A stretch of DNA of 64,000 nucleotides, from NCBI GenBank assembly GCA_943369575.1, contig CALRNP020000001.1, positions 1,129-65,128 on the forward strand. The letters run 5' to 3'. Origin of the DNA: Azorhizobium sp. AG788. GTDB taxonomy: Bacteria > Pseudomonadota > Alphaproteobacteria > Rhizobiales > Xanthobacteraceae. The position numbers and the translations under genes were made by a program. The notes beneath the pieces are model-generated. The model was not told the DNA's origin. It worked only from the letters and a program-made list of their open reading frames with translations, and made no database searches. This document shows positions 1-64,000 of the stretch, piece by piece (positions within the stretch are counted from its first letter, which is position 1; every line of letters starts with the position of its first letter).

Positions 1-619
1 CGGGGATGTCGAGTTGCGGCAGGCCCTGCAGGCGGATACGCCGGCCCGGCTCTCCATGGCAGGTGGAGCACGAGAAGTCGTTGATGGACGAGCGCCGATA
101 GAACAGGGATTCGCCGATTGCATAGGCCTCCTGCTCCTTAGGATGGACGAGCGGGACTGCGAGCTTCATGCCATTGGACTTGTTGGCGATGAAGGCGACG
201 AGATCCTCCATGTCCGAGCCGCGCCCCGGTCCTGAAAAGGGACGCGCCATGATCGGCTTGGTGTCGACGCCCTGGACCTTCTCCATGCACCACAAAAGCC
301 GCTGCTCGAGGTCCATCACCTTGTCCGCATCGGCGAAATAGCGCGGAAGGGCCGCGAATGCTCCCTCCAGTTTGCCGGGACCTTGGCCCAGATCGCAGGT
401 CTCCAGCGACACGTTCTTCGTGCCCCTCGGATCGGCCCAGATCGCCTCGCCGCGGTCTACGGCGAGATAGCCGGGATTGGCCATCGGATCGTTGATCATG
501 GCACGGTAGCGCTCGACCTCCTTCTCGCTCGCATCCTCCTGCGCCATGAGGGGCAGGAGGGGAACGAGGGTCAGAACGAAGGCGCACAGGCCCCTGATGA
601 GTGTGGCGTTGGGTTTCAT
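1..619 (-). CDS. soxA: SoxA, L-cysteine S-thiosulfotransferase cytochrome c subunit (5' part; the gene runs off the left edge)
   Basis: Absent from the ORF track because it has no stop inside the window. Reverse translation from ATG 619-617 (SD GGGAGG 4 nt upstream) gives [66 protein letters not shown]...[18 protein letters not shown]. This shows a signal peptide, one CxxCH heme motif and a by-eye match to the Paracoccus SoxA regions DNPAMVFVDRG and MSCANCHEDNAG. It lies next to soxYZB. Confidence 0.8.
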
Positions 620-761
620 ATGTCCTCCCGAACGTGACAGCCCGCGCGATGGGCTTTCTGGCTGAAGCCCTTGAAGGCGCGCGGGATCCGACCATCGTGC
701 CGCCGCTCAATAGGCAGGGCCGATCTCCAGATAGCCTACTTTACATTCAAAAAAATCTATA

Positions 762-774
762 TCACAATATGTGA
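762..774. promoter_or_regulatory. Inverted repeat TCACA-ATA-TGTGA in the AT-rich soxA/soxY divergent intergenic region; candidate operator
   Basis: Read directly from the sequence: 5-bp perfect arms with a 3-nt spacer, inside the only AT-rich stretch (about 735-785) between the divergent sox start codons at 619 and 872. Confidence 0.3.
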
Positions 775-871
775 AATTGACTGATGACGGCGCGCCGCGC
801 TTCGTCTCCATCATCAAATAAAAATAATGACTTATGGGTCGGCGTTGCGCGTCGGCCGCGGGAGGAAACGG

Positions 872-1345
872 ATGACTTTTCACGTGGACGCCACCCTTGC
901 GCCCTCACGTCGGCGTGCGCTGCAACTGGTTGGATTTGCGGCCTTCGCCGCGGTGCTCGCGCCTCGCATGAGCCTTGCCACAGAGGCGGATGTGGCGGAC
1001 GAGATGCAGAAACTGTTCTCGGGCAAGAAGATCGGCGAAGGAAAAGTCAAGCTGGATCTGCCTGAGATCGCCGAAAATGGCTTGGTGGTTCCCATCAACA
1101 TCGATGTGGAAAGCCCCATGACCGAGACTGATTTCGTGAAGTCGGTCCATGTCTTTGCCGATGGCAATCCGCTTCCTCAGGTCGTCACCTATCATTTCAC
1201 GCCGGAGAGCGGGAAGGCCGCGGCCTCGACGCGGATGCGGCTGGCGCAGACGCAGAATGTGATTGCGGTGGCGGAGATGTCCTCCGGCGCGCTCTTTTCC
1301 GCCAAGGCGCAGGTGAAGGTGACCATCGGTGGCTGCGGCGGCTGA
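872..1345 (+). CDS. soxY: SoxY, sulfur-compound carrier protein
   Basis: C-terminal VKVTIGGCGG is the diagnostic SoxY GGCGG swinging-arm motif. There is a Tat-like signal (SRRRALQLVGFAAFAAVLAP). The start was moved from 827 to ATG 872, which has SD GGGAGGA upstream. Confidence 0.9.
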   Translation: MTFHVDATLAPSRRRALQLVGFAAFAAVLAPRMSLATEADVADEMQKLFSGKKIGEGKVKLDLPEIAENGLVVPINIDVESPMTETDFVKSVHVFADGNPLPQVVTYHFTPESGKAAASTRMRLAQTQNVIAVAEMSSGALFSAKAQVKVTIGGCGG

Positions 1346-1413
1346 GTGCCGCCTGAAGCGAACCACAATAATCGCGGGCAAAAATTGCCCCTTGAACGTG
1401 TTGGAGGACACTC

Positions 1414-1743
1414 ATGGCCATTAAATCCGCGCCCCGCGTGCGCGTGCCGGCACAAGCAAAAGCCGGTGAGATCATCGAAATCAAGACCCTGATTTCCCAT
1501 GAAATGGAAAGCGGTCAGCGCAAGGACGCCGCCGGCAAGACGGTGCCGCGCGACATCATCAATACGTTCGAGGCCTCGTTTAATGGCCGACCGTTCTTCA
1601 AAGCGGAATGGTTTCCCTCGATCTCTGCTAATCCTTATCAATCCTTTTTTTACAAAGCCAAGGAGAGTGGTGAATTCACTTTCTCCTGGAAGGATGATGC
1701 CGGGGCTGAGCAAAAGTCCACCGCAAAACTGACCGTCGCCTGA
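1414..1743 (+). CDS. soxZ: SoxZ, sulfur-compound chelating partner of SoxY
   Basis: 109 aa, immediately downstream of soxY. The sequence RVRVPAQAKAGEIIEIKTLISHEMESG is typical of SoxZ, and SD GGAGGA precedes the ATG. Confidence 0.9.
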   Translation: MAIKSAPRVRVPAQAKAGEIIEIKTLISHEMESGQRKDAAGKTVPRDIINTFEASFNGRPFFKAEWFPSISANPYQSFFYKAKESGEFTFSWKDDAGAEQKSTAKLTVA

Positions 1744-1852
1744 CGCCGAGATAAATCGCCGCCACTTATCTGCCTTTGAGGCGCGCAGTGCTGCCGTATC
1801 ACGTGCTGATCCGGAGGACGCGCCCCCATGACTTCTGGAAAGCGCGATCACT

Positions 1853-3544
1853 ATGATATCAAGGCGCGATTTTCTCTCAGCCGGAACGGCGCTTGCAGGC
1901 ATTCTTGCGGCGTCGGGCACGGGGCTGGCGCAGGCGGTCGGCGGGCAGCTGACGCAGAACGATCTTCTGAAGTTCGGGAAAGGCGGCACGTTCACGCTTC
2001 TGCACGTCACCGATATTCATGCGCAACTGCTTCCGCTCTACTTCCGTGAGCCATCGGTCAATCTGGGGGTGGGAGACGCGCGGGGCGTGCCGCCACACCT
2101 CACGGACATGGCCTTCCTCAATTATTTCAAAATGAAGCCCGGCACGCGCGACGCCTATGCACTGACCTCCGAGGATTTCACCGCCCTTGCCCGCAGCTAT
2201 GGCCGTATGGGCGGTGCGGATCGCCTTGCTACCCTGATCAAGGCCATCCGCGCCGAACGGGGGGCCGACAAGGTGCTGCTGCTGGACGGCGGCGACGGGT
2301 TGCAGGGCTCCTGGTCATCGCTGAAGACCCAGGGCGAAGATATGGTGCGGGTGTTCTCTGCCCTCGGGCTCGATGCCATGGTGGGGCATTGGGAGTTCAC
2401 CTATGGCGCCGACCGGGTCACCCAGATCAAGGAGACCGCTCCCTTCGCCTTCCTGGCCCAGAATGTCCGCTCGGTCGAATGGCAGGAGCCGGTCTTCGAC
2501 GCCGTGAAGACCTTCGAGAAGGGCGGCGCCAGGATCGCGGTCATCGGCCAGGCCTTTCCCCGCACTCCCATCGCCAACCCCCGCTGGATGATCCCGGACT
2601 GGGAATTCGGCATTCGCGAGGAGGAGATGCAGAAGCAGGTCGATGCCGCCCGTGCCGAGGGGGCGGACGTGGTGGTTCTGCTCTCCCACAATGGCTTCGA
2701 CGTGGACCGCAAGATGGCCTCGCGGGTGAAGGGCATCGACGTGGTGCTCACCGCCCATACGCACGATGCCATGCCCGCGGTGACCCAAGTGGGCAAGACC
2801 CTGCTGATCGCCACCGGGTCTCACGGCAAATTTCTCTCGCGCCTCGATCTTGATGTGCAGGACAAGAAAGTCACCGGATACAGGTTCCAGTTGATCCCGG
2901 TATTTTCGGACGTGATCGCGCCGGACCCGGACATGGCCAAACTGGTGTCGGATATCCGCGCCCCTTATGCCAAGGACCTCGCCCGCGAGGTGGGGCGCGC
3001 CGACAGCCTGCTCTACCGGCGCGGCAACTTCAACGGCACCTTCGACGACATGATCTGCGACGCGCTCATGCAGGAGCGTGACGCGGAGATCGCTCTCTCT
3101 CCAGGCTTTCGTTGGGGAGGAACACTGCTTCCAGGCGACCCCATCTCCTTCGAGACCATCTCCAACGCCACCGCCATCACCTATCCTGCTTGCTACCGCA
3201 ACACCATGACCGGAAAGCAACTGAAGGACGTATTGGAAGATGTTGCTGACAACATCTTCCATCCCGATCCCTATTTCCAGGGCGGCGGCGACATGGTGCG
3301 GGTGGGTGGCGTCGGTTATGCCATCGACGTTGCCAAGGGCGTGGGCCAACGCATTTCCGATCTCACCTTGCTGAAGACGGGAAAGCCGCTCGAGGCAGAC
3401 AAGGCCTATACGGTCGCCGGCTGGGCCTCGGTCGCCCAGAACGTGGAAGGTCCGCCGGTCTGGGAGATAGTGGAACGCTATGTGGCGGGTGCAAAGACGG
3501 TGAAGATCATGCCCAATGCGTCGGTGAAGGTGACGGGAGCCTGA
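1853..3544 (+). CDS. soxB: SoxB, thiosulfohydrolase (5'-nucleotidase/metallophosphoesterase fold)
   Basis: 563 aa with Tat signal MISRRDFLSAGTALAG. Metallophosphoesterase motifs are present (LLHVTDIHAQ, LLLDGGD, GHWEF, LSHNG, AHTH). The position after soxYZ also fits. Confidence 0.9.
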   Translation: MISRRDFLSAGTALAGILAASGTGLAQAVGGQLTQNDLLKFGKGGTFTLLHVTDIHAQLLPLYFREPSVNLGVGDARGVPPHLTDMAFLNYFKMKPGTRDAYALTSEDFTALARSYGRMGGADRLATLIKAIRAERGADKVLLLDGGDGLQGSWSSLKTQGEDMVRVFSALGLDAMVGHWEFTYGADRVTQIKETAPFAFLAQNVRSVEWQEPVFDAVKTFEKGGARIAVIGQAFPRTPIANPRWMIPDWEFGIREEEMQKQVDAARAEGADVVVLLSHNGFDVDRKMASRVKGIDVVLTAHTHDAMPAVTQVGKTLLIATGSHGKFLSRLDLDVQDKKVTGYRFQLIPVFSDVIAPDPDMAKLVSDIRAPYAKDLAREVGRADSLLYRRGNFNGTFDDMICDALMQERDAEIALSPGFRWGGTLLPGDPISFETISNATAITYPACYRNTMTGKQLKDVLEDVADNIFHPDPYFQGGGDMVRVGGVGYAIDVAKGVGQRISDLTLLKTGKPLEADKAYTVAGWASVAQNVEGPPVWEIVERYVAGAKTVKIMPNASVKVTGA

Positions 3545-3637
3545 CGTCGATGCCGCGGGGTCTTCGCTTTGCGTCTTGCGCAGGATTTTCGTCAATACAT
3601 TCAAATAGTCGAATAGTAGAATATTTGGGAGGGCGCC

Positions 3638-4960
3638 ATGTCCGACACTGAAGGATCCTCCATCAGCCGTTCTGCCGAAAGCGGTCCTGCGACGCATCTG
3701 TCGCGACGCCGGTTTCTGTCCGTGGCGGGGGCAGGCGCGGGGGCCGCGGCGGCCAGTGCCGGCTCATTTTTCGCGGGGTCAGCCGCTGCTGCCGAGCCTG
3801 ATCCCAACATCGTGCCGGTGCCCGATTGGTCTAAAACGCTGGGCGCGGGGGTGAACGTCAACCCTTACGGCAAGCCGTCCAAGTTCGAGAAGGACGTGGT
3901 GCGGCGCGAGGTGGACTGGCTCACCGCCAGCCATGAAAGCTCGGTAAGCTTCACCCCACTCTATGCCCTCGATGGCGTCATCACGCCCAGCGGCCTGTGC
4001 TTCGTGCGCCATCACGGCGGCGAGGCGGAGATCGAGCCGGACAAGTATCGTTTGATGATCCACGGCATGGTGGACAAGCCGCTGGTGTTCACGCTTGAGG
4101 ATATCAAGCGCATGCCCGGCCGGGTCAATCGCGCCTATTTCCTGGAGTGCGCGGCGAATTCCGGCATGGAGTGGCGTGGCGCACAATTGAACGGCTGCCA
4201 GTTCACCCACGGCATGATCCATAATGTCTATTACACCGGCATTCCGCTGCGCAGCCTTCTGGACATGGCCGGCGTGAAGCCGAAGGGCAAATGGGTGCTG
4301 GCTGAGGGCGCCGATGCCGCGGTGATGACCCGCTCAATACCTATCGAGAAGGCTCTTGACGATTGCCTGGTGGCCTTCGCCATGAACGGGGAGGCGCTAC
4401 GGCCGGAGCAGGGCTACCCGGTGCGCCTGGTGGTGCCCGGCTGGGAAGGCAACATGTGGGTCAAGTGGCTGCGCCGGCTCAAGGTGGGCGACCAGCCGTG
4501 GCAGCAGCGCGAAGAGACTTCGAAATACACTGACCTCCTTGCCGATGGTCGTTCGCGCCGCTTCACCTTCATCATGGATGCCAAGTCCGTGGTTACGAGC
4601 CCCAGCCCGCAGGCGCCCCTGAAGATGAAGGGGCCGAATGTGCTGTCCGGCATCGCATGGTCCGGGCGTGGCGCCATCCGGCGGGTGGATGTCTCTCTGG
4701 ACGGAGGGCGGAATTGGACCACCGCACGCATCGAGGGCCCGAATACGCCCATGTCCATGGTGCGCTTCTATCTCGACTTCGACTGGGGTGGGGAAGAACT
4801 GATGGTGCAGTCGCGCGCCATGGATGACACCGGGTACGTGCAGCCGACCAAGCAAGAGCTTCGCGCCATTCGCGGCACCAACTCCATCTATCACAACAAC
4901 GGCATCCAGACGTGGCTGGTGCGCTCCAATGGGGAGACGGAAAATGTGGAAGTCGGCTGA
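3638..4960 (+). CDS. soxC: SoxC, sulfane dehydrogenase molybdopterin subunit (sulfite-oxidase family)
   Basis: 440 aa with Tat signal SRRRFLSVAGAG. Sulfite-oxidase-type Moco and dimerisation domains are recognisable (FVRHHGG, ECAANSG, GYPVRLVVPGWEGNMWVKWLRRL). It is followed by the overlapping soxD. Confidence 0.85.
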   Translation: MSDTEGSSISRSAESGPATHLSRRRFLSVAGAGAGAAAASAGSFFAGSAAAAEPDPNIVPVPDWSKTLGAGVNVNPYGKPSKFEKDVVRREVDWLTASHESSVSFTPLYALDGVITPSGLCFVRHHGGEAEIEPDKYRLMIHGMVDKPLVFTLEDIKRMPGRVNRAYFLECAANSGMEWRGAQLNGCQFTHGMIHNVYYTGIPLRSLLDMAGVKPKGKWVLAEGADAAVMTRSIPIEKALDDCLVAFAMNGEALRPEQGYPVRLVVPGWEGNMWVKWLRRLKVGDQPWQQREETSKYTDLLADGRSRRFTFIMDAKSVVTSPSPQAPLKMKGPNVLSGIAWSGRGAIRRVDVSLDGGRNWTTARIEGPNTPMSMVRFYLDFDWGGEELMVQSRAMDDTGYVQPTKQELRAIRGTNSIYHNNGIQTWLVRSNGETENVEVG

Positions 4961-5744
4961 GGCACTGATCATCGCCGCCGTCCTGGCCGGCACCCTCGCC
5001 ATCGCTTCCGTCTCTGTCGCCGCCGATCCCGCAGTTCCCCAGGCCAAGGGCGAACCGACGAAGAAGGGCGCGCAGGTCAAGGGCGAAACAGCCCAGACCA
5101 AGGGCCAACAGGCGGGCCATATGCCGGCCGGGGCTGGTGCGCGCGCGGCTCCCGCGAAAGTCATTCTCCTCGGCCGGCCCGCCGTGCCTGAGGAAATCGC
5201 GGCCTGGAACATCGACGTGCGCCCAGATGGCGAGGGTCTTCCCGAGGGGAAGGGCTCAGTCAAGCAAGGCGAGGAGATCTTCTTGCAGAACTGCGCCGCC
5301 TGCCACGGCGAGTTCGGCGAAGGCGTCGGCCGCTGGCCGGTACTCGCGGGCGGCAAAGGGACGTTAAAATCCGATCGGCCGGACAAGACGATCGGCTCCT
5401 TCTGGCCCTATGCGTCCACCGTCTTCGACTATGTCCATCGGGCCATGCCGTTCGGTAATAGCCAGTCACTCACTGCGGATGAGACCTACGCACTGGTCGC
5501 CTATCTTCTCAACCTCAACGAGGTGGTGCCGGACTACTTCGTGCTCTCCAAAGAGAATTTTCCCAAGGTGAACCTTCCCAATGCGGCGGCCTTCTATGAT
5601 GACGACCGGGAGACCGCTGAAAGATCGTTCTGGAAGTCCGCCCCCTGCATGAAGGACTGCTCCGGCGAGGTGCATGTGACCGCCCGCGCCCAGATCCTCA
5701 ATGTGACGCCGGACAGCGATCCCCCGAAGGGCAATCTGGAGTGA
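4944..5744 (+). CDS. soxD: SoxD, cytochrome c subunit of SoxCD
   Basis: ATG 4944 (SD GGAGA) overlaps the soxC stop, which suggests translational coupling. It has an N-terminal membrane or signal segment and one heme motif, CAACHG. The ORF-track start at 4824 lies inside soxC and was rejected. Confidence 0.7.
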   Translation: MWKSAEALIIAAVLAGTLAIASVSVAADPAVPQAKGEPTKKGAQVKGETAQTKGQQAGHMPAGAGARAAPAKVILLGRPAVPEEIAAWNIDVRPDGEGLPEGKGSVKQGEEIFLQNCAACHGEFGEGVGRWPVLAGGKGTLKSDRPDKTIGSFWPYASTVFDYVHRAMPFGNSQSLTADETYALVAYLLNLNEVVPDYFVLSKENFPKVNLPNAAAFYDDDRETAERSFWKSAPCMKDCSGEVHVTARAQILNVTPDSDPPKGNLE

Positions 5745-5803
5745 GGTTCGCCCGCTGGCCGTTGACCACCTCCGTCTGCAACCATCCCGGAAAGGAACCT
5801 CGG

Positions 5804-6202
5804 GTGCGAAAGATTTTCCAGCTTGCAACCCTCTTCGTGCTCGCCGCAGCCAGCCATGCCATGGCGGAGCCGGATGCCGCGGTGGGCGAGTCGGTCTTCA
5901 AGAAGTGCATGGCGTGCCACGCCATCGGGCCGGACGCCAAGCCGAAGGTGGGGCCGCCGCTGAACGGCATCGTCGGGGCGAAGTGGGCGCATTTCGAAGG
6001 CTATTCTTATTCTCAGGACCTCAAGGACGGCGGCGCTGCAGGAAAAGTCTGGGACGCTGCAACGCTCAGCGCGTATCTTGAAAATCCGAAGGCGCTCGCC
6101 CCCAAAGGCAAAATGGGGTTTGCGGGCCTCAAGAAGGATACCGAGCGTGCGGATCTCATCGCGTACCTCGCTCAGTTCGATGCCAATGGCGTGAAGAAAT
6201 GA
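5804..6202 (+). CDS. Class I c-type cytochrome (c2/c550-like; SoxE-like position)
   Basis: Contains CMACH plus GPPLNGIVG, and GKMGFAGL with a distal Met. The signal peptide is VRKIFQLATLFVLAAASHAMA if the GTG at 5804 is used. The ORF-track start at 5741 overlaps the end of soxD. Confidence 0.7.
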   Translation: MRKIFQLATLFVLAAASHAMAEPDAAVGESVFKKCMACHAIGPDAKPKVGPPLNGIVGAKWAHFEGYSYSQDLKDGGAAGKVWDAATLSAYLENPKALAPKGKMGFAGLKKDTERADLIAYLAQFDANGVKK

Positions 6203-6370
6203 GCGCGAGGAATGGCGGGATTTGCACCGCTCAAACTGTTGTCGCGCCGCGTGCGTGTCGATGTTTGGCAGGCCGGATCGAAGCCTGAATTTTGCGCTTG
6301 TGTTCCCCGGTACGCCAGCGCTCGAAACGACACCAAGGCGCGCTAAGCGCTGCATGACGGGAGGGAGACA

Positions 6371-6877
6371 ATGCCCCATTTCGACCGCCGGGCTTTTCTC
6401 GGCACCATGGCGCTTGCGGGCACAATTCCTGTCGCGGCGCATGCCGCGCAGAATAGTCAACTCGCGGATATTTCGAAGGAAGCCGACAGCGCCTGCCTCT
6501 ATCACTGCGACTATGGCGACCCTGAGCGTTTCACACAGACCTTGAACAATATCTCGAACCATTATGCGGCCTATGGCGCGGACCCGTTCGCCATCCAACT
6601 GGTGTTGGTGGCTCATGCGGGCGGGGTGAAGTTCTTTCTCGACAACCTGGCTGGTACCATGTGGGCGAAAGAGACGATCGATCCGCAACTGACGGAAAAG
6701 GCCGATTCCCTCGCCAAGAATGGCCTCAAGGTTTATTTGTGCTCGTTGACCTTCGAGCGGAACAACCTTGATAAAGAGAGGGCGCGCAAGGCGCCCTATA
6801 TCAGCTTCGTGCCGTCTGGGGTTGCCACCGTCGGTGCACTGCAGAACAAAGGTTTCGCCTATCTCAAGGTCGGATGA
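6371..6877 (+). CDS. DsrE/DsrF-like family protein (COG1416-like) with a Tat signal
   Basis: 168 aa. MPHFDRRAFLGTMALAGTIPVAAHA looks like a twin-arginine leader. The core (LYHCDYGDPERF...LVLVAHAGGVKFF...LKVYLCSLTF) matches the small DsrE-like family by eye. Confidence 0.65.
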   Translation: MPHFDRRAFLGTMALAGTIPVAAHAAQNSQLADISKEADSACLYHCDYGDPERFTQTLNNISNHYAAYGADPFAIQLVLVAHAGGVKFFLDNLAGTMWAKETIDPQLTEKADSLAKNGLKVYLCSLTFERNNLDKERARKAPYISFVPSGVATVGALQNKGFAYLKVG

Positions 6878-6881
6878 CCCC

Positions 6882-8192
6882 ATGGCTGTTGATCCTGTCG
6901 CCATTAACCCGGCGGGCGATGGGGGGGTGATCTCCCGTCGGGCCTTGCTGGGCGTGGCGGCATGGGCTGCGGGCACGGTGGCGGCGCCCTGCGTGCGTGC
7001 GCAGGCCAAGCCCCGGCTGGTCATCGTCGGCGGTGGCGCCGGGGGCGCGTCGCTGGCCCGTGCGGTGGTCTCCGACAGTTCCGGCGCGATTGCCGTAACG
7101 CTCGTGGAACCCAATGCGCTGTACTTCGCCTGCTTCCAATCCAATTACGCGCTCGGTGGCCTGAGCGGCCTCGACAACCTGCTGTTTTCGTATGATGCGC
7201 TGGCGAAGACGGGCGTTGAGGTGGTGCCGGCCACGGCATCGGCCATCGACCGCGATCGCCGCGAGGTCAGGCTCACGGATGGTCGGCGCCTGCGCTATGA
7301 CCGTCTGGCGCTGTCGCCTGGCATCGACCTAAAATACGACAGCGTTCCGGGCTGGAGCCGAGATGGCGCGGACGCAATGCCCCACGCCTGGTCCGGCGAA
7401 CGGCAATTCCAGATTCTCCAGGCGCGGTTCGATGCGGTGCCGGACGGCGGTCTGATCGTCATTATCGCGCCGCCAAATCTCGCGCGGTGCCCGCCGGCAC
7501 CTTATGAGCGCGCCTCGATGATGGCGTATGCGCTGAAGGCGTCCGGCCGGGGGCGGGCGAAGATCATCATTCTGGATCCCAAGCCGAAGTTCCCCAAGCA
7601 GGGCCTTTTCCAGGAGGGCTGGGAAGTCCTTTACCCTGGCATGATCGAATGGATGGCGCCGGACATTTCGGATGGTATCCAGTCGGTGGATCCCAAGACC
7701 GGCACCGTGGTCACCGGGTTTGAGACCTACGCCAACGCCGATCTTGTGAACGTCATCCCCGCGCAATGGGCCGGTACGATCGCCCATGCGGCCGGGCTCG
7801 TGGATGCCGCGGGATGGTGCCCGGTCGAGCCACGCACGCTCGCTTCGCTCATAGACCGGAACATCTTCGTCATCGGCGATGCCGCCTTCGCTGGCGACAT
7901 GCCGAAATCCGCGTTCGCCGCCCATAACCAGGCTCAAGCCGTTGCCTCTGTGCTGCATACCGAGTGGCTGGGTCGTGATATTCCCCCGTCCAGCTATGCG
8001 AATGTGTGCTGGAGTGCCATCGCGGGTGATGACGTGGTGAAGGAAAGTAGCCGCTATGCAATTTCGGACGGCAAGATCCGCGAAACCGAAATCCAGCTCT
8101 CGCAGACCGGCGAAACCGCCGATCTGCGCCGCCAGCAGCGTGCGGAGCAGGCCGCCTGGTATGAGGCTATGACGGGCGGCGTCTTTCGGTGA
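6882..8192 (+). CDS. soxF: SoxF / flavocytochrome c sulfide dehydrogenase flavoprotein subunit (FccB-like)
   Basis: Tat signal (ISRRALLGVAAWAAG) and FAD-binding motif RLVIVGGGAGGAS. The C-terminal part is FCSD-like (FVIGDAA...). The start was moved from 6768 to ATG 6882, just after the upstream stop. Confidence 0.8.
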   Translation: MAVDPVAINPAGDGGVISRRALLGVAAWAAGTVAAPCVRAQAKPRLVIVGGGAGGASLARAVVSDSSGAIAVTLVEPNALYFACFQSNYALGGLSGLDNLLFSYDALAKTGVEVVPATASAIDRDRREVRLTDGRRLRYDRLALSPGIDLKYDSVPGWSRDGADAMPHAWSGERQFQILQARFDAVPDGGLIVIIAPPNLARCPPAPYERASMMAYALKASGRGRAKIIILDPKPKFPKQGLFQEGWEVLYPGMIEWMAPDISDGIQSVDPKTGTVVTGFETYANADLVNVIPAQWAGTIAHAAGLVDAAGWCPVEPRTLASLIDRNIFVIGDAAFAGDMPKSAFAAHNQAQAVASVLHTEWLGRDIPPSSYANVCWSAIAGDDVVKESSRYAISDGKIRETEIQLSQTGETADLRRQQRAEQAAWYEAMTGGVFR

Positions 8193-8549
8193 TGGGGTAA
8201 GGTTCGGCGGTGGGCCGACCTCCGGTGGCCAGCAACCGGCACGATCGGCATGCGGGCGGAAAGACGCGCGGTTCCGGTTCGAGGGATGCCTTCGAACCCG
8301 ATTTCGTGGTTTGAGAGGGCTACCTGTTCGGCGCGAGCGCAACGGGCGCGATGGCCTCGCCACCAAAGAGGAACGGTTCGTGGCCTGGCCGGGGCGGGGA
8401 GCAGTGCATTGTACCATTTGTCAGGCTGAACAGGAGTTCATCAAGCGGGAAGTGACTGTCGCACGCCCTCATGCCACCGCAACGCGAGTATCTACTGTAC
8501 GCAGCTAGAATTTCATTCGCTTAAAGCTACATGTGCATATAAATTTTAG

Positions 8550-8566
8550 GCCATATTATATATGGC
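8550..8566. repeat. Perfect 17-bp palindrome GCCATAT-TAT-ATATGGC inside an AT-rich islet
   Basis: Read directly from the sequence. It lies between the convergent 3' ends of soxF (8192) and the LysR gene (8597). Confidence 0.6.
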
Positions 8567-8596
8567 GTCTGTGGAAAATAATTTCAAAGTACAGAT

Positions 8597-9484
8597 CTAC
8601 TTGTGCTTCTCCCCGTCCACGAGCATCGCAAGGAATGCGGTCACCTTCGCTGGCCGGAATCGGGCAGCGGGATAGACCGCATGGATGCCTCCGGTTGGCA
8701 ATTGCCACTCCGGCGCGGCATGAACGAGATGACCCGACAGGATCAGGTCGGCAACCAGAAAATCCGGCAGAATCGAAAGGCCACCGCTGGCCAAAACCGC
8801 GGCGAGAACGGCGGGGGTCGTATCGATGGCGATCGCTGCTTGCATACGCACCGCACGGCGCTCGAGATCACCCCGTGAAAACTGCCACAGCAGCGGTTCC
8901 TTCAAAGCCATGTTGGCGACAAAGGGCAGCGCCGCCACGTCCTCCGGCTCACGAGCGGTCGCGAGTTGTTCCGCGAACCCGATGCCCCCGACCAGGATCT
9001 GCCGAAACGATCCGATCTTCCGGGCTTGAAGCGCTGAATCCTCCAGCCAGCCGACACGGATCGCCACATCAACCTCACCAGAGAGGAGATCCACCGTCTG
9101 GTCACGGAGCATCAATTCAACTTTGCATGCCGGATAGCGGGCAGTGAAGGCCGTTACTGTCGGGACCACCTTCGTGATACCGTAGTCATTTGGCGCCGTA
9201 ATGCGCAATGTGCCAGTGGGTTCGGCCGCTACTTGTGCCAGTTCGCCGAATGCGTCCTCTGCCTCACGCAAAATCAGGATGCAGCGGGCGTGAAACATTC
9301 GGCCTGCCTCGGTGGGATGCACCCGCCGCGTGGTGCGGATCAGGAGGCTTGTGCCGATCTCACGCTCTAATTCAGCCACCTGCTGGCTGACGACGGCCTT
9401 GGTGATGCGAAGCCGCTCGGCCGCCCGGGTGAAGGAGCCAGTGTCGACCACCGCTGAGAAATAGGCCAGCCGGTTTAGATTCAT
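8597..9484 (-). CDS. LysR-family transcriptional regulator
   Basis: N-terminal wHTH MNLNRLAYFSAVVDTGSFTRAAERLRITKAVVSQQVAELEREIG plus a LysR substrate-binding domain. The start is ATG 9484. It is divergent from the 9606 operon. Confidence 0.85.
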   Translation of the reverse strand: MNLNRLAYFSAVVDTGSFTRAAERLRITKAVVSQQVAELEREIGTSLLIRTTRRVHPTEAGRMFHARCILILREAEDAFGELAQVAAEPTGTLRITAPNDYGITKVVPTVTAFTARYPACKVELMLRDQTVDLLSGEVDVAIRVGWLEDSALQARKIGSFRQILVGGIGFAEQLATAREPEDVAALPFVANMALKEPLLWQFSRGDLERRAVRMQAAIAIDTTPAVLAAVLASGGLSILPDFLVADLILSGHLVHAAPEWQLPTGGIHAVYPAARFRPAKVTAFLAMLVDGEKHK

Positions 9485-9605
9485 GGCGGTCACTAGACAT
9501 CGTCGCACCTGCAATTGTCAATATTAGGCATACAGTGTGTTAATTTTGTTGGTCTTCTGCATACCGGTCAGGCCTGCCATCTTAGGTCCAGACAGGGAGC
9601 AAGAC

Positions 9606-10250
9606 ATGGTCAACCAGACCCGCCTCACCTACCTTTTCGATCCACTCTGTGGCTGGTGCTACGGCGCCTCGCCCACGCTCGATCAGATCGCGTCCCGCAG
9701 CGACTTCAAGCTCAAGCTCGCCCCGACAGGCCTTTTTGCCGGTGAGGGTAGCCGACCTATGGATCCAAGTTTCGCAGCTTTTGCCTGGTCCAATGACCAG
9801 CGCATCAAGCGCCTGACCGGGCAAGAGTTCAGCGAGGATTATCGAAGCCAAATCCTGGGCGACCATACCCGCCTGTTCGACTCCGGTCCTGCAACCTTGG
9901 CGCTCACCGCCGTGGCACTGTCAGCCCCCGCCCGCGAACTGGAGGCTTTGAGCGCCATTCAGCGCGCTCGCTACATAGAAGGTCGCGACACCACCGATTT
10001 CAAGATCCTCTCAGATGTGCTGAACAGTTTGGGGCTGTCTGAGATTGCTGTGCGCTTACATGTGCCCGACGAGAGACTTCTCGACGCATGTCGCGAGCGC
10101 ATCAAGGCCGCTCGGAATATCGCGCATCAGTTCGGTAGCGATGGCGTCCCATCTCTTATTGTCGGTGAAGGTGGTCACGGACGCCTCGTAAAGACGAGCG
10201 CGCTGCTTGCCGGCATCAATGCACTGCTTGCAGAGCTGCGAGCCACCTGA
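9606..10250 (+). CDS. DsbA-family thioredoxin-fold protein (cytoplasmic FrnE/HCCA-isomerase-like)
   Basis: LTYLFDPLCGWCYG carries a CxxC motif in a DsbA-like context and no signal peptide is evident. ATG 9606 was chosen over the track start at 9537. Confidence 0.7.
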   Translation: MVNQTRLTYLFDPLCGWCYGASPTLDQIASRSDFKLKLAPTGLFAGEGSRPMDPSFAAFAWSNDQRIKRLTGQEFSEDYRSQILGDHTRLFDSGPATLALTAVALSAPARELEALSAIQRARYIEGRDTTDFKILSDVLNSLGLSEIAVRLHVPDERLLDACRERIKAARNIAHQFGSDGVPSLIVGEGGHGRLVKTSALLAGINALLAELRAT

Positions 10251-10320
10251 TTTCCACCCCCGCGCCGATCCATCTCGCGTCTGTGACGCATGTATCCATA
10301 TTTCGCGAAGGAGAAGAACC

Positions 10321-11220
10321 ATGTTCACCCGGAGAGACCTCATGAAGACCACGCTCGCCGCTGCCGGAATGGCCGCGATGGCCCCCGCCGGCCTCGGCAG
10401 CGCCGCCGCCGCGGATCTGACCTGGAAGCACTTCCCCGCCGGCCCGAACGGCTTCTTCCGCGCCCCGGTGCTGGTCAGCGGCCCCACCGAAGCCATCCTG
10501 ATCGACGGTGGCTTCACATTGTCCGACGGGCGCGCCCTCGCCGAGGCCATCAAGGCCAATGGCAAGCGGCTGACCACCGTCTATGTCAGCCAGAGCGACC
10601 CGGACTATTATTTCGGCCTGCGTCCGATCCAGGAGGCATTCCCCGATGCGCGCATCATCGCCGCCTCGGACACGATTGCCGCCATCAACGCCAATGTGGA
10701 GAAGAAACTGGCCACCTGGGGCCCGCAGCTCAAGGACAACGGCCCCCAGACCCTCGCCGACGTAGTGATCCCCAAGCCGTTCGACGGAAAAACGCTGACC
10801 GTGGACGGCCAGACCATCGAGATCATCGATGCGCAGGGCCTGCCCAACCGGCGCTATCTGTGGGTGCCCGCGCTGCAGGCGGTATTCGGCGGCGTGCTGA
10901 TCTTCTCGGGCGTGCATGTCTGGACCGCGGACACCCAGACCAAGGACCTGCGCACGGCCTGGATTGCCACCCTGGACGCCATCGCCGCCCGCAAGCCCAC
11001 CGTGGTCGTGCCCGGCCACATGACGGTGGATGCCGCGACCAATGTCTCGGCCGTGCAGTTCACCAAGGCCTATCTCATCGCCTTCGAGGAAGAACTGGCC
11101 AAGGCCAAGGGCTCGGCGGCGCTGATCTCCACCATGCAGGCCCGCTTCCCCGGCCTCGGCATGGAAGTGGCCCTCAACATCGGTGCCAAGGTGGCCACCG
11201 GCGAAATGAAGTGGGGCTGA
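10321..11220 (+). CDS. MBL-fold (metallo-beta-lactamase superfamily) protein with a Tat signal and an atypical metal motif
   Basis: ATG 10321 is preceded by SD AGGAGAA. The Tat leader is MFTRRDLMKTTLAAAGMAAMAP. MBL-fold landmarks are present (EAILIDGGFT...TTVYVSQSDPDYYFG...VVVPGHM), but the canonical HxHxDH position reads QSDPDY. Confidence 0.7.
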   Translation: MFTRRDLMKTTLAAAGMAAMAPAGLGSAAAADLTWKHFPAGPNGFFRAPVLVSGPTEAILIDGGFTLSDGRALAEAIKANGKRLTTVYVSQSDPDYYFGLRPIQEAFPDARIIAASDTIAAINANVEKKLATWGPQLKDNGPQTLADVVIPKPFDGKTLTVDGQTIEIIDAQGLPNRRYLWVPALQAVFGGVLIFSGVHVWTADTQTKDLRTAWIATLDAIAARKPTVVVPGHMTVDAATNVSAVQFTKAYLIAFEEELAKAKGSAALISTMQARFPGLGMEVALNIGAKVATGEMKWG

Positions 11221-11222
11221 TC

Positions 11223-11618
11223 ATGGGCGCCAATCTCGATCTGGTCCGCTCCACCTATGAGGGCACGTCGGAGGACAATGGCCGCAACCTGCTGGCAGCC
11301 CTTGCGCCCGACGCGGAGTGGACGGAAGCCGCCGGCTTTCCTTATGCCGGCACCTATGTGGGCCCGGAGGCGATCACGGCCGGCGTGTTCCATCGCCTGG
11401 GCACCGAATGGATCGGCTATCGCGCCGAGGTCCACACCTTCATGGAGGACGGCGACCGCGTCGCCGCTTTCGGCGTCTACTCCGGCACCTACAAGGCCAC
11501 CGGCAAGTCCATGCGCGCCAGCTTCGCCCACCTTTTCGAGGTGAAGAACGGCAAGATCGTGCGCATGACCCAGTATGTGGACAGTGCCATGGTGCGCGCG
11601 GCCCTGAAGGCTGATTAG
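11223..11618 (+). CDS. SnoaL/NTF2-like (ketosteroid-isomerase-like) small protein
   Basis: 131 aa starting 2 nt after the MBL stop. The pattern ...VHTFMEDGDRVAAFGVYSGTYKATGKSMRASFAHLFEVKNGKIVRMTQYVD is typical of the SnoaL-like polyketide-cyclase/NTF2 fold. Confidence 0.65.
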   Translation: MGANLDLVRSTYEGTSEDNGRNLLAALAPDAEWTEAAGFPYAGTYVGPEAITAGVFHRLGTEWIGYRAEVHTFMEDGDRVAAFGVYSGTYKATGKSMRASFAHLFEVKNGKIVRMTQYVDSAMVRAALKAD

Positions 11619-11878
11619 AGCCACTGTCAGGGACCTTCTGCGGTCGGGCAGATCACAGCTTCGGCCACTCCTCAATGGGTGGTCGAAGCAAATGAGGGAG
11701 GATCCTGACGTCGCCTGACGCAAGGACGCCATTAGTGGATGGCAAAAGCGAGTAAGGCTGTCTCTCCCAATTAACGCAAATGATGCTGCGACTTAAATGG
11801 GGCGGTTGGATGGGAATTCATCTGACACTATTAATGCAATTTTCTCGTAAAATTATAACAATAAAACTCCTTTGAATG

Positions 11879-11895
11879 GAGAGAGATACTCTCTC
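11879..11895. terminator. GAGAGAG-ATA-CTCTCTC hairpin in an AT-rich islet; possible terminator of the minus-strand amidase operon
   Basis: 7-bp perfect stem with a 3-nt loop, 36 nt beyond the stop at 11931. On the minus strand it is followed by ATTCAAAGGAGTTTTATTG, which is T-rich but not a clean U-tract. Confidence 0.35.
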
Positions 11896-11930
11896 TAAGC
11901 CTTAATAAATCAAGGTCTTGCGAGGCCGGA

Positions 11931-12620
11931 TCAGCTGGTGGCTGCCACACGGTGTCCAGCGGTCAATTGATTCAGCACACGGTCCAGCGGCTCCACGTCG
12001 CCGAATTTCGCGTCGATGTCGAACAGGTTCCAGGCGATGGCTCCGGCGATGCGGTCGCCCACCGCTTCGCGCACCACGATCGGCCGGAAGCCCTCCGCCA
12101 TGGCATCTTCGGTGGAGTGGCGCACGCAGGCCGAGGCGGTGACGCCGGTGAGCACCACCGTATCAACGCCGATGGCCTTCAACAGGCTGGAGAGCGGGGT
12201 GCCGTGAAAGGCGCTGGCGCGCTTCTTCAGGATCACGAATTCCCCGTCGCGCGGGGCGAGGGCGGCGTCGATCTCCGCCTCCCAGCTCCCGGTCTTCATC
12301 GCCTCCAGCGGCACCTTGCGCGCCCACAGGCCCATGTCGGTCGCCGCGCCGGCGGTGACGTCATAGGCGGTGGTGGTGAAGACAATGGGCAGGCCCCTGG
12401 CGCGGAAGGCCGCGAGGAGGGCCTGATTGGCCGGGATCACCGTCTCCATGCCCGAGCAGGAAAACGGGCTGCCCGGCTGGGTCCAGCCATTGGCCATGTC
12501 GATGATGATGAGCGCCGGGCTGGTGCCGAAGCCCACCCGCCGCTCGAACCCCCGTTCGGCGTAGAAGGCGGAATTGGCGGCAAAAATCGACCCGAGGGTC
12601 TGGTTGAGCACATCGGTCAT
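11931..12620 (-). CDS. Isochorismatase-like cysteine hydrolase (N-carbamoylsarcosine amidase / biuret-hydrolase-type family)
   Basis: 229 aa. ALIIIDMANGW carries the catalytic Asp context, ILKKRASAF the Lys, and VVLTGVTASACVRHSTEDA the nucleophile Cys. It is the last gene of the operon. Confidence 0.85.
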   Translation of the reverse strand: MTDVLNQTLGSIFAANSAFYAERGFERRVGFGTSPALIIIDMANGWTQPGSPFSCSGMETVIPANQALLAAFRARGLPIVFTTTAYDVTAGAATDMGLWARKVPLEAMKTGSWEAEIDAALAPRDGEFVILKKRASAFHGTPLSSLLKAIGVDTVVLTGVTASACVRHSTEDAMAEGFRPIVVREAVGDRIAGAIAWNLFDIDAKFGDVEPLDRVLNQLTAGHRVAATS

Positions 12621-12647
12621 GGCTGGAGCTCCGCTGGTGGTGGGGCG

Positions 12648-13958
12648 TCAGGCGTCGGCGCGGTAGAGTGGGGTTTCCACATCGATGACCGGCGCCAGGG
12701 CTTCGCCCAGCGCCAGCAGTCGGGCATCGCCATAGCGCGGCGCCACGATCTGGACCCCCACCGGAAGGCCCATGGGGCCGGTGGTGCAGGGAATGCCAAG
12801 GCAGGGCACATGCAGCAGCGTCCAGATGGCGTTGAAGATGTGATTGCCGGTGTTGTAGGTGCCTTCCGGCGCCTCGCCGGGGGAGGCGGGGGTGAGCACC
12901 ACGTCGAAATCCGCATAGAGGGCTTCGAAGGCCCGCCGGCAATCGGCGGCGAGGTTATAGGCGGCGATCAACTGCTCCGAGGTGATGCCCAGGGCATTGG
13001 TGACCCGCTCATGGAAATCGGCGTGCAGGCGATCACCGAACTCCAGGGCCACGTCCAGGAACGAGGCGCGGCCCTCTGCCATCATGATGGTGTTCTGCGC
13101 CTCGAACAGGCCGTCGAATGCCGGAGGCAAGGTCAGCTCCACCAGGGTCGCCCCCGCCTTTGACAGCCGGGCGCAGGCGGCCTCCAGGGCTTTTTCGCCC
13201 GCAGGCTCGATCTTGTGCCAGGATGGCGATTTGCACCAAGCGACCTTCAGCGAGGAGACCTCCGGCACGGCGAGCGCCCCCGCATCGTCCAGGCGGAAGG
13301 CGGTGGCCACCAGGGTGAGGTCCGCCACCGAGCGGCCATACCAGCCGATGGTATCGAGCGAATTGGCATATTGCTTGGCGCCCTCGCGGCTGACCGCGCC
13401 CCAGGTGGGCTTCAGGCCATAGATGCCGTTGAACGAGGCCGGGCGGATGTGCGAGCCGCCGGTCTGGGTGCCGAAGGCAAGCTGTACCTGCCGGTCGCCC
13501 ACCGCGGCGCCCGAACCGGAGGAGGAGCCGCCCGGCGTATGGGTGAAATTCTTGGGGTTGCGGGTGGCAGCGCGGCGGCCGGCGGCGGCGAACTCCAGCG
13601 TGTCGGTTTTGCCCAGGATGACCGCACCGGAGCGCCGGGCAACCCCGACGCAGGCGGCATCGCGGGCCGGACGGTAATCCTGGAACACCGGGGAGTTATA
13701 GGTGGTGGGCATGTCGGCGGTGTCGATCATGTCCTTGACCCCGAACGGAAGCCCATGCAGCGGGCCCATGGGCGGGCGCTTGTCCAGTTCGCGCGCGGCG
13801 GCGATGGCCTGGGCCTTGTTCACATAAAGCCAGGCCTTCACCTGTGGGTCGCGCGCCTCGATGCGCGCCAGGCAGGAGCGGATGAGGGCTTCGCTGGTCA
13901 GCTTGCCATCGCGGATGTGGGCGGCCGCCTCGGCGGCGGTCAGAAAACAGGGTTCCAT
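12648..13958 (-). CDS. Amidase-signature (AS) family amidase, copy A5
   Basis: 436 aa. LPFGVKDM carries the catalytic Lys, [11 protein letters not shown] is the AS Gly/Ser-rich motif and GTQTGGSHIRPAS carries the Ser nucleophile. It is a close tandem paralogue of A4. Confidence 0.9.
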   Translation of the reverse strand: MEPCFLTAAEAAAHIRDGKLTSEALIRSCLARIEARDPQVKAWLYVNKAQAIAAARELDKRPPMGPLHGLPFGVKDMIDTADMPTTYNSPVFQDYRPARDAACVGVARRSGAVILGKTDTLEFAAAGRRAATRNPKNFTHTPGGSSSGSGAAVGDRQVQLAFGTQTGGSHIRPASFNGIYGLKPTWGAVSREGAKQYANSLDTIGWYGRSVADLTLVATAFRLDDAGALAVPEVSSLKVAWCKSPSWHKIEPAGEKALEAACARLSKAGATLVELTLPPAFDGLFEAQNTIMMAEGRASFLDVALEFGDRLHADFHERVTNALGITSEQLIAAYNLAADCRRAFEALYADFDVVLTPASPGEAPEGTYNTGNHIFNAIWTLLHVPCLGIPCTTGPMGLPVGVQIVAPRYGDARLLALGEALAPVIDVETPLYRADA

Positions 13959-13970
13959 GATGGGGCTTTC

Positions 13971-15299
13971 TCAGGCAGAGGCGAGGAGGCTGGCGCGGCT
14001 GGGGGCGAAATCGTCGAGCACGGGCTGCAGCGCCTGCGCCACGGCCAGAAGGCGAGTGTCGGACAGGCGCGGGCCGACGAGCTGGATGCCCACCGGCAGC
14101 CCCAGATCGCCCAGCACCGTGGGGATGGCAACGCAGGGCGTGTGCAGCAGAGTCCACAGGCCGTTGAAGATCCAATCGCCGACCGTGTGCAGGCCCTTGG
14201 GCGCTTCCCCGGTGGCGGCGGGGGCCAGCACCGCATCGAAGCCAGAGGCGATGGCATCGAATTCGCGGCGGCAGATGTCGGCGAAATCGTAGGCCGCGAC
14301 CAGCCGCTGGGGCGTCACGCCGCGTCCATTCTCCACCGTCAGCCGCAATTCGGGATGCATGCCGTCGCGGTCGCGCAGATATTCGTCATAGAGCGCCACC
14401 CGGCCGTCGCCGAACATGATCATGGTGTGGGCTTCCGACAGATCGGCGAAATGCGCCGGCAGCACGATCTCCTCGACGATGGCGCCCGCCCGCTGCAGGC
14501 GCTCCACCGCCGCCGCCATGGCCTGCTTCGCTCCGGCTTCGGCCTTGGCCCAATAGGGCGTTTCGCAATAGCCGATGCGCAGCCCGCGCGGATCGCGCGC
14601 TGCCAGATCCGTGATGCCCGGTAGTTGGAACGCCTGCGCCCCCAGGATCAGGTCATCGACGCTGCGGCCATACCAGCCCACCGTATCGAGGATGGGCGAG
14701 ATCATGTGCACGCCCTCGCGGCTCACCGTGCCCCAGGAGGGCTTGAGGGCGTAGATGCCGTTGAACGAGGCGGGGCGGATATGGGAGCCTGCGGTCTGCG
14801 TGCCGAAGGCGCAGGGTACCTGATAGTCGCCCACCGCCGCCCCGGAGCCCGAGGACGAGCCGCCCGGCGTGTGCGCCAGATTATAGGGATTGCGGCTGGC
14901 GGCCTTGCGGGAGTTGAAGGCGAATTCCACCGTGTCGGTCTTGCCGAGGATGATCCCGCCGTTGTGGCGGACGATAGCGACGCAGGCCGCGTCCCGCGTC
15001 GGCCGATGCTGCTGCCAGGCGGGCGAATTGTAGGTGGTGGGCATGTCGGCGGTGTCCATGATGTCCTTCACACCGAAGGGCAGGCCATGAAGCGGGCCGG
15101 CCGCCGGGCGCTTGTCCCGTTCGCGGGCCTGACGGATGGCCAGATCCGGGTCCACATGCAGCCAGGCCTTCACCGCCGGATCGCGCGCTTCGATGCGGGC
15201 GAGGCAGGAGCGGACCAGGGCCTCGCTGGTGAGGCGGCCGGCCTTCATCTCCGCCGCCGCTTGGGCGGCGGTGAGGAAGCAGGGTTCAATCGTGTTCAT
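13971..15299 (-). CDS. Amidase-signature family amidase, copy A4
   Basis: 442 aa from ATG 15299. Motifs [19 protein letters not shown] and GTQTAGSHIRPAS are present. The start overlaps the stop of the upstream mini-gene as ATGA. The track start at 15548 was rejected because it lies inside upstream genes. Confidence 0.9.
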   Translation of the reverse strand: MNTIEPCFLTAAQAAAEMKAGRLTSEALVRSCLARIEARDPAVKAWLHVDPDLAIRQARERDKRPAAGPLHGLPFGVKDIMDTADMPTTYNSPAWQQHRPTRDAACVAIVRHNGGIILGKTDTVEFAFNSRKAASRNPYNLAHTPGGSSSGSGAAVGDYQVPCAFGTQTAGSHIRPASFNGIYALKPSWGTVSREGVHMISPILDTVGWYGRSVDDLILGAQAFQLPGITDLAARDPRGLRIGYCETPYWAKAEAGAKQAMAAAVERLQRAGAIVEEIVLPAHFADLSEAHTMIMFGDGRVALYDEYLRDRDGMHPELRLTVENGRGVTPQRLVAAYDFADICRREFDAIASGFDAVLAPAATGEAPKGLHTVGDWIFNGLWTLLHTPCVAIPTVLGDLGLPVGIQLVGPRLSDTRLLAVAQALQPVLDDFAPSRASLLASA

Positions 15300-15505
15300 T
15301 TGGGATCTCGCAGGGCGGTCACGGTGAAGAGATGGGCGGGCTCGTCCTCTTCCGAGGGCATGCGCGGCAGCGCGAGGCCGGCCTCGCGTACGGTCTGGGC
15401 CAGTTCGGCGAGGCGGGCGAACTGGTCGTCCGGCAGGCCCGTGAGCCCGTGGCGTGCGGCATAGAGCCGGATCTCGTCGGTGGTGGAGGTCTGGATGTCG
15501 GACAT
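15296..15505 (-). CDS. GatC/AtzG-like small protein, copy G2
   Basis: 69 aa: MSDIQTSTTDEIRLYAARHGLTGLPDDQFARLAELAQTVREAGLALPRMPSEEDEPAHLFTV.... The helical N-terminus and acidic patch followed by EPAHxF resemble GatC and AtzG. SD GGAAGGA is upstream. It sits between two amidase genes. Confidence 0.6.
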   Translation of the reverse strand: MSDIQTSTTDEIRLYAARHGLTGLPDDQFARLAELAQTVREAGLALPRMPSEEDEPAHLFTVTALRDPK

Positions 15506-15520
15506 GCGGGTCCTTCCGGC

Positions 15521-16960
15521 TCAGAGCGCGGGACGGCGATCGCGCCACGGCGTCGCGGATTCATAGGCTTGGGCGATCTGCAACACGGTCGCCTCATCAA
15601 AGAAGCGGCCGACGATTTGCGCATTCAGGGGCAATCCGCCGGTATCATAGCCGGTGCAGATGGAGAGCGCGGGATGGCCGGTGACATTGAACACCGTGGT
15701 GGCGGTATCGGCAGTGAACGGTGTCACCGTGTCCGGTTCATCGAAGCGCGGCGCCACATGAAATGCGCCGGCGATCAGTAGCGCATCGCAGGATCGCACC
15801 AGGGCGTCGGTGGCGGCGACGAGAGTGCGGCGCAGCCGGGTGGCGGCCAGATAGTCCGCCGCGCGCACGGTGAAGCCGCACATCATCTTTTCGCGCAGGG
15901 CCTGACCCATTAGGGCGCTGCGCTCCAGAAAGTCCTGCTCGTGGATGGAATAGGATTCCGACCAATTGATCACCTTGGTCACGGAGCGGTAGTGCGCCAG
16001 CGGCGCCGGCAGGCGCACGTCGCGGATGATCGCCCCCTGACGCTCCAGGATGCGCGCGGCCTCCTCCAGGGCGGCGGCATTGGCGCCATCCAGATCCGCC
16101 CCCTCCGGGCCGAGGTCGCGGACGAAGCCGATCACACGGCCGCGCACGCCGGCATGCAGGGCCTGGCGATAGTCAGGCACCGGCACATGCGCGCTGGAGG
16201 GGTCGTCCGGATCGAAACCGGAGATGGCCTGCATTACGATGGCGCTGTCCTCCACCGTCCAAGTGAGGGGGCCGGTGTGGTCCAGGGTCCAGCAGTTCGG
16301 CAGGCAGTGCGCGCGGCTGACCCGGCCGAAGGTGGCCTTGAAGCCTTGCAGGCCGCAGGCCGCCGCCGGCAGGCGGATGGAGCCGCCGGTATCCGAACCC
16401 AGCGCGAACATGGCGGTTCCGGCGGCCACCGCCGCTCCCGCGCCGGTGGAGGAGCCGCCGGTGAAGCGGGCCAGATCCCAGGGGTTGCGCGCCACCGGGA
16501 ACGGCAGGTCGTGATAGACGCCGCCATTGCCGGTGCCATATTCCCAGGTGTTCAGCTTGCCCAGCAGGATCGCGCCCGCTGCTTCCAGCCGGGCCACGGC
16601 GGTGGAGGTGGTGGTGGCCATATGATCCAGCATCAGCCGCGAGCCGCCCGTGGTGGGGAGTCCGGCCACATGATAATTGTCCTTCACCGCGAACGGGACG
16701 CCGTGTAGCGGCCCCTTCCAACGTCCGGAATTGATCTCTCGCTCAGCAATGCGGGCCGCCGTCAGCGCCCGCTCGGCGGTGACCCTGATATAGCTGTGCA
16801 GGCGGGCATCGACGGCATCGATCCGGGCCAAGAAGGCTTCGGTGAGGGTGACGGGAGACAGGCTGCCGCTGCCGATGAGGCGGGAGGCCTCGGCCACGCT
16901 GAGGAAATGCAGCGGCGTGGCGGCGTGGGAGAATGCCGAGGCTGAACCTGAGGTGTTCAT
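15521..16960 (-). CDS. Amidase-signature family amidase (AtzE/GatA-like subgroup), copy A3
   Basis: 479 aa with VPFAVKDN, GGSSTGAGAAV and GSDTGGSIRLPA. The overall pattern parallels A1 and A2 (NPWDL..., DH.GP..., VED.A...). Confidence 0.9.
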   Translation of the reverse strand: MNTSGSASAFSHAATPLHFLSVAEASRLIGSGSLSPVTLTEAFLARIDAVDARLHSYIRVTAERALTAARIAEREINSGRWKGPLHGVPFAVKDNYHVAGLPTTGGSRLMLDHMATTTSTAVARLEAAGAILLGKLNTWEYGTGNGGVYHDLPFPVARNPWDLARFTGGSSTGAGAAVAAGTAMFALGSDTGGSIRLPAAACGLQGFKATFGRVSRAHCLPNCWTLDHTGPLTWTVEDSAIVMQAISGFDPDDPSSAHVPVPDYRQALHAGVRGRVIGFVRDLGPEGADLDGANAAALEEAARILERQGAIIRDVRLPAPLAHYRSVTKVINWSESYSIHEQDFLERSALMGQALREKMMCGFTVRAADYLAATRLRRTLVAATDALVRSCDALLIAGAFHVAPRFDEPDTVTPFTADTATTVFNVTGHPALSICTGYDTGGLPLNAQIVGRFFDEATVLQIAQAYESATPWRDRRPAL

Positions 16961-16969
16961 GACGACCTT

Positions 16970-18055
16970 TCATTCGGCGGGGGCACGCGCGGGGGTATGA
17001 CCCGGCGGCGATGGCAGCACGCCCGTGGCCCGCAGCAGGCGGAACAGATAGGGCGCGGACAGGATGACCAGGAAGATGCGGACCAGATGGAAGGCGACGA
17101 TGATCGGCACATCGAGATGCAACACCTTGGCCGTGATGCACATTTCGGTGACGCCTCCGGGGGAGGTGGCCAGGATCATGTTGGCTGGGGAGATGCCGGT
17201 GGCATACGCCACCAGCACGCCGACGGTGGCGCATCCGGCCATCAGCACCACCAAGTTCACCAGCGCGGCGGGAATGAACCGCCGCATGCTGTAGATGAGC
17301 GTGCGCTCGAACTGCGAGCCCACCTGGGCGCCGATCAGCACCTGGCCCGCCGCCGAGAGCCAGGGCGGGATGGCGGATAGGTTGGCTTCCGACAGGCCCA
17401 GCACGCAGCCCACCGCCATGGGCCCCAGCAGCCAGGCGTTGCGGAACCGAAACCGCGCCAGCACGGCGGAGAAGGCAAAGCCCGCCGCCAATGTCACCAC
17501 CAGCCCCAACGGGGCGAACGGCAGAACGCCATGGACGTTCGTGCTGTTGCCCCCGGCGCCGAACAGCGTCAGCGTGCTGGGGATGAGGATGGTGACCGAG
17601 ACCACGCGCAGCAATTGCGTCACCGCGATGGGGAGTGGCCGCCCGCCGAACCGTTCCCCGACCATGCTCATTTCGGCGATGCCGCCCGGCACGCTGCAGA
17701 AGAAGGCGGTGACGTGATCCACCCGCGCGGTCTTGGCCAGCAGGAAGGACGCGCCGGCGCCGACCACCAGGGTGGTCCCGCTCGCTGCGATGATCACCGG
17801 CAAGTAGGAGAGCACGGCCATGGCCGCCTCCGGGGTAAAATAGAGTCCCAGCGCGATCCCGAGAACCAGCATGCCGGCGATGCGGCCCTCGTTGGAGCCG
17901 GTCACCGGCAGGCCGAGAAAGGTGGCCAACCCGCTGAAGACGATGGGGCCGATCATCCACGGCAAGGGGGTGCCGATCCAGGCGAACAGGGCGCCGCCGG
18001 CCGCGCTGATGGCAAGGCCGAGCGCGACCCGGCGGAGATAACCGTGTGTGCGCAT
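16970..18055 (-). CDS. AbrB-family integral membrane protein (COG3180, 'putative ammonia monooxygenase' type; probable transporter)
   Basis: 361 aa from ATG 18055. It is highly hydrophobic with an internally duplicated architecture (GTPLPWMIGPIVFSG... and ...NAWLLGPMAVG...; GGIAEMS / GGVTEMC motifs). Confidence 0.7.
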   Translation of the reverse strand: MRTHGYLRRVALGLAISAAGGALFAWIGTPLPWMIGPIVFSGLATFLGLPVTGSNEGRIAGMLVLGIALGLYFTPEAAMAVLSYLPVIIAASGTTLVVGAGASFLLAKTARVDHVTAFFCSVPGGIAEMSMVGERFGGRPLPIAVTQLLRVVSVTILIPSTLTLFGAGGNSTNVHGVLPFAPLGLVVTLAAGFAFSAVLARFRFRNAWLLGPMAVGCVLGLSEANLSAIPPWLSAAGQVLIGAQVGSQFERTLIYSMRRFIPAALVNLVVLMAGCATVGVLVAYATGISPANMILATSPGGVTEMCITAKVLHLDVPIIVAFHLVRIFLVILSAPYLFRLLRATGVLPSPPGHTPARAPAE

Positions 18056-18066
18056 GGGAGGAGTGT

Positions 18067-19086
18067 TCAACTCGCGATCAGCAGCGGCGCCTTCGAAAAG
18101 GCGAGGCCTTCGGCATATTGCAGACAGCGGGCCTGCTGCCCGCCCCCGAGTGGTAGGAGATCCGGTTGCTGGCCGATGCACGGCTCGCGCGCGGCGGCAC
18201 AGCGCGGGGCGAAGGCGCAGCCGGGGGGCAGGTCGGTGAGGTCCGGCGGCGCGCCGGGAATGGGATCGAGCGCCACGCCGCGCATGTCGGCATGGATGGT
18301 CGAGTTCATAAGGCCCTGGGTGTAGGGGTGGCGCGGCTGGTCGATGACCTGTTCCACCGTTCCGGTCTCCACGAACTTGCCCGCGTACATCACCGCCACC
18401 TGGTCCGCGACCTCGCACGCCACCCCCAGATCGTGGGTCACGAAGATGGTGGCCATGCCCAGTTCGCGCTGCAGTTCCCGCAGCAGCAGCAGGATCTGGA
18501 TCTGGACGGTGGCATCAAGCGCGGTGGTGGGCTCGTCGGCCAGCAGCAGCTTGGGCTTGCAGGCGAGTGCCAGGGCGATCATCGCCCGCTGGCGCAGGCC
18601 GCCGGACAATTCGTGCGGATAGGCCTCCAGCCGCCGCTTGGCGGAAGGCACCTGCACCAGTTCCAGCAATTGCAGGGCGCGGGCGTTGGCAGCGCGGAAC
18701 GAGATGCCCTCGTGATAGACCAGGGTTTCGGCGATCTGCTGGCCGATGGTGAACACCGGATCCAGCGCGGTCATGGGCTCCTGGAAGATCATGGAAATCA
18801 GCCCGCCGCGGATGCGGCGCAGCTGGTGCTCCGCCAGGGCCAGCACGTCGATGCCATCCACGCGGATCGCGCCATCCAGCCGCGCGGTAGGCGGAAACAG
18901 GCGCATCAGCGCCCGCATGGTCACGCTCTTGCCCGAGCCGGATTCTCCCAGGATGCAGAGGGAGGAGCCACGATCCAGGGTGAAGGACACGCCATTGACC
19001 ACCGGCACATCCAGGTCGCGGCCGGTGAAGCGGACGGTGAGGTCATTGACCTCGACCAGGGGGGCGGTGATGTCGGGGGCGGTCAA
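18067..19086 (-). CDS. ABC transporter ATP-binding protein (DppD/OppD-like)
   Basis: Walker A GESGSGKS, signature LSGGLRQR, Walker B LLLADEPT and an oligopeptide C-terminal extension. The TTG start at 19086 has SD GGAAGGAGG 6 nt upstream and overlaps the upstream stop as TTGA. Confidence 0.85.
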
Positions 19087-20186
19087 TGCAGGCCTCCTTC
19101 CACCGGCGCGGCGCTGTGGCCGGAGCCGGGGCGATGGGCGTGGCAGGCCACCGGATGGTTTCCGGCACCCCGGATCACGCCAAGGGCGGGCTCGCTCTGC
19201 GCGCACACCGCCTCGGCGATGGGGCAGCGGGTGCGGAAGCGGCAGCCGCTGGGCGGATTGATGGGGTTGGGCGGATCACCGGCCAGCGGTGGCTTGGACA
19301 TGCGCTGGCGCGGGTCCATGGACGGACGCGAGGACAGTAGGGCGCGGGTGTAAGGGTGCTTCGGGGCGCGATAGATCTCGTCCACCGGGCCGACTTCCAC
19401 CGCCTTGCCCAGATACATCACCAGTACGCGGTCGCTGATATATTGCACCACATTGAGGTCGTGGGAGATGAAGATGTAGGTCAGCTCCAGTTTCTGCTTC
19501 AGCTCCTGCAGCAGGTTCAAGACCTGAGCCTCGACGGACTTGTCCAAGGCCGAGACCGCCTCATCCAGGATCAGCAGGCGCGGCCCCATGGTGAGGGCGC
19601 GGGCGATATTGACCCGCTGGCGCTGGCCGCCGGACAATTCGTGCGGATAGCGCTGGGCGAACATGTCTGGCGTCAGGCCCACCATGCGTAGCATGGAGGT
19701 GGTCCGGGTCTTGGCCTCCTTCGCCGGCTTGCCCTGGGCGATGAGGCCGAAGGCGATGGAATCCTCGATGGTCATGCGCGGGTTGAGCGAGGAGTAGGAA
19801 TCTTGGAACACCATCTGCATCTGCCGGCGCAGATCCCGGACCGAGACACCGCGCAGCGCGCCCACTTCATCCCCGTCGAACACGATCTCGCCGGCATCCG
19901 GCGTCATCAGGTGCATGAGCAGGCGCGCGGTCGTGGACTTGCCGCAGCCGGACTCGCCGACGATGCCGAGGGTCTCGCCCTTGTGGACCACCAGATCGAC
20001 CCCATCCACCGCCTGGACCCAGGCTTGCGGGCGCCCCAGCAGGCCGCCGCGGATGGGAAAGTGCTTCTTCAGCCCCTCGACGATAAGCAGCGGCTGCGCC
20101 GGCCCGCCGCGGTCGCGCGGGTCGATGTCATTGGCGACGGCGGTCATGGCGGCACCTCGCGGTTGAGCCGAGCGGAGGAGAGACAT
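19083..20186 (-). CDS. ABC transporter ATP-binding protein (DppF/OppF-like)
   Basis: Walker A GESGCGKS, signature LSGGQRQR and Walker B LLILDEAVS. SD GGGAGGA lies upstream of ATG 20186. Confidence 0.85.
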   Translation of the reverse strand: MSLLRSAQPRGAAMTAVANDIDPRDRGGPAQPLLIVEGLKKHFPIRGGLLGRPQAWVQAVDGVDLVVHKGETLGIVGESGCGKSTTARLLMHLMTPDAGEIVFDGDEVGALRGVSVRDLRRQMQMVFQDSYSSLNPRMTIEDSIAFGLIAQGKPAKEAKTRTTSMLRMVGLTPDMFAQRYPHELSGGQRQRVNIARALTMGPRLLILDEAVSALDKSVEAQVLNLLQELKQKLELTYIFISHDLNVVQYISDRVLVMYLGKAVEVGPVDEIYRAPKHPYTRALLSSRPSMDPRQRMSKPPLAGDPPNPINPPSGCRFRTRCPIAEAVCAQSEPALGVIRGAGNHPVACHAHRPGSGHSAAPVEGGLH

Positions 20187-20196
20187 GCCGTCCTCC

Positions 20197-21099
20197 CTAC
20201 TGCTTGACGTTCATGGCGCCGCGCAGGCCGTCGCTCATGAGGTTGAAGCACATGGAGGTGATGAAGATCATCACGCCGGGCAGCACGGCATTGAGCGGCG
20301 CCACATAGATGGACTGGCGCAGCGTGTTGAGCATCAGGCCCCATTCCGGCTCCGGCGGCGTGACGCCGAGACCGAGGAAGGACAGGCCCGCCGCGAGCAC
20401 GATGGAGACGCTGATCAGGCTGGAGGCATAGCTCAGGATCGGGCTCATCACATTGGGCACCACATGGGCGGTGACGATGCGCCAGTTGGCGGCGCCGGTG
20501 GCGCGGGCAGCCTCGATGAAATCCTGCGCGCGCATCTGCGTCGCCACGCTTTCCGCCACGCGGGCGATGGGCGGGATGAACACCAGGGTCAGGGAGAAGA
20601 TAGTGTTGCCGACACCGGCCCCGAGCACGCCGGAAATGGCCACCGCCAGGAGCACGGATGGGAAGGCGTAGAATACGTCGATGACGCGCATGATCACCAT
20701 GTTCACGGCGCCGCCCACATAGCCCGCGATCACGCCCAAGGTGCCGCCGATGGCGGTGGCCAGGATCACCGGCGCAAACCCCATGAACAGCGACAGTCGG
20801 CCGCCATAGATCAGCCGCGAGAGCAGGTCGCGGCCGAGTTCGTCGGTACCGAGCCAGTAGCGGGCATCGCCGGGGGCGATCAGCCGCCGCGCCATGCTGG
20901 TGCGATAGGGATCATGGGGGGCGACCCACGGTGCGAAGATGGCGGCCAGGAGGATGAGCATCAGCACGGCGAAGCACACCAGGCTCACCGGGTCGTGCAT
21001 CAGGCGGCGCAGCACATTGCGCCAGAAGCTGCGCGTGGCCGGGCGCTTGCCCTTGGCGGGGGCGCCGGAGCTGGCGAGGGCGATGGAGGGTTGCGACAT
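20197..21099 (-). CDS. ABC transporter permease (DppC/OppC-like)
   Basis: 300 aa, multi-pass, with the binding-protein-dependent transport EAA-type loop (FIEAARATGA). Confidence 0.9.
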   Translation of the reverse strand: MSQPSIALASSGAPAKGKRPATRSFWRNVLRRLMHDPVSLVCFAVLMLILLAAIFAPWVAPHDPYRTSMARRLIAPGDARYWLGTDELGRDLLSRLIYGGRLSLFMGFAPVILATAIGGTLGVIAGYVGGAVNMVIMRVIDVFYAFPSVLLAVAISGVLGAGVGNTIFSLTLVFIPPIARVAESVATQMRAQDFIEAARATGAANWRIVTAHVVPNVMSPILSYASSLISVSIVLAAGLSFLGLGVTPPEPEWGLMLNTLRQSIYVAPLNAVLPGVMIFITSMCFNLMSDGLRGAMNVKQ

Positions 21100-21111
21100 G
21101 AAAGGCTCCAG

Positions 21112-22065
21112 TCAGGCGCGCTTGATGCGGGGATCGACGGCGGTCTGCACCACATCGACGACGAGGTTGATCAGGACGAAGAACATGGCCAGCACCAGGA
21201 TCGTGCCCTGAAGCACCGGCAGATCGCGGGTGAAAATGGCGTTGTTCAAGAGAAAGCCGGTGCCGGGCCAGGAGAACACGGTCTCCACCAGAATTGAGCC
21301 ACCGAGCAATTGCGCCAGCTGCAGGCCCATCACCGCCAGCACTGCGGGCAGGGCGTTCTTGACCACATGGACGAAAATACGCCGGCCGGGCAGCCCCTTG
21401 GCCTGGAGCGTCTGCATGAAGTCCTGCTGGCGCACCTCGGCCACGGTGCCACGCACCGAGCGGGCGATGATGCCGGCCGGGATCACCGCCAGGGTCAGCG
21501 CCGGAAGGATGAGATATTGCAGGCTGTCCCAGCCGAAGCCGAAGGTGCCGGAGCCGCCTTCGCCCATGCCCGTGGCGGGCAAAAGATTGAGGTTGACCGC
21601 GAAGATCACCATCAGGACCATGCCGAGCCAGTAATGGGGAATGGACACGCCGGCGATGGACGCCGCCGTGACGATCCGGTCCGCCGGTTTGCCCACGAGA
21701 TAGCCGGACACGACGCCGGAGACGCAGCCCAGCACGAAGCCGAACAGCACGGCGGCGGACGCCAGGGTCAGTGTATTGACCAGAGCGGGTATGACTTCCG
21801 CCATCACCGGGCGCTGGGTCATGATGGATTCGCCGAAATCCCCCTGCGCCACATGGCCCAGCCATTTGAGATATTGCACCGGCAACGGTCGGTCGAAGCC
21901 GTAGGCGGTGCGGATCTGCGCCACGCGCTCGGGCGAAGCCCCCTCGGGAATGATCGCATTCAGCGGATCGCCCGGCGCAATGTGGATCAGCGCGAAGCAC
22001 ACCATCGAGACGCCCATGGCGATGGGGATGGTGTAGAGGATGCGGCGCAGCACATAGATCAGCAT
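21112..22065 (-). CDS. ABC transporter permease (DppB/OppB-like)
   Basis: 317 aa. The N-terminus MLIYVLRRILYTIPIAMGVSMVCFALIHIAPGDP is typical of DppB/OppB permeases. Confidence 0.9.
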   Translation of the reverse strand: MLIYVLRRILYTIPIAMGVSMVCFALIHIAPGDPLNAIIPEGASPERVAQIRTAYGFDRPLPVQYLKWLGHVAQGDFGESIMTQRPVMAEVIPALVNTLTLASAAVLFGFVLGCVSGVVSGYLVGKPADRIVTAASIAGVSIPHYWLGMVLMVIFAVNLNLLPATGMGEGGSGTFGFGWDSLQYLILPALTLAVIPAGIIARSVRGTVAEVRQQDFMQTLQAKGLPGRRIFVHVVKNALPAVLAVMGLQLAQLLGGSILVETVFSWPGTGFLLNNAIFTRDLPVLQGTILVLAMFFVLINLVVDVVQTAVDPRIKRA

Positions 22066-22173
22066 GGGGCGTCCTTTCGAGCGTCTGGCAGCCTCCCGGG
22101 CGCGCGTGCCGTCCGGGGATGGGCGCTGGGCCTGATCCGGTCGGAGCGCAGTGCGCGCCGACCGGATCCAGCA

Positions 22174-23811
22174 CTATTCGACGGTGACGGGCGTCAGATC
22201 CTGGAACCAGCTCTGGGCCTGGACGAAGCCCTTCACATTCGGCCGCATGGCGCGGGGATTGAGGTCGTGCACCACCCAGATCCACATGGCCTCATCGACG
22301 ATGTGGCTGTGCAATTCGGCCAGGATCTTGTTCTGCTCGGCGGGGTCGAACGCCGCCTTGGCCTTGAGCGACAGCTCATCGGTCTTGGCGTCCTTGAAGT
22401 CGCCCCAGTTGAAGCCGCCCGGCACCTTGGCGAAGGAGGCTGCGGTGCCGATCAGGCCAATGTCTGGGTCCCAATAGGCCCAGCTGTTGTTGATGCCGTG
22501 CCGGCCCTTGTTCTCCGGCGCCCAGGCCCCGAGGCGGCGGCGGGCGCGCAGGGCCTCCCAGTCCAGCACCTCGAATTCCAGGTCGATGCCCACGTCCTTG
22601 AAGTTCTCCTTGATGAACTCGTTCATGGGCAGGGGCAGCATCTGCCCCGAGCCGGACGGGGAGATGATGAACTTGGCCTTCACCGGCTTGTCGGGGCCGT
22701 AGCCCGCTTCCTTCAGCAGCTTCTTGGCCCCTTCGGGATCGTATTTGATCTCGAAGGTGGGCTTGCCGAACCAGGGATGCTTTTCGTCCACCATGCCCTT
22801 GGCCGGGGCGGCGAGGCCGCCCAGCAGCTTCACCAGCCCCTCGCGATCGATGGCGAGGTTGGCGGCCTTGCGCACGCGGACGTCCTTGAACGGCGAATCC
22901 TCCAGGAAGGAGAGCTGGTAGGGCCAGACATGGGGATAGAGATTGGTGACGATCTGCATCTTCTGCGACTTGAGGCGCGGCACCGCGTCCGGCGGCGGCG
23001 CCTCGATCCAGTCCACCTGGCCCGACAGCAGCGCGGCGACGCGGGTGTTGGCGTCGGGGATGGGCAGCAGCACCAGCCGCTCCGACTTGGGGATGCGGGT
23101 CTTGTCCCAGTGATTGGGGTTGCGGACCATCTCCGCCCGCTCGCGCGGCTTGAAGGATTCGAGAATCCATGGCCCGGTGCCGGAGGGTTTTTCGGCGAAC
23201 TTGCTCCAGTCCTTGCCAAGATCCTCCCAGCGCTTGGGGCTGGACATGAACAGGCCGGCAAGATTGTAGGGCAGGACCGCATCCACCCGCTTGGTAATGA
23301 CCTCCACCGTATAGTCGTCGATCTTGCGCCAGGAGCCGATGTTCGCGTCATAGGAGGCGGCCTGATTGGCCTGCGCCTGGTCGAACTGCGGTGCATCGGT
23401 CTTCATCAGCTTGTCGAAGTTCCACACCACCGCATCGGCGTTGAACTCGGAGCCGTCATGGAATTTCACCCCCTGCCGCAACTTGAAAGTCCAGATCTTC
23501 TGGTCCTTGGGGTCGACGATCCAGCTCTCGGCAAGGTCCGGAATGACCTGCGCCGCCTTGTCCGCCTTGGACAGGTCCCAGCGGGTGAGGCCGTCATAGA
23601 GCGTGATGCCCAGGAAGCGGATGCCTTCCGCGCCCTGGCTTGGCTGGCCGGTGGTGAGGGGAATGTCGGCGGCGGTCATGGCCACCCGCAGAACGCCCGG
23701 CTTGCTTTGCGCCTGAGCCGGCTCCAGGCCCAGTCCCAGCCCGGTAGCCGTCAGCGACACCGCCGTCAGCGATACCCCCGAAAGCAGCTTCATAAACGAA
23801 CGTCTGTTCAT
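22174..23811 (-). CDS. ABC transporter substrate-binding protein, family 5 (DppA/OppA/NikA-like)
   Basis: 545 aa with a signal peptide (MNRRSFMKLLSGVSLTAVSLTATGLGLGLEPAQA). The family-5 pattern is present (...LRQGVKFHDGSEFNADAVVWNF..., GTGPW...). Confidence 0.9.
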   Translation of the reverse strand: MNRRSFMKLLSGVSLTAVSLTATGLGLGLEPAQAQSKPGVLRVAMTAADIPLTTGQPSQGAEGIRFLGITLYDGLTRWDLSKADKAAQVIPDLAESWIVDPKDQKIWTFKLRQGVKFHDGSEFNADAVVWNFDKLMKTDAPQFDQAQANQAASYDANIGSWRKIDDYTVEVITKRVDAVLPYNLAGLFMSSPKRWEDLGKDWSKFAEKPSGTGPWILESFKPRERAEMVRNPNHWDKTRIPKSERLVLLPIPDANTRVAALLSGQVDWIEAPPPDAVPRLKSQKMQIVTNLYPHVWPYQLSFLEDSPFKDVRVRKAANLAIDREGLVKLLGGLAAPAKGMVDEKHPWFGKPTFEIKYDPEGAKKLLKEAGYGPDKPVKAKFIISPSGSGQMLPLPMNEFIKENFKDVGIDLEFEVLDWEALRARRRLGAWAPENKGRHGINNSWAYWDPDIGLIGTAASFAKVPGGFNWGDFKDAKTDELSLKAKAAFDPAEQNKILAELHSHIVDEAMWIWVVHDLNPRAMRPNVKGFVQAQSWFQDLTPVTVE

Positions 23812-23892
23812 GGACGGAAACCTTCCCTGCTCATGTCCGGTTGCTCGTCGTGCGTTTCCCAGAACCTGGCGACCGTTGGCGGCCGCTCGTTG

Positions 23893-25323
23893 TCATTGCG
23901 CGGCCAGGGCTTGCGCTGGCGCGTCGATCTCGGGCCGCCGGTGGCGGAATTGGGTGGCCCGCTCAAAGGCGTGCCCCAGGCGCAGCACCAGGGCATCCTC
24001 GCCCGGCCGGCCCGCAAGCTGCATGCCCAGCGGCAGACCGGCGGCGTCGAACCCGTTGCAAAGGGCAAGGGCAGGTTGGCCGGTCAGGTTGAATTGCGCG
24101 GTCAGGGAGGGCGTCTTCGCCCCGAAGAAGGTGGGCGGCTCGTCGGGCAGCAACTCCGGCGCCGGATGGGCGCTGCCGGCGGTGAGCAGGATGTCCACAT
24201 TCTTCATCACGGCGAAGGTGATGGCGGTGAGCTCGGCCCGCGCCCGCATGGCCTGCACATAGTCATCCGCCCGCAGCAGGGCGCCGGCGAGGATGCGGAA
24301 GCGCATGCTGCGGCCAAAATCCCGCGGCCGGGTGCGCAGATCGTGCTCATGCAGCGTGAAGATTTCCGCGGCGGTCAGCGGCATCTTGGAGTCGGTGAAG
24401 GTCCGCAGGCTCGGCAGGCTCACCTCCGAGACGATGCAGCCCAGGCGCCGAAAGGTCGCGATGCTCGCATCCATGGCGGCAATCACCGCCGGGTCGGCCT
24501 CCAGCTCGTCTTCATACCAGTGCCGTACCACGCCGATGCGCAGCCCTGCCACCGGCGCATTCAGGCCGGCGGCATAGTCCTCCGCTGGCAGATCCAGCGA
24601 GCCGGGATCGCCTGGATCGTAGCCGGCCATGACCTTGAGCATCAGGGCGCAATCCTCCACCGTCCAGGCCATCGGCCCGCAATGATCGAAGGAATAGGAA
24701 TTCGGCTGCACCCCGTAGCGGCTAACCAAGCCATAGGTGGGCTTGAGGCCGGCGATGCCGCACACGCTGGCCGGCATGCGGATGGAGCCACCCGTGTCGC
24801 TGCCCGTGGCTGCCGGACACAGGCCGGCGGCAATGGACGCGCCGGCACCGCTGGATGAGCCCATGGGCGAGCGCGAGAGGTCCCAGGGATTGCGGGCCGG
24901 CGGCCAGGGGAGGTCGAACGAGGGGCCGCCCATGGCGAATTCCCAGGTGGCCTGCTTGCCCAGCAGCACGCCGCCGCCCGCCCGCAGCCGCGCCTGCACG
25001 GCGCTGTCCTGCGTCGGCACATGGGTTGCCAGCAGCTTGGAGTGCGCCGTCGTCAACAGGCCGGCGGTGTCATAGATGTCCTTCAGGCCATAGGGGATGC
25101 CCTGCATGGGGCTGGTGTCGATGCCCTGCGCGAACAGGCGCTCCGCCGCACGGGCCTCGTCCAGCGCCCGCTCCGGCGTCAGGGTGATGAAGCTGTTCAG
25201 CGTGCTGTCCAGCGCCGCGATGCGGGCGAGATAGGCTTGGGTGAGTTCCACCGGAGAGAGCGTGCGGGCACGGAACCGGCGCCCGGCCTCGGCAATCGTC
25301 AGCTCGTGCAGGGGCGTGCCCAT
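23893..25323 (-). CDS. Amidase-signature family amidase (AtzE/GatA-like subgroup), copy A2
   Basis: 476 aa from ATG 25323, with IPYGLKDI, MGSSSGAGASI and GSDTGGSIRMPA. It is strongly similar along its whole length to A1 ([43 protein letters not shown]). Confidence 0.9.
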   Translation of the reverse strand: MGTPLHELTIAEAGRRFRARTLSPVELTQAYLARIAALDSTLNSFITLTPERALDEARAAERLFAQGIDTSPMQGIPYGLKDIYDTAGLLTTAHSKLLATHVPTQDSAVQARLRAGGGVLLGKQATWEFAMGGPSFDLPWPPARNPWDLSRSPMGSSSGAGASIAAGLCPAATGSDTGGSIRMPASVCGIAGLKPTYGLVSRYGVQPNSYSFDHCGPMAWTVEDCALMLKVMAGYDPGDPGSLDLPAEDYAAGLNAPVAGLRIGVVRHWYEDELEADPAVIAAMDASIATFRRLGCIVSEVSLPSLRTFTDSKMPLTAAEIFTLHEHDLRTRPRDFGRSMRFRILAGALLRADDYVQAMRARAELTAITFAVMKNVDILLTAGSAHPAPELLPDEPPTFFGAKTPSLTAQFNLTGQPALALCNGFDAAGLPLGMQLAGRPGEDALVLRLGHAFERATQFRHRRPEIDAPAQALAAQ

Positions 25324-25327
25324 GGGC

Positions 25328-25546
25328 TCAGTCTTCCCGCGGCATGAATTTGCGGGGATCGAACACATGGGCGGGCTCGTCGGCGCGGTCACGTCCGCGT
25401 CGCAGCCGCATCAGCATGGGCTCCACGTTGCCATATGCCTGGACCAGTTCCTCGAACAGGTCCGGGGGCAGATCGAGGCCGGCGTTGCGGGCCAGGATGG
25501 CGATCTCCTCGCGGGTGGCGGGCCGTGGCGGAACGGTGGTGGCCAT
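25328..25546 (-). CDS. GatC/AtzG-like small protein, copy G1
   Basis: 72 aa: MATTVPPRPATREEIAILARNAGLDLPPDLFEELVQAYGNVEPMLMRLRRGRDRADEPAHVFDP.... This is a GatC-like layout. SD AGGGAG is upstream. It lies 15 nt after the A1 stop and 4 nt before the A2 start. Confidence 0.6.
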   Translation of the reverse strand: MATTVPPRPATREEIAILARNAGLDLPPDLFEELVQAYGNVEPMLMRLRRGRDRADEPAHVFDPRKFMPRED

Positions 25547-25561
25547 GGTCGTGAGCTCCCT

Positions 25562-27010
25562 TCAGGCGAGGTGGGGCTTGGCGAGATGCCAGGAGGTGAA
25601 CCTCTGGTAGGCATCGCCGGCGCGCAGCACGGTGGCCTCATCAAAGGGGCGCCCGGCGATCTGCAGCGAGAGGGGCAGGCCCGTGGACGAAAAACCGCAG
25701 GGCAGGGCCAGGGCGGGCATGCCGGTGAGGCTGAAGGGCATGGTCACCAACTGGCGCTTCTTGAAGAAGTCCACGCCCTCCGGATCGGCAGGGTCGGCCG
25801 GCGCCAGCCAGCCGGCAGTGACGAAGAGATCGAAGCGGGCGAACTGCGCCATCAGGCGGGTGCTCAGCTCCGCGCGCCAGCGCATGGCCTGGACATAGTC
25901 TTCGGCGCGCACCAGCCCGCCCACCATGACCCGGCTTCGCAGCAGCTTGCTGAAGTCGCGCGGCCGAGTGCGCAAATCCTGTTCGTGCACCGAGAACAGC
26001 TCGGAAATGGAGATGGTGGTCTTGGCGTCCACATAGTCGCGTAGCGGATCGAGGGTCACGGGCTCAACGATGGCGCCGAGATCGCTCAGAACCTCCACGG
26101 CGGCATCTACGGCGGCGATCACCTCGTCGGTGGCGTCCTCTTCATACCAATGACGCACGAGGCCGATGCGCAGGCCCCGGATCGATCCGGTGAGGCCGGC
26201 GGCATAATCTGCCACCGGCGTGTCGATGGAGCCGGGGTCGCCGGGATCATATCCGGCGCAGGCACCGAGCATGAGCGCGCAATCCTCCGCCGAGCGGGCC
26301 ATTGGGCCGCAATGGTCGATGGAAAAGGTGTTCGGATGCACGCCGCGGCGGCTGACCCGGCCATAGGTGGGCTTGAGGCCGGTGATGCCGCACATGGCGG
26401 CGGGCCAGCGGATGGAGCCACCCGTATCGGTGCCGATGGCTGCCGGCACGAACCGCGCGCCCACCGCCGCGCCAGACCCGGACGAGGATCCGCCGGGCAG
26501 ATAGTCCCGGTCCCACGGGTTGCGCGCGGGCGGCCAGGGCAGATCCCAGGACGGGCCGCCGATGGCGAATTCGAAGGTGGAGGTCTTGCCGATCAGAACG
26601 CCTCCGGCCGCTTCCAGCTTTTGCGCAACGATGGCGCTGTGGTTCGGGATGCGGTCGGCGAAGATCCTGGAATGGGAGGAGGACAGGATGCCTGCGGTAT
26701 CGACATTATCCTTCAAAGCATAGGGGATACCGTGAAACGGGCCCCGGTCCTCGCCCTGGGCCAGTTCCGCCTCTGCCCGGCGCGCCTGGGTCAGGGCGGT
26801 TTCCGCGGTTACGGTGATGAAGCTGTTGAGGGCGCCGTCCAGCCGCGCAATCCGCTCCAGGCAGGCGGTGGCGACCTCGACCGGAGAGACTGTTCCGGCA
26901 CGCATCAAGCGGCCGAGGTCCGCGATGCCCAGATCGCTCAAGCCAATGTCGCCGGGGCTACGATCACCGATGCCGCTGTCTTCCTGTGCTGCAGATTGGG
27001 CAATCGACAT
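25562..27010 (-). CDS. Amidase-signature family amidase (AtzE/GatA-like subgroup), copy A1
   Basis: [19 protein letters not shown] and [12 protein letters not shown] are present. The start is uncertain: ATG 27010 was chosen, the track start is 27142, and neither has a strong SD. Confidence 0.85.
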
Positions 27011-27411
27011 CTGTGCGCCCCGATCATTGCCGACGGATTGGATACAATTAATCGGGCCCTGTCTCACCGCCTGCGAGCCATGCCTGCGCTTGCCTTCGCA
27101 ATCCACATGCCAAGCCATGCGGGGGTGCAGCGAAGTGGGCAAAAATCTTACTAAGTAGTTGAAATATATGTAATTAAATTTTACGCGCCCGCATCAGCGT
27201 TTGGGCGTATTTGCGAATGCCTGCGTAGGTTGCATAGCTAAATCAGCCACCACACCCAAGGTGCCCAATCCTGCCGCAAGGGTGTGCGACGTGCGGAAAA
27301 GTGTGCCTAATCACACGTCAGATTGGGGCAAACATGGAGCCTAAGTGGCTGTTAAATCGAAATCTGTAGGTCTTTTTGGCTCTCGAAGCCTGTTTGTGCC
27401 GCCTCTTGAAG

Positions 27412-27421
27412 TTGTGTACAA
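27412..27421. promoter_or_regulatory. TTGTGTACAA (TGTACA core palindrome), candidate GntR/FadR-type operator
   Basis: It lies in the 483-bp divergent region between amidase A1 and the GntR gene, about 70 bp upstream of the GntR start. FadR-subfamily operators usually contain GT...AC palindromes. A second inverted repeat, GTGTG-N6-CACAC, is at 27301-27316. Confidence 0.25.
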
Positions 27422-27493
27422 AATGGGCATGGGTGTCGCCGCAGCGATGTCAGGGCGGATCGAGCCCGGTTTCCCTAGTCGGGAGGGCGTTTC

Positions 27494-28204
27494 ATGGTGA
27501 CGCGGGCGGAAACCGTTACAAAGCAATTGCGCACGGCCATATTGGAAGGCGGGTACGCGCCAGGGGCCCGGCTCAACGAGATGGCGCTGGCAGAGGCCAT
27601 GGCGGTCTCCCGTACGCCCATTCGGGCGGCGCTCAGCGTGCTCTTTGCTGAGGGCTTGCTCGATTACGAACCGAACTGCGGTTATGTGGTTCGGCGGATT
27701 TCGCTCAATGATGCCGCCCATATCTATACGGTGCGGGCCTCCCTGGAGGGGTTGGCCGCCCGTCTGGCTGCGGAAATCGGTCTCGCCGACATGGAGCGCG
27801 CCCGCTTTCAGGCTACACTGGACGAGATGGAGCACCTCGTGTCGGGCCAGGACTGGGAGGCCGAACAGCAGGAGCGGTGGGGTGCGTTGAACATCGCCTT
27901 TCACGGCATGATCTGCGCCGCGACCCAGAACAATTATCTTGCCGCCTCGATCCAGCGCACCCGCACATTGCCGGTGCTAACCGAGCGGGGACTGAAGACC
28001 TTCGCGGCGGAGCGGGCCGTGGTCTGGTGGGATCGGGCGGCCTATCGCCGCTCACAGGATGACCACCTCGACATTGGCGACGCGATCCTGGCACGCCAAG
28101 GCACCCGCGCCGAAGCGGTGATGCGCGAACACATCGAGCGATCGGGCCGGCTGATCAACCAGAAGCTTGCGATCCGGTCGGAGGCCTTGCTCGCTCTGCC
28201 GTAG
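27494..28204 (+). CDS. GntR-family transcriptional regulator (FadR/FCD subfamily)
   Basis: wHTH LRTAILEGGYAPGARLNEMALAEAMAVSRTPIRAALSVLFAEGLLDY plus a helical FCD C-domain. SD GGGAGGG is 6 nt upstream. Confidence 0.85.
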   Translation: MVTRAETVTKQLRTAILEGGYAPGARLNEMALAEAMAVSRTPIRAALSVLFAEGLLDYEPNCGYVVRRISLNDAAHIYTVRASLEGLAARLAAEIGLADMERARFQATLDEMEHLVSGQDWEAEQQERWGALNIAFHGMICAATQNNYLAASIQRTRTLPVLTERGLKTFAAERAVVWWDRAAYRRSQDDHLDIGDAILARQGTRAEAVMREHIERSGRLINQKLAIRSEALLALP

Positions 28205-28304
28205 CCTTTCGTTTAGAGCGAGAGCTTAGTTTGCCCGGAGGCTTGGGTGCCTCACTTGTCGTTGTGATGCCCTCGCGCCCCCAAAGCATCCATCGTGAGT
28301 CTGA

Positions 28305-29906
28305 CTATCGTCTCGCGTCGGCCTTGATGAGATCGGCGGCCTTTTCGGCGATCATCATCACGGCTGCCTGGGTATTGGCCGAGACAATGGTTGGCATGAT
28401 GGCGGCATCCACCACCCGCAACCCGTCAAGTCCATGCACTTTCAGGCGTGGGTCAACCACGGCAGAGGGGCCAGTCCCCATCGCGCAGGTGCCGATCGGA
28501 TGATAGATGGTTTGACCCGTGGTGCGGGCGAAATCCAGCCATTGCGCGTCGGTTTGCACGTCCGGCCCCGGGTTCATCTCATAGGCCCGATAGGGGTCCA
28601 TGGCGGTCTGCTCAACAATGGCCCGGGCAATCTTCATGCCGCCCACCAGGGCGTCGCAATCCTCCTGGACCGCCAGGAAATTCGGGCGGATGGAGGGTTG
28701 GGCATAAGGATCCGCCGATTTCACATGGATCGACCCGATGGACTGCGGGCGCAATTGGGTGACGCCGATGGTCATGCCGGGCAGATGGTCGAGCGCCCGG
28801 TCGGCGGCGTTGGCATAGCTCGCATGCATGAAAAAATATTGGATGTCGGGGGTTTCCAGCTCCGGTCGGGTCTTCACGAAGCCATGGGCCAGGCCGGTGC
28901 CGAGGGTGAGGATGCCGGTGCGGGTGAGAAAATACTGCGCCACCGCCTTGCCGAGTTTTAGGCCCCGGGTCTGCTCGTTCAGGGTGATGGGCAGTTTCAC
29001 CCGCCAATTCATACGCGTGGCGAAATGGTCGCGGTAATTATTGCCGACACCCTGCAGTGCATGAAACACCGGCAGGCCGGCGGCGGACAGCGTTTCAGGG
29101 TGCCCGATACCGGACAGTTCCAACAATTGCGGCGATTGCACCGCGCCGGCGGTCAGGATGACCTCGCCGCGCGCCTGGGCCGCCACATCCTTGCCGCCCA
29201 GCCGATAGCGGATTCCGACGGCGCGTCGGTCGTTGAATTCCAGCTTCAGGACATGGGCGTGTGTGACGACCTTCAGGTTCGGCCGGCCGAGGGCTGGGCG
29301 CAGATAGGCATCCACAACGGTCCAGCGCCGGCCGTTCTTCTGGTTCACCTGATAATAGCCGAAGCCGTCCTGGGCGGGGCCATTATAGTCCGGGTTACGG
29401 GCATATCCGGCTTGCTCGGCGGCTGTGATGAAGGCTTCGGAGAGCACCGGGCGCTCCGCCACACGCACGATGTTGAGCGGGCCTGAGGTGCCGCGCGAAG
29501 GGTCGGCCCCCGGCTCGACGAAGGTCTCCATCTTCTTGAAATAGGGGAGCACGTCGTCGGCGCTCCAGCCGGTGGCGCCGCGCTGCGTCCAGCCGTCGTA
29601 ATCCTGGGGCTGGCCACGCACGAAGATCATGCCGTTGATGAGGGTAGAGCCGCCGAGCCCCTTGCCTCGCGGCACCACAATCTCGCGATTGCCAGTGTTT
29701 TCTTCCTTCTCGGTAGTGAAGCGCCAGTTGAAGGCGGCGCCGCTCAACAGCTTCGAGAAACCCGCGGGAATGGGAATCCAGAAGCCGTTGTCGGGGCCGC
29801 CCGCCTCCACCAGCAGCACCGTGTGCTTTTGATCTTCCGAGAGGCGCGCAGCGAGGATGCACCCGGCGGTGCCACCGCCGACAATGATATAGTCGAACGT
29901 TTCCAT
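28305..29906 (-). CDS. GMC-family FAD oxidoreductase (choline/alcohol dehydrogenase-like)
   Basis: METFDYIIVGGGTAGCILAARLSED is the GMC N-terminal signature, with GGSTLINGMIFVRG and C-terminal HPIGTCAMG...VDAAIMP. The start is ATG 29906. Confidence 0.9.
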   Translation of the reverse strand: METFDYIIVGGGTAGCILAARLSEDQKHTVLLVEAGGPDNGFWIPIPAGFSKLLSGAAFNWRFTTEKEENTGNREIVVPRGKGLGGSTLINGMIFVRGQPQDYDGWTQRGATGWSADDVLPYFKKMETFVEPGADPSRGTSGPLNIVRVAERPVLSEAFITAAEQAGYARNPDYNGPAQDGFGYYQVNQKNGRRWTVVDAYLRPALGRPNLKVVTHAHVLKLEFNDRRAVGIRYRLGGKDVAAQARGEVILTAGAVQSPQLLELSGIGHPETLSAAGLPVFHALQGVGNNYRDHFATRMNWRVKLPITLNEQTRGLKLGKAVAQYFLTRTGILTLGTGLAHGFVKTRPELETPDIQYFFMHASYANAADRALDHLPGMTIGVTQLRPQSIGSIHVKSADPYAQPSIRPNFLAVQEDCDALVGGMKIARAIVEQTAMDPYRAYEMNPGPDVQTDAQWLDFARTTGQTIYHPIGTCAMGTGPSAVVDPRLKVHGLDGLRVVDAAIMPTIVSANTQAAVMMIAEKAADLIKADARR

Positions 29907-29953
29907 GCCATCCCCCTGGGGGGCCTCTTCTTGATGGGCGTACCTGCCCGCGC

Positions 29954-31360
29954 TCACGCGCGGACGGGCAGCACCTTTCCGGGATTGAGCCGCTGCTGCG
30001 GATCGAGGGCGGCCTTGAGGGTCGCGCACAAGGCGGTCTCCTCTGCCGAGCGGCGACGCAAAAGCTCGTCCACCCGGTATTGGCCGATGCCGTGCTCGGC
30101 CGAGATGGAGCCGCCGAAGCTGGTCACCACGTCATGCACGAGGCGGTTGATGGCGACACCGTCATGGCTGGCGTCAACCAAAACGTTGTAGTGCAGGTTG
30201 CCGTCACCCACATGGCCGAACACATTGGCGACGGCGCCCGGCGCTCCGGCCGCCAGTGCGGCGTCGGCCGCCTCGAGGAAGGCCGGAATGTCGGTGATGG
30301 GCACGGAGATGTCGTGCTTCAGGCTTTTGCCCTCGCGGGCTTCACCCTCCGAGATGTGCTCACGCAAAGCCCAAAGCTGGGCCGCCTGGGCGCCCGATTC
30401 CGCCACCACGCCGTCGAGGGCGATCTCCTGTTCCAGCGCCGCCGCAAGCGCGGCTTCGGCGGCATCGCGCAGCCCGCTGAGGCTAGCGCCGGCCTCGATC
30501 AAAACGAACCAGTCGCCGGCGGCAATTGGCGGGGTCAGACCGGCATGGCGGCGGACCAGATCGAACGAGACGCTGGAGATCAGCTCGAAGGCGGAAATGG
30601 AATCGCCCAGTTCATCCTGCGCCAGGGCCAGCAATTGCAGGGCGGTGGCCGGGGAGGGGACGCTCAGCAGCGCGGTGACCGTGTGCTTAGGGCGGGGCAC
30701 CAGACGCAGAATGGCGGCGGTGACGATGCCGAGCGTGCCCTCGCTGCCGATGAAGATCTGCTTCCAATCATAGCCGGCATTGTCCTTACGCAGGCGCCGC
30801 ATGCCATTGACGATGGTGCCATCGGCTAGGACGACTTCCAGGCCCAGCACCAGCGCGCGGGTCATGCCATAGCGGAGCACGTTCACGCCACCCGCATTGG
30901 TGGAGATGACGCCGCCGACGGTGGCCGAACCTTCCGCCGCGAGGCTGACCGGCAGCAGGCGGCCGGCGTCGGCGGCAGCGTCCTGCGCCACCTTCAGGAT
31001 GCAGCCGGCGTCCGCTTCCAGCGTCATGCCGATGGGGTCGAGCGCGCGCACGGTGTTCATGCGGGTCAGCGAGAGCACCACCTGCGCCCCCGAGCCATCG
31101 GGCACCGCACCGGCGGCGAGCCCGGTATTGCCGCCCTGAGGCACGAGGGCTGCGCCTGCTTCGGCGCAGGCCCGCACCACCTGCGAGACCTCGGCCGTGG
31201 AGGCGGGCCGCACCACGCACAGCGCCTTGCCCGGAAACTGCCGGCGCCAGTCGATGGCATAGAGTTCCATGTCGGTCTCATCGGTGATGAGCCCGGCAGG
31301 ACCGACGATAGCGGCGAGGTGCGTGAGGAGTGCGGCGTTGACGCCGCTGACGCCGCTCAT
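29954..31360 (-). CDS. FAD-linked oxidase (GlcD / D-2-hydroxyacid dehydrogenase-like)
   Basis: FAD-binding PCMH-type domain (VVRPASTAEVSQVVRACAEAGAALVPQGGNTGLAGGAVP) with C-terminal GGSISAEHGIG. ATG 31360 overlaps the upstream stop as ATGA. Confidence 0.85.
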   Translation of the reverse strand: MSGVSGVNAALLTHLAAIVGPAGLITDETDMELYAIDWRRQFPGKALCVVRPASTAEVSQVVRACAEAGAALVPQGGNTGLAAGAVPDGSGAQVVLSLTRMNTVRALDPIGMTLEADAGCILKVAQDAAADAGRLLPVSLAAEGSATVGGVISTNAGGVNVLRYGMTRALVLGLEVVLADGTIVNGMRRLRKDNAGYDWKQIFIGSEGTLGIVTAAILRLVPRPKHTVTALLSVPSPATALQLLALAQDELGDSISAFELISSVSFDLVRRHAGLTPPIAAGDWFVLIEAGASLSGLRDAAEAALAAALEQEIALDGVVAESGAQAAQLWALREHISEGEAREGKSLKHDISVPITDIPAFLEAADAALAAGAPGAVANVFGHVGDGNLHYNVLVDASHDGVAINRLVHDVVTSFGGSISAEHGIGQYRVDELLRRRSAEETALCATLKAALDPQQRLNPGKVLPVRA

Positions 31361-33570
31361 GACGCACCCTGCGCCAATAATGCGGGCGACAGCGGCGTGC
31401 CGCGCGCGGCCATGGTAACCGCCAGCCCCTCCATCACTTCCGGCGTTCCGGCATAAGCGGCGCGCTCCAGGATCTTGGAGATGGTGGGCGAGGCTTCCTT
31501 GCCGGTGACGCGCTGGATCGGCTGGTCCAGCCAATCCATGTAGCGGCGCTGGATTTCGTCCGCGAGGAAGCTGCCGTAGGAGGTGCCGACCGAGCCCTGT
31601 TCAACGATCAGGACATTATTGGTCTTGCGGATGCTGTCACCGATGGTGTCCCAGTCCAGCGAGGCGCGGTCGAGGGTGCGCAGATCGATGATTTCGGCAT
31701 CGACGCCCAGCTGCTCGACCGCCTCCTGGCTGCGGTGCACCATGGCGGAATAGGTCAGGATGGTGAGATCGTTGCCCGGCCGCACGACGCGGGCTTGGCC
31801 AAGCGGGATGATGTAGTCGAGATCGTCGGAAGGGATCGCACCCATGGTCTGATAGAGATCCACATGCTCGATGACGAGCACCGGGTCGTTGCAGGCCAAA
31901 GCCGCATTCATCAGGCCCACATAATCGAACGGGCTCGAAGGGGCAACGATGCGCCAGCCGGGCGAGGTTGCGAACATCCCCGCCGGGTCGAGGGAATGCT
32001 GGGAGCCATAGCCGGTGCCCATGGCGATCTTGGTGCGCAGCACGAGCGGCACATCCACGTCGGCGCCGAACATGTGCCGCGCCTTGCCGATCTGGTTGAA
32101 CACCTGATCGGCCGCGACCCACATAAAGTCGGGATACATGAACTCAATGATCGGGCGGTAACGTCCGTCCATGGCAAGCCCACCCGCGAGGCCGGCAAAT
32201 GCGCCCTCGCTGATGGGGGTGCCGAATACACGGCCGGGAAAGGCGGCGGCAAGGCCGCGCGTGGCGCCATTGGTGCCGCCCTTCAGGCGGTGGATGTCCT
32301 CGCCCATGATGAGCAAGGTCTCATCGGTCTCGAAACGGCGATGCAGCACGTCGGCGATGACGTCCACGAATTTGCGGTCGGTGGTCGCGCCGGTGAAGGT
32401 CGAAGCCTCCTGCGTGCGCTTGCCTGACAGCTCCGAGAGGTCGCCGCGAATACCTGTGTCGACGAAGCCGACATCTGGCCAGAGCGCCGGTCGCACCCGG
32501 CGGCGGTTGCCGTCTGGCTCCACCAGTCGGGCCGCGACATCCCCCATCAGCGCCTTGCAGCGTTCGCGCAGGGATTCCAGATCCGACGGGGTGAGCGCAC
32601 CCATTTCGACCAAGGCGCGCCCGGTGCGATCGATGGGATCGCGGGCCCGCCATGAGGCTTCCTCTTCCTTGGTGCGATACCCGAAGGCCGAGCCGGGCAA
32701 GGGGCCATTCTGGTGGAAATAGCGATAGACCTCGGCTTCGATCACCGCCGGTCCCTGGCCCGATCGCATCACGGCGAGCGCTTCCTGGGTCGCCAGATGC
32801 ACCGCCAGCGGATCCATACCGTCCACCCGCCAGGAGGGAATGCCGAAGCCGGGGCCGCGGCCGGACAGACGCGGATCGCGTGTCGCCTCGGCCACCGTGG
32901 TGGCGACCGCATAGCCGTTGTTCTCGATGAAGAACAGCAGCGGCAAATTCCATGCGGCAGCCAGATTCATGGTCTCCAGCACCGCGCCGATGTTCACCGC
33001 GCCGTCGCCGAAATAGGTGATGGCGACATCGCCGGTGCCGGCCAGCTTGTGGGCCATGGCCGCGCCCGCCGCGAGCGGCACGCCGCCGCCCACGATGGCA
33101 TTGGTGCCGATGGCGCCGCAGTCGCCCCAGCGCAGATGCATGGAGCCGCCACGCCCGTGGCCGAAGCCGGGCTCAAGCCCAAGAATCTCCGCCATCGACT
33201 GGTACATGAGCGGCTCGGTCCCGTCCGGGAAGTCCGCCTTCGGGTCGATGCCGGGGGCGATATAGGCCAGGGCTTTGGCAAGGAACTGATGGTGCCCCCG
33301 ATGGGAGCCGTTCACCTGGTCTCCCGGCCGCAGCCCGACGATGGAGCCGGCCGCGCCGCCCTCCTGCCCGATCGATGAATGCGCCGGGCCGTGCACCAGG
33401 CCTTCGCCGGCGAGTTCCAGCACCGTTTCCTCGAACGCGCGGATGAGATTCATCTGGGTGAGGAGTTCGCCCAGAAGCTTCGGATCGGCCTGCTGCCAGT
33501 CGACTTCGGTGGTGCGCAGTTCTATCCAGGGTGCCGCGGCTTGCAGCGCGATGCGGTCGACCATCATCAT
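31357..33570 (-). CDS. Fused alpha/beta E1 component of a ThDP-dependent 2-oxoacid/acetoin dehydrogenase
   Basis: About 737 aa. The N-half is E1-alpha-like (GPAHSSIGQEGGAAGS, GSMHL, YFGDGAVNIG ThDP motif, FFIENNGYA). The C-half is E1-beta/transketolase-pyrimidine-like (LIMGEDI...GTPISEGAFAGLAGG...). The start lies in the run TTG-AGG-AGA-ATG-ATG-ATG (33579-33562), and an ATG after the GAGGAG SD is most likely. Confidence 0.85.
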   Translation of the reverse strand: MMMVDRIALQAAAPWIELRTTEVDWQQADPKLLGELLTQMNLIRAFEETVLELAGEGLVHGPAHSSIGQEGGAAGSIVGLRPGDQVNGSHRGHHQFLAKALAYIAPGIDPKADFPDGTEPLMYQSMAEILGLEPGFGHGRGGSMHLRWGDCGAIGTNAIVGGGVPLAAGAAMAHKLAGTGDVAITYFGDGAVNIGAVLETMNLAAAWNLPLLFFIENNGYAVATTVAEATRDPRLSGRGPGFGIPSWRVDGMDPLAVHLATQEALAVMRSGQGPAVIEAEVYRYFHQNGPLPGSAFGYRTKEEEASWRARDPIDRTGRALVEMGALTPSDLESLRERCKALMGDVAARLVEPDGNRRRVRPALWPDVGFVDTGIRGDLSELSGKRTQEASTFTGATTDRKFVDVIADVLHRRFETDETLLIMGEDIHRLKGGTNGATRGLAAAFPGRVFGTPISEGAFAGLAGGLAMDGRYRPIIEFMYPDFMWVAADQVFNQIGKARHMFGADVDVPLVLRTKIAMGTGYGSQHSLDPAGMFATSPGWRIVAPSSPFDYVGLMNAALACNDPVLVIEHVDLYQTMGAIPSDDLDYIIPLGQARVVRPGNDLTILTYSAMVHRSQEAVEQLGVDAEIIDLRTLDRASLDWDTIGDSIRKTNNVLIVEQGSVGTSYGSFLADEIQRRYMDWLDQPIQRVTGKEASPTISKILERAAYAGTPEVMEGLAVTMAARGTPLSPALLAQGAS

Positions 33571-33612
33571 TCTCCTCAAGACCGGCCCGGGCCCGTCTCT
33601 TCGTTCTAAACT

Positions 33613-34392
33613 TCAGAGATATCCGTAGGCGGCCCAGCCGCCGTCGACGCCGAGCACTTGCCCCGTGATCGCGCTGGCATGATCGCTGGCAAGGAAAACC
33701 GCCGCCTGCGCCACTTCGTCCGGTGTGATCAGCCGGCCAATGGGGGTGCGCTGTTCCAGCCGGTTGAGATCGAGGCGGCCGCGCGCGGCAAGGTCATCCA
33801 AAAACGGTGTGCGCACATAGCCGGGGGCGATGGCGTTCACGCGCACGCCGCGTGCCGCCCATTCCACGGCCAACGCCTTGGCCATCATGACCACGCCCGC
33901 CTTGGAGACGCAGTAGCCGATGCGCTCCGGGGCTGCGACGACGCCATACATGGACGCCATCAGCAAGATCGAGCCGCGCCCGCGCTCCAGCATCCGCCGG
34001 CCCGCTTCCTGGGCGGTGAGGAAAACGCCGGTGAGGTTGATGTCCATCACCTTCTGCCAATCGGCGTCGGTGACCTCCAGCGTCGGCTGATTGGAGGAGA
34101 TCCCGGCATTGGCGAGTACGATGTCGAGCCCACCGAAATCCGCTGCGGCGTCGCAAGCCCGTGCCACATCGGCGCGGTTTGTGACCGAACCGGAGATGGC
34201 GATGCTTTCGCCGAGATCATCGGCGACAGTGCCCGCCTTCGGATCGGGATCGAGCAGCACCAGGCGCGCGCCCTGGTCTCGCAAGGCCCGGCTTACGGCA
34301 AGGCCGATGCCCGAAGCGCCGCCGGTGACGAGGGCGCAGCGGCCGGGCAGCAGGCCCGCGGCCGGGGCAGCGGAGGCGTGTAAAACGTTCAC
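33613..34392 (-). CDS. SDR-family oxidoreductase
   Basis: TGGASGIGLA cofactor motif, NAG, and catalytic Y..SK (YCVSKAG). The GTG start overlaps the upstream stop as GTGA. Confidence 0.85.
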   Translation of the reverse strand: MNVLHASAAPAAGLLPGRCALVTGGASGIGLAVSRALRDQGARLVLLDPDPKAGTVADDLGESIAISGSVTNRADVARACDAAADFGGLDIVLANAGISSNQPTLEVTDADWQKVMDINLTGVFLTAQEAGRRMLERGRGSILLMASMYGVVAAPERIGYCVSKAGVVMMAKALAVEWAARGVRVNAIAPGYVRTPFLDDLAARGRLDLNRLEQRTPIGRLITPDEVAQAAVFLASDHASAITGQVLGVDGGWAAYGYL

Positions 34393-35198
34393 GGTTCCAT
34401 CCCGACGAATTTGGCCATCAGTTCAAGTTGGCAATCGAGCATGGGTTGGCCGGGCTGAATGCGGCAACCGCGTGCCTGTGCCGCCGCAAGAAGGGCCGTG
34501 GTGGCAGGTTGCATAATGATTTCCGCCACGGTCTGGTCAGCGGTGAGCCGGGAAGCATCCAGCGGCAACGGGTCGCCTTCTTTCAACCCGAGTGAGGTGG
34601 CGTTGACCACCAGGTCGTGACCGGAGGGATCGGGCGTGCCGATGTCCACGTGCAGGGTCGGGAACGCACCGGCGAGGCGGCTCGCGAGGTCTTCCGCCTT
34701 GGCGCGGGTGCGGTTAGCGATGGTCAGGCGCGACACGCCGGCCTGGGCGAGGGCGAAGGCGATTGCATTGGCAGCCCCGCCGGCGCCGACCAGATAGGCG
34801 CTGCGACCTGCGGGCTCGATGCCATTCTGGCGCAGGCCTGCGACGAAGCCGTGGCCGTCCAGCATCTCACCTACGAGCCGACCGTCCGCCGCGCGGCGGA
34901 TGGTATTGACCGCGCCGATCAGGCGCGCGCTCTCGCTGACCTCGTCGCATAAATCGACAACGGCGGTCTTATGCGGGACGGTGACGATGAGCCCGCCGAG
35001 ATTGCGCAGCAAACGCAGGCCTGCGACCACGCTGGCGAGATCGTCGGCGCTGGCATGGAGCGGCACCAGCACGCCGTCGTACCCCACGCGTTGCATCAGG
35101 GCGTTGAGCCCCTGCGGCGTTTTCACATGGTGGATCGGATCGGCCAATATGCCGAAGATCCGGGTGTGTCCGGTGATCTGGTGCGACGAAGTGCTCAT
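34389..35198 (-). CDS. Shikimate/quinate dehydrogenase family protein (AroE-like)
   Basis: GILADPIHHVKTPQGLNALM, VTVPHK and NTI motifs are present, with the Rossmann motif GAGGAANAIAFAL. Confidence 0.8.
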   Translation of the reverse strand: MSTSSHQITGHTRIFGILADPIHHVKTPQGLNALMQRVGYDGVLVPLHASADDLASVVAGLRLLRNLGGLIVTVPHKTAVVDLCDEVSESARLIGAVNTIRRAADGRLVGEMLDGHGFVAGLRQNGIEPAGRSAYLVGAGGAANAIAFALAQAGVSRLTIANRTRAKAEDLASRLAGAFPTLHVDIGTPDPSGHDLVVNATSLGLKEGDPLPLDASRLTADQTVAEIIMQPATTALLAAAQARGCRIQPGQPMLDCQLELMAKFVGMEP

Positions 35199-35200
35199 GC

Positions 35201-36634
35201 TCAGCCTGCCAACGTGTAGGCGGTCTTCACCGCGGTGTAGAATTCGCGGGCATAGGCGCCCTGCTCGCGGGGGCCGTAGGATGAGCCCTTCCGGCCGCCG
35301 AACGGGGCGTGATAGTCGACACCTGCGGTGGCGAGGTTCACCATGACCATGCCGGCTTGGGAACGGCGGCGGAAATCGCTCGCGTGCTTCAGCGAAGTGG
35401 TGCAGATGCCGGAAGACAGGCCGAATTCGGTATCATTGGCGACCGCGACGGCGTGTTCGTAATCATCCACGCGGATCACGCTGGCCACCGGGCCGAAGAT
35501 CTCTTCCCGATTGATGCGCATGGCGTTGTCGGTCTCGGTCATCAGGGCCGGGGCCATGTAATAGCCGGGGGTTGCGCGCTCCAGGCGCTCGCCGCCAATG
35601 ACCGTGGCGCCCTCGGACTTGCCGATGCCGACATAGTCGAGATCCTGGTCTAGCTGATCCTGGCTCACCACCGGGCCGATGTCGGTGTCGGCTTTGAGCG
35701 CATCGTCCACCTTGAGGGCGGCGAGCCGCTCGGCCAGCGCCCCGACGAAGCGGTTGTGGATGCCGCTCTGCACGATCAGCCGCGAAGAGGCGGTGCAACG
35801 CTGGCCTGTGGAATAGAACGCGCCGTTGAGCGCACAGTCAACGGCGGTCTTCAGGTCCGCGTCGTCCAGCACCACGAGCGGGTTCTTGCCGCCCATCTCC
35901 AATTGAAATTTGGCGCCGCGCGCCACGAGATCGCCGGCAATGCGGCGGCCCACCGCCACCGAGCCGGTAAATGAGATGGCACGTACCTTGGGAGAATTCA
36001 CAAGCGCATTGCCGACTTGAGAGCCCGGGCCCATCACCAGATTGAACACGCCTTCCGGCAGGCCGGAGCGGGCGATGATTTCGGAAAGCGCCCAGGCGGA
36101 GCCGGGCACCAGTTCCGCCGGCTTGAACACCACGCAATTGCCGTAGGCGAGGGCGGGCGCGATTTTCCAAGCGGGAATCGCGATCGGGAAATTCCACGGC
36201 GTAATCAGGCCGACGACGCCTTCCGGCTCGCGGGTGATTTCCACCTCCACGCCCGGCCGCACGGATGCGAGCGTGTCGCCGGTGAGGCGCAGGGCCTCGC
36301 CGGAGAAAAACTTGAACACCCGTCCGGCGCGGGCGGCCTCCCCGATGCCTTCGGCCAGCGTTTTGCCTTCCTCGCGGGACAGCAAATGGCCAAGCTCCTC
36401 CTTGCGGGCGAGGATTTCCGTGCCGATGCGATCCAGCGCGTCGGCCCGCAGTTCCGGGCTCGCGGCGGCCCAGGCCGGAAAGGCGGTGAAGGCAGCATCG
36501 ATGGCGGCCTGCGCCTGCGGGGCATCAGCGAGGGCATATTCGCCGACCAGATCATTCAAGTTGGACGGGTTGATATTGCGGTTGATGCGCGTGCCTTCGA
36601 TCCAGTCGCCGGCAATGAAGTTCTTGTGCAGCAT
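35201..36634 (-). CDS. NAD(P)+ aldehyde dehydrogenase (2-oxoglutarate-semialdehyde-DH-like subgroup)
   Basis: 477 aa with ITPWNFP, FTGS, ELGGKNP-like LEMGGKNP, catalytic Cys in GQRCTASSR, and EEIFGPV. Confidence 0.9.
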   Translation of the reverse strand: MLHKNFIAGDWIEGTRINRNINPSNLNDLVGEYALADAPQAQAAIDAAFTAFPAWAAASPELRADALDRIGTEILARKEELGHLLSREEGKTLAEGIGEAARAGRVFKFFSGEALRLTGDTLASVRPGVEVEITREPEGVVGLITPWNFPIAIPAWKIAPALAYGNCVVFKPAELVPGSAWALSEIIARSGLPEGVFNLVMGPGSQVGNALVNSPKVRAISFTGSVAVGRRIAGDLVARGAKFQLEMGGKNPLVVLDDADLKTAVDCALNGAFYSTGQRCTASSRLIVQSGIHNRFVGALAERLAALKVDDALKADTDIGPVVSQDQLDQDLDYVGIGKSEGATVIGGERLERATPGYYMAPALMTETDNAMRINREEIFGPVASVIRVDDYEHAVAVANDTEFGLSSGICTTSLKHASDFRRRSQAGMVMVNLATAGVDYHAPFGGRKGSSYGPREQGAYAREFYTAVKTAYTLAG

Positions 36635-36652
36635 GGCAAAGGTTCCGAAGGT

Positions 36653-37357
36653 TCAAATCCCGAGATAGACGGTCTTGATGTGCGGGTCGGCGAGCAAACC
36701 GGGGCCGGTGTTCTCAATGGCGATGCGGCCGTTCTCGATCACATAGGCGCGGTCGGCGATCTTCAGAGCGTGGAAGGCCTTCTGCTCCACCAGCAGCACC
36801 GTTGTGCCCATCTTGCAGATGCGGTCGAGCACATCGAACATCTGTTGCACGATGATGGGGGCAAGGCCGAGCGATGGCTCGTCCAGCATTAAGAGCTTGG
36901 GCGCCGCCATAAGGCCGCGCGCGATGGCTACCATCTGCTGCTCGCCGCCGGAGAGAGAACCGGCCATTTGGCTGAGGCGCTCGCGGACGCGGGGGAAGAT
37001 GTCGAGCACTTCCTCGTAGCGTTGGGCGGCGCCTTCGCGGGCATTGGGGTGGTAACACCCCATCAGCACATTGTCCTTCACCGTCATGACTGGGAAGAGC
37101 TGGCGCGCTTCAGGCACCATGACCAGCCCCCGCCCGACGATGTCGGCCGGGTCCATGCGGTCGATACGCTGGCCATCGAAGGTGATCTCGCCGCGGCCCG
37201 GCTTCACCAGGCCGGTGATGGCGCGTAGCAAAGTGGTCTTGCCGGCGCCGTTGGCGCCGATGATGGTGACCACCTCGCCGCGACCGACGCGGATCGAGAC
37301 ATCTTCGAGGATGATGGTGCGGCCATAGCCGGCCGAAATCTCAGAGACCTTGAGCAT
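36653..37357 (-). CDS. Branched-chain-amino-acid-type ABC transporter ATP-binding protein (LivF-like)
   Basis: Walker A GANGAGKTT, signature LSGGEQQM and Walker B LLMLDEPS. Confidence 0.9.
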   Translation of the reverse strand: MLKVSEISAGYGRTIILEDVSIRVGRGEVVTIIGANGAGKTTLLRAITGLVKPGRGEITFDGQRIDRMDPADIVGRGLVMVPEARQLFPVMTVKDNVLMGCYHPNAREGAAQRYEEVLDIFPRVRERLSQMAGSLSGGEQQMVAIARGLMAAPKLLMLDEPSLGLAPIIVQQMFDVLDRICKMGTTVLLVEQKAFHALKIADRAYVIENGRIAIENTGPGLLADPHIKTVYLGI

Positions 37358-39176
37358 CGGCGTAATCCTCTCCGAGATAGGCTTCGATCACGCGGCGGTC
37401 ACGCACCACATCTTGCGGCGGGCCTTCCGCGATCAGCTTGCCGGAATCGATCACCGCGATGCGATCCGACAGGCTCATGATCGCCTGCATGTTGTGCTCG
37501 ATGGCCACAACGGTGACGCCATGGTCGCGAATGGTGCGGATGAGCTGCACCATTCGCTGGGTGTCGGCCTGGCTCTGCCCGGCCATCACTTCGTCCAGCA
37601 GCAGGATGGTGGGTTCAGTGGCCAGCGTGCGAGCGACTTCCAGCCGCTTCAGGCCACCTATGGGCAGGGTGCCGGCCTCGACGTCCTTCACATCGTCAAG
37701 CCCGACAATCTGCGCCACCTTAAGGGCGGCGGCGCGGGCGTCTTCCACCTTGGGATGGCGCAGGAAGGCGCCGATCATGATGTTCTCCAGCACGGTGAGC
37801 TTGCCGAAGGGCTGCACGATCTGGAAGGTGCGGCCGATGCCGCGCCGGGCAAAGCCGTCCGCACTCTTCGGCGTCACCGAAACTCCATCAGTGCCGATGA
37901 TCTCCACCGAGCCGGAATTGGGCCACAGAAAGCCCGAGAGCTGGTTGAAGAACGTGGTCTTGCCCGCCCCGTTCGGGCCGATGATCCCGAGGATCTCTCC
38001 ACGCCTGAGCGTGAGCGAGATATTGTCGGTGGCGATCAGTCCGCCGAAGGTCTTCACCAGATTCTTGGCCACAAGGACCGGCTCTCCGGGGATGCCGGTG
38101 ATGGCGGTCAGAGCGGGCGCTTCGCGCACCGGAACAACCCGCCCGCCGCCCGGCAAAGCATCGATCCAGCGGCCGACCCGCTTGCCGAACGTGCCGACGA
38201 GGCCGCCGGGCAAGGTCAGGGTGATGATCACCAGAACCGTGCCGTAGACAAATCCGTGCAGGCCGTTGGCCGAGGCGCCGAGCCATCCACGGGCGAGTTC
38301 GGCCAGTGGCACGACAAGCACCGTGCCCAGCAGAGGTCCCGCCACGGTGCCGAGGCCGCCAATGAGCGAGAACATGGCGATCTCGATGGACGTGGCCAGC
38401 GAGAACATCGTCGCCGGTTCCAGGAACGTCATGTACATGGCATGGAAGGCGCCAACGAGGGCCGTCAGAGCCGCCGATATGGCGATTGCCTGCAACTTCA
38501 CCGCATTGTTGTTAACGCCCGCCGCCAGAGCCGCGGGATCACGCTCGCGCACGGCTGTGAGGTAAAAGCCGAGACGCGAGTTGCGGATCAGATACGACAC
38601 CGCAATGCAAAGCAGCAGCAGGCCGAAGGCGATATAGAGATAATTCATCTTGTCGCGAAAGATCATCCACGCCCAGCCGAGCTTCAGCGGCACGATCAGG
38701 CCCGCCGACCCGCCGGTGACTTCATGGAAATGGATGGCGAGCAACCGGACCACTTCCAGGAACGCGATGGTGGCGAGCGAGAAGAACGGACCGCGCAGGC
38801 GGAAGCAGGGATAGCCGATGGCCAATCCGACAACGGCGGCGAGCACAGCGCCGACGCACATGCCGAACCAAGGCGACAGGCCGAAATGGGAGATCAGCAG
38901 GGCGGTTGTGTAGCCGCCGATGCCATAGAACACCATATGGCCGAGCGACAGCTGGCCGGCATAGCCACCGACGATATTCCAGGCCGTGGACAGGGCGGCG
39001 AACACGCAGATGGTCACGAACACATGCACCACGAAGGGCGAGCCGGAGACCATCGGGATGATCAGCAACAAGGCCAGCGCGATCAGGGAACAATAGACGC
39101 GCGGGTTGGTCAGCGCGGTGAGAAGGCTGGAGCCTTTCGGCTGCACGGAAGGGGCGGAGGTGGCTTTCACGGTCAT
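37341..39176 (-). CDS. Fused LivM-like permease / LivG-like ATPase
   Basis: 611 aa. The N-terminal ~330 aa are hydrophobic and multi-pass (LivM-like). The C-terminal ~260 aa have Walker A GPNGAGKTT, LPIGGLKRLEVARTL and LLLDEVMAG. Confidence 0.85.
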   Translation of the reverse strand: MTVKATSAPSVQPKGSSLLTALTNPRVYCSLIALALLLIIPMVSGSPFVVHVFVTICVFAALSTAWNIVGGYAGQLSLGHMVFYGIGGYTTALLISHFGLSPWFGMCVGAVLAAVVGLAIGYPCFRLRGPFFSLATIAFLEVVRLLAIHFHEVTGGSAGLIVPLKLGWAWMIFRDKMNYLYIAFGLLLLCIAVSYLIRNSRLGFYLTAVRERDPAALAAGVNNNAVKLQAIAISAALTALVGAFHAMYMTFLEPATMFSLATSIEIAMFSLIGGLGTVAGPLLGTVLVVPLAELARGWLGASANGLHGFVYGTVLVIITLTLPGGLVGTFGKRVGRWIDALPGGGRVVPVREAPALTAITGIPGEPVLVAKNLVKTFGGLIATDNISLTLRRGEILGIIGPNGAGKTTFFNQLSGFLWPNSGSVEIIGTDGVSVTPKSADGFARRGIGRTFQIVQPFGKLTVLENIMIGAFLRHPKVEDARAAALKVAQIVGLDDVKDVEAGTLPIGGLKRLEVARTLATEPTILLLDEVMAGQSQADTQRMVQLIRTIRDHGVTVVAIEHNMQAIMSLSDRIAVIDSGKLIAEGPPQDVVRDRRVIEAYLGEDYADAQGL

Positions 39177-39180
39177 GGGA

Positions 39181-40053
39181 TCACTCCGTCCCGCGGCCGA
39201 GGCCGAACAGGCCGGTCGGCTTGAAGATCAAGATCAGGATGAAGATCACGAAATAGACGACCTCCTTGAGGTCGGGCGCGATGTAATATCCCGAGAGACT
39301 ATCCACGACTCCGATGATCATGGCGCCGAAAAAGGCCCCATACATGGAGCGCATGCCGCCGAGCACCACAACCACGAAGGCGGTGAGGACGAAATAGGTG
39401 CCGATCGTGGGCGTGACGGGATAAAGCGGCATCACGAGCGCGCTCGCAAGCCCGACGCAGGCCGTACCCAGGCCGAAGGCGATGACATAGATACGGTCCA
39501 CGCGAACGCCCATGAGCAGTGCTGCGTTGCGGTTTTGAGCCGTGGCGCGGATGGCGCGCCCGAGCGGGGTGGACTGCATGAACAGGTGAAGACCGGCGAC
39601 CAGCGCCAGGGCGCAGACGAACATCACAATCTGGCCGATCACCAAAGTGAAGCCGCCGATATTGATGGAATGCTGAACCACGGAAGGGGGGACCGAATAG
39701 AGGTCGGCGCCGAAGATCATCAGCGCGAGGTTCATCAGCGCGGTGGACAGTCCGACGGTGGCGAAGATCTGGATATGTTCTTCGGCGGATAGCAGCGGCT
39801 GGATGATGAAACGCTGCACCAGGGCGCCGAAGGCGAACAGCAGCAGCACGATGGGGATCGCTGAGACATAAGGGTGCAAGCCGAATTTCGCTGCGAGCAG
39901 ATAGGCACCATACATGCCGACCATCAGGAACTCGCCATGGGCGAAGTTCACCACCCGGACGATGCCGAATATGAGGGTCAGGCCAACGCTGATGATCGCG
40001 TACATGCTGCCAAGCAGAATGCCGTTGACCAGGAGCTGAATGAAAACGTCCAT
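39181..40053 (-). CDS. Branched-chain-amino-acid-type ABC transporter permease (LivH-like)
   Basis: MDVFIQLLVNGILLGSMYAIISVGLTLIFG is the classic LivH N-terminus. The start is ATG 40053; the track start at 40287 was rejected. Confidence 0.85.
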   Translation of the reverse strand: MDVFIQLLVNGILLGSMYAIISVGLTLIFGIVRVVNFAHGEFLMVGMYGAYLLAAKFGLHPYVSAIPIVLLLFAFGALVQRFIIQPLLSAEEHIQIFATVGLSTALMNLALMIFGADLYSVPPSVVQHSINIGGFTLVIGQIVMFVCALALVAGLHLFMQSTPLGRAIRATAQNRNAALLMGVRVDRIYVIAFGLGTACVGLASALVMPLYPVTPTIGTYFVLTAFVVVVLGGMRSMYGAFFGAMIIGVVDSLSGYYIAPDLKEVVYFVIFILILIFKPTGLFGLGRGTE

Positions 40054-40205
40054 CGCGCGGACTCCAGGCGGACGGGGCGGGCGGAAAGCGCCGTGGGCTA
40101 CGGCACGGCGAGCGTCAGCCGCCCCAGAGGAGAGGACCGACGGCGTCTGTTGGGAAAGAACGGCCACCGCGGAGGGCGGCGGCCGCAAGGTGCAAGCCGG
40201 CAGGC

Positions 40206-41438
40206 TCAGTTGGTGCCGACGCCGACCTTCATCTTGGCGACTGCGGCTTCTGCGGGGAACACGGTGACGAGTTCGCCGCCCTGCCACTGCATCAGGAAGG
40301 GAAGGGCGCGGGTGTTCTGTCCGTTCTCGGAGAACTTGGCGCCCCAGCCGGTCGCCGTGCTGCCGATGGGCAGATCGACCTTCATCACCTGGGCGCGGAC
40401 GTTCTCCGCCGTCAGGTCCTTGGCGGCGGCGATGGCGTCGAAGAACACCTTCGCGCCCATGTAGTTGGCGAGGCTGTGCCCGGAGCGGGGATTGATATTA
40501 TACTTCGCCTTATACTTTGTCACGAACTGTTCGATACCCGGAGCCGCCTTCGGGTTGGTGTGATACTGTGTGAAATCGACGTCCAGCGCGCCTTCCATAT
40601 TCTCGGGGCCGACCGCCACGACCGTGTCTCGCGTGGAATAGCCGCCGCCGGCACCGATCACCGCCTTGGGCTTAAAGCCCTGATCCTTCATCTGGCGGAA
40701 GAACAGCACGGTGTCGTTCTGGTAGGAGGTTTGCAGCACCACATCCACGCCGGCGCTCTTGAGGCGCAGGATGACAGGGGTGAGGTCAACGGACTTGGCA
40801 GAATAGGCCATTGCCTCGACCACATTCAGCTTCTTTTCAGCGGCGCGGGACTTCTGATAGCCGGACATGGTCTGGCCGTAGAGGGAGTCCTCATAAATGA
40901 TGCCGATTTTCAGCTCTTCCGGCTTCTTGCCGAGGGCCGGGGCGATCGCATCGGAGATCGAATCGACCATGCGCACCGAGAAGTCCTTGGCGGTCGCATT
41001 GGTGCGGAACACGTTCTTGAAGCCGCGCTCAGTAATCGGATCAGAGACCGCGCCGAGTTCGAAATAGGGCACGCCGGCCAATTCTGCCACTTGTGTCGCC
41101 GCAAGCGACAGGGATGAGGAGTAGGTGCCGAAGATGGCAGAGACATTATCGACCGAGGTCAGGCGACGGGCTTCGCCCACGGCCTGGTTGGGGTCCACCG
41201 CATCACCCTTGATGAGGGTGATGGACTTACCATTGATGCCGCCGGCGGCATTGCGCTCCTCGACGGCGATTTCCAGGCCGCGGAAGCTTTCGTCACCGAG
41301 CAGAGCGAGGCCGCCGGAGAACGGATAGAGCGCGCCGAATTTGATGGCCTGCTGGGCGGCGGCGGGTGTGATCCCAACGAGCGGCGTCGCGCTCAAAAGC
41401 ATAGCGGCAGCCAGCGCTGCCCGCGCAATTTTCCTCAT
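40206..41438 (-). CDS. ABC transporter substrate-binding protein (LivK/type-I periplasmic binding fold)
   Basis: Signal peptide MRKIARAALAAAMLLSATPLVGITPAAAQ followed by IKFGALYPFSGGLALLG. SD GGAGGAAACG precedes ATG 41438. Confidence 0.85.
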   Translation of the reverse strand: MRKIARAALAAAMLLSATPLVGITPAAAQQAIKFGALYPFSGGLALLGDESFRGLEIAVEERNAAGGINGKSITLIKGDAVDPNQAVGEARRLTSVDNVSAIFGTYSSSLSLAATQVAELAGVPYFELGAVSDPITERGFKNVFRTNATAKDFSVRMVDSISDAIAPALGKKPEELKIGIIYEDSLYGQTMSGYQKSRAAEKKLNVVEAMAYSAKSVDLTPVILRLKSAGVDVVLQTSYQNDTVLFFRQMKDQGFKPKAVIGAGGGYSTRDTVVAVGPENMEGALDVDFTQYHTNPKAAPGIEQFVTKYKAKYNINPRSGHSLANYMGAKVFFDAIAAAKDLTAENVRAQVMKVDLPIGSTATGWGAKFSENGQNTRALPFLMQWQGGELVTVFPAEAAVAKMKVGVGTN

Positions 41439-41504
41439 CGTTTCCTCCATGAACGCGCCGTAGACCGACGACATCAGCGGCCGCTCAGGAGCGACCTTTC
41501 CTCT

Positions 41505-41524
41505 AACTTGCAGATAACCAAGTT
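41505..41524. promoter_or_regulatory. Inverted repeat AACTTG-N8-CAAGTT in the divergent livK-like/qor intergenic region
   Basis: Read directly from the sequence. 6-bp perfect arms, located between the start codons at 41438 (-) and 41598 (+). Confidence 0.3.
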
Positions 41525-41597
41525 GCCTGACAAGTGGAAAATTGTTAGCGTCTGACACCAATTGCGGCCAGCCGATTAAGAGCCGCGCGGAGGAAAT

Positions 41598-42608
41598 ATG
41601 CCGATGTCAGATTTGCCCACATCCATGCGCCAGATCCGTTTCGCAGGGTCGGGTGGTCCAGACGTCATCCGTATCGAGACCGCGCCGGTCCCGGTGCCGG
41701 GTCCCGGCCAGGTGCTGGTGGAAGTGGTCGCCGCAGGCGTCAACCGTCCCGATTGTCTGCAGCGCGCGGGTGGCTATCCGCCGCCTCCCGGTGCCACCGA
41801 TATTCCCGGCCTGGAAATCGGCGGACGGGTGGTCGCCATGGGCGAGGGCGTGACCACGCCGAAGCTCGGCGATGAGGTCTGCGCCCTGGTGATCAGCGGC
41901 GGCTATGCGGAATATTGCGTCGCTGAGGCACCGCTTTGCCTGCCGGTGCCGAAGCCGCTTTCCGTTCTCGAAGCCGCCGGATTGCCGGAAAATTATTACA
42001 CCGTTTACGACAACATCTTTACCCGCGGCCGCTTGGTCGCCGGGGAGACCATCCTTGTCCATGGCGGATCGAGCGGCATCGGCTCCACGGCCATCCAGCT
42101 TGCCAAGCATGCGGGCGCGACTGTGTTCGCCACCGCCGGATCGCAAGACAAATGCGATTTCTGCACCAGCCTGGGTGCAGATGCGGCCATCAATTATCGC
42201 GCCGAAGATTTTGTCGCCGAGGTCAAGCGCCTCACCGACGGCAAGGGCGTGGATGTGATCCTCGATATGGTGGGTGGCCCCTATATCGCCCGAAACCTCG
42301 CCGCGCTTGCGCTGGAGGGGCGCCTGGTCCAGATCGCGTTCCTGCAGTCGAGCCGGGTGGATATCGATCTGATGCCCGTCATGTTGCGGCGGCTGACAAT
42401 TACCGGCTCGACCCTGCGTGCGCGGTCCGTGGCGCTGAAGGCGGCCATCGCCGATCATCTGCGGCGCGACGTGTGGCCGCTTCTGGATACGGGCACTGTA
42501 CGCCCTGTGATTCATGCGACCTTCCCGCTTGAGCAAGCGCAAGCTGCCCACGCCTTGATGGAATCAAGTGCCCATTCCGGAAAGATCATGCTGGAGACGG
42601 GCAAATGA
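41598..42608 (+). CDS. NAD(P)H:quinone oxidoreductase (zeta-crystallin/MDR family, Qor-like)
   Basis: 336 aa with VLVEVVAAGVNRPD, GDEVCAL and the nucleotide motif VHGGSSGIGSTAIQLAK. Confidence 0.85.
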   Translation: MPMSDLPTSMRQIRFAGSGGPDVIRIETAPVPVPGPGQVLVEVVAAGVNRPDCLQRAGGYPPPPGATDIPGLEIGGRVVAMGEGVTTPKLGDEVCALVISGGYAEYCVAEAPLCLPVPKPLSVLEAAGLPENYYTVYDNIFTRGRLVAGETILVHGGSSGIGSTAIQLAKHAGATVFATAGSQDKCDFCTSLGADAAINYRAEDFVAEVKRLTDGKGVDVILDMVGGPYIARNLAALALEGRLVQIAFLQSSRVDIDLMPVMLRRLTITGSTLRARSVALKAAIADHLRRDVWPLLDTGTVRPVIHATFPLEQAQAAHALMESSAHSGKIMLETGK

Positions 42609-43387
42609 GCGGATCGCAAGGCACCCATCGCGGGCGTGTGGTACTCGTCACGGGCTCCGGCCGTGGCATCGGCCGTGCCATGGCCGATGCCCATGCCGAT
42701 GCGGGCGCGGCCGTCGCCTATCTCGACCACGATCCGGCCCTGGCGCAGGAAGCCGCAGATTCCGCCAAGGCGCGCGGCGTCAATGCGGTGGGTGTGTCGG
42801 CGGATGTGGCGGATTACGATGCGGTTGCCGCCGCCATCGCAATCGCCGCGTCTGCCCTCGGCCCCATCGACGTGCTGGTGAACAATGCCGGCATTTCGCC
42901 CAAGAGCGGCGCCGACAAGCGCCGCGTGGATGCTTTCGCCATGGATCCGGCAGAATGGCGGCGGGTGCTGGACGTCAACCTCACCGGCGCCTTCAATTGC
43001 AGCCGAGTGGTCCTGCCGGGGATGCGCGATCTCGGGCGTGGGCGCATCGTTAATGTGTCATCGGTCGCCGGCCGCACATATTGCGACATCGTCGCCGTGC
43101 ATTATGCCGCCTCCAAAGCGGCGCTCATCGGCTTCACCAAGCATCTGGCGGGCGAACTTGGGCCCCTGGGCATCACGGTGAATGCGATCGCACCAGGCCG
43201 CATTGACACGCCGCTCATGCGCGGCACCGCACCCGAGGCCAATGAGGCCGCCCGCATGGCGACGCCTCTGCGCCGACTCGGGTCTCCCGAGGATGTTGCC
43301 GGCACGTGCCTGTTCCTCACCTCGGAGGCGGCGGGTTTCGTCACCGGGCAGGTGGTGGATGTGGCCGGCGGTTGGCTGATGACCTGA
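42605..43387 (+). CDS. SDR-family oxidoreductase (FabG-like)
   Basis: VTGSGRGIGRA, NNAG and YAASKAA motifs. The start overlaps the qor stop as ATGA. Confidence 0.85.
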   Translation: MSGSQGTHRGRVVLVTGSGRGIGRAMADAHADAGAAVAYLDHDPALAQEAADSAKARGVNAVGVSADVADYDAVAAAIAIAASALGPIDVLVNNAGISPKSGADKRRVDAFAMDPAEWRRVLDVNLTGAFNCSRVVLPGMRDLGRGRIVNVSSVAGRTYCDIVAVHYAASKAALIGFTKHLAGELGPLGITVNAIAPGRIDTPLMRGTAPEANEAARMATPLRRLGSPEDVAGTCLFLTSEAAGFVTGQVVDVAGGWLMT

Positions 43388-43420
43388 GCCGCCAGCGCTT
43401 CACAGACGGATCGTCTCCAG

Positions 43421-44161
43421 ATGTTCGACTTCACAGGAAAAACACTGTTTCTGACCGGCGCCAATGGCGGGATCTCGCGGGCGGTAGCGCAGACGTTTTT
43501 TGATCTCGGAGCCAATTGCGTGCTTACCGATCTCGATGCCGACGGTGTCGAGGCGTTCGCCCGCAGCTTGGACCCGAGCGGCGCACGTGTCGTGGCCACG
43601 GGCCAGGATGCCGCCGACCCCGACCATGCCGACCGCGCGCTTACGGTTGTCAAGGATCGGTTCGGTGCGCTTGATTTCCTCGTCACCTCCGCCGGGCTCT
43701 ATCGGGCGCGGCAGGTGGCGGAGATGGACGATGCGCATTGGCGCAAAGGCATCGCGGTCAATCTCGATGGCGTGTTCTACACCTGCCGGCGGGCGATCCC
43801 GCTGTTTGCGGACGGGGCGGCCATCGTCAACCTCGCCTCCATGGCCGGGCATCGCGGCAGCTTTGCCCATGCGGACTACTCCGCCGCCAAAGGGGCTGTG
43901 CTGGCTTTCTCGCGGTCGCTCGCCATCGAGCTTGCGCCGCGCGTGCGGGTCAATGCTGTCTCTCCGGGATTGATCGACACGCCCATGGTGCGTGGCCTGA
44001 TGGATGCCAAGGGCGCGGCGCTCCTGGACCAGACACCCATGAAGCGCCTCGGGACCGTTGAGGAAATCGCCCGCGTTGTGGCTTTCCTGTGCTCCGACTG
44101 GGCCGGTTTCGTCACTGGCGAGACGGTGCACGTCAATGGGGGACTTTATATTGCAAGTTGA
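43421..44161 (+). CDS. SDR-family oxidoreductase
   Basis: LTGANGGISRA, SAG and YSAAKGA motifs; 246 aa. Confidence 0.85.
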   Translation: MFDFTGKTLFLTGANGGISRAVAQTFFDLGANCVLTDLDADGVEAFARSLDPSGARVVATGQDAADPDHADRALTVVKDRFGALDFLVTSAGLYRARQVAEMDDAHWRKGIAVNLDGVFYTCRRAIPLFADGAAIVNLASMAGHRGSFAHADYSAAKGAVLAFSRSLAIELAPRVRVNAVSPGLIDTPMVRGLMDAKGAALLDQTPMKRLGTVEEIARVVAFLCSDWAGFVTGETVHVNGGLYIAS

Positions 44162-44356
44162 GGTGGAAGCGCTCTCCATCTTAAATGGATCGGGGTCTGG
44201 GATCCGGTGCCTTTGCTCAGCGGCCGCCGGCACGTCAATCCCGCTCCCTCCCTTTGCAGGCGCGACGGACGTTCCGTTGGGATGGACGCGTGCAAGTGGT
44301 TTCTTTGCAGCTGCGGCCGGCGCTCAAGGCGCACTGAGCGATCTGGAGTGAAGAGT

Positions 44357-45073
44357 ATGACTAGGACCTACGACATCATCGGACGCGGTCCTTCGCTGGC
44401 GGACACTCTGGCGCTTCGGTTGCGCGAAGAAATCGCCTCGGGACGGCTGCGTCCCGGCGAGCGGCTCCCGACCGAGCAGCAGATTGCCGGTACTTATGGC
44501 GTTTCCCGCCCCATCGTGCGGGAGGCCGTGGGGCGCCTCAAGCACGACGGGCTCGTGCTGACACGGCAGGGGGCAGGGGCCTTCGTGGCGGAGCCGAGCG
44601 CCGCTTCGACCTTTCGCATCGACATCACCGATTTTCAAAATGCCGACGAGATCGGTCACATCGTGGAACTGCTGATGGCCGTGGAATCCACCGCCACCGC
44701 CCATGCCGCGGTGCGCCGCTCGATGCATGATCTTCAGCAAATCCAGGCCCAGCTTGATGCCATGCAGGCGGCGATCGACCGTGGCGACCCGGGTGTGGAT
44801 GAGGACGTTGCTTTTCATCGCGCCATCGTCGAGGCCACCGGAAATCCGTTCTTTCGGGATCTGTCAGATTTTCTCGACCGGCGGGTGCGCACCTTTATCC
44901 GCGCTGCACGGTCGAATACCGCGCGCATGCAGGGCGTGACCGAGGCCGTTCAGCGCGAGCACCAGGCGATTTTCGATGCCGTGGCCGCGGGTGACGCTGG
45001 ATTGGCCCAGGCCGCCGCCATCACCCACCTGGAGAACGCCGCAGCCCGTTTGAAGCTCTATCTCGCGCCCTGA
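44357..45073 (+). CDS. GntR-family transcriptional regulator (FCD subfamily)
   Basis: LREEIASGRLRPGERLPTEQQIAGTYGVSRPIVREAVGRLKHDGLV wHTH plus an FCD domain. The start is ATG 44357; the track start at 44207 was rejected. Confidence 0.85.
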   Translation: MTRTYDIIGRGPSLADTLALRLREEIASGRLRPGERLPTEQQIAGTYGVSRPIVREAVGRLKHDGLVLTRQGAGAFVAEPSAASTFRIDITDFQNADEIGHIVELLMAVESTATAHAAVRRSMHDLQQIQAQLDAMQAAIDRGDPGVDEDVAFHRAIVEATGNPFFRDLSDFLDRRVRTFIRAARSNTARMQGVTEAVQREHQAIFDAVAAGDAGLAQAAAITHLENAAARLKLYLAP

Positions 45074-45118
45074 CATCGCCGCGCTTTCAGCCGGTACACC
45101 GTCCATTGCCAGCCCTGC

Positions 45119-45275
45119 TGGTCGCGGGCGTCATCGGCTTCGCGCTGGGCTGTCATCGCCTCGCTCGTCGCTGACGTCATCAATCACATCGTCAACGGCT
45201 ATCCCCAACAGCAAGGTCGACGACCTCATCCCATGGGCCAACCCAGCACAGTTCGCCCTCAGCAACGTGGCCTGA
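45119..45275 (+). mobile_element. Relic of the C-terminus of an IS66-family transposase (frameshifted, internally shortened)
   Basis: One frame reads ...RWAVIASLVADVINHIVNGYP. After a +1 shift at the CCCC run the next frame reads NSKVDDLIPWANPAQFALSNVA*. Together these mimic the conserved IS66 Tnp tail (..ERWAV..SLIETAKLNG..P.AYL.DVL.R.V.GHP.N.ldeLLPW..), but lack the ETAKLNG..P segment. No inverted repeats or other IS66 ORFs are present. Confidence 0.5.
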
Positions 45276-45360
45276 CGACGATGCTTACGATGATGCGGGC
45301 GCGCAGTTCAACGCTATAGCCGGAGAGGGAACCTGGTCTGCAGAGAGGGGGCAGATGCGG

Positions 45361-45817
45361 CTATCGTCCTTCTTCCAGGTTTGAACGGTCCGAGGCCCGT
45401 TCGAAATCGCGATCAGGGCCGATGGGAATGATGCCGCTCGGATTGAGCCACGCATGGCTGCCGCAATAGTGCGCCTTGATATGATGGAAATCGACCGTCG
45501 GTCGGATGGCCGGGTGTTGATACAGGTCTCTCGTAGAGGCCCATAGGGCCGGATAGTCGGTCAGCGCCCGGCGGTTGCACTTGAAGTGGCCATGGTAGAC
45601 CACGTCAAATCGCACGAGGGTCGTGAACAGCCGAATGTCCGCCTCGGTCAATCGAGCGAAACATAGAGGTGATAGCGGCCCGTAGCAGGCTTGAATGGGC
45701 CATCTCCTTTTGGAGTGATCCCATCGCGAAAAACGACGGAGGACGGTTTAATTCGCCGTCGCTCAACACGCTTTCAACGCCGCATCTTCGCCAGGTTCCG
45801 TTGATTATCTCACCCAT
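45361..45817 (-). pseudogene. Glutathionyl-hydroquinone reductase / GST-omega (YqjG/ECM4-like) pseudogene with a frameshift and a large internal deletion
   Basis: The N-terminal piece is MGEIINGTWRRCGVESVLSDGELNRPPSFF. A 1-nt frameshift then leads to RDGITPKGDGPFKPATGRYHLYVSLD* in another frame. This is joined directly, out of frame, to the C-terminal piece TEADIRLFTTLVRFDVVYHGHFKCN...HIKAHYCGSH. The CPWAHR thioredoxin-fold core expected between the two pieces is missing. Confidence 0.65.
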
Positions 45818-46868
45818 GGCTAGGCCTTTGCCCCAGCGCGGCTTTCACCGCAGGTGCAACCTCGGTGCCCAGCAACGTGATCGAGCGCTGCATGGCCTCG
45901 GTCTCCAGCATGGCTGAACTCATTTGGAAGGTCAGGCGCGAGATCCCGCCGAGCGCGTCGTTGGCCGCGAGGATCTTATCGTGCACTGTCTGCGGGTTTC
46001 CGATCAAAAAGGCGCCCTGCGGACCGCACATCGCATCAAACTGCGCCCGCGTCGCCGTCGACCAGCCGCGTTCACGTCCGATCTCGGTGAACATGTGGGC
46101 CCAGCCGGGAAAGAATGCGTCCGCGGCGCTGCGATCGGTGTCGCCGACGAACCCCATGGCATGAATGCCGACCTTCAGCGTCTCCGGCGCGTGTCCTGCT
46201 CGCCGGCCCGCCTCGCGATAGAGGTCCACCAGCGGACGGAAGCGAGCAAAGCTCCCGCCGATGATCGCCACCATCAATGGAAGGCCAAGCACTCCGGCGC
46301 GGACAAAGGATTGCGGCGTGCCACCGACGCCGAGCCAGATCGGGATCCTGTCCTGATGCGGCCGGGGAAAAACCCCCTGGCCGGTGAGCGCCGGCCGAAA
46401 CCGGCCGCGCCAGGAGATGGTGGTCGCCTCGCGCAGCTTGAGGAGAAGATCAAGCTTTTCGGCAAACAGGGCATCGTAGTCTTCCTTGGCGAACCCGAAC
46501 AGCGGATAGGCCTCGCCAAAGGAACCACGCCCCACGACAATCTCCGCACGGCCTTTGGCGATGAGATCGATGGTGGCAAAGTCCTGGAAGACCCGCACCG
46601 GATCCGCGGCGCTCAGCACGGTAACCGCGCTGGTCAGGCGAATATTCCTGGTACGGGCCGCCGCCGCCGCCAGGATGACGGCCGGCGCGGAATCGAGGAA
46701 CTCCTTGCGGTGGTGTTCGCCGATGCCGAACACGTCGAGGCCGACGCGGTCGGCGGTTTCCACCTCCGCCAGCAAGGCCTCCATCCGATCCGATGCCGGC
46801 AGGGTCTGGCCGGTCGCCGGATTGGGGATGGTGGCCGCAAAGCTATCGATGCCGATTTCCATGTCCAT
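45810..46868 (-). CDS. LLM-class (luciferase-like) flavin-dependent oxidoreductase
   Basis: 352 aa. IGIDSF...RMEALLAEVETADRVGLDVFGIGEHH...LTSAVTVLS is the typical LLM TIM-barrel pattern. Confidence 0.85.
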   Translation of the reverse strand: MDMEIGIDSFAATIPNPATGQTLPASDRMEALLAEVETADRVGLDVFGIGEHHRKEFLDSAPAVILAAAAARTRNIRLTSAVTVLSAADPVRVFQDFATIDLIAKGRAEIVVGRGSFGEAYPLFGFAKEDYDALFAEKLDLLLKLREATTISWRGRFRPALTGQGVFPRPHQDRIPIWLGVGGTPQSFVRAGVLGLPLMVAIIGGSFARFRPLVDLYREAGRRAGHAPETLKVGIHAMGFVGDTDRSAADAFFPGWAHMFTEIGRERGWSTATRAQFDAMCGPQGAFLIGNPQTVHDKILAANDALGGISRLTFQMSSAMLETEAMQRSITLLGTEVAPAVKAALGQRPSHG

Positions 46869-46898
46869 AACCTCTCTTCGCCGTCGGCCATTCCGTAT

Positions 46899-47294
46899 TC
46901 AGCGAGAGCGGAGACGCCGTCCGTCGAGGCTGAGGGCGCCTGCGCCGAATGCCCCCACCTGCAGGAGGCCGCCCGCGATGGCGACGTTCTTCAGGAAATG
47001 AATCATCTGATTTTGATCGGCGAAGTTGGTGTGGAAGATCGCGGCGGTCGCCAGGGTGAAGGCGGCGAGCACAAGGCCTGTAATCCGGGCCTGATAACCG
47101 ATCAAAATCACGATGCCCCCCGCCAGTTCGACAATGACTGCGATCAGGTAGGAGATCATCGGCAGCGGCAGGCCTGCCGTCGCGATGTAACCCTGCGTTG
47201 CATCGGGCGCGGCAATCTTGCCGAGCCCGCTGGCGATGAAGATGAGTGCGATCAACAGACGACCGACTGCCGCAAGAAGGTTGGTCTGGGACAT
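46899..47294 (-). CDS. DoxX-family membrane protein
   Basis: 131 aa with four hydrophobic segments. GRLLIALIFIASGLGKI and the IFH...F motifs are typical of DoxX. Confidence 0.8.
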   Translation of the reverse strand: MSQTNLLAAVGRLLIALIFIASGLGKIAAPDATQGYIATAGLPLPMISYLIAVIVELAGGIVILIGYQARITGLVLAAFTLATAAIFHTNFADQNQMIHFLKNVAIAGGLLQVGAFGAGALSLDGRRLRSR

Positions 47295-47342
47295 GGTCGT
47301 CAGCCTTGGCGTCTGGAAGTGGGATGTCGGATGCGTGCGCGA

Positions 47343-47954
47343 TCAGGCCGCTAGCGCGGCGATCTGCGCCTTGGCGTCGGCCAGCGCTGCCGCCTTTGCT
47401 TCCTCGCCCAGGGCCAAGCCCTCGGCCCGGATGATCGTGACATCGGTCAAGCCGATGAAGCCGAGCGCGGTGAGCAGGTACGATTCCTGATGATCGAGAG
47501 CCGCCATCGGACTTTCGCCGCTGTAGACGCCGCCGCGCGCGGACGCCAGGATCACCTTCTTGCCGGTCACCAGTCCCTCGGGACCATTCGCGCCGTACTT
47601 GAAAGTACGACCTGCCACGGCGACCCGGTCGATCCACCCCTTCAACTGCGTCGGGATCGAGAAATTATACATCGGCGCGCCGATGACGATGATATCGGCG
47701 GCGAAGAGGTCGTCGATATAGGCGCCGCCGGTGGCGAGATCCTGGCCGAGCAGAGGATCGGAAACCGCGCCACCTTGAAACACCGCCATGTGCGCGCCGG
47801 ACAGATGCATCGCCGCGTCCACGACGAGATCCCGCCGGATGAGCTGCGCGCCCGGATGCAGCGCAAGCTGCCGGGCCACGATATCGGCGGTGAGGGAGCG
47901 AGTGGCCGAATAGCCGCCGAGAATGCTGGAGTCGATATGCAGGATGGTGGTCAT
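47343..47954 (-). CDS. azoR: FMN-dependent NADH-azoreductase / quinone reductase
   Basis: 203 aa from ATG 47954. MTTILHIDSSILGGYSATRSL, IIVIGAPMYNFSIPTQLKGWIDRV and GKKVILASARGG form the classic AzoR pattern. The 468-aa track ORF over-extends antisense into the LysR gene. Confidence 0.85.
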   Translation of the reverse strand: MTTILHIDSSILGGYSATRSLTADIVARQLALHPGAQLIRRDLVVDAAMHLSGAHMAVFQGGAVSDPLLGQDLATGGAYIDDLFAADIIVIGAPMYNFSIPTQLKGWIDRVAVAGRTFKYGANGPEGLVTGKKVILASARGGVYSGESPMAALDHQESYLLTALGFIGLTDVTIIRAEGLALGEEAKAAALADAKAQIAALAA

Positions 47955-48158
47955 GGATTGATCCTCGGGCCGGCCGATGACGGGGGCTGAAGCGATGCGG
48001 GAAAACAGTTTCTTGATGGCGTCGAGCATGGAGGGATGGGTGCCACGCTCAGACCTGGCGGTGAAGCCGGTATAAGCCGATCCAACCCATCTATTTTGCC
48101 GATGGTACAAGCTCGCGAGGACGGCTATCGTCCGGCCAGTAGATACGAGGAAGCCGAC

Positions 48159-49082
48159 ATGCTCGACGGCGTATCGCTTGACCAATTGCGGATCTTTCTC
48201 GCCGCCGCCGACGAAGGCAGCTTCTCCGCCGCCGCACGGCGCCTCCGGCGCACCCAGTCGGCCGTCAGCGAATCCATCGCCAACCTCGAAGCCCAACTCG
48301 CCGTTGCGCTTTTCGACCGTAGCGCACGCTATCCGCGGCTGACGCGTGAGGGCACGATCCTGCTGGCTGATGCCCGAGGCATTGTCGCGGGCGTAGACGG
48401 CATGAAGGCCCGCGCCAAGGGGATTTCCGGCGGGCTGGAGGCGGAACTCGCCGCGGTTATTGATGTCTTCTTCCCCATCGGCGTGATCGCCGAAGTTGCG
48501 CGCGAATTCCGCGACCAGTTTCCGGCCACGCCGTTGCGGCTTTATGTCGAGGCGCTCGGCGGCGTCGTGCAACCCGTGATCGATGGGCGTGCCAGTTTTG
48601 GCCTCGTCATTTCCCTGCCGACACTTCCCGCCGGGCTCGTAGCCGAGCGCGTCACCAGCATCGACTTCGTCATGGTCGCGAGCATGGACCATCCGCTGGC
48701 GGCCCATGCCGGTCTCATCCCGCGCGAGGAGTTGGCGCGGCACGTCCAACTGGTGCTGACGGACCGATCCGACCTCTCGGCGGGTCGGGAGTTCGGTGTC
48801 ATGTCGCCATCAACCTGGCGGCTGGCCGACCTCTTTGCCAAGCACGCGTTTCTTCTCAGTGGCTTGGGCTGGGGCGGGATGCCGCTTCATGCCGTGGCAA
48901 ACGACATCACCGTGGGACGGCTGGTGGAGCTCTCGATCGAAGACGTGCCGCCTGGCGGATTGAAGCTGCCCATGTCCGCCGTCTACCGGAATGCGGCGCC
49001 GCCCGGCCCCGCAGGCCGGTGGATGATCGAGCGCCTGAAACAGTGCCCGAACGAAAGCCAGTTCGGTGGCTCGTTGACATGA
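48159..49082 (+). CDS. LysR-family transcriptional regulator
   Basis: MLDGVSLDQLRIFLAAADEGSFSAAARRLRRTQSAVSESIANLEAQL wHTH. It is divergent from azoR-doxX-LLM. Confidence 0.85.
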   Translation: MLDGVSLDQLRIFLAAADEGSFSAAARRLRRTQSAVSESIANLEAQLAVALFDRSARYPRLTREGTILLADARGIVAGVDGMKARAKGISGGLEAELAAVIDVFFPIGVIAEVAREFRDQFPATPLRLYVEALGGVVQPVIDGRASFGLVISLPTLPAGLVAERVTSIDFVMVASMDHPLAAHAGLIPREELARHVQLVLTDRSDLSAGREFGVMSPSTWRLADLFAKHAFLLSGLGWGGMPLHAVANDITVGRLVELSIEDVPPGGLKLPMSAVYRNAAPPGPAGRWMIERLKQCPNESQFGGSLT

Positions 49083-49124
49083 CCATAAGTGTGTCGTAGC
49101 CATAGCGACATATTTGGGAAGTTC

Positions 49125-49574
49125 ATGATGCCAACCAGTACGCGGTTTGCCGTCGCCGTCCATGTCCTTACGGCCCTCGCCGTCAGCGACGGCAAGCCGC
49201 TGCGTTCCGAGGACCTCGCCTATTCGGCAAATACCGGAGCGGTGGTCATCCGGGGGCTGCTGTCGCGCCTGAGCGATGCTGGACTGACACGTTCGCAGCT
49301 CGGCGCCGGCGGCGGCGCGCTATTGGCGAAGCCGGCCGAGAAGATACGATTGCTCGATGTCTATGAAGCCGTCGAGGACACCGAGCTATTTTCAGTGCAC
49401 AGGACACCCCCCTGCGAAAACTGCGCTGTGGGGGGCAACATACTTGAGGCCATACGCCCAACCTTGTCGCGGGCTCGCACGGCGCTGGAAGATGAACTTG
49501 GCAAAACGACAATAGCCGACATTGCTTCAGAGGTCGCCCGGCTCGGTAAGTTCTCTATTCCGCTCGTCTGGTAA
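49125..49574 (+). CDS. Rrf2-family transcriptional regulator
   Basis: TRFAVAVHVLTALAVSDGKPLRSEDLAYSANTGAVVIRGLLSRLSDAGL is an Rrf2 wHTH. The start is ATG 49125. Confidence 0.8.
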   Translation: MMPTSTRFAVAVHVLTALAVSDGKPLRSEDLAYSANTGAVVIRGLLSRLSDAGLTRSQLGAGGGALLAKPAEKIRLLDVYEAVEDTELFSVHRTPPCENCAVGGNILEAIRPTLSRARTALEDELGKTTIADIASEVARLGKFSIPLVW

Positions 49575-49723
49575 TCGTTTTGCCTTTAAATGTCATAGAG
49601 GCGACGACACATAACCATTTAAGTTCCGCTGAGGCCTGAAAGCAACAGCGAGAGACCGTCCAGGCTTCCGGGGGCACTGACGGTTCCCATCCTCCCAAGT
49701 CCCCCACGCATCAGGAGACCATC

Positions 49724-50368
49724 ATGAGTATTGGTATCATCGGCGCCGGCGCCCTCGGCTCTAACTTCGCCCGGGCCCTTGCCCGCAAAGGGATCTCGGC
49801 CACGATCTCGAACAGCCGCGGACCGCAGTCTCTGGCCGCCCTGGTGCAGGAACTTGGCGCCTCCATCAAGGCAGGCACCGTGGAAGAGGCGGCCAGTGCC
49901 GACATTGTCCTAGCAGCCGTCCGTTGGGTGGATTCAGGCAAGGTGTTCGGCGCATTGCCGGCCTGGAACGGACGGATCGTTATCGACGGCACCAACCCGG
50001 TAGAATTCATCGATCCGAATTCACCCGATGCGACGGACCCCAGTAATCCCCTCGCGGCCTATGGCATCAAGGCCGTGGATCTGGGTGGAAAGCACTCGAG
50101 CGAGATATTCCGCCAGCACGTTCCAGGCGCTCGGGTCGTCAAGGCGTTCAATCACCTCGACGTCAACGTCTTGAATGAGCCCGAGGCGTCGGGTGGCAAG
50201 CGCGTGCTGTTTTATTCAGGCGATGACACCGCCGCAAAGACCGAGGTTCGCGCGATCATCGACGCCATCGGATTCTTCCCCGTTGATCTCGGCCCGCTTG
50301 ATATCGGTGGACCGCTGGCGTCGCTGCCCTTCGGCTCGCTGTCAGCCCACCAGTTCATCAAGATCTAG
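49724..50368 (+). CDS. NAD(P)-binding oxidoreductase (NADPH-dependent F420 reductase / P5C-reductase-like N-domain family)
   Basis: MSIGIIGAGALGSNFARALARKG Rossmann motif and ADIVLAAV. 214 aa with SD AGGAGA upstream. Confidence 0.75.
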   Translation: MSIGIIGAGALGSNFARALARKGISATISNSRGPQSLAALVQELGASIKAGTVEEAASADIVLAAVRWVDSGKVFGALPAWNGRIVIDGTNPVEFIDPNSPDATDPSNPLAAYGIKAVDLGGKHSSEIFRQHVPGARVVKAFNHLDVNVLNEPEASGGKRVLFYSGDDTAAKTEVRAIIDAIGFFPVDLGPLDIGGPLASLPFGSLSAHQFIKI

Positions 50369-50384
50369 CGCTCCTCAAAAGGGC

Positions 50385-50417
50385 CGTCCGCCGTCCTTGT
50401 CATCTGGACGGTGGACG
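50385..50417 (+). terminator. Hairpin (12-bp stem with one G-U pair, 9-nt loop) after the oxidoreductase gene
   Basis: CGTCCGCCGTCC-ttgtcatct-GGACGGTGGACG followed by ATTTCG. It begins 17 nt after the stop at 50368. The U-tract is weak. Confidence 0.4.
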
Positions 50418-50561
50418 ATTTCGTCCCGGGAGGGAGAGACAGGGGCCCCAATGCTCGGACAGCTTGGCGGCTCTGCTAAGCTTGGTGCGGGGGTGCGTTA
50501 ACGACGGCTTCGCCGGCGGCATGCCGCCCCCCGCGAAGTATCTGATTTGGTGTCGAATTTT

Positions 50562-50588
50562 CCACGGGTATGGGGATTCGAACCCAAG
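50562..50588 (-). other. tRNA-like 3' fragment (T-arm plus 3' acceptor strand), not part of an intact tRNA
   Basis: The minus strand reads C-TTGGG-TTCGAAT-CCCCA-TACCCGT-G. This has the canonical T-loop and a T-stem with one mismatch, followed by a 7-nt acceptor-like strand. I could not fold a matching 5' half upstream. Confidence 0.3.
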
Positions 50589-50740
50589 ATACCAAGTTGG
50601 ATATGATCGGTGAGCCTGCGCTGCCGCACTCGAATTAGATGGTCGCGCACGCCGCCGTACTGAAGTGCGAGGATGGTTGCCGGTAGCCCAATCGAGAAAA
50701 AGCGCATGCGATGAGGGGCAGTCGTAAACTTCAACGAAAT

Positions 50741-50767
50741 CCGTTTCAGCCTCTTCGTCTGAAACGG
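50741..50767 (-). terminator. 9-bp perfect hairpin downstream of tRNA-Arg
   Basis: CCGTTTCAG-N9-CTGAAACGG, 29 nt past the tRNA 3' end. On the minus strand it is followed by ATTTCGTT. Confidence 0.45.
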
Positions 50768-50795
50768 TAAAATACTGCTAAGTCGTTGAAGGAAA

Positions 50796-50872
50796 TGGCG
50801 CGCCCGAAAGGATTCGAACCTCTGACCCCCAGATTCGTAGTCTGGTGCTCTATCCAGCTGAGCTACGGGCGC
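50796..50872 (-). tRNA. tRNA-Arg (anticodon ACG)
   Basis: The reverse complement GCGCCCGTAGCTCAGCTGGATAGAGCACCAGACTACGAATCTGGGGGTCAGAGGTTCGAATCCTTTCGGGCGCGCCA folds by hand into a 77-nt cloverleaf: 7-bp acceptor, GCTC/GAGC D-stem, CCAGA/TCTGG anticodon stem with loop CTACGAA, TTCGAAT T-loop and an encoded CCA. Confidence 0.9.
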
Positions 50873-51063
50873 ATTTCCCTAAAATCACCGGTTGGATGTC
50901 CGGGATCCGGGGGTATTCCCCGAGGGCTCGCAGCGGGTTGCCGCCAGCGAGGTGCGTGAAGTACTGCGTTTTTTTCGCCCTGGCAAGGCCCTCTCCCGTT
51001 CGAAGGTCACACGGGGCTCTCAGCCTGTGGATAGCGTGCCGGCTAATCGCGTCCGGACGAGGC

Positions 51064-52593
51064 TCAGGCGCGGGCGCGCTGCGTGCGCTGGCGCATCTCG
51101 GCCGGGCGATCAGGAATGGCGATGAGGAATGTGGTGCCTGAGGCCGCATCCAGCAGCCGCAGCTCACCGCCATGGGCTCGAACCAACTCGTCGGCGATGG
51201 GGAGGCCAAGGCCGGTCCCCCCGCGCCGGGCCGAGCCCTGGAAGGCCGCGAACAGCCGGTCGCGGCGGGCCTCGGGAATGCCCGGGCCGGTGTCGGAGAC
51301 CTCGATCTCGACAATGCTGCCCACCCGCCGGCCGCTGACCCGAATCAGGTCGCGCTGCGGTTCGTTGGGTGCGAGGGCCTCCAGGGCCTGGACGGCGTTG
51401 CGGACCAGATTGAGCAGCACCCGGAACAATTGGTCGGGATCGGCATCGGCGATCAGATGGCGATCCACCTCCGCCACCCAGCCGATGGCGGCCTCCGGAT
51501 GCAGCCCGAGGGTCTGGCGCACTTCATTGAGCAGCGCCGCCACATCCACCTCCCGCCGGTCGGGCAGGGGCTCCTGCGCCCGTCCGTAGGAGAGGGTCTG
51601 CTGGCAATAGGTGATGGCGCGGTCCAGCGCCGCCATCAGTTTCGGGGCAAAGCGTTGCACGGCGGGGTCGGGCAGCGCCACCAGGCGATCGGAGATCAAT
51701 TGCGCCGATGCCAGCAGATTGCGCAGATCATGATTGATCTTCGACACGGCCAGGCCCAATGCGGCCAGATGGGTCTTCTGGGCCAGGGTCTGCACCAGTT
51801 CGGTCTGCAGGTCCGCCAGCGCCTCCTCGGCGATGCCGATCTCGTCGGAACGGCCGCTGGGCACGATGATGCGGGAGGCGTCCTCCGGCGCATCGCGGAA
51901 TGCCGCCATGCGTTCGGTGAGGCGCCGCATGGGCCGCACGAACAGCCAGTGCAGGCTGAAATACACCAGCGCTCCCGCCATCAGCGACAGCGCCAGCGAG
52001 ATGACGAGCACGGTTGCCGCGAACCGCAGCATGGCGGTGCGCAGCGGGGATTCGGAAATGACGATTTCCAGGAATTCGCCGCCGCGCGGCGCATCGCCCA
52101 CCACCCGCAGGGTGCGGCCGTTGCCGGCGGCGAGGGTGTCGAAGGCTTCCACCACCGCTTGCCAGAACGAGGTGTCGCGCATGTCCACATGGCGATCGAT
52201 GGGCGGCGGCATGTCCGACATGGCCAGCAGCCGGCGGGTTTCCTCGCGCTTGACCACGACCACCTTGGCGCCGACGCTTTTTAGCAACTGCCGGGTGAGA
52301 TCCATGGGGATCATTTCCTCGGGCGCCGCATCCAGCACCAGGGCCGCGATCCGCGCCGCCGCCAGCCGGTCAGACAGCCAGGATATGCGGAAATTGGCCA
52401 TGGTCGGCACGAAGATCGCCACCTCCGCCATGGTCACGAATGCCACGGTGAGCATCAGCAGCTTGGAGGACAGCCCGAACCGCACCCGCCGATGCACGGC
52501 GGGAACGGGCGGCGCGGTTCCCTCGGTGGGCTGTGGGCTCATGACATTCATACGCGCGACCATGTGCCGTCGGATCTTCGTGATCTCGCGCAT
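51064..52593 (-). CDS. Sensor histidine kinase (membrane-anchored; no cognate response regulator adjacent)
   Basis: Two hydrophobic segments, H-box SKINHDLRNLL, N-box LLNLVRNAVQA and G-boxes DTGPGIP and GTGLGL. The start is uncertain; ATG 52593 lacks an SD. Confidence 0.8.
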   Translation of the reverse strand: MREITKIRRHMVARMNVMSPQPTEGTAPPVPAVHRRVRFGLSSKLLMLTVAFVTMAEVAIFVPTMANFRISWLSDRLAAARIAALVLDAAPEEMIPMDLTRQLLKSVGAKVVVVKREETRRLLAMSDMPPPIDRHVDMRDTSFWQAVVEAFDTLAAGNGRTLRVVGDAPRGGEFLEIVISESPLRTAMLRFAATVLVISLALSLMAGALVYFSLHWLFVRPMRRLTERMAAFRDAPEDASRIIVPSGRSDEIGIAEEALADLQTELVQTLAQKTHLAALGLAVSKINHDLRNLLASAQLISDRLVALPDPAVQRFAPKLMAALDRAITYCQQTLSYGRAQEPLPDRREVDVAALLNEVRQTLGLHPEAAIGWVAEVDRHLIADADPDQLFRVLLNLVRNAVQALEALAPNEPQRDLIRVSGRRVGSIVEIEVSDTGPGIPEARRDRLFAAFQGSARRGGTGLGLPIADELVRAHGGELRLLDAASGTTFLIAIPDRPAEMRQRTQRARA

Positions 52594-52669
52594 AAGTGAA
52601 GAAGGTGGCGGTTTGGTGTGCAGGTGCGGCCCAAGCTAGGGCAGGGCGCTCGTTTGCCCTTGTACCGGA

Positions 52670-52999
52670 CTATTCTTCCTCGCCGAAGCGATTGGCCACC
52701 AGGCCCTCCAGGGCGTCGAGAACCGCTTCCGCTGCATTGCCGGTGGCGGTGACCACCACGGTGGTGCCGGGGGCGGCTGCGAGCATCATCAGCCCCATGA
52801 TGGAATTGCCGCCCACCGCTTCGCCATTGCGGCAGACAGTGACATGGGCATCGAAGCTTTCCACCATTTGCACGAACTTGGCCGAAGCCCGCGCATGCAA
52901 GCCGCGCTTGTTGATAATGGGCAGGGCCCGAACCAAGGCGCCATCCGCCGCCGGAGCGCCGCAGGCGGCTTCCACGTCCTCATCGGCGCACGATGTCAT
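52670..52999 (-). CDS. HPr-family phosphocarrier protein (NPr/PtsO-like)
   Basis: INKRGLHARASAKFV provides the His15 context and GNSIMGLMML the Ser46 context. ATG 52999 gives 109 aa, with a ~20-aa N-terminal extension over a canonical HPr. Confidence 0.8.
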   Translation of the reverse strand: MTSCADEDVEAACGAPAADGALVRALPIINKRGLHARASAKFVQMVESFDAHVTVCRNGEAVGGNSIMGLMMLAAAPGTTVVVTATGNAAEAVLDALEGLVANRFGEEE

Positions 53000-53018
53000 G
53001 GCTGCGGTGACGGGCACG

Positions 53019-53420
53019 TTATTTCCCTGCGAGGACGCGGCTGGCGACATTGATGTACTTGCGTCCGGCTTCCTGGGCGACATCAACCGCCTCGGCGAGG
53101 GGAAGTTCCCCCCGGACCTTGGCCAGCTTCACCAGCATGGGCAGATTGATGCCCGCCACCACTTCCACGTCCGGTGCGTTCATCACCGAAATGGCAAGAT
53201 TGGAGGGCGTGCCGCCGAACATGTCGGTGAGGATCACGACGCCCTGGCCGCTCTGGACCTGGGCGACGGCATCAATGATGTCGTGCCGCCGACGCTCCAT
53301 GTCGTCGTCGGGGCCAATGGTGACAGCCGCGACCTGGGCTTGCGGCCCCATCACGTGCTCCAAGGCAGAGCAGAACTCAGCGGCCAGGCGGCCATGGGTG
53401 ACGAGCACGAGACCGATCAT
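53019..53420 (-). CDS. PTS EIIA component, mannose family (ManX/PtsM-like)
   Basis: MIGLVLVTHGRLAAEF carries the phospho-His context, with ILTDMFGGTP. SD GGAGGCAAC precedes ATG 53420. Confidence 0.8.
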   Translation of the reverse strand: MIGLVLVTHGRLAAEFCSALEHVMGPQAQVAAVTIGPDDDMERRRHDIIDAVAQVQSGQGVVILTDMFGGTPSNLAISVMNAPDVEVVAGINLPMLVKLAKVRGELPLAEAVDVAQEAGRKYINVASRVLAGK

Positions 53421-53525
53421 GTTGCCTCCGCCTTCACCTCTTCGGGGTGAAGGCCTCCCGCACTGCGGGGTCGCCATATTCAGAGCGGCTCAAAAATTAC
53501 GCAAGGGGTGCAGCGCACAAAAGCA

Positions 53526-53990
53526 TCACGCGTGCGGCACCGGAGTGGTGGTCAGAGCCGCGGCCAGCAATAGGGCGGCATCCGCTCCTGGCGGGACTGC
53601 GATGCGTGAAACCGTTATTCCGTCGAGAGTTACGCTGGTCTCCTCAAGGGCAGGAAGGCGACTGGCCACTGCTGCCGAAAGGTCAACAACGATGTTCACC
53701 TTCACAGAAAAAAGATGGGGAACCCGCCGCAAACCCAGGTGCCGGACCTCAATGATGCCGGCGAGGGCATCGGGCGCCCGCGCAGTGAGCGTGCCTTGTG
53801 CAGCTTCCAGTAGCACTCGGTCGTCGGCAACAAACTCCGCGTGCGGCAGGATGCGCGGAGGATCCAGCATCAGCCGCAGCGCCAACAGCGACTTGCCCGC
53901 CCCGGAAGGCCCTCGGATCAGCACCCCATGCTCGCCGACCCGCACGCAACTGGCGTGGATGCTGGGGGTGGAGGGGCGTACGTTCGGCAT
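53526..53990 (-). CDS. hprK: HPr kinase/phosphorylase, short alphaproteobacterial form lacking the N-terminal domain
   Basis: 154 aa with P-loop GPSGAGKS followed by ...ADD...G.IEVRHLG. It sits between chvG and EIIA(Man), as is typical in alphaproteobacteria. Confidence 0.8.
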   Translation of the reverse strand: MPNVRPSTPSIHASCVRVGEHGVLIRGPSGAGKSLLALRLMLDPPRILPHAEFVADDRVLLEAAQGTLTARAPDALAGIIEVRHLGLRRVPHLFSVKVNIVVDLSAAVASRLPALEETSVTLDGITVSRIAVPPGADAALLLAAALTTTPVPHA

Positions 53991-53995
53991 GGCGC

Positions 53996-55822
53996 TCAGT
54001 TGTTGGGCAGGCGAACGATGAAGCGGGCCCCCAACACCGGCGCGTCCTCGCCGGTGGCGCCGGGGTCTACGCGGTTTTCCGCCCAGATCTGGCCGCCATG
54101 GGCTTCGACGATCTGCTTGGAGATGGACAGGCCAAGACCGGAGTTCTGGCCGAAGCCCTGATGCGGCCGGTCGGTGTAGAAGCGCTCAAAGATGCGCGCG
54201 AGGGCATCGGGGCGGATGCCCGGCCCCTCATCCTCGACCACGATCTCCGCCCCGCTTTTCAGCCGGCGGCACATCACCCGCACCGTGCCACCTTCCGGCG
54301 AGAAGGAGCGGGCGTTGGAAACCAGATTGTCCACCACCTGGCCCAGGCGCGAGGCATGCCCAGCCAGTTCGAAGTCCATCGGCGCACCGGCCGCCCGGTC
54401 GAAGCTCAGCCGGACCTTCACGCCGTCATCCTTGCGCACGTCCTGCGCCATGCCGACCACCATCTCCAGCAATTGCCTGAGATCGACGCTGACCGCTTCC
54501 TGACGCTGGAGTTCGGCGTCGAGGCGGCTGGCATCGGAGATATCCGAAATCAGCCGGTCGAGGCGCTTCACGTCGTGCTGGATCACATCCAGCAGGCGTC
54601 CGCGGGAGACATCATTCTTCGCCAGCGGCAGGGTTTCCACCGCCGAGCGCAAAGAGGTGAGGGGGTTCTTGAGTTCATGGGCCACGTCGGCGGCGAAGCT
54701 CTCGATGGCCTCGATGCGGTTGTAGAGCGCCGATGTCATATCGCGCAAAGCCCCGGAGAGATGGCCGATCTCGTCGGAACGGGCGGTGAAATCCGGGATC
54801 TCCACCCGCGACTTGATTCGCCGGCGCACCCGCTCGGCCGCATCCGCCAGCTTGCGCACCGGATCGGCGATGGTGCCGGCCAGCAGCACCGAAACCAGCA
54901 CCATGACCGCCGCCGCCACCAGGAACACCCGCACGATCACGAAGCGCTCGGCTTCCACCGCCTCGTCGATCTCGCCGCCCTGGGTGGACAGCAGCAGCAC
55001 GCCGAGGATGGCGCGGAAGCGCTGGATCGGCACCGCCACCGAGACCACCACCCGGCCGCGATCATCCACCCGCACCGCACTGGCCTTCTGGCCCAAAGCA
55101 GCGGAGGCGACTTCGGGATATTCCTTGCCGCTCTGCGGCCCGAATTCCTTGTAGAGCGGCAGGTCGCCGCGGCCGATCCAGCCCTGCAGCCCGCGCCAGG
55201 CCCGTTCCAGCAGGCCGGGAGGAGCCTGAGTGGGGGGCGGCAGGTCGAAGCGCAGGATCTCGCCCTTGGAATAGAGCGAGCGCGAATCCAGCAGCATGAT
55301 GCCTTCGCGGTCATAGATCCGCGCCCGCGTACGGGTGGGGCCCACCAGGCGGCGCAGAACCGGAGCGACGCGCTCAGGATTGATGGGGAATTCCAGAGGC
55401 GCGAAGCCCTCTTCGCTGGCGCCGTAGCTCTCGCCCGCCTGCAGTTCCAGCAACCGCTCGGGGTCGATGGTGATGGCGTTGGTTTCCACCTGGGCCGAGG
55501 CGGCGATGGCGCCGGCGATGATCTCGCCCTGCACCAGCAGGCTCTGCACCCGGGCGTCGATCAGACCGGCGCGGAATTCGGACAGGTAAAGGATGCCCGA
55601 GACCAGCGCGCACAGGCCGGCCAGGTTGAGCAGAACGATACGGCGAGTGAGGCTGGAGAAGCTCTTGAGCGCCACGAACCGGCGGGCGCGACGCAGCGCC
55701 GACAGGATACCAAGTCCCCGACGGGCGGGGGCTTGGGCGCTCGTGTGCTGGTCCGCGGCGTCGGTCATGTCATATGGCGACCCGCGCCCGCCTTCAGGCT
55801 TCCTTGAAGCGATAGCCGACAC
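53996..55822 (-). CDS. chvG: Sensor histidine kinase ChvG (ExoS/BvrS orthologue)
   Basis: Two TM segments flank a large periplasmic domain, followed by HAMP, H-box [17 protein letters not shown]-box VVDNLVSNA, and DEGPGI / GLGLSI. It is immediately downstream of chvI. A GTG start at 55822 overlaps chvI; the alternative is ATG 55768. Confidence 0.8.
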
Positions 55823-56495
55823 CGTAAAGGGTTTCGATCATGTCGAAATTGTCGTCGGTGGATTTGAACTTCTTGCGCAGCCGCTTGATGTGGCTGTCGA
55901 TGGTGCGGTCGTCCACATAGACCTGGTCGTCATAGGCCGCGTCCATCAAAGCGTTGCGGCTCTTGACCACGCCGGGGCGCTGGGCGAGCGCCTGGAGGAT
56001 CAGGAATTCGGTGACGGTGAGGGTCACCGGATCATTCTTCCAGGTGCAGGTGTGGCGCTCGGGATCCATGCGCAACAGGCCGCGCTCCAGCACCTTGGCG
56101 CTGTCGGTCTCGCGCGGCACGGTGCCGTCCTTGGCCGCCACGCGGCGCAGCACCGCCTTGACGCGTTCCACCAGCAGGCGCTGGGAGAAGGGCTTCTTGA
56201 TGAAGTCGTCGGCGCCCATCTTGAGGCCGAACAATTCGTCGATCTCCTCATCCTTGGAGGTGAGGAAGATAACCGGCATGTCGGTCTTCTGGCGCAGGCG
56301 GCGCAGCAGTTCCATGCCGTCCATGCGCGGCATCTTGATGTCGAGGATGGCGAGATCGGGCGGATTGGTCTTGAACCCATCCAGCGCCGAGGCCCCGTCG
56401 GTGTAGGTATCGATGCGATAGCCTTCCGCTTCCAGGGCGATGGAGACGGAGGTCAGGATATTGCGATCGTCGTCGACGAGGGCGATAGTGGGCAT
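55794..56495 (-). CDS. chvI: OmpR-family response regulator ChvI (BvrR orthologue)
   Basis: [41 protein letters not shown]...[18 protein letters not shown] is the receiver domain, and the C-terminal winged helix ends ...[13 protein letters not shown]. It is divergent from pckA, the classic synteny. Confidence 0.85.
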
Positions 56496-56514
56496 GACAC
56501 CTCTTTCAAGCGTC

Positions 56515-56538
56515 GGGTCGGTCCGGCGGGTCGGTCCG
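56515..56538. repeat. Tandem direct repeat GGGTCGGTCCG-GC-GGGTCGGTCCG in the chvI 5' leader/promoter
   Basis: Read directly from the sequence. Two perfect 11-mers with 13-bp periodicity, 20-43 bp upstream of the chvI ATG. Confidence 0.6.
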
Positions 56539-56669
56539 TCTTCACGGCCTCGTGGGGTGAAGCCGGTTTGCGTGGCCGAAATGTGACACCGCGCATTTTT
56601 CGTACGGTAAAATAGCTGGAAAACCTTGAGTCGCCAATGCGGATCACGGCCAAGGCTGATTTCGGTCGC

Positions 56670-56912
56670 TCAAGCGCCTTCGCGCTCCCGCCGGCTGCGG
56701 TAGCGCAGCGTCGTTGCCGCAGCGCCATAGCTGGCCACGCAATAGGGCACCGCATAGGTCAGCGCCACCTTGCCCCACATCACGCTTGCGCCAGTCCACA
56801 GCGCATCGCCCTGGTTGATCAGATTGAGCGCTGTGCCCACCACGGCCGCCACCACCAGGGAGCGGCGGGGAATGCCGTCGGAAACCGCCGCCTTGAGAAG
56901 GGGTGCCAGCAT
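56670..56912 (-). CDS. Small membrane protein, NrtS-like (putative nitrate/nitrite transporter family)
   Basis: 80 aa. VVAAVVGTALNLINQGDALW...KVALTYAVPYCVASYG matches my recollection of the NrtS family pattern. The assignment is tentative. Confidence 0.5.
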   Translation of the reverse strand: MLAPLLKAAVSDGIPRRSLVVAAVVGTALNLINQGDALWTGASVMWGKVALTYAVPYCVASYGAAATTLRYRSRREREGA

Positions 56913-57084
56913 GGCGCCTCGCGCGTCCGAAGAAGGAGCGCCAGCTTAACATTGGGCGGCGCGGGCTCGCGTGGCTGATTTATAGGCGCGCCCTGCCGGC
57001 CCTCCGCAATGCCCCGCGCTTGACAGGGCCGGGGGCGGCTTGGCGATGTGGGCGCACGGTCGCAGGGCCAAGGGGAGATCAACC

Positions 57085-57816
57085 GTGGGTGAAGCTGTTG
57101 CGCATGCAAGCGTTGTGATCCGCCGCCTGATGCGGGAGGCCCGCTTCGGGGCCTTGGGCACGCTGGAGGCAGACGGGGCGCCTTATGCCTCCCTGGTGGC
57201 GGTGGCGCCTGATGCGGAGGGGGCGCCGGTGCTGCTGATGTCGGGCCTCGCCCGCCATACCCGCAATCTCCAGCGTGACCCGCGCGCTTCGCTGCTGCTG
57301 GCCACCGGCGCCTCGGGCGATCCTTTAAATGCCCCCCGCGCCAGCCTATTGGGGCGGATCGCGGCGACGCCAGATGCCGAGGCCCGGGCCCGCTTCCTGG
57401 CCCGCCATCCGGAGGCCGCGCAATATGCCGACTTTACCGATTTCGCCTTCTATCGCCTGGACTTGCGCGAGGCGCATCTGGTGGAGGGGTTCGGGCGCAT
57501 CGTCACCTTGCCGGCCTCTGGCCTGCTCACCTCCTGGGAGGGCGCCGATGCGGTGCGGGCGGCGGTGGCGGGCGTGGTCGAGCATATGAATGCCGACCAT
57601 GCCGATGCGGTGGCGCTCTATGCCACCCGCCTTTTGGGCGAGCCGGAGAGCCCGGATGTGGTCTGGCGAATGGTCGGCCTGGATCCGGAAGGCTGCGAGA
57701 TCGCCACCGGCGGGACGGTGCGGCGGCTGGAATTTCCGCAGCGCGTGACAGATGTTGCTGCGGTGCGGCAAGTTTTGGTGGCGCTCGTAACGCAAGCGCG
57801 AACGACGATAAAATGA
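57085..57816 (+). CDS. HugZ/HutZ-like pyridoxamine-5'-phosphate-oxidase-fold protein with a DUF2470-type C-domain
   Basis: RRLMREARFGALGTLEADGAPYASLVAVAPD...RHTRNLQRDPRASLLL is the PNPOx-like split barrel. The C-terminal VVEHMNADHADAVALYA is the DUF2470 motif. The GTG at 57085 has SD GGGGAG. Confidence 0.7.
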   Translation: MGEAVAHASVVIRRLMREARFGALGTLEADGAPYASLVAVAPDAEGAPVLLMSGLARHTRNLQRDPRASLLLATGASGDPLNAPRASLLGRIAATPDAEARARFLARHPEAAQYADFTDFAFYRLDLREAHLVEGFGRIVTLPASGLLTSWEGADAVRAAVAGVVEHMNADHADAVALYATRLLGEPESPDVVWRMVGLDPEGCEIATGGTVRRLEFPQRVTDVAAVRQVLVALVTQARTTIK

Positions 57817-57942
57817 GCTTTCAAACGATTTGAAGCAGTTCACAAGAAGAACAGCGCGCCGTAACGTCACCTCTTCAGAGCCGCTCCGTCCCGGACCGGA
57901 CAGGCACGCGCCGCGTTACGCAGCGCTCGAAGGAGGCGATCC

Positions 57943-59556
57943 GTGATCGAGACAGGACACCGCAACAGCGCCGTGGGCGCGGAAAGCTTCGGCCTGAACA
58001 ATCTCGCCGGGGTGCATTGGAACCTGACGGAGCCGCTCCTCTATGAGCACGCCATCGCCAAGGGCGAGGCGCAACTGGCCGCCGGTGGGGCATTGGCCGC
58101 CAATACCGGCGTACACACCGGCCGCAGCCCCAAGGATAAGTTCGTGGTGCGCGATGCCGCCACCGAGGGCGAGGTGTGGTGGGATAATAACGGCGCCATC
58201 ACCCCGCAGCAGTTCGATCTGCTGCATGCGGATTTTCTAAAATGCGCCGAAGGCAAGACGCTGTTCGCCCAGGATCTCTACGGTGGCGCCGACCCGGCCA
58301 GCCGGATCAAGACCCGCGTCTATACCGAATATGCCTGGCACTCGCTGTTCATCCGCACCATGCTGCGCCGGCCGCCGCGGGAAGATCTGGCCGGCTTCGT
58401 GCCGGAAATGACCATCATCGATTTGCCCAGCTTCAAGGCGGATCCCGCCCGCCACGGGGTGCGCAGCGATACGGTGATCGCGGTGGATTTCAAGCGCGGC
58501 ATCGTTCTGATCGGCAATTCATCTTATGCCGGCGAGATGAAGAAGTCGGTCTTTACTTTCCTCAACTACCTCCTGCCCGCCAAGGGCATCATGCCCATGC
58601 ATTGCTCGGCCAATGCGGGCAAGGATGGCGATGTGGCGCTGTTCTTCGGTCTGTCAGGCACCGGCAAGACCACTTTGTCCGCCGACCCCGCCCGCACCCT
58701 GCTGGGCGATGATGAACATGGCTGGAGCGAGGCCGGCGTGTTCAATTTCGAGGGTGGTTGTTATGCCAAGACCATCCGCTTGTCCAAGGAGGCCGAGCCG
58801 GAAATCTTCGCCGCTTCGGATCGTTTCGGGACGATACTTGAGAATGTCATCCTGGATGAGGTCACCCGCGTCCCGGACTTCGATGACGGTCGGCTGACCG
58901 AGAACACCCGCTCGGCCTATCCTCTGGACTTCATCCCCAATGCCAGCCCCACCGGGCGGGCAGGAATTCCCAAGAATATCATCATGTTGACGGCGGATGC
59001 GTTCGGCGTGATGCCGCCCATCGCCCGCCTCACCCCGGCCCAGGCCATGTACCATTTCCTCTCCGGCTACACCGCCAAGGTGGCGGGCACCGAGAAGGGG
59101 GTGAAGGACCCGGAGGCGACCTTCTCCACCTGCTTTGGCGCCCCCTTCATGCCCAGGCATCCCTCGGTTTATGGCAATATGCTCAGGGACTTGATCGCCA
59201 GGTTCGAGGTGGATTGCTGGCTGGTGAACACCGGCTGGACCGGGGGCAAGTTCGGCGAGGGCCGCCGCATGCCGATCAAGGTCACCCGCACCCTGCTGAC
59301 CGCCGCCTTGGACGGCTCGCTCAAGGGGGCGGCGACCCGCACCGATCCTTATTTCGGCTTCCAGGTGCCGACCTCGGTGCCGGGCATCGAGCCGCATATC
59401 CTTTATCCGTCAAAGACTTGGGCGGACAAGGCGGCGTTTGATGCCACCGCACGGCGGCTGGTCTCCATGTTCCAGGAGAACTTCGCCAAGTTCGAATCCC
59501 ACGTGGACGCCGCTGTGCGCGAGGCCCAGCCGCAGGTGCGCATCGCCGCCGAATGA
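57943..59556 (+). CDS. pckA: Phosphoenolpyruvate carboxykinase (ATP)
   Basis: 537 aa with GRSPKDKF, kinase-1a [17 protein letters not shown] and NTGWTGG. SD GGAGG precedes the GTG at 57943. Confidence 0.95.
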
Positions 59557-59672
59557 TCCGGCGGCAAGGTCGCTGGTCGCCGTCATCGCCCGCCGTTCGC
59601 GGTGGGCGGTGACACAGCGTGTCGTACGACAGTGCCATGTGTATCGCCCCGCAATTCCCCGCATGCGCCACC

Positions 59673-59684
59673 GTCGCATGCGAC
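59673..59684. repeat. Perfect 12-bp palindrome GTCGCATGCGAC with a related copy CGTCGCATGACG at 59701-59712
   Basis: Read directly from the sequence, inside the 461-bp non-coding pckA/MFS spacer. Confidence 0.6.
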
Positions 59685-60017
59685 AGATTTCGGCACCGTC
59701 CGTCGCATGACGGAAGGGGGAGGGGTGGCGGCCGCCCGCGTCCCTCCGTCCCGTATCCCCGTCCTCTGTCACGCGTCACGCGGCCCTTGTCATCCCCGGC
59801 CGCTCGACCAGCATTCGCCCGGCCCGCGCTCCGCGCTATGAGCCGGCCTGCCAACTGCCCCGTCCTCCCCCTGCGCTGCGCTTGCCGCAGCGCCCCGACC
59901 GGGCTTTGCACTTTTGTGCCACCTCCTCTAACGGCATCCTGGAACCGTCGTTGAAGCGTCGCGTTGAAGGCGGCAGCTTTGCAATAGGGCCGCGCTGCCG
60001 CCCGACGGGATGGTTCG

Positions 60018-61313
60018 ATGACGACAGATGATGCCGCGCTTCTGCATCCCGGCCCGGCAGGGCGACGAGCGGCGACGCTCCCGGCCGCCCCGGCCCCATC
60101 CCGCCATGCCCGTGCCCTCGGGCTGCTGAACTTCTTCCTTGCGGATGTGCGCGATGGGCTGGGGCCGTTTCTCGGCATCTTCCTGGTGGGCAAGGGCTGG
60201 GCGCCCGATGCCATCGGCTATGTGATGACCCTGGGCGGCCTCGCCGGCATGCTCGCCACCACGCCGCTGGGGATGCTGGCGGATGCCACCCACGCCAAGC
60301 GGATGATCGTGGCGGTCTCTGCCGTGCTGGTGGTGGCGGGCTCGCTCATCCTGCTGGTGTGGCCCATCGGCCCGCTGGTGGCCTTCTCGCAGGTGGCGAC
60401 CGGCGTGGCGGGGGCGGCCATCGGCCCGGCCATCGCCGGCCTCACTCTGGGGCTGGTGGGTCAGGCGGGGCTGCCGGCGCAATTGGGCCGCAACGAGGCC
60501 TGGAACCATGCCGGCAACTTTGCCGCCGCCGCCTTGGCGGGCATCTTCGGCTATCTCTACGGCATCGCCGCGGTGTTCGTGCTCATGGGGCTGATGGCGC
60601 TGGGCTCGCTGGTGGCGCTGAGCCTGATCCGGCCGCGGGACATCGACCATGACGTCGCCCGCGGCCTGGAGGCGGGGACGCCGGCCGGGGCGCATGTACC
60701 CAATGTCGCCGTGCTGCTGCGCTCGGCGCCGCTGCTGGTGCTGGCGGGCACCTTGATGCTGTTTCACTTCGGCAATGCCGCCATGCTGCCGCTGCTGAGC
60801 CAGGCGGTGGCCACCGCCGGCACCTTTGATCCCGCCGCTTATGCGGCGCTCACTGTCATCATTGCCCAACTGGTCATGATCCCCATGGCGCTGCTGGCCG
60901 CCCGGCTGGCGGAGACGCGGGGCTATTGGATCGTGCTGGTGCTGGCGCTGGCGGCGCTGCCGCTCCGGGGCGCCATCGCCGGCTTGTGGGCCAGCCCCTG
61001 GGCGATGATCCCGGTGCAGATCCTCGATGGCGTCGGCGCCGGCCTGCTGGGGGTGGCGACGCCGGGGCTGGTGGCGCGCATCCTGCGCGGCTCAGGCCAT
61101 GTGAATGCCGGGCTCGGCGGGGTCATGACCTTGCAGGGGGTGGGCGCGGCGCTCAGCCCGGCGGTGGCGGGGCTGGTGGCGGCCCACTTCGGCTATGGCG
61201 TCGCCTTCCTGTTCCTCGGCAGCGCCGCCATCTTCGGATTGGTGCTGTGGGTGGCGGCGACGCCGCTGGTGCGCGCCGCCTGCGCCGCCCCCGTTAGCGC
61301 ACATTCCCCTTGA
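60018..61313 (+). CDS. MFS transporter
   Basis: 431 aa with about 12 hydrophobic segments, and an MFS loop motif region (PLGMLADATHAKR, LAARLAETRG). Confidence 0.85.
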   Translation: MTTDDAALLHPGPAGRRAATLPAAPAPSRHARALGLLNFFLADVRDGLGPFLGIFLVGKGWAPDAIGYVMTLGGLAGMLATTPLGMLADATHAKRMIVAVSAVLVVAGSLILLVWPIGPLVAFSQVATGVAGAAIGPAIAGLTLGLVGQAGLPAQLGRNEAWNHAGNFAAAALAGIFGYLYGIAAVFVLMGLMALGSLVALSLIRPRDIDHDVARGLEAGTPAGAHVPNVAVLLRSAPLLVLAGTLMLFHFGNAAMLPLLSQAVATAGTFDPAAYAALTVIIAQLVMIPMALLAARLAETRGYWIVLVLALAALPLRGAIAGLWASPWAMIPVQILDGVGAGLLGVATPGLVARILRGSGHVNAGLGGVMTLQGVGAALSPAVAGLVAAHFGYGVAFLFLGSAAIFGLVLWVAATPLVRAACAAPVSAHSP

Positions 61314-61505
61314 CCATGAATGGGAGCAGCGGCATGTGTCGAAACATGCTCAGGAACGAGACCATTTTTGATCGACGCCGACGCCGCTGCACCCCAGCTG
61401 CGGCTCTTCCGGCTGCGCGTCGATCAGCGTCCGTCCGCATGGGGATGGCCTCACTGTAGGCCCCACCCGCCGGAGCGGACCTGACCCGCGTTCCTGAACC
61501 CCCGC

Positions 61506-61532
61506 AGCCCCCGGCTCCGGGGGTTTTATTTT
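61506..61532 (+). terminator. Strong Rho-independent terminator
   Basis: CCCCCG-gctc-CGGGGG, extendable by A-U and G-U pairs, followed by TTTTATTTT. It ends 27 nt before the argC ATG and about 195 nt after the MFS stop. Confidence 0.7.
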
Positions 61533-61558
61533 GCCTAAATTCCAGAAGGATACCCACC

Positions 61559-62536
61559 ATGAGCATGCGCGTCGGCATTGTCGGAATCAGCGGTTTTGGC
61601 GGCGGCGAAGCGATGCGCCTGATCGCAAGCCACCCGTCGTTCGAACTGGTCTACGCCGCCGGCGAGGGCAGCGCCGGCAGCCGTCTGGTGGACCGCTTCC
61701 CCGGTGTGCCGGCCAAGCTGGCCGAACTGGTGATCGAGAAGTGGGATCCTGCGACCTTGCCGAAGCTCGACGTGCTGTTCGCGTCGCTGCCCACGGGCGC
61801 TTCGGCCGAGGCGCTGGCGCGGGTGTCCAAGGACGTGAAGATCGTCGATATCGGCGGCGACCACCGCTACGTCGCGGGCTGGGCGTACGGCCTGGCCGAC
61901 GTCTGGCCTGCCCAGATCGCGGGCCAGACCCGTATTGCCAACCCCGGCTGCTTCCCCGCCGCGACGCTGACCGCGCTGGCGCCGCTGCTGGCCAACAAGC
62001 TGATTGAGCCGGGCAACATCGTGATCGACGCCAAGACCGGCATCTCCGGTGCCGGCCGGGGCAGCGCCGACAGCAAGTTCAGCTACGCCGAGAGCAATGA
62101 GAACTTGGTGCCCTACGGCCTGCTCAAGCATGTCCACATGCCCGAGATGGCCAAGACGATCGAGCAGCTCAGCGGTGGCAGCGCCGCCGGGCTGGTGTTC
62201 ACGCCGCACCTGGTGCCGATGACGCGCGGCGTCCTCGCCACCATCTACTGCCGCGGCAGCGCCACCACGGAGCAGTGCCTGGACGCGGCCCGGCGCTTCT
62301 ACGCCGGGCGGGCGTTCGTGCGCGTGACCGACAAGCCGCCGCAGACCAAATGGGCTACGGGCTCGAACCTGGCATTTGTCAGCTATGCGGCCGATCCAGA
62401 GCGCAACTTGGTGATGGCGATGGGCGTGGTCGACAATCTTGGCAAGGGAGCGGCCGGGCAGGCGGTGCAGAATGCCAATTTGATCTGCGGCCTGCCTGAA
62501 ACGGCAGGGCTGGATGGCGCACCTGTGTGGCCGTGA
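61559..62536 (+). CDS. argC: N-acetyl-gamma-glutamyl-phosphate reductase
   Basis: 325 aa with VGIVGISGFGGGEAMRLIASHP, the catalytic Cys in ANPGCFPAA, AKTGISGAGR and VPMTRG. Confidence 0.85.
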   Translation: MSMRVGIVGISGFGGGEAMRLIASHPSFELVYAAGEGSAGSRLVDRFPGVPAKLAELVIEKWDPATLPKLDVLFASLPTGASAEALARVSKDVKIVDIGGDHRYVAGWAYGLADVWPAQIAGQTRIANPGCFPAATLTALAPLLANKLIEPGNIVIDAKTGISGAGRGSADSKFSYAESNENLVPYGLLKHVHMPEMAKTIEQLSGGSAAGLVFTPHLVPMTRGVLATIYCRGSATTEQCLDAARRFYAGRAFVRVTDKPPQTKWATGSNLAFVSYAADPERNLVMAMGVVDNLGKGAAGQAVQNANLICGLPETAGLDGAPVWP

Positions 62537-62546
62537 AGACGACGGG

Positions 62547-62578
62547 CCTCCAGACAGCAATTCGCTCGGCTCTGGAGG
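62547..62578 (+). terminator. Hairpin CCTCCAGA-N16-TCTGGAGG after argC
   Basis: 8-bp perfect stem starting 11 nt after the argC stop, followed only by TT. A second 9-bp hairpin, ATCCCCGGA-tcacg-TCCGGGGAT, is at 62602-62624. Confidence 0.35.
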
Positions 62579-62713
62579 TTCGGTCCGGCGGCGCCGCGTG
62601 GATCCCCGGATCACGTCCGGGGATGACGGTCGTCTGTTGCAAGACGGGCCGCGCGAGAGGCCGGCGCCGAGCTCTGCTTTACTGCCCCACGGCCGAAACC
62701 GGGCAGCCCTCAT

Positions 62714-62986
62714 TCAGCGGGCTGGGGTGCAATTCGCGTCCGGGGTAAAGTCGGAGGTACCGTAGCTGCCGGGCTCCAGGAAGCGCAGCGAGGTGGCCAT
62801 GGGCTCGCCGGGGCTGCGGCTGGTGCAGGCGGGTTGGGCGGCGGGGGTCACGGACACCGAGCCACGCTCCAGCACTTCCGCCAGCGGGGCGCTGGTTTCC
62901 GGCGCGGCGGCCCGCCCCAGATCGCCGAAGATCGCCGCGCTGGCCGCAACCACCAGACCACCCAGAACCACCATGTCCAATCGCAT
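62714..62986 (-). CDS. Hypothetical small exported or membrane-anchored protein
   Basis: 90 aa from ATG 62986, starting MRLDMVVLGGLVVAASAAIFG (hydrophobic N-terminus). It contains two Cys. I recognise no family. Confidence 0.4.
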   Translation of the reverse strand: MRLDMVVLGGLVVAASAAIFGDLGRAAAPETSAPLAEVLERGSVSVTPAAQPACTSRSPGEPMATSLRFLEPGSYGTSDFTPDANCTPAR

Positions 62987-63022
62987 CTCGCTCTCCGTCG
63001 ACCCCCCGATGAAGAATATCCC

Positions 63023-63049
63023 GCATCGCAACATAATATCTTGCGATGC
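63023..63049. promoter_or_regulatory. Inverted repeat GCATCGCAA-N9-TTGCGATGC upstream of the 62986 gene
   Basis: 9-bp perfect arms with an AT-rich spacer (cataatatc), 37-63 bp upstream of the start codon on the minus strand. Confidence 0.35.
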
Positions 63050-63289
63050 ACAATGTTCCCGGCGTCATGGCAATCGGCTCTGCCCTGTGCCCGGCGCAGA
63101 GCTGAGGCGCGGCGGTGGCGGCGCCGGGCGAGGAGCCGTGGGAACGGCGCGACGTGCCAAATCAAGGGGCGCCGGGCCTCGGCGAGGCGGCACGAGCGCT
63201 GTCCGGGCGCATGGGCGTCGCTGCATCGCAGCGCGCTGCGCGGTTCCAGATGCATTGTGGCGCGAGGCTGGAACTGCTAAAAATCCGTC

Positions 63290-63460
63290 ATGACCTGCTC
63301 GTCCACCCGTGCCCCGCGCCTGTCCAAGGCGGCCTTCTGCGCCGTCGGGCCATTCGTGTGCGACACCATGGACTTCGCCGCGGTGCCCGATCACGTGCGC
63401 CTGCCGGGCCGGTTCTTCGGGCGTTTCACCACGGCCGCGCTCGCCGCCCTCGGTCGCTGA
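63290..63460 (+). CDS. Possible small ORF (56 aa), unknown function
   Basis: Below the ORF-track cutoff. It reads MTCSSTRAPRLSKAAFCAVGPFVCDTMDFAAVPDHVRLPGRFFGRFTTAALAALGR*. The third codon position looks GC-rich by eye, but no SD was seen. Confidence 0.2.
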   Translation: MTCSSTRAPRLSKAAFCAVGPFVCDTMDFAAVPDHVRLPGRFFGRFTTAALAALGR

Positions 63461-63562
63461 CGCGCCTTTGGGGCGGATGCCGACGCATCCCCCTTTTCGT
63501 CCGATCTCAAGACCCGCCCGCGGCGCGCGCCGCCGGGCTCATGCTCCTCAGGACACATCGCC

Positions 63563-64000
63563 ATGAACGCCCCCACCAGCGGCCCCCGGACCCTCTACGA
63601 CAAGGTTTTCGACGACCACGTGGTCGCCCGTCAGGAAGACGGCACCTGCCTGCTCTATATCGACCGCCATCTGGTGCATGAGGTCACCAGCCCGCAGGCA
63701 TTCGAGGGCCTGCGCATGACCGGCCGCACCGTGCACGCGCCGCAGAAGACCCTGGCGGTGGTGGACCACAACGTGCCGACCACCGACCGCACCAAGCCCA
63801 ATCCCGATGCGGAGAGCGTGGCCCAGATTGCGGCGCTGGCAGAGAACACCCGCGAGTTCGGCATCGAATATTATGACGGCTTCGATATCCGCCAGGGCAT
63901 CGTCCATGTGGTCGGCCCCGAGCAGGGCTTCACGCTGCCCGGCACCACCATCGTCTGCGGCGACAGCCACACCTCCACCCATGGGGCGTTCGGCGCCCTG
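63563..64000 (+). CDS. leuC: 3-isopropylmalate dehydratase large subunit (5' part; runs off the right edge)
   Basis: [21 protein letters not shown]...[22 protein letters not shown]...VDHNVPT...[17 protein letters not shown] shows the classic LeuC/aconitase-family motifs. It is in frame to position 64000. Confidence 0.9.

What the first reader, a model, noticed from the sequence alone, without database searches (positions are those of the whole stretch)
11931..27010. 14-gene operon with five amidases, two GatC/AtzG-like mini-proteins, an isochorismatase-like hydrolase and two uptake systems: candidate undescribed pathway for a multi-amide nitrogen compound
All 14 genes are on the minus strand with gaps of 27 nt or less, or overlaps, except the two spacers flanking the binding-protein gene. 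Transcription order is A1, G1, A2, family-5 SBP, two permeases, two ATPases, AbrB-type membrane protein, A3, G2, A4, A5, isochorismatase-like hydrolase (IHL). All five amidases keep the Ser-cisSer-Lys landmarks (xKD, GGSSxGxGA, T/Q-T-G/A-GS), so none looks like a dead paralogue. The only described system I know that combines an amidase-signature enzyme with a GatC-like mini-subunit is AtzE-AtzG (1-carboxybiuret hydrolase) of the cyanuric acid pathway. Biuret and triuret hydrolases (BiuH, TrtA) are IHL-family cysteine hydrolases, and allophanate hydrolase AtzF is another amidase-signature enzyme. No cyanuric acid hydrolase, urea carboxylase or AtzH is encoded inside this operon. The importer is a peptide/opine-type Dpp system rather than a urea or triazine-type system. 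The enzyme inventory therefore points to stepwise hydrolysis of a compound with several amide or ureido bonds that is not the known s-triazine route.
Basis: partly seen in the sequence, partly recalled or inferred. Interest (0 to 1): 0.85.

Follow-up and report, generated by a model that had tools for sequence, protein, structure and literature searches.

The report
Uncharacterised nitrogen-regulated multi-amidase uptake operon
This is a real, conserved 14-gene operon of Azorhizobium and its relatives that probably imports a small amide- or ureido-bearing nitrogen compound and strips ammonia from it, using amidases paired with a previously unclassified family of tiny GatC-like helper proteins; the substrate is still unknown.

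Summary
Fourteen co-directional genes lie at 11931-27010 (-), with the stated gaps, five amidase-signature (AS) enzymes with intact Ser-cisSer-Lys triads, two 69-72 aa mini-proteins, an isochorismatase-like hydrolase (IHL) and a Dpp-type ABC importer.

The whole cluster is conserved in Azorhizobium, Bosea and one Bradyrhizobium. It is annotated only generically, and I found no characterised orthologue.

New findings:
- G1 and G2 belong to a family missed by Pfam and NCBIfam (527 representatives). It has an invariant EPAH core (DEPAH in G1/G2), a GatC-like predicted fold and remote AtzG similarity. In 25 of 26 genomes it sits beside a GatA/AtzE-like amidase.
- The IHL is not BiuH/TrtA-like. It is 54% identical to Arthrobacter N-carbamoylsarcosine amidohydrolase.
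- A4 and A5 are malonamidase-E2-like.
- A divergent GntR/FCD regulator, two palindromic operator-like sites and a conserved sigma-54-type promoter flank A1, which suggests nitrogen control.
- The cluster is modular. The recurring set is A1-G1 plus the importer, usually with A3-G2 and one A4/A5-type amidase. A2, A5, the AbrB-type protein and the IHL are accessory.

No s-triazine or biuret pathway membership test was met. I rate this a new variant of a known kind, of moderate interest.

The parts
27494..28204 (+).
   Evidence: Pfam GntR 54.8 bits plus FCD 68.6 bits. An orthologue sits in the same divergent position in A. caulinodans, A. oxalatiphilum and Bosea.
27412..27421 (-). Operator-like site TTGTACACAA on the gntR side
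   Evidence: One of only two TTGTAYNCAA matches in the 64 kb window (0.07 expected). Conserved in 5 of the 6 orthologous gntR-A1 spacers; the sixth, L019, reads TCGTACACAA.
27098..27112 (-). Sigma-54-type -24/-12 promoter element TGGCAT-N5-TTGC, oriented towards A1
   Evidence: The only match in the window. Found 40-135 nt upstream of A1 in 9 related loci: Azorhizobium, Bosea, Bradyrhizobium, Methylobacterium.
27038..27047 (-). Operator-like site TTGTATCCAA between the promoter element and the A1 start codon
   Evidence: In orthologues it forms the perfect palindrome ATTGTATACAAT or ATTGTACACAAT.
25562..27010 (-). A1, AS amidase of the GatA/AtzE-like clade (482 aa)
   Evidence: PF01425 351 bits. 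AtzE models 305 bits (cut-offs 426 and 461) and GatA 303 bits (cut-off 481). 36% identical to AtzE, with the triad intact.
25328..25546 (-). G1, 72-aa GatC/AtzG-like mini-protein with the DEPAH motif
   Evidence: No Pfam or NCBIfam hit. 99 close homologues. AF2 pLDDT 87.6, two helices plus an extended tail. The top 7 Foldseek hits against the PDB are all GatC chains. hhalign against the AtzG family gives E 6.6e-5.
23893..25323 (-). A2, AS amidase, paralogue of A1 (55%); accessory
   Evidence: Absent in Bosea thiooxidans, Bradyrhizobium sp. LHD-71 and the Hyphomicrobiaceae MAG loci.
22174..23811 (-). Family-5 (Dpp/Opp/Nik-type) periplasmic binding protein with an RR-type signal peptide (MNRRSFMK)
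   Evidence: SBP_bac_5 279 bits. Best solved relatives are only 111-128 bits: HbpA, GsiB/YliB, DppA. Signal peptide seen.
22130..22172 (-). Long GC-rich hairpin directly after the SBP stop codon, in the 108-nt spacer
   Evidence: about 18-bp stem. The whole-spacer z-score is only -1.3, so this is descriptive, not statistical, evidence.
20197..22065 (-). Two ABC permeases (DppB-like and DppC-like)
   Evidence: BPD_transp_1 with BPD_transp_1_N or OppC_N.
18067..20186 (-). Two ABC ATPases (DppD-like and DppF-like), overlapping by 4 nt
   Evidence: ABC_tran plus oligo_HPY; overlap.
16970..18055 (-). AbrB-duplication integral membrane protein of unknown role; accessory
   Evidence: PF05145 269 bits and TIGR03082 228 bits. 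About 8-10 hydrophobic segments. Absent in LHD-71, B. oligotrophicum and the MAG loci.
15521..16960 (-). A3, AS amidase of the GatA/AtzE-like clade (43-45% identical to A1 and A2)
15296..15505 (-). G2, 69-aa paralogue of G1 with the DEPAH motif; overlaps A4 by 4 nt
   Evidence: Sub-threshold hit to PF13318 AtzG-like (13.1 bits, E 0.13).
13971..15299 (-). A4, malonamidase-E2-type AS amidase
   Evidence: 230 bits, aligned full-length to Bradyrhizobium MAE2 (1ock), with the GTQTxGSxIRPA motif shared.
12648..13958 (-). A5, paralogue of A4 (58%)
   Evidence: Only one A4/A5-type gene is present in the Hyphomicrobiaceae MAG loci.
11931..12620 (-). Isochorismatase-like cysteine hydrolase of the N-carbamoylsarcosine amidohydrolase clade; accessory
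   Evidence: 1nba 251 bits, 54% identity over 213 aa. D41, K132, C165 and R190 align with D51, K144, C177 and R202. BiuH model 48 bits against a cut-off of 370.

Best explanation
This is a chromosomal catabolic operon for organic nitrogen.

Regulation (inferred). A sigma-54-type promoter, presumably driven by a nitrogen-responsive activator, is gated by the divergently encoded GntR/FCD regulator. That regulator would bind two TTGTAnACAA palindromes, one of which lies between the promoter and A1.

Uptake (family membership shown, ligand inferred). A Dpp/Opp-type ABC importer, with a periplasmic family-5 binding protein, brings in a small, probably anionic, peptide-like or ureido/amide compound, or a set of related ones.

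Hydrolysis (families shown, substrates inferred). Ammonia is released from terminal carboxamide or ureido groups by three kinds of hydrolase:
1. GatA/AtzE-like amidases (A1, with or without A2, and A3). Each works as a complex with a non-catalytic GatC/AtzG-like mini-subunit (G1, G2) that I infer it needs for folding or solubility, as AtzE needs AtzG.
2. Two malonamidase-E2-type amidases (A4, A5), acting on short omega-amido-carboxylates ('half-amides').
3. An N-carbamoylsarcosine-amidohydrolase-type cysteine hydrolase, which removes a carbamoyl group from an N-carbamoyl (N-substituted) amino acid.

The recurring set is A1-G1 plus the importer, usually with A3-G2 and one MAE2-type amidase. A2, A5, the AbrB-type membrane protein and the IHL are lineage-specific additions.

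Shown here: gene anatomy, family assignments, intact catalytic residues, synteny, G-amidase adjacency and conserved regulatory motifs. Inferred: physical complexes, substrate class, order of steps and nitrogen control.
For: - Anatomy and tight spacing.
- Family assignments.
- Catalytic triads intact in all five amidases and in the IHL.
- Whole-cluster synteny with differing flanks in A. oxalatiphilum, metagenome contigs, Bosea and Bradyrhizobium sp. LHD-71.
- The G family has 527 representatives at E<=1e-3, nearly all 57-110 aa.
- Of 26 genomic loci holding a G gene, 25 have a GatA/AtzE-like amidase gene directly adjacent on the same strand, within 200 nt. The 26th is cut by a contig end.
- The G1 model is confident (pLDDT 87.6): helix-turn-helix plus an extended tail.
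- Its seven best Foldseek matches among 350,542 PDB chains are all GatC chains, and AtzG ranks 33rd.
- The G-family profile finds S. aureus GatC at rank 2, in register at the N-terminus (E 0.034).
- hhalign of the G family against the AtzG family is colinear over 58 columns (E 6.6e-5, probability 64%). DEPAHVFxP aligns with ELAEIYRPAPF.
- AtzG is a non-catalytic, obligate partner of AtzE (PMC6219798).
- The sigma-54 element occurs once in the window and is conserved in 9 loci.
- The operator-like pair occurs only in this spacer (0.07 expected) and is conserved wherever gntR is adjacent.
- A4 matches MAE2 full-length. The IHL is 54% identical to a characterised CSHase.
Against: - No substrate is identified.
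- The binding protein is distant from every solved relative (128 bits at best).
- G1 and G2 miss all curated GatC and AtzG models. Each individual Foldseek or HMM value is statistically weak (E 0.03-0.9).
- The G-amidase complex is inferred from adjacency and analogy only.
- Gene order (amidase then G, or G flanked by two amidases) differs from atzG-atzE and gatC-gatA, so which amidase each G binds is open.
- No enhancer-binding protein is encoded nearby, and the simple promoter/terminator scan gave nothing above chance.
- Co-transcription was not shown.
Confidence: 0.6

Rival explanations
1. The cluster is a composite amide-scavenging island, not one stepwise pathway. Paralogous amidases each take a different but related amide substrate delivered by a broad-specificity importer.
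For: A1/A2 (55%), A4/A5 (58%) and G1/G2 are paralogue pairs. A2, A5, the AbrB-type protein and the IHL are individually absent in relatives. A second binding protein is added in A. caulinodans and B. spartocytisi. An extra amidase, IHL and M20 peptidase are added in metagenome contigs.
Against: There is a single regulator and a single promoter region. A1-G1, A3-G2 and one A4/A5-type gene recur together even in the rearranged Hyphomicrobiaceae loci, which suggests they are functionally interdependent.
Confidence: 0.3
2. The cluster is a variant of the biuret, triuret or 1-carboxybiuret (cyanuric acid) route, with AtzEG-like, AtzF-like and BiuH/TrtA-like steps.
For: An AS amidase with a GatC/AtzG-like subunit recalls AtzEG. 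AtzE models are among the top hits for A1 and A2. G2 has a faint hit to PF13318.
Against: A1-A3 score 246-306 bits against AtzE cut-offs of 426 and 461, and score equally well against GatA and generic amidase models. The IHL scores 48 bits against BiuH (cut-off 370) and 30-36 bits against BiuH/TrtA structures. There is no AtzD, AtzH or AtzF. The importer is peptide-type.
Confidence: 0.07
3. The pathway passes through N-carbamoylsarcosine (creatinine, N-methylhydantoin or creatine-related), with the IHL as a true EC 3.5.1.59 enzyme.
For: The IHL is 54% identical to Arthrobacter CSHase over its full length, with the catalytic triad and Arg202 conserved.
Against: No creatininase, N-methylhydantoinase, creatinase or sarcosine oxidase was found among the window ORFs scanned with Pfam. 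The IHL is absent from the more distant clusters that keep the recurring genes. AS amidases have no known role in that route.
Confidence: 0.12
4. The operon takes up and deamidates amidated peptides, Asn/Gln-containing dipeptides, gamma-glutamyl amides or amide-bearing opines.
For: The importer is Dpp/Opp-type. Its nearest solved relatives bind glutathione and dipeptides. Peptide amidase is among the solved AS relatives.
Against: Similarity to those binding proteins is low (111-128 bits). No peptidase lies in the core cluster. The MAE2-type and CSHase-type enzymes point to small non-peptide acids.
Confidence: 0.15
5. The amidase-G complexes are glutaminase-type ammonia donors for a biosynthetic amidotransfer, as in GatCAB, rather than catabolic enzymes.
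For: GatA is the best solved match for A1 (289 bits), and G1 has a GatC-like fold.
Against: There is no GatB-like or other synthetase or ligase partner in the operon. The amidases are coupled to an importer and a catabolic-type regulator. GatA model score is 303 against a cut-off of 481.
Confidence: 0.03

Closest known systems
AtzE-AtzG 1-carboxybiuret hydrolase and the widespread atzG-atzE-atzH clusters (Pseudomonas sp. ADP; PMC6219798)
   Same: A GatA-derived AS amidase is encoded next to a mini-protein of about 70 aa. The G1 model has the same two-helix-plus-tail shape as GatC, and the G family shows remote profile similarity to AtzG. Both kinds of cluster often sit with ABC transporters and further amidases for nitrogen-compound catabolism.
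   Different: A1-A3 are only about 36% identical to AtzE and fall below the family cut-offs. G1 and G2 form a separate sequence family with a DEPAH motif that PF13318 does not detect. The gene order is amidase then G. There is no AtzH. Two amidase-G pairs occur in one operon.
GatCAB tRNA-dependent amidotransferase
   Same: GatA is the best solved match for A1. GatC chains are the best structural matches for G1.
   Different: There is no GatB. GatA model score is 303 against a cut-off of 481. Pfam GatC does not match. The context is catabolic.
N-carbamoylsarcosine amidohydrolase (Arthrobacter sp., PDB 1NBA)
   Same: 54% identity over 213 aa. The Asp-Lys-Cys triad and Arg202 are conserved.
   Different: The genomic context lacks the creatinine and N-methylhydantoin enzymes. 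The substrate is untested. The gene is accessory within the cluster family.
Malonamidase E2 (Bradyrhizobium japonicum, PDB 1OCK)
   Same: A4 and A5 align full-length (230 bits) and share the GTQTxGSxIRPA active-site motif.
   Different: Identity is moderate. Here the enzyme is duplicated and embedded in a transport operon. In several genomes its gene directly follows or precedes a G gene.
BiuH/TrtA biuret and triuret hydrolases
   Same: They share the isochorismatase-like cysteine hydrolase superfamily.
   Different: They belong to a different clade: 48 bits against a cut-off of 370, and 30-36 bits against the solved structures.

Membership tests
AtzE-AtzG (1-carboxybiuret hydrolase) | The amidase scores above the NCBIfam AtzE cut-offs (TIGR02715 425.75; NF006631 461) | tested here: not met
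   A1 scores 305.6 and 305.0, A2 285.9 and 286.0, A3 246.2 and 258.9 bits.
AtzE-AtzG (1-carboxybiuret hydrolase) | The small subunit matches Pfam PF13318 AtzG-like above the gathering score (24) | tested here: not met
   G1 has no hit and G2 scores 13.1 bits. Only 1 of 100 G-family members matched weakly. Remote homology alone is seen: hhalign probability 64%, E 6.6e-5.
AtzE-AtzG (1-carboxybiuret hydrolase) | atzG-atzE-atzH gene order with an AtzH (DUF3225) partner | tested here: not met
   The order here is amidase-G-amidase, and no AtzH-type gene lies in the operon.
AtzE-AtzG (1-carboxybiuret hydrolase) | Obligate amidase/mini-subunit complex | not testable with these tools
   Only adjacency supports it: 25 of 26 loci.
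GatCAB | GatA equivalog score (TIGR00132 cut-off 481.1) and a GatB partner | tested here: not met
   The best score is 302.9 bits. There is no GatB domain in the operon.
GatC-like fold (superfamily level) | Two N-terminal helices plus an extended tail that superposes on GatC | tested here: met
   AF2 pLDDT 87.6. Foldseek ranks 1-7 are all GatC chains, but with weak E-values of 0.28-0.93. The profile hit to 2df4_C has E 0.034.
N-carbamoylsarcosine amidohydrolase clade of isochorismatase-like hydrolases | Asp-Lys-Cys triad, Arg202, and high full-length identity to the characterised enzyme | tested here: met
   D41, K132, C165 and R190 align; 54% identity; 251 bits.
N-carbamoylsarcosine amidohydrolase clade of isochorismatase-like hydrolases | Activity on N-carbamoylsarcosine | not testable with these tools
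   An enzyme assay is needed.
BiuH/TrtA | NCBIfam BiuH equivalog NF050097, cut-off 370 | tested here: not met
   48 bits. BiuH 6xjm scores 34 bits, and the 'cysteine hydrolase' entries 6xix and 6xj4, which I take from memory to be TrtA, score 31-36 bits.
Malonamidase E2-type AS amidases | Full-length alignment, Ser-cisSer-Lys triad and the SxIRPA motif | tested here: met
   230 bits, covering residues 6-408 of 412. Triad shown. Activity was not tested.
Dpp/Opp-type ABC importer | Family-5 binding protein, two permeases, and two ATPases with the oligo_HPY C-terminal domain | tested here: met
Sigma-54-dependent promoter | GG at -24 and GC at -12 with canonical spacing, conserved and oriented towards the operon | tested here: met
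   TGGCAT-N5-TTGC at 27098-27112 is the only match in the window and is conserved in 9 loci. The activator and actual RpoN dependence were not tested.

The most novel reading that the evidence does not exclude
The DEPAH mini-proteins form a new, widespread branch of the GatC/AtzG superfamily. Like GatC in GatCAB, they would bridge two different enzymes, here a GatA-like amidase and a second amidase (A1-G1-A2; A3-G2-A4). This would give multi-amidase complexes that pass unstable N-carboxy or half-amide intermediates from one active site to the next. The operon would then encode a new catabolic route for a natural ureido/amide compound used by plant-associated Hyphomicrobiales.
Probability: 0.12. 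Interest if true: 0.75.

Novelty: new variant of a known kind. Interest (0 to 1): 0.45.

Why it matters
- It defines an unannotated but widespread family of mini-proteins (527 clusters at 50% identity, all labelled 'hypothetical'). These almost always accompany GatA-like amidases, so heteromeric AS amidases may be much commoner than the single AtzEG example suggests.
- This has practical weight. Such amidases may be insoluble or inactive when expressed alone, as AtzE is, which affects enzyme discovery for amide, urethane and urea-derivative degradation.
- The operon itself is a clean, conserved, probably nitrogen-regulated candidate for a missing organic-nitrogen catabolic route in rhizobia. 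It comes with a regulator and a binding protein that can be screened for the ligand.

Tried and rejected
- Pfam and NCBIfam on G1 and G2, including at E<=10: nothing above threshold.
- Sequence and narrow-profile searches of G1 and G2 against the PDB: no GatC or AtzG hit. Only the broad 100-sequence profile reached GatC, and only marginally.
- Megablast of the whole cluster against plasmids: only short fragments at 70-78%, so no close plasmid copy exists.
- tblastn of AtzG against plasmids gave too few relatives to build a profile. I replaced it with a protein database search.
The narrower alignment worked.
- The generic sigma-70 promoter and intrinsic terminator scan found no more than chance.
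- Folding of the spacers gave no significant z-scores.
- Literature searches for AtzG, GatC, carbamoylsarcosine, malonamidase and the A. caulinodans locus tags found no characterised orthologue. The original AtzEG structure paper was not held.
- Neighbours of distant G-amidase pairs (cysDN, glyoxalase, circularly permuted ATP-grasp, acyl-CoA ligase, thiolase-like) gave no substrate clue.
- The rest of the window holds no sarcosine, creatinine, urea-carboxylase or triazine genes among the ORFs scanned.
- I considered modelling an A1-G1 complex. The structure tool takes single chains from the window only, so this was not done.

Full report
**1. Observation**

The gaps are 15, 4, 81, 108, 12, 10, -4, 11, 9, 15, -4, 12 and 27 nt.

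Pfam and NCBIfam confirm:
- five amidase-signature (AS) proteins, A1 to A5;
- a family-5 binding protein, two permeases and two ATPases with the oligo_HPY domain;
- an AbrB-duplication membrane protein;
- an isochorismatase-family protein (IHL).

The two ORFs of 72 and 69 aa (G1, G2) match no curated family.

Alignment with AtzE from pADP-1 shows the catalytic Lys, cis-Ser and nucleophile Ser invariant in all five amidases.

The paralogy is: A1/A2 55%, A1/A3 43%, A2/A3 45%, A4/A5 58%, A1-A3 against A4-A5 about 30%, and G1/G2 36%.

By exact protein matches the window comes from an Azorhizobium genome. Public records annotate the products only as 'amidase', 'isochorismatase family protein', 'AbrB family transcriptional regulator' and 'hypothetical protein'.

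**2. What the enzymes are**

No amidase reaches any NCBIfam curated cut-off.

A1-A3 sit in the GatA/AtzE-like branch. Their best solved relatives are GatA (289 bits) and AtzE 6c62 (241 bits). They score about equally against the AtzE, GatA and generic amidase models, and A1 is 36% identical to AtzE.

A4 and A5 are different. Their best solved relative by far is Bradyrhizobium malonamidase E2 (230 bits, full-length, with a shared GTQTxGSxIRPA motif).

The IHL is not a BiuH/TrtA-type enzyme. It scores 48 bits against the BiuH model (cut-off 370), 60 bits against RutB, and about 30-36 bits against BiuH/TrtA structures. Against Arthrobacter N-carbamoylsarcosine amidohydrolase (1NBA) it scores 251 bits at 54% identity over 213 residues. 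The triad D51/K144/C177 and Arg202 are conserved as D41/K132/C165/R190. Maleamate amidohydrolases come next, at about 105 bits.

The binding protein is distant from every solved relative. The best matches are HbpA at 128 bits, then GsiB/YliB and DppA. It carries an RR-type signal peptide.

**3. The mini-proteins**

G1 has 99 close homologues, all unannotated, across Azorhizobium, Bosea, Bradyrhizobium, Methylobacterium and many metagenomes. G2 has a narrower set of 20. The two families share an invariant EPAH core, which reads DEPAH in both G1 and G2.

A profile of both families finds 527 representatives at E<=1e-3 among 1.84 billion cluster representatives. Nearly all are 57-110 aa. Of 100 of these scanned, none matches Pfam GatC and only one weakly matches AtzG-like. 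So this is a distinct family that the curated libraries miss.

Four independent but individually weak lines tie it to GatC and AtzG:
- The broad profile hits S. aureus GatC at rank 2, in register at the N-terminus (E 0.034).
- AlphaFold2 gives a confident model (pLDDT 87.6) of two helices followed by an extended tail.
- Its seven best Foldseek matches among 350,542 PDB chains are all GatC chains. Further GatC chains follow, and AtzG ranks 33rd (E 0.28-0.93).
- hhalign of the G family against an AtzG-family alignment is colinear over 58 columns (E 6.6e-5, probability 64%). DEPAHVFxP aligns with ELAEIYRPAPF.

The strongest functional evidence is genomic. A scan of 185,579 species genomes returned 26 loci with a G gene, all alphaproteobacterial. 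In 25 of them a GatA/AtzE-like amidase gene lies directly adjacent on the same strand, upstream, downstream or on both sides. The 26th is cut off by a contig end.

AtzG is known to be a non-catalytic, obligate partner without which AtzE is insoluble (PMC6219798). By analogy, I infer that G1 and G2 are structural subunits of A1 (and possibly A2) and of A3.

**4. Conservation and modularity**

The complete 14-gene order recurs in A. oxalatiphilum and in metagenome contigs. Those contigs add a further amidase, a second IHL and an M20 peptidase. Bradyrhizobium sp. LHD-71 lacks A2 and the AbrB-type gene, and some Bosea lack A2. A. caulinodans and B. spartocytisi carry a second binding-protein gene. 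Flanking genes differ between genomes.

More distant Hyphomicrobiaceae MAGs keep [A4/A5-type, G2, A3] divergent from [A1, G1, importer], with no IHL. One MAG has A1-G-A2-IHL followed by the importer.

Acetobacteraceae and Roseicella loci show an A5-like gene, then G, then an A2-like gene. Still more distant amidase-G pairs sit beside cysDN and ATP-grasp genes.

The recurring set is therefore A1-G1 plus the importer, usually with A3-G2 and one MAE2-type amidase. A2, A5, the AbrB-type protein and the IHL are accessory.

**5.

A GntR/FCD regulator is encoded divergently at 27494-28204, and this position is conserved in the closest relatives. Aligning the gntR-A1 spacers of seven genomes reveals three conserved elements.

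- Two are TTGTAnACAA palindromes, at 27412-27421 and 27038-27047. They are the only two TTGTAYNCAA matches in the window, against 0.07 expected. This is the shape typical of GntR-family operators, which I state from general knowledge.
- The third is a sigma-54-type -24/-12 element, TGGCAT-N5-TTGC, at 27098-27112 and pointing at A1. It is the only match in the window. A single match is not rare by chance: 32 of 100 shuffles had at least one. Its weight comes from position and conservation, since it lies 40-135 nt upstream of A1 in nine loci, including Bradyrhizobium and Methylobacterium.

This suggests activator-dependent, probably nitrogen-controlled, transcription gated by a ligand-responsive repressor. 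It also supports ATG 27010 as the A1 start.

The generic promoter and terminator scans were uninformative. A long hairpin follows the binding-protein gene.

**6. Mechanism**

The best-supported reading is a nitrogen-scavenging catabolic operon. It would import a small, probably anionic, amide or ureido compound, or a few related ones. Ammonia would be released from terminal -CONH2 or ureido groups by heteromeric GatA-like amidases, MAE2-type half-amide amidases and, in this lineage, a CSHase-type decarbamoylase.

All characterised relatives (GatA, AtzE, MAE2, CSHase, maleamate amidohydrolase) act on a terminal amide or ureido group close to a carboxylate. That is the basis for the substrate-class inference.

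Chemically coherent candidates are acyl-ureas and N-carbamoyl acids, such as ureidomalonate going to malonamate and then malonate, or oxalurate going to oxamate. This is inference only.

**7. Comparison with known systems, and novelty**

The kind of system is known: a GatA-derived amidase with a GatC-derived mini-subunit inside ABC-transporter and amidase clusters for nitrogen compounds (AtzEG and the atzG-atzE-atzH clusters). This locus fails every tested membership criterion for AtzEG, GatCAB and BiuH/TrtA.

It differs in several ways:
- its mini-subunit family is separate and unannotated;
- it has two amidase-G pairs;
- the gene order is different;
- it lacks AtzH;
- it has MAE2-type and CSHase-type partners;
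- it has sigma-54 and GntR/FCD control.

I found no characterised orthologue. I rate it a new variant of a known kind, with moderate interest (0.45). The most valuable by-product is the definition of the DEPAH mini-protein family.

Noticed in passing
window 22130-22172 (-): A GC-rich hairpin of about 18 bp lies immediately after the binding-protein stop codon and has no U-tract. It may act as an intercistronic mRNA stabiliser or attenuator that raises binding-protein expression relative to the membrane components.
   Followed up: partly
window 28305-41561 (-): A second long co-directional cluster lies upstream of gntR: GMC oxidoreductase, FAD-linked oxidase, a fused E1 dehydrogenase/transketolase-like protein, SDR, shikimate-dehydrogenase-like protein, aldehyde dehydrogenase and a Liv-type ABC importer. 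It is probably a separate catabolic unit.
   Followed up: no
window about 11244-11618 (+): A SnoaL_2 (NTF2-superfamily) domain ORF lies convergent to the end of the operon. AtzH is also NTF2-superfamily but from a different family (DUF3225). This ORF is not next to the cluster in A. oxalatiphilum or LHD-71, so it is probably unrelated.
   Followed up: partly
window 53996-59556: A sensor kinase and response regulator pair (minus strand) sits next to an ATP-dependent PEP carboxykinase gene (plus strand). This resembles the chvG-chvI and pckA neighbourhood that I recall from rhizobial chromosomes, and would place the window on the chromosome. The identification is from memory and was not tested.
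   Followed up: no
L007 13409-17156: Metagenome contigs that carry the full cluster continue with a sixth AS amidase (51% to A3), a second isochorismatase-like gene (44% to the IHL) and an M20 peptidase.
   Followed up: partly
P0122, P0152, P0255: Three giant proteins (2,558-3,382 aa) match only the N-terminal helix region of the G profile, in 5-14 repeated stretches. This is probably an unrelated EF-hand-like or dockerin-like repeat.
   Followed up: no
L034-L036 around 8575-12400: Distant amidase-G pairs in uncultured Alphaproteobacteria and Stellaceae sit between sulfate-assimilation genes (cysD, cysN/C) and glyoxalase and circularly permuted ATP-grasp genes. This is a quite different context for the same pair.
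   Followed up: partly
window 21310-24858 (+): A 1,182-codon open frame lies antisense to A2, the binding protein and Perm1. It is a shadow ORF typical of high-GC DNA and failed the GC3/GC2 filter used for rough gene calling.
   Followed up: yes
window 12001-26000 versus 1-12000: The operon is richer in G+C (0.65-0.69) than the left flank (0.60-0.63). Its flanking genes differ between genomes, which is compatible with past lateral acquisition. No mobile-element genes were seen.
   Followed up: no

What the first reader, a model, noticed from the sequence alone, without database searches (positions are those of the whole stretch)
23893..27010. Module 1: two paralogous AtzE/GatA-like amidases flanking one GatC-like mini-gene
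A1 and A2 align by eye over their full length ([10 protein letters not shown], GLKPTYGxVSRxGVxPNxxSxDHCGPMA, [17 protein letters not shown], LRIGxVRHWYE, [12 protein letters not shown], YVQAMRxRAEL). They bracket the 72-aa G1 with spacers of 15 nt and 4 nt. In GatCAB and AtzEG one small subunit binds one amidase subunit. A single mini-subunit gene between two paralogous partners raises the question of whether it serves both (alternative heteromers) or only one.
Basis: partly seen in the sequence, partly recalled or inferred. Interest (0 to 1): 0.65.

Follow-up and report, generated by a model that had tools for sequence, protein, structure and literature searches.

The report
Two amidases sharing one AtzG-like subunit
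Two related amide-splitting enzymes in an Azorhizobium nutrient-uptake operon flank one tiny gene that is a distant, unannotated relative of the helper subunits AtzG and GatC, and other genomes suggest this helper can work with either enzyme.

Summary
On the minus strand lie amidase A1 (27010-25562, 482 aa), mini-gene G1 (25546-25328, 72 aa) and amidase A2 (25323-23893, 476 aa). The spacers are 15 and 4 nt, and A1 and A2 are 55% identical (E 4e-179).

G1 is a real, conserved gene. It has 99 homologue clusters, 513 family clusters at 50% identity, and dN/dS of 0.11-0.35. No Pfam, NCBIfam or PDB sequence search recognises it. A profile-profile comparison links its family to AtzG (probability 94.6%, E 6.7e-8; shuffled controls E >= 0.035). 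The eight best Foldseek matches of its AlphaFold model are all GatC chains, although none is individually significant.

A1-G1-A2 recurs in 8 of 31 genome loci. Nine loci keep A1-G1 without A2, and one keeps G1-A2 without A1. Natural amidase-G fusion proteins exist. Stand-alone A-then-G and G-then-A pairs occur on plasmids.

Best reading: G1 is a non-catalytic AtzG/GatC-type subunit shared by both paralogues, inside a GntR-controlled ABC-import and catabolic operon for an unknown amide. No binding was tested. It is a new variant of a known kind and moderately interesting.

The parts
27494..28204 (+). Divergently transcribed GntR/FCD-family regulator, the likely repressor of the operon.
   Evidence: Pfam GntR and FCD domains. 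It is conserved in the same position in L001-L005 and L008.
27011..27493 (.). Intergenic control region between the regulator and A1. It contains an AT-rich stretch at about 27150-27230 and a TTGTACACAA element near the regulator start.
   Evidence: Read directly from the sequence. No function was tested.
25562..27010 (-). A1, a GatA/AtzE-like amidase-signature enzyme of 482 aa. It keeps the Lys / cis-Ser / Ser motif positions ([15 protein letters not shown]).
   Evidence: In the tree its clade always lies immediately upstream of G1.
25328..25546 (-). G1, a 72-aa AtzG/GatC-like mini-subunit with two helices, an extended tail and an invariant DEPAH motif.
23893..25323 (-). A2, a paralogue of A1 (55% identity, 476 aa) with the triad motifs intact.
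   Evidence: Its clade always lies immediately downstream of G1.
22174..23811 (-). Periplasmic substrate-binding protein of the Dpp/Opp/Nik type (SBP_bac_5).
   Evidence: It follows the amidase module in nearly all related loci.
20197..22065 (-). Two ABC permease genes (22065-21112 and 21099-20197).
18067..20186 (-). Two ABC ATPase genes with oligo_HPY C-terminal domains (20186-19083, and the ORF 19206-18067). The start of the second gene is uncertain.
16970..18100 (-). AbrB-duplication membrane protein lying between the two amidase modules. Its start is approximate.
11931..16960 (-). Module 2. A3 amidase (16960-15521), a 15-nt spacer, then G2 (15505-15296, 69 aa). The G2 stop overlaps the A4 start as ATGA. 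Then A4 amidase (15299-13971), A5 amidase (13958-12648) and an isochorismatase-family hydrolase (12620-11931).

Best explanation
G1 is a non-catalytic small subunit of the AtzG/GatC kind. It belongs to a large, so far unannotated subfamily. I infer that it binds GatA/AtzE-like amidases and is needed for their folding, solubility and assembly, as AtzG is for AtzE.

In this Azorhizobium operon the single G1 gene most likely supplies both flanking paralogues. A1 and A2 both keep the Ser-cisSer-Lys catalytic motifs. They would form A1-G1 and A2-G1 heteromers, possibly mixed tetramers. The two enzymes probably act on different amide bonds, or on successive steps, of a nitrogen compound that the co-transcribed Dpp/Opp-type ABC transporter imports under control of the divergent GntR/FCD regulator.

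Shown here:
- the gene arrangement and the A1/A2 paralogy
- purifying selection on G1
- homology of the G family to AtzG
- recurrence of each pairing in other genomes
- natural amidase-G fusion proteins

Inferred, not shown:
- physical binding of G1 to either amidase
- stoichiometry of any complex
- dependence of A1 or A2 on G1
- the substrate
For: 1. Homology to AtzG. hhalign of 101 G-family members against an 8-sequence AtzG family gives probability 94.6%, E 6.7e-8, over 56 collinear columns. With G2 placed first the result is 94.8%. Reversed and 20 column-shuffled controls give probability <= 1.5% and E >= 0.035. The motif DEPAH-V-F-x-P-x-x-F in G1 matches EDE(L/P)AEIY-x-P-A-P-F in AtzG.

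2. Fold. The AlphaFold2 model of G1 has pLDDT 89 and consists of helix, helix and an extended tail. Foldseek ranks 1-8 among 350,542 PDB chains are all GatC, and AtzG (6c62_C) is rank 16.

3. The partner type fits. The closest solved relatives of A1 are GatA and AtzE, the two amidases known to carry such a subunit.

4. Tight linkage. In 31 genome loci and 2 plasmids, every G gene whose flanks are held abuts an amidase of the A1/A2/A3 clade (not checkable in L031 and L048). Most spacers run from -13 to +33 nt.

5. G1 works with A1. Nine loci keep A1-G1 with no A2. These include Bosea thiooxidans, whereas its congener B. spartocytisi has A1-G1-A2. Natural in-frame fusions of amidase, a linker of about 30-45 aa, and G exist in at least two lineages. 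The P0267 group is A1-like: 54-59% identical to A1 against 39-46% to A2.

6. G1 works with A2. Locus L017 keeps an orthologous G1 (84% identity) followed 3 nt later by A2, with no trace of A1. More distant relatives (L020, L024, L030, L046, L047 and a Paraburkholderia plasmid) have only G followed by an A2-like amidase. That is the gene order of atzG-atzE.

7. In the G tree, orthologues from A1-G, G-A2 and A1-G-A2 loci interleave. The same G1 therefore survives loss of either amidase.

8. Both A1 and A2 keep the catalytic Lys, cis-Ser and Ser motif positions when aligned with AtzE.

9. AtzG is non-catalytic, forms an obligate heterotetramer with AtzE, and AtzE is insoluble without it (PMC6219798).
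Against: - No binding or co-folding test could be run.
- The Foldseek E-values are individually non-significant (0.24-3.7).
- The G2 model gave GatC only at ranks 3 and 10, among unrelated helical proteins.
- Support for a G1-A2 partnership without A1 among close orthologues rests on one MAG locus (L017). The other G-then-A cases are distant relatives that branch outside the A1/A2 split.
- A2 has been lost repeatedly (9 loci), so it may be an accessory enzyme that does not need G1.
- Whether genomes lacking A2 or A1 at this locus carry a copy elsewhere was not checked.
- The substrate is unknown. All amidases score below every curated NCBIfam cut-off.
Confidence: 0.6

Rival explanations
1. G1 is the dedicated subunit of the upstream amidase A1 only. 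A2 is a later-added, G-independent paralogue that happens to sit after G1.
For: A1-G1 is the most conserved pair, found in about 20 loci, and it survives loss of A2 in 9 of them. The Aminobacter plasmid pAA02 has only an amidase followed by G, with a 4-nt overlap. The closest natural fusions are A1-type. Module 2 repeats the order A3 then G2 with the same 15-nt spacer.
Against: L017 keeps G1 at 84% identity with only A2 next to it. G followed by an A2-like amidase is a common stand-alone arrangement in more distant relatives and is the canonical atzG-atzE order. The G1-A2 spacer is -13 to +5 nt in most loci that carry a core A2; two hyphomicrobial loci (L007, L011) have 44-173 nt. A2 is the sister clade of A1, within the amidase group that is associated with G.
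Confidence: 0.25
2. G1 physically bridges the two amidases into one A1-G1-A2 complex, as GatC belts GatA to GatB. This would allow two successive hydrolytic steps to be channelled.
For: Amidase-G-amidase sandwiches recur with different downstream amidases. There are 8 A1-G1-A2 loci, 2 A5-G-A2-like loci and 1 A1-G1-A5 locus. A3-G2-A4/A5 occurs in the window and in 4 loci. G2 and A4 overlap by ATGA. GatC is the structural precedent.
Against: G1 (72 aa) is the size of AtzG (68 aa), which binds only AtzE. It is shorter than the GatC chains in the PDB (83-99 residues). Pairs with a single amidase, and fusions with a single amidase, are frequent and evidently sufficient. Nothing here tests contact between two amidases.
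Confidence: 0.1
3. G1 is not an amidase subunit. It could be a small regulator, or a conserved ORF with an unrelated role that merely travels with the operon.
For: No curated family recognises it. The structural matches are individually non-significant.
Against: The profile-profile link to AtzG holds up against clean controls. G is strictly adjacent to A1/A2/A3-clade amidases in very different operon contexts. Natural in-frame fusions to the amidase C-terminus exist.
Confidence: 0.05

Closest known systems
AtzE-AtzG, the 1-carboxybiuret hydrolase of Pseudomonas sp. ADP (PDB 6c62/6c6g)
   Same: A GatA-like Ser-cisSer-Lys amidase has an adjacent gene for a non-catalytic protein of about 70 aa. 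The G family and the AtzG family are homologous at profile level (probability 94.6%). The sizes are similar (72 against 68 aa). The G1-to-A2 order and the tiny spacer mirror atzG-atzE, which has a 2-nt spacer. The setting is catabolic and concerns nitrogen compounds (PMC6219798).
   Different: G1 does not reach the Pfam AtzG-like (PF13318) threshold. A1 and A2 score 286-305 bits against AtzE family cut-offs of 425-461. No atzD, atzH or atzF genes are nearby. There is one G gene for two flanking amidase paralogues. The order A then G, and A-G fusions, are common in this family.
GatC-GatA of the GatCAB tRNA-dependent amidotransferase
   Same: The best structural matches of the G1 model are GatC chains. 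The best solved relatives of A1 are GatA. The N-terminal helix aligns in register with S. aureus GatC (E 0.045).
   Different: No gatB is present and the context is unrelated to tRNA. G1 is shorter than the GatC chains (83-99 residues). A1 and A2 score below the GatA equivalog cut-off (285-303 against 481 bits). The genes sit in an ABC-transporter operon.
atzG-atzE-atzH clusters of Proteobacteria (PMC6219798)
   Same: These are widespread pairs of a small subunit and an amidase. They lie next to ABC transporters and further amidases and are thought to catabolise nitrogen compounds.
   Different: Those clusters keep the order G-E-H and carry a DUF3225/HpxZ-type AtzH. No AtzH-like gene is adjacent to the module here. 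The small subunit here belongs to a different, unannotated sequence family.

Membership tests
Amidase signature family (Pfam PF01425) | Full-length match above the gathering score | tested here: met
   A1 scores 351 bits and A2 338 bits against a cut-off of 27. The matches cover profile positions 1-445 of 445.
Amidase signature family (Pfam PF01425) | Ser-cisSer-Lys catalytic triad positions | tested here: met
   In an alignment with AtzE, A1 has LKD, GGSSSGS and GGSIR. A2 has LKD, MGSSSGA and GGSIR. The triad positions were assigned by motif from general knowledge of the family, not from a structure.
AtzE family amidohydrolase (TIGR02715 / NF006631) | Score above the curated cut-off | tested here: not met
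   A1 scores 305.6 and 305.0, and A2 scores 285.9 and 286.0, against cut-offs of 425.75 and 461.
GatA (TIGR00132) | Score above the curated cut-off | tested here: not met
   A1 scores 302.9 and A2 284.9 against a cut-off of 481.1.
GatA (TIGR00132) | A partner gatB gene | tested here: not met
   No gatB-like gene was found among the window ORFs I scanned or next to the module in the related loci. Not every window ORF was scanned.
AtzG-like (Pfam PF13318, formerly DUF4089) | Match above the gathering score (24 bits) | tested here: not met
   G1 gave no hit. G2 scored 13.1 bits, E 0.13. Three of 25 family members matched at E >= 0.035, and 1 of 101 at E 0.008.
AtzG-like (Pfam PF13318, formerly DUF4089) | Remote homology to bona fide AtzG | tested here: met
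   hhalign gives probability 94.6%, E 6.7e-8 and 56 aligned columns. Controls give E >= 0.035.
AtzG-like (Pfam PF13318, formerly DUF4089) | Forms an obligate complex with its amidase and is needed for the amidase to be soluble | not testable with these tools
   Only indirect support is available: strict adjacency and natural fusions.
GatC (Pfam PF02686) | Sequence match to the family | tested here: not met
   No Pfam hit. A profile search of the PDB finds S. aureus GatC only at E 0.045.
GatC (Pfam PF02686) | GatC-like fold (two helices and an extended tail) | tested here: inconclusive
   For the G1 model, Foldseek ranks 1-8 are all GatC, but with E 0.24-1.7 and TM 0.34-0.50. For the G2 model, GatC appears only at ranks 3 and 10.

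The most novel reading that the evidence does not exclude
One G1 polypeptide ties two different amidases (A1 with A2; and in module 2, A3 with A4/A5) into a single hetero-complex. This would re-use the way GatC belts GatA to GatB, so that a di- or poly-amide is hydrolysed in two channelled steps. It would be a 'two amidases, one belt' architecture not described for amidase-signature enzymes.
Probability: 0.1. Interest if true: 0.7.

Novelty: new variant of a known kind. Interest (0 to 1): 0.42.

Why it matters
AtzG was described in 2018 as a vestige of GatC that AtzE cannot do without. This finding shows a much larger sister family of such mini-subunits: 513 clusters at 50% identity, labelled 'hypothetical protein' (a few carry stray, unrelated names) and with no Pfam domain on record for those listed. 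They sit next to GatA/AtzE-like amidases in soil Alpha- and Betaproteobacteria.

This has a practical consequence. Amidases of this clade will probably be insoluble or inactive if they are cloned without the neighbouring 65-75-aa ORF.

The family also offers a natural experiment on subunit sharing. The same small subunit occurs with the upstream paralogue, with the downstream paralogue, with both, or fused to one. That makes it directly testable how paralogous enzymes share or partition an obligate partner after duplication.

Tried and rejected
- Direct recognition of G1 failed. Pfam, NCBIfam and a phmmer search of the PDB gave nothing meaningful. A 25-sequence profile against the PDB gave only noise, with GatC at E 1.2.
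- hhalign against the single AtzG sequence was collinear but weak (probability 11%). It became convincing only with an AtzG family alignment.
- A tblastn search of plasmids for AtzG relatives gave too few sequences (7 records). I therefore used the metagenome scan.
- I considered stop-codon read-through or a programmed A1-G1 fusion, because A1/G1 and A3/G2 are both in frame with 15-nt spacers. I rejected it: the frame relation is 0, 1 or 2 across orthologous loci.
I did not submit an artificial fusion. The tool returns no PAE or coordinates, and G1 alone already reaches pLDDT 89, so the result could not discriminate between the hypotheses.
- P0329 and P0340 look like fusions but have garbled amidase C-termini. 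I treat them as frameshift artefacts.
- Long ORFs joining the amidase and G in L009 and L025 lie in a different frame from the amidase. They are chance ORFs in high-GC DNA.
- The G2 model did not reproduce the clean set of GatC hits.
- The JBC 2018 AtzEG paper is not in the library.
- Four look-ups of distant G-family members gave only contigs shorter than 1.4 kb.
Full report
**What is there**

The window is Azorhizobium DNA. Locus L001 from Azorhizobium sp. AG788 carries the same genes at 95-99% protein identity.

On the minus strand, downstream of a divergent GntR/FCD regulator (27494-28204), lie the following genes:
- amidase A1, 27010-25562, 482 aa
- a 15-nt spacer containing an AGGGAG ribosome-binding site
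- G1, 25546-25328, 72 aa
- a 4-nt spacer
- amidase A2, 25323-23893, 476 aa
- an SBP_bac_5 binding protein, two permeases and two ATPases of a Dpp/Opp/Nik-type ABC importer

No terminator-like site lies on that strand between A1 and the transporter genes. The whole set reads as one operon.

A1 and A2 are 55% identical over 462 residues (E 4e-179). Both are full-length amidase-signature proteins. When aligned with AtzE, both keep the Lys, cis-Ser and nucleophile-Ser motif positions.

**Is G1 a gene?**

Yes, for these reasons:
- It has 99 homologue clusters at 58-99% identity. They come from Azorhizobium, Bosea, Bradyrhizobium, Methylobacterium and hyphomicrobial MAGs.
- It has eleven invariant positions, including an R-A-D-E-P-A-H-x-F-x-P motif.
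- Against 13 orthologues, dN/dS is 0.11-0.35, with dS near or above 1.
- A profile of the G1 and G2 families finds 513 clusters (at 50% identity) among 1.84 billion representative proteins. Nearly all are 57-130 aa long.

**What is G1?**

Ordinary annotation tools do not recognise it:
- Pfam and NCBIfam give no hit.
- Pfam AtzG-like (PF13318) is touched only weakly by a few family members.
- The best PDB sequence hit of the family profile to a relevant protein is S. aureus GatC at E 0.045, aligned in register at the N-terminus.

I took atzG from plasmid pADP-1, where it lies 2 nt upstream of atzE. I then collected seven further AtzG-like sequences: one from a Pseudomonas putida plasmid and six from metagenome contigs.

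- hhalign of 101 G-family members against this AtzG family gives probability 94.6%, E 6.7e-8, over 56 collinear columns covering almost the whole protein.
- The reversed AtzG alignment and 20 column-shuffled versions give probability <= 1.5% and E 0.035-0.66.

An AlphaFold2 model of G1 (pLDDT 89.4) has two helices (residues 12-21 and 28-46) followed by an extended tail. In a Foldseek search of 350,542 PDB chains, ranks 1-8 are all GatC chains, and AtzG (6c62_C) is rank 16. The individual E-values (0.24-3.7) are not significant, so this result is supportive only.

A G2 model gave GatC only at ranks 3 and 10. That test is inconclusive.

The closest solved relatives of A1 are GatA and AtzE. These are the two amidases known to carry such a subunit.

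I conclude that G1 is a distant AtzG/GatC-type small subunit. It is not a member of Pfam's AtzG-like family at that family's own threshold. A1 and A2 are not AtzE or GatA equivalogs either, because their scores fall well below the curated cut-offs.

**Which amidase does G1 serve?**

I fetched 31 genome loci that encode G relatives, mapped all operon proteins onto them and built a tree of the 58 amidases. The tree has five groups:
- A1, always immediately upstream of G1
- A2, always immediately downstream of G1
- a basal 'A2-like' group, also downstream of G
- A3, upstream of G2
- A4/A5, a different amidase clade

The arrangements found are:

| Arrangement | Loci |
|---|---|
| A1-G1-A2 | 8 loci, plus the window |
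| A1-G1 directly followed by the binding protein (no A2) | 9 loci |
| G1-A2 with no A1 remnant | L017 (G1 84% identical, 3-nt spacer) |
| G followed by an A2-like amidase only | L020, L024, L030 |
| A5-G-A2-like | L021, L022 |
| A1-G1-A5 | L023 |

In the G tree, orthologues from the three main arrangements interleave. For example, Bosea spartocytisi (A1-G1-A2) is sister to Bosea thiooxidans (A1-G1), and L017 is nested among the triplet loci. The same G1 therefore persists, well conserved, after loss of either amidase.

Stand-alone pairs occur elsewhere:
- Aminobacter aminovorans pAA02 has an amidase followed by G with a 4-nt overlap and nothing else related.
- A Paraburkholderia plasmid and two short metagenome contigs have G followed by an A2-like amidase.

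The family also contains natural in-frame fusions. These join the amidase C-terminus, a linker of about 30-45 residues, and a G domain (P0190, P0216 and P0255; P0266, P0267, P0341 and P0344).
- The P0267 group is A1-like: 54-59% identical to A1 against 39-46% to A2.
- P0267 is cut only by a contig end, and the next gene lies on the other strand.
- P0341 and P0339 sit on long contigs. Each is split by a single frameshift, and together the pieces span about 560 codons.

Fusion of adjacent genes is classical evidence that the two products interact physically.

The fusions and the nine A2-less loci show that G1 works with the A1-type enzyme. L017, the distant G-then-A pairs and the atzG-atzE precedent indicate that it also works with A2-type enzymes. 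The most economical reading for this window is one shared subunit for two paralogous catalytic subunits. I put this at about 0.6.

The main rival is that only A1 depends on G1 (0.25). Close-range support for G1 with A2 alone rests on a single MAG, and A2 is clearly dispensable in many lineages.

**Mechanism proposed**

The GntR/FCD regulator releases the operon when the substrate or an intermediate is present. The ABC system imports an amide- or ureido-containing compound. A1-G1 and A2-G1 complexes then hydrolyse amide bonds through the Ser-cisSer-Lys triad. By analogy with AtzEG, these complexes would be alpha2-beta2 heterotetramers (PMC6219798). G1 contributes no catalytic residue. It would occupy the GatC/AtzG groove and so allow folding and assembly.

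The homology, gene linkage, fusions and catalytic motifs are shown here. Binding, stoichiometry, dependence on G1 and the substrate are inferred or unknown. No curated family assigns a substrate.

**The second module**

The window holds a second instance of the theme. It runs A3, a 15-nt spacer, G2, an ATGA stop/start overlap, A4, A5 and an isochorismatase-family hydrolase.

G2 is 36% identical to G1 (E 9e-7) and has its own orthologues. A3-G2-A4/A5 recurs in L006, L014, L016 and L017. Here the downstream amidase belongs to a different clade.

This keeps alive a more novel possibility: that G bridges two different amidases, as GatC bridges GatA and GatB. I rate it at about 0.1. Single-amidase pairs and single-amidase fusions are common, and G1 is the size of AtzG rather than of GatC.

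**Novelty and verdict**

The kind of system is known: a GatA-like amidase with a GatC-derived mini-subunit (AtzEG; PMC6219798). The following are new:
- a large, unannotated sister family of the small subunit, detectable only by profile-profile or fold comparison
- the common reversed order (amidase then G) and natural fusions
- one small-subunit gene sandwiched between two amidases, with comparative evidence that it can partner with either

I found no paper describing this family. I classify it as a new variant of a known kind, with moderate interest (0.42). Its most useful consequence is practical: amidases of this clade should be expressed together with the adjacent 65-75-aa ORF.

Noticed in passing
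window 11931-16960 (minus strand): A second amidase and mini-gene module lies here: A3, a 15-nt spacer, G2 (69 aa), A4, A5 and an isochorismatase-family hydrolase. The G2 stop and the A4 start overlap as ATGA. A4 and A5 belong to a different amidase clade, about 30% identical to A1-A3.
   Followed up: partly
P0190, P0216, P0255, P0266, P0267, P0341, P0344, P0345; loci L035, L037:7142-8825, L051:5637-7320: Natural in-frame fusions of a GatA/AtzE-like amidase with a C-terminal G domain, joined by a linker of about 30-45 residues. On the two long nanopore contigs the gene is split by a single frameshift.
   Followed up: partly
P0124 (2558 aa), P0167 (2596 aa), P0248 (2021 aa): Three very long proteins match the N-terminal helix region of the G profile (positions about 3-32) many times over, with 14, 8 and 5 matched stretches. 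They may be unrelated repeat proteins. I did not look at them.
   Followed up: no
window 16970-18100 (minus strand): An AbrB-duplication membrane protein (PF05145 / TIGR03082) sits between the ABC transporter and module 2. It is conserved in that position in L001, L002, L004, L005 and L008. Its role is unknown.
   Followed up: no
window 27150-27230 and about 27405-27415: The regulator-A1 intergenic region contains a markedly AT-rich stretch and a TTGTACACAA element close to the GntR start. These are candidate promoter and operator sequences.
   Followed up: no
L003:10738-14062: Bosea spartocytisi has two tandem copies of the SBP_bac_5 binding-protein gene after A2 (84% and 76% identity to the window protein).
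   Followed up: no
L007:8793-9446 and L011:10859-11509: In two loci (a Hyphomicrobiaceae MAG, L011, and an uncultured alphaproteobacterial MAG, L007), an isochorismatase-family gene homologous to the one in module 2 sits directly between A2 and the binding protein. This links the two modules functionally.
   Followed up: no
window 28305-36634 (minus strand): Upstream of the regulator is a run of oxidoreductase genes: a GMC oxidoreductase, an FAD-linked oxidase, a fused E1 alpha/beta dehydrogenase, an SDR, a shikimate-dehydrogenase-like protein and an aldehyde dehydrogenase. A Liv-type ABC system follows at 37341-41561.
   Followed up: no
window 1-12000 compared with 12001-26000: GC content rises from about 0.60-0.64 to 0.65-0.69 across the amidase/ABC region. 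This may mark a compositional island.
   Followed up: no
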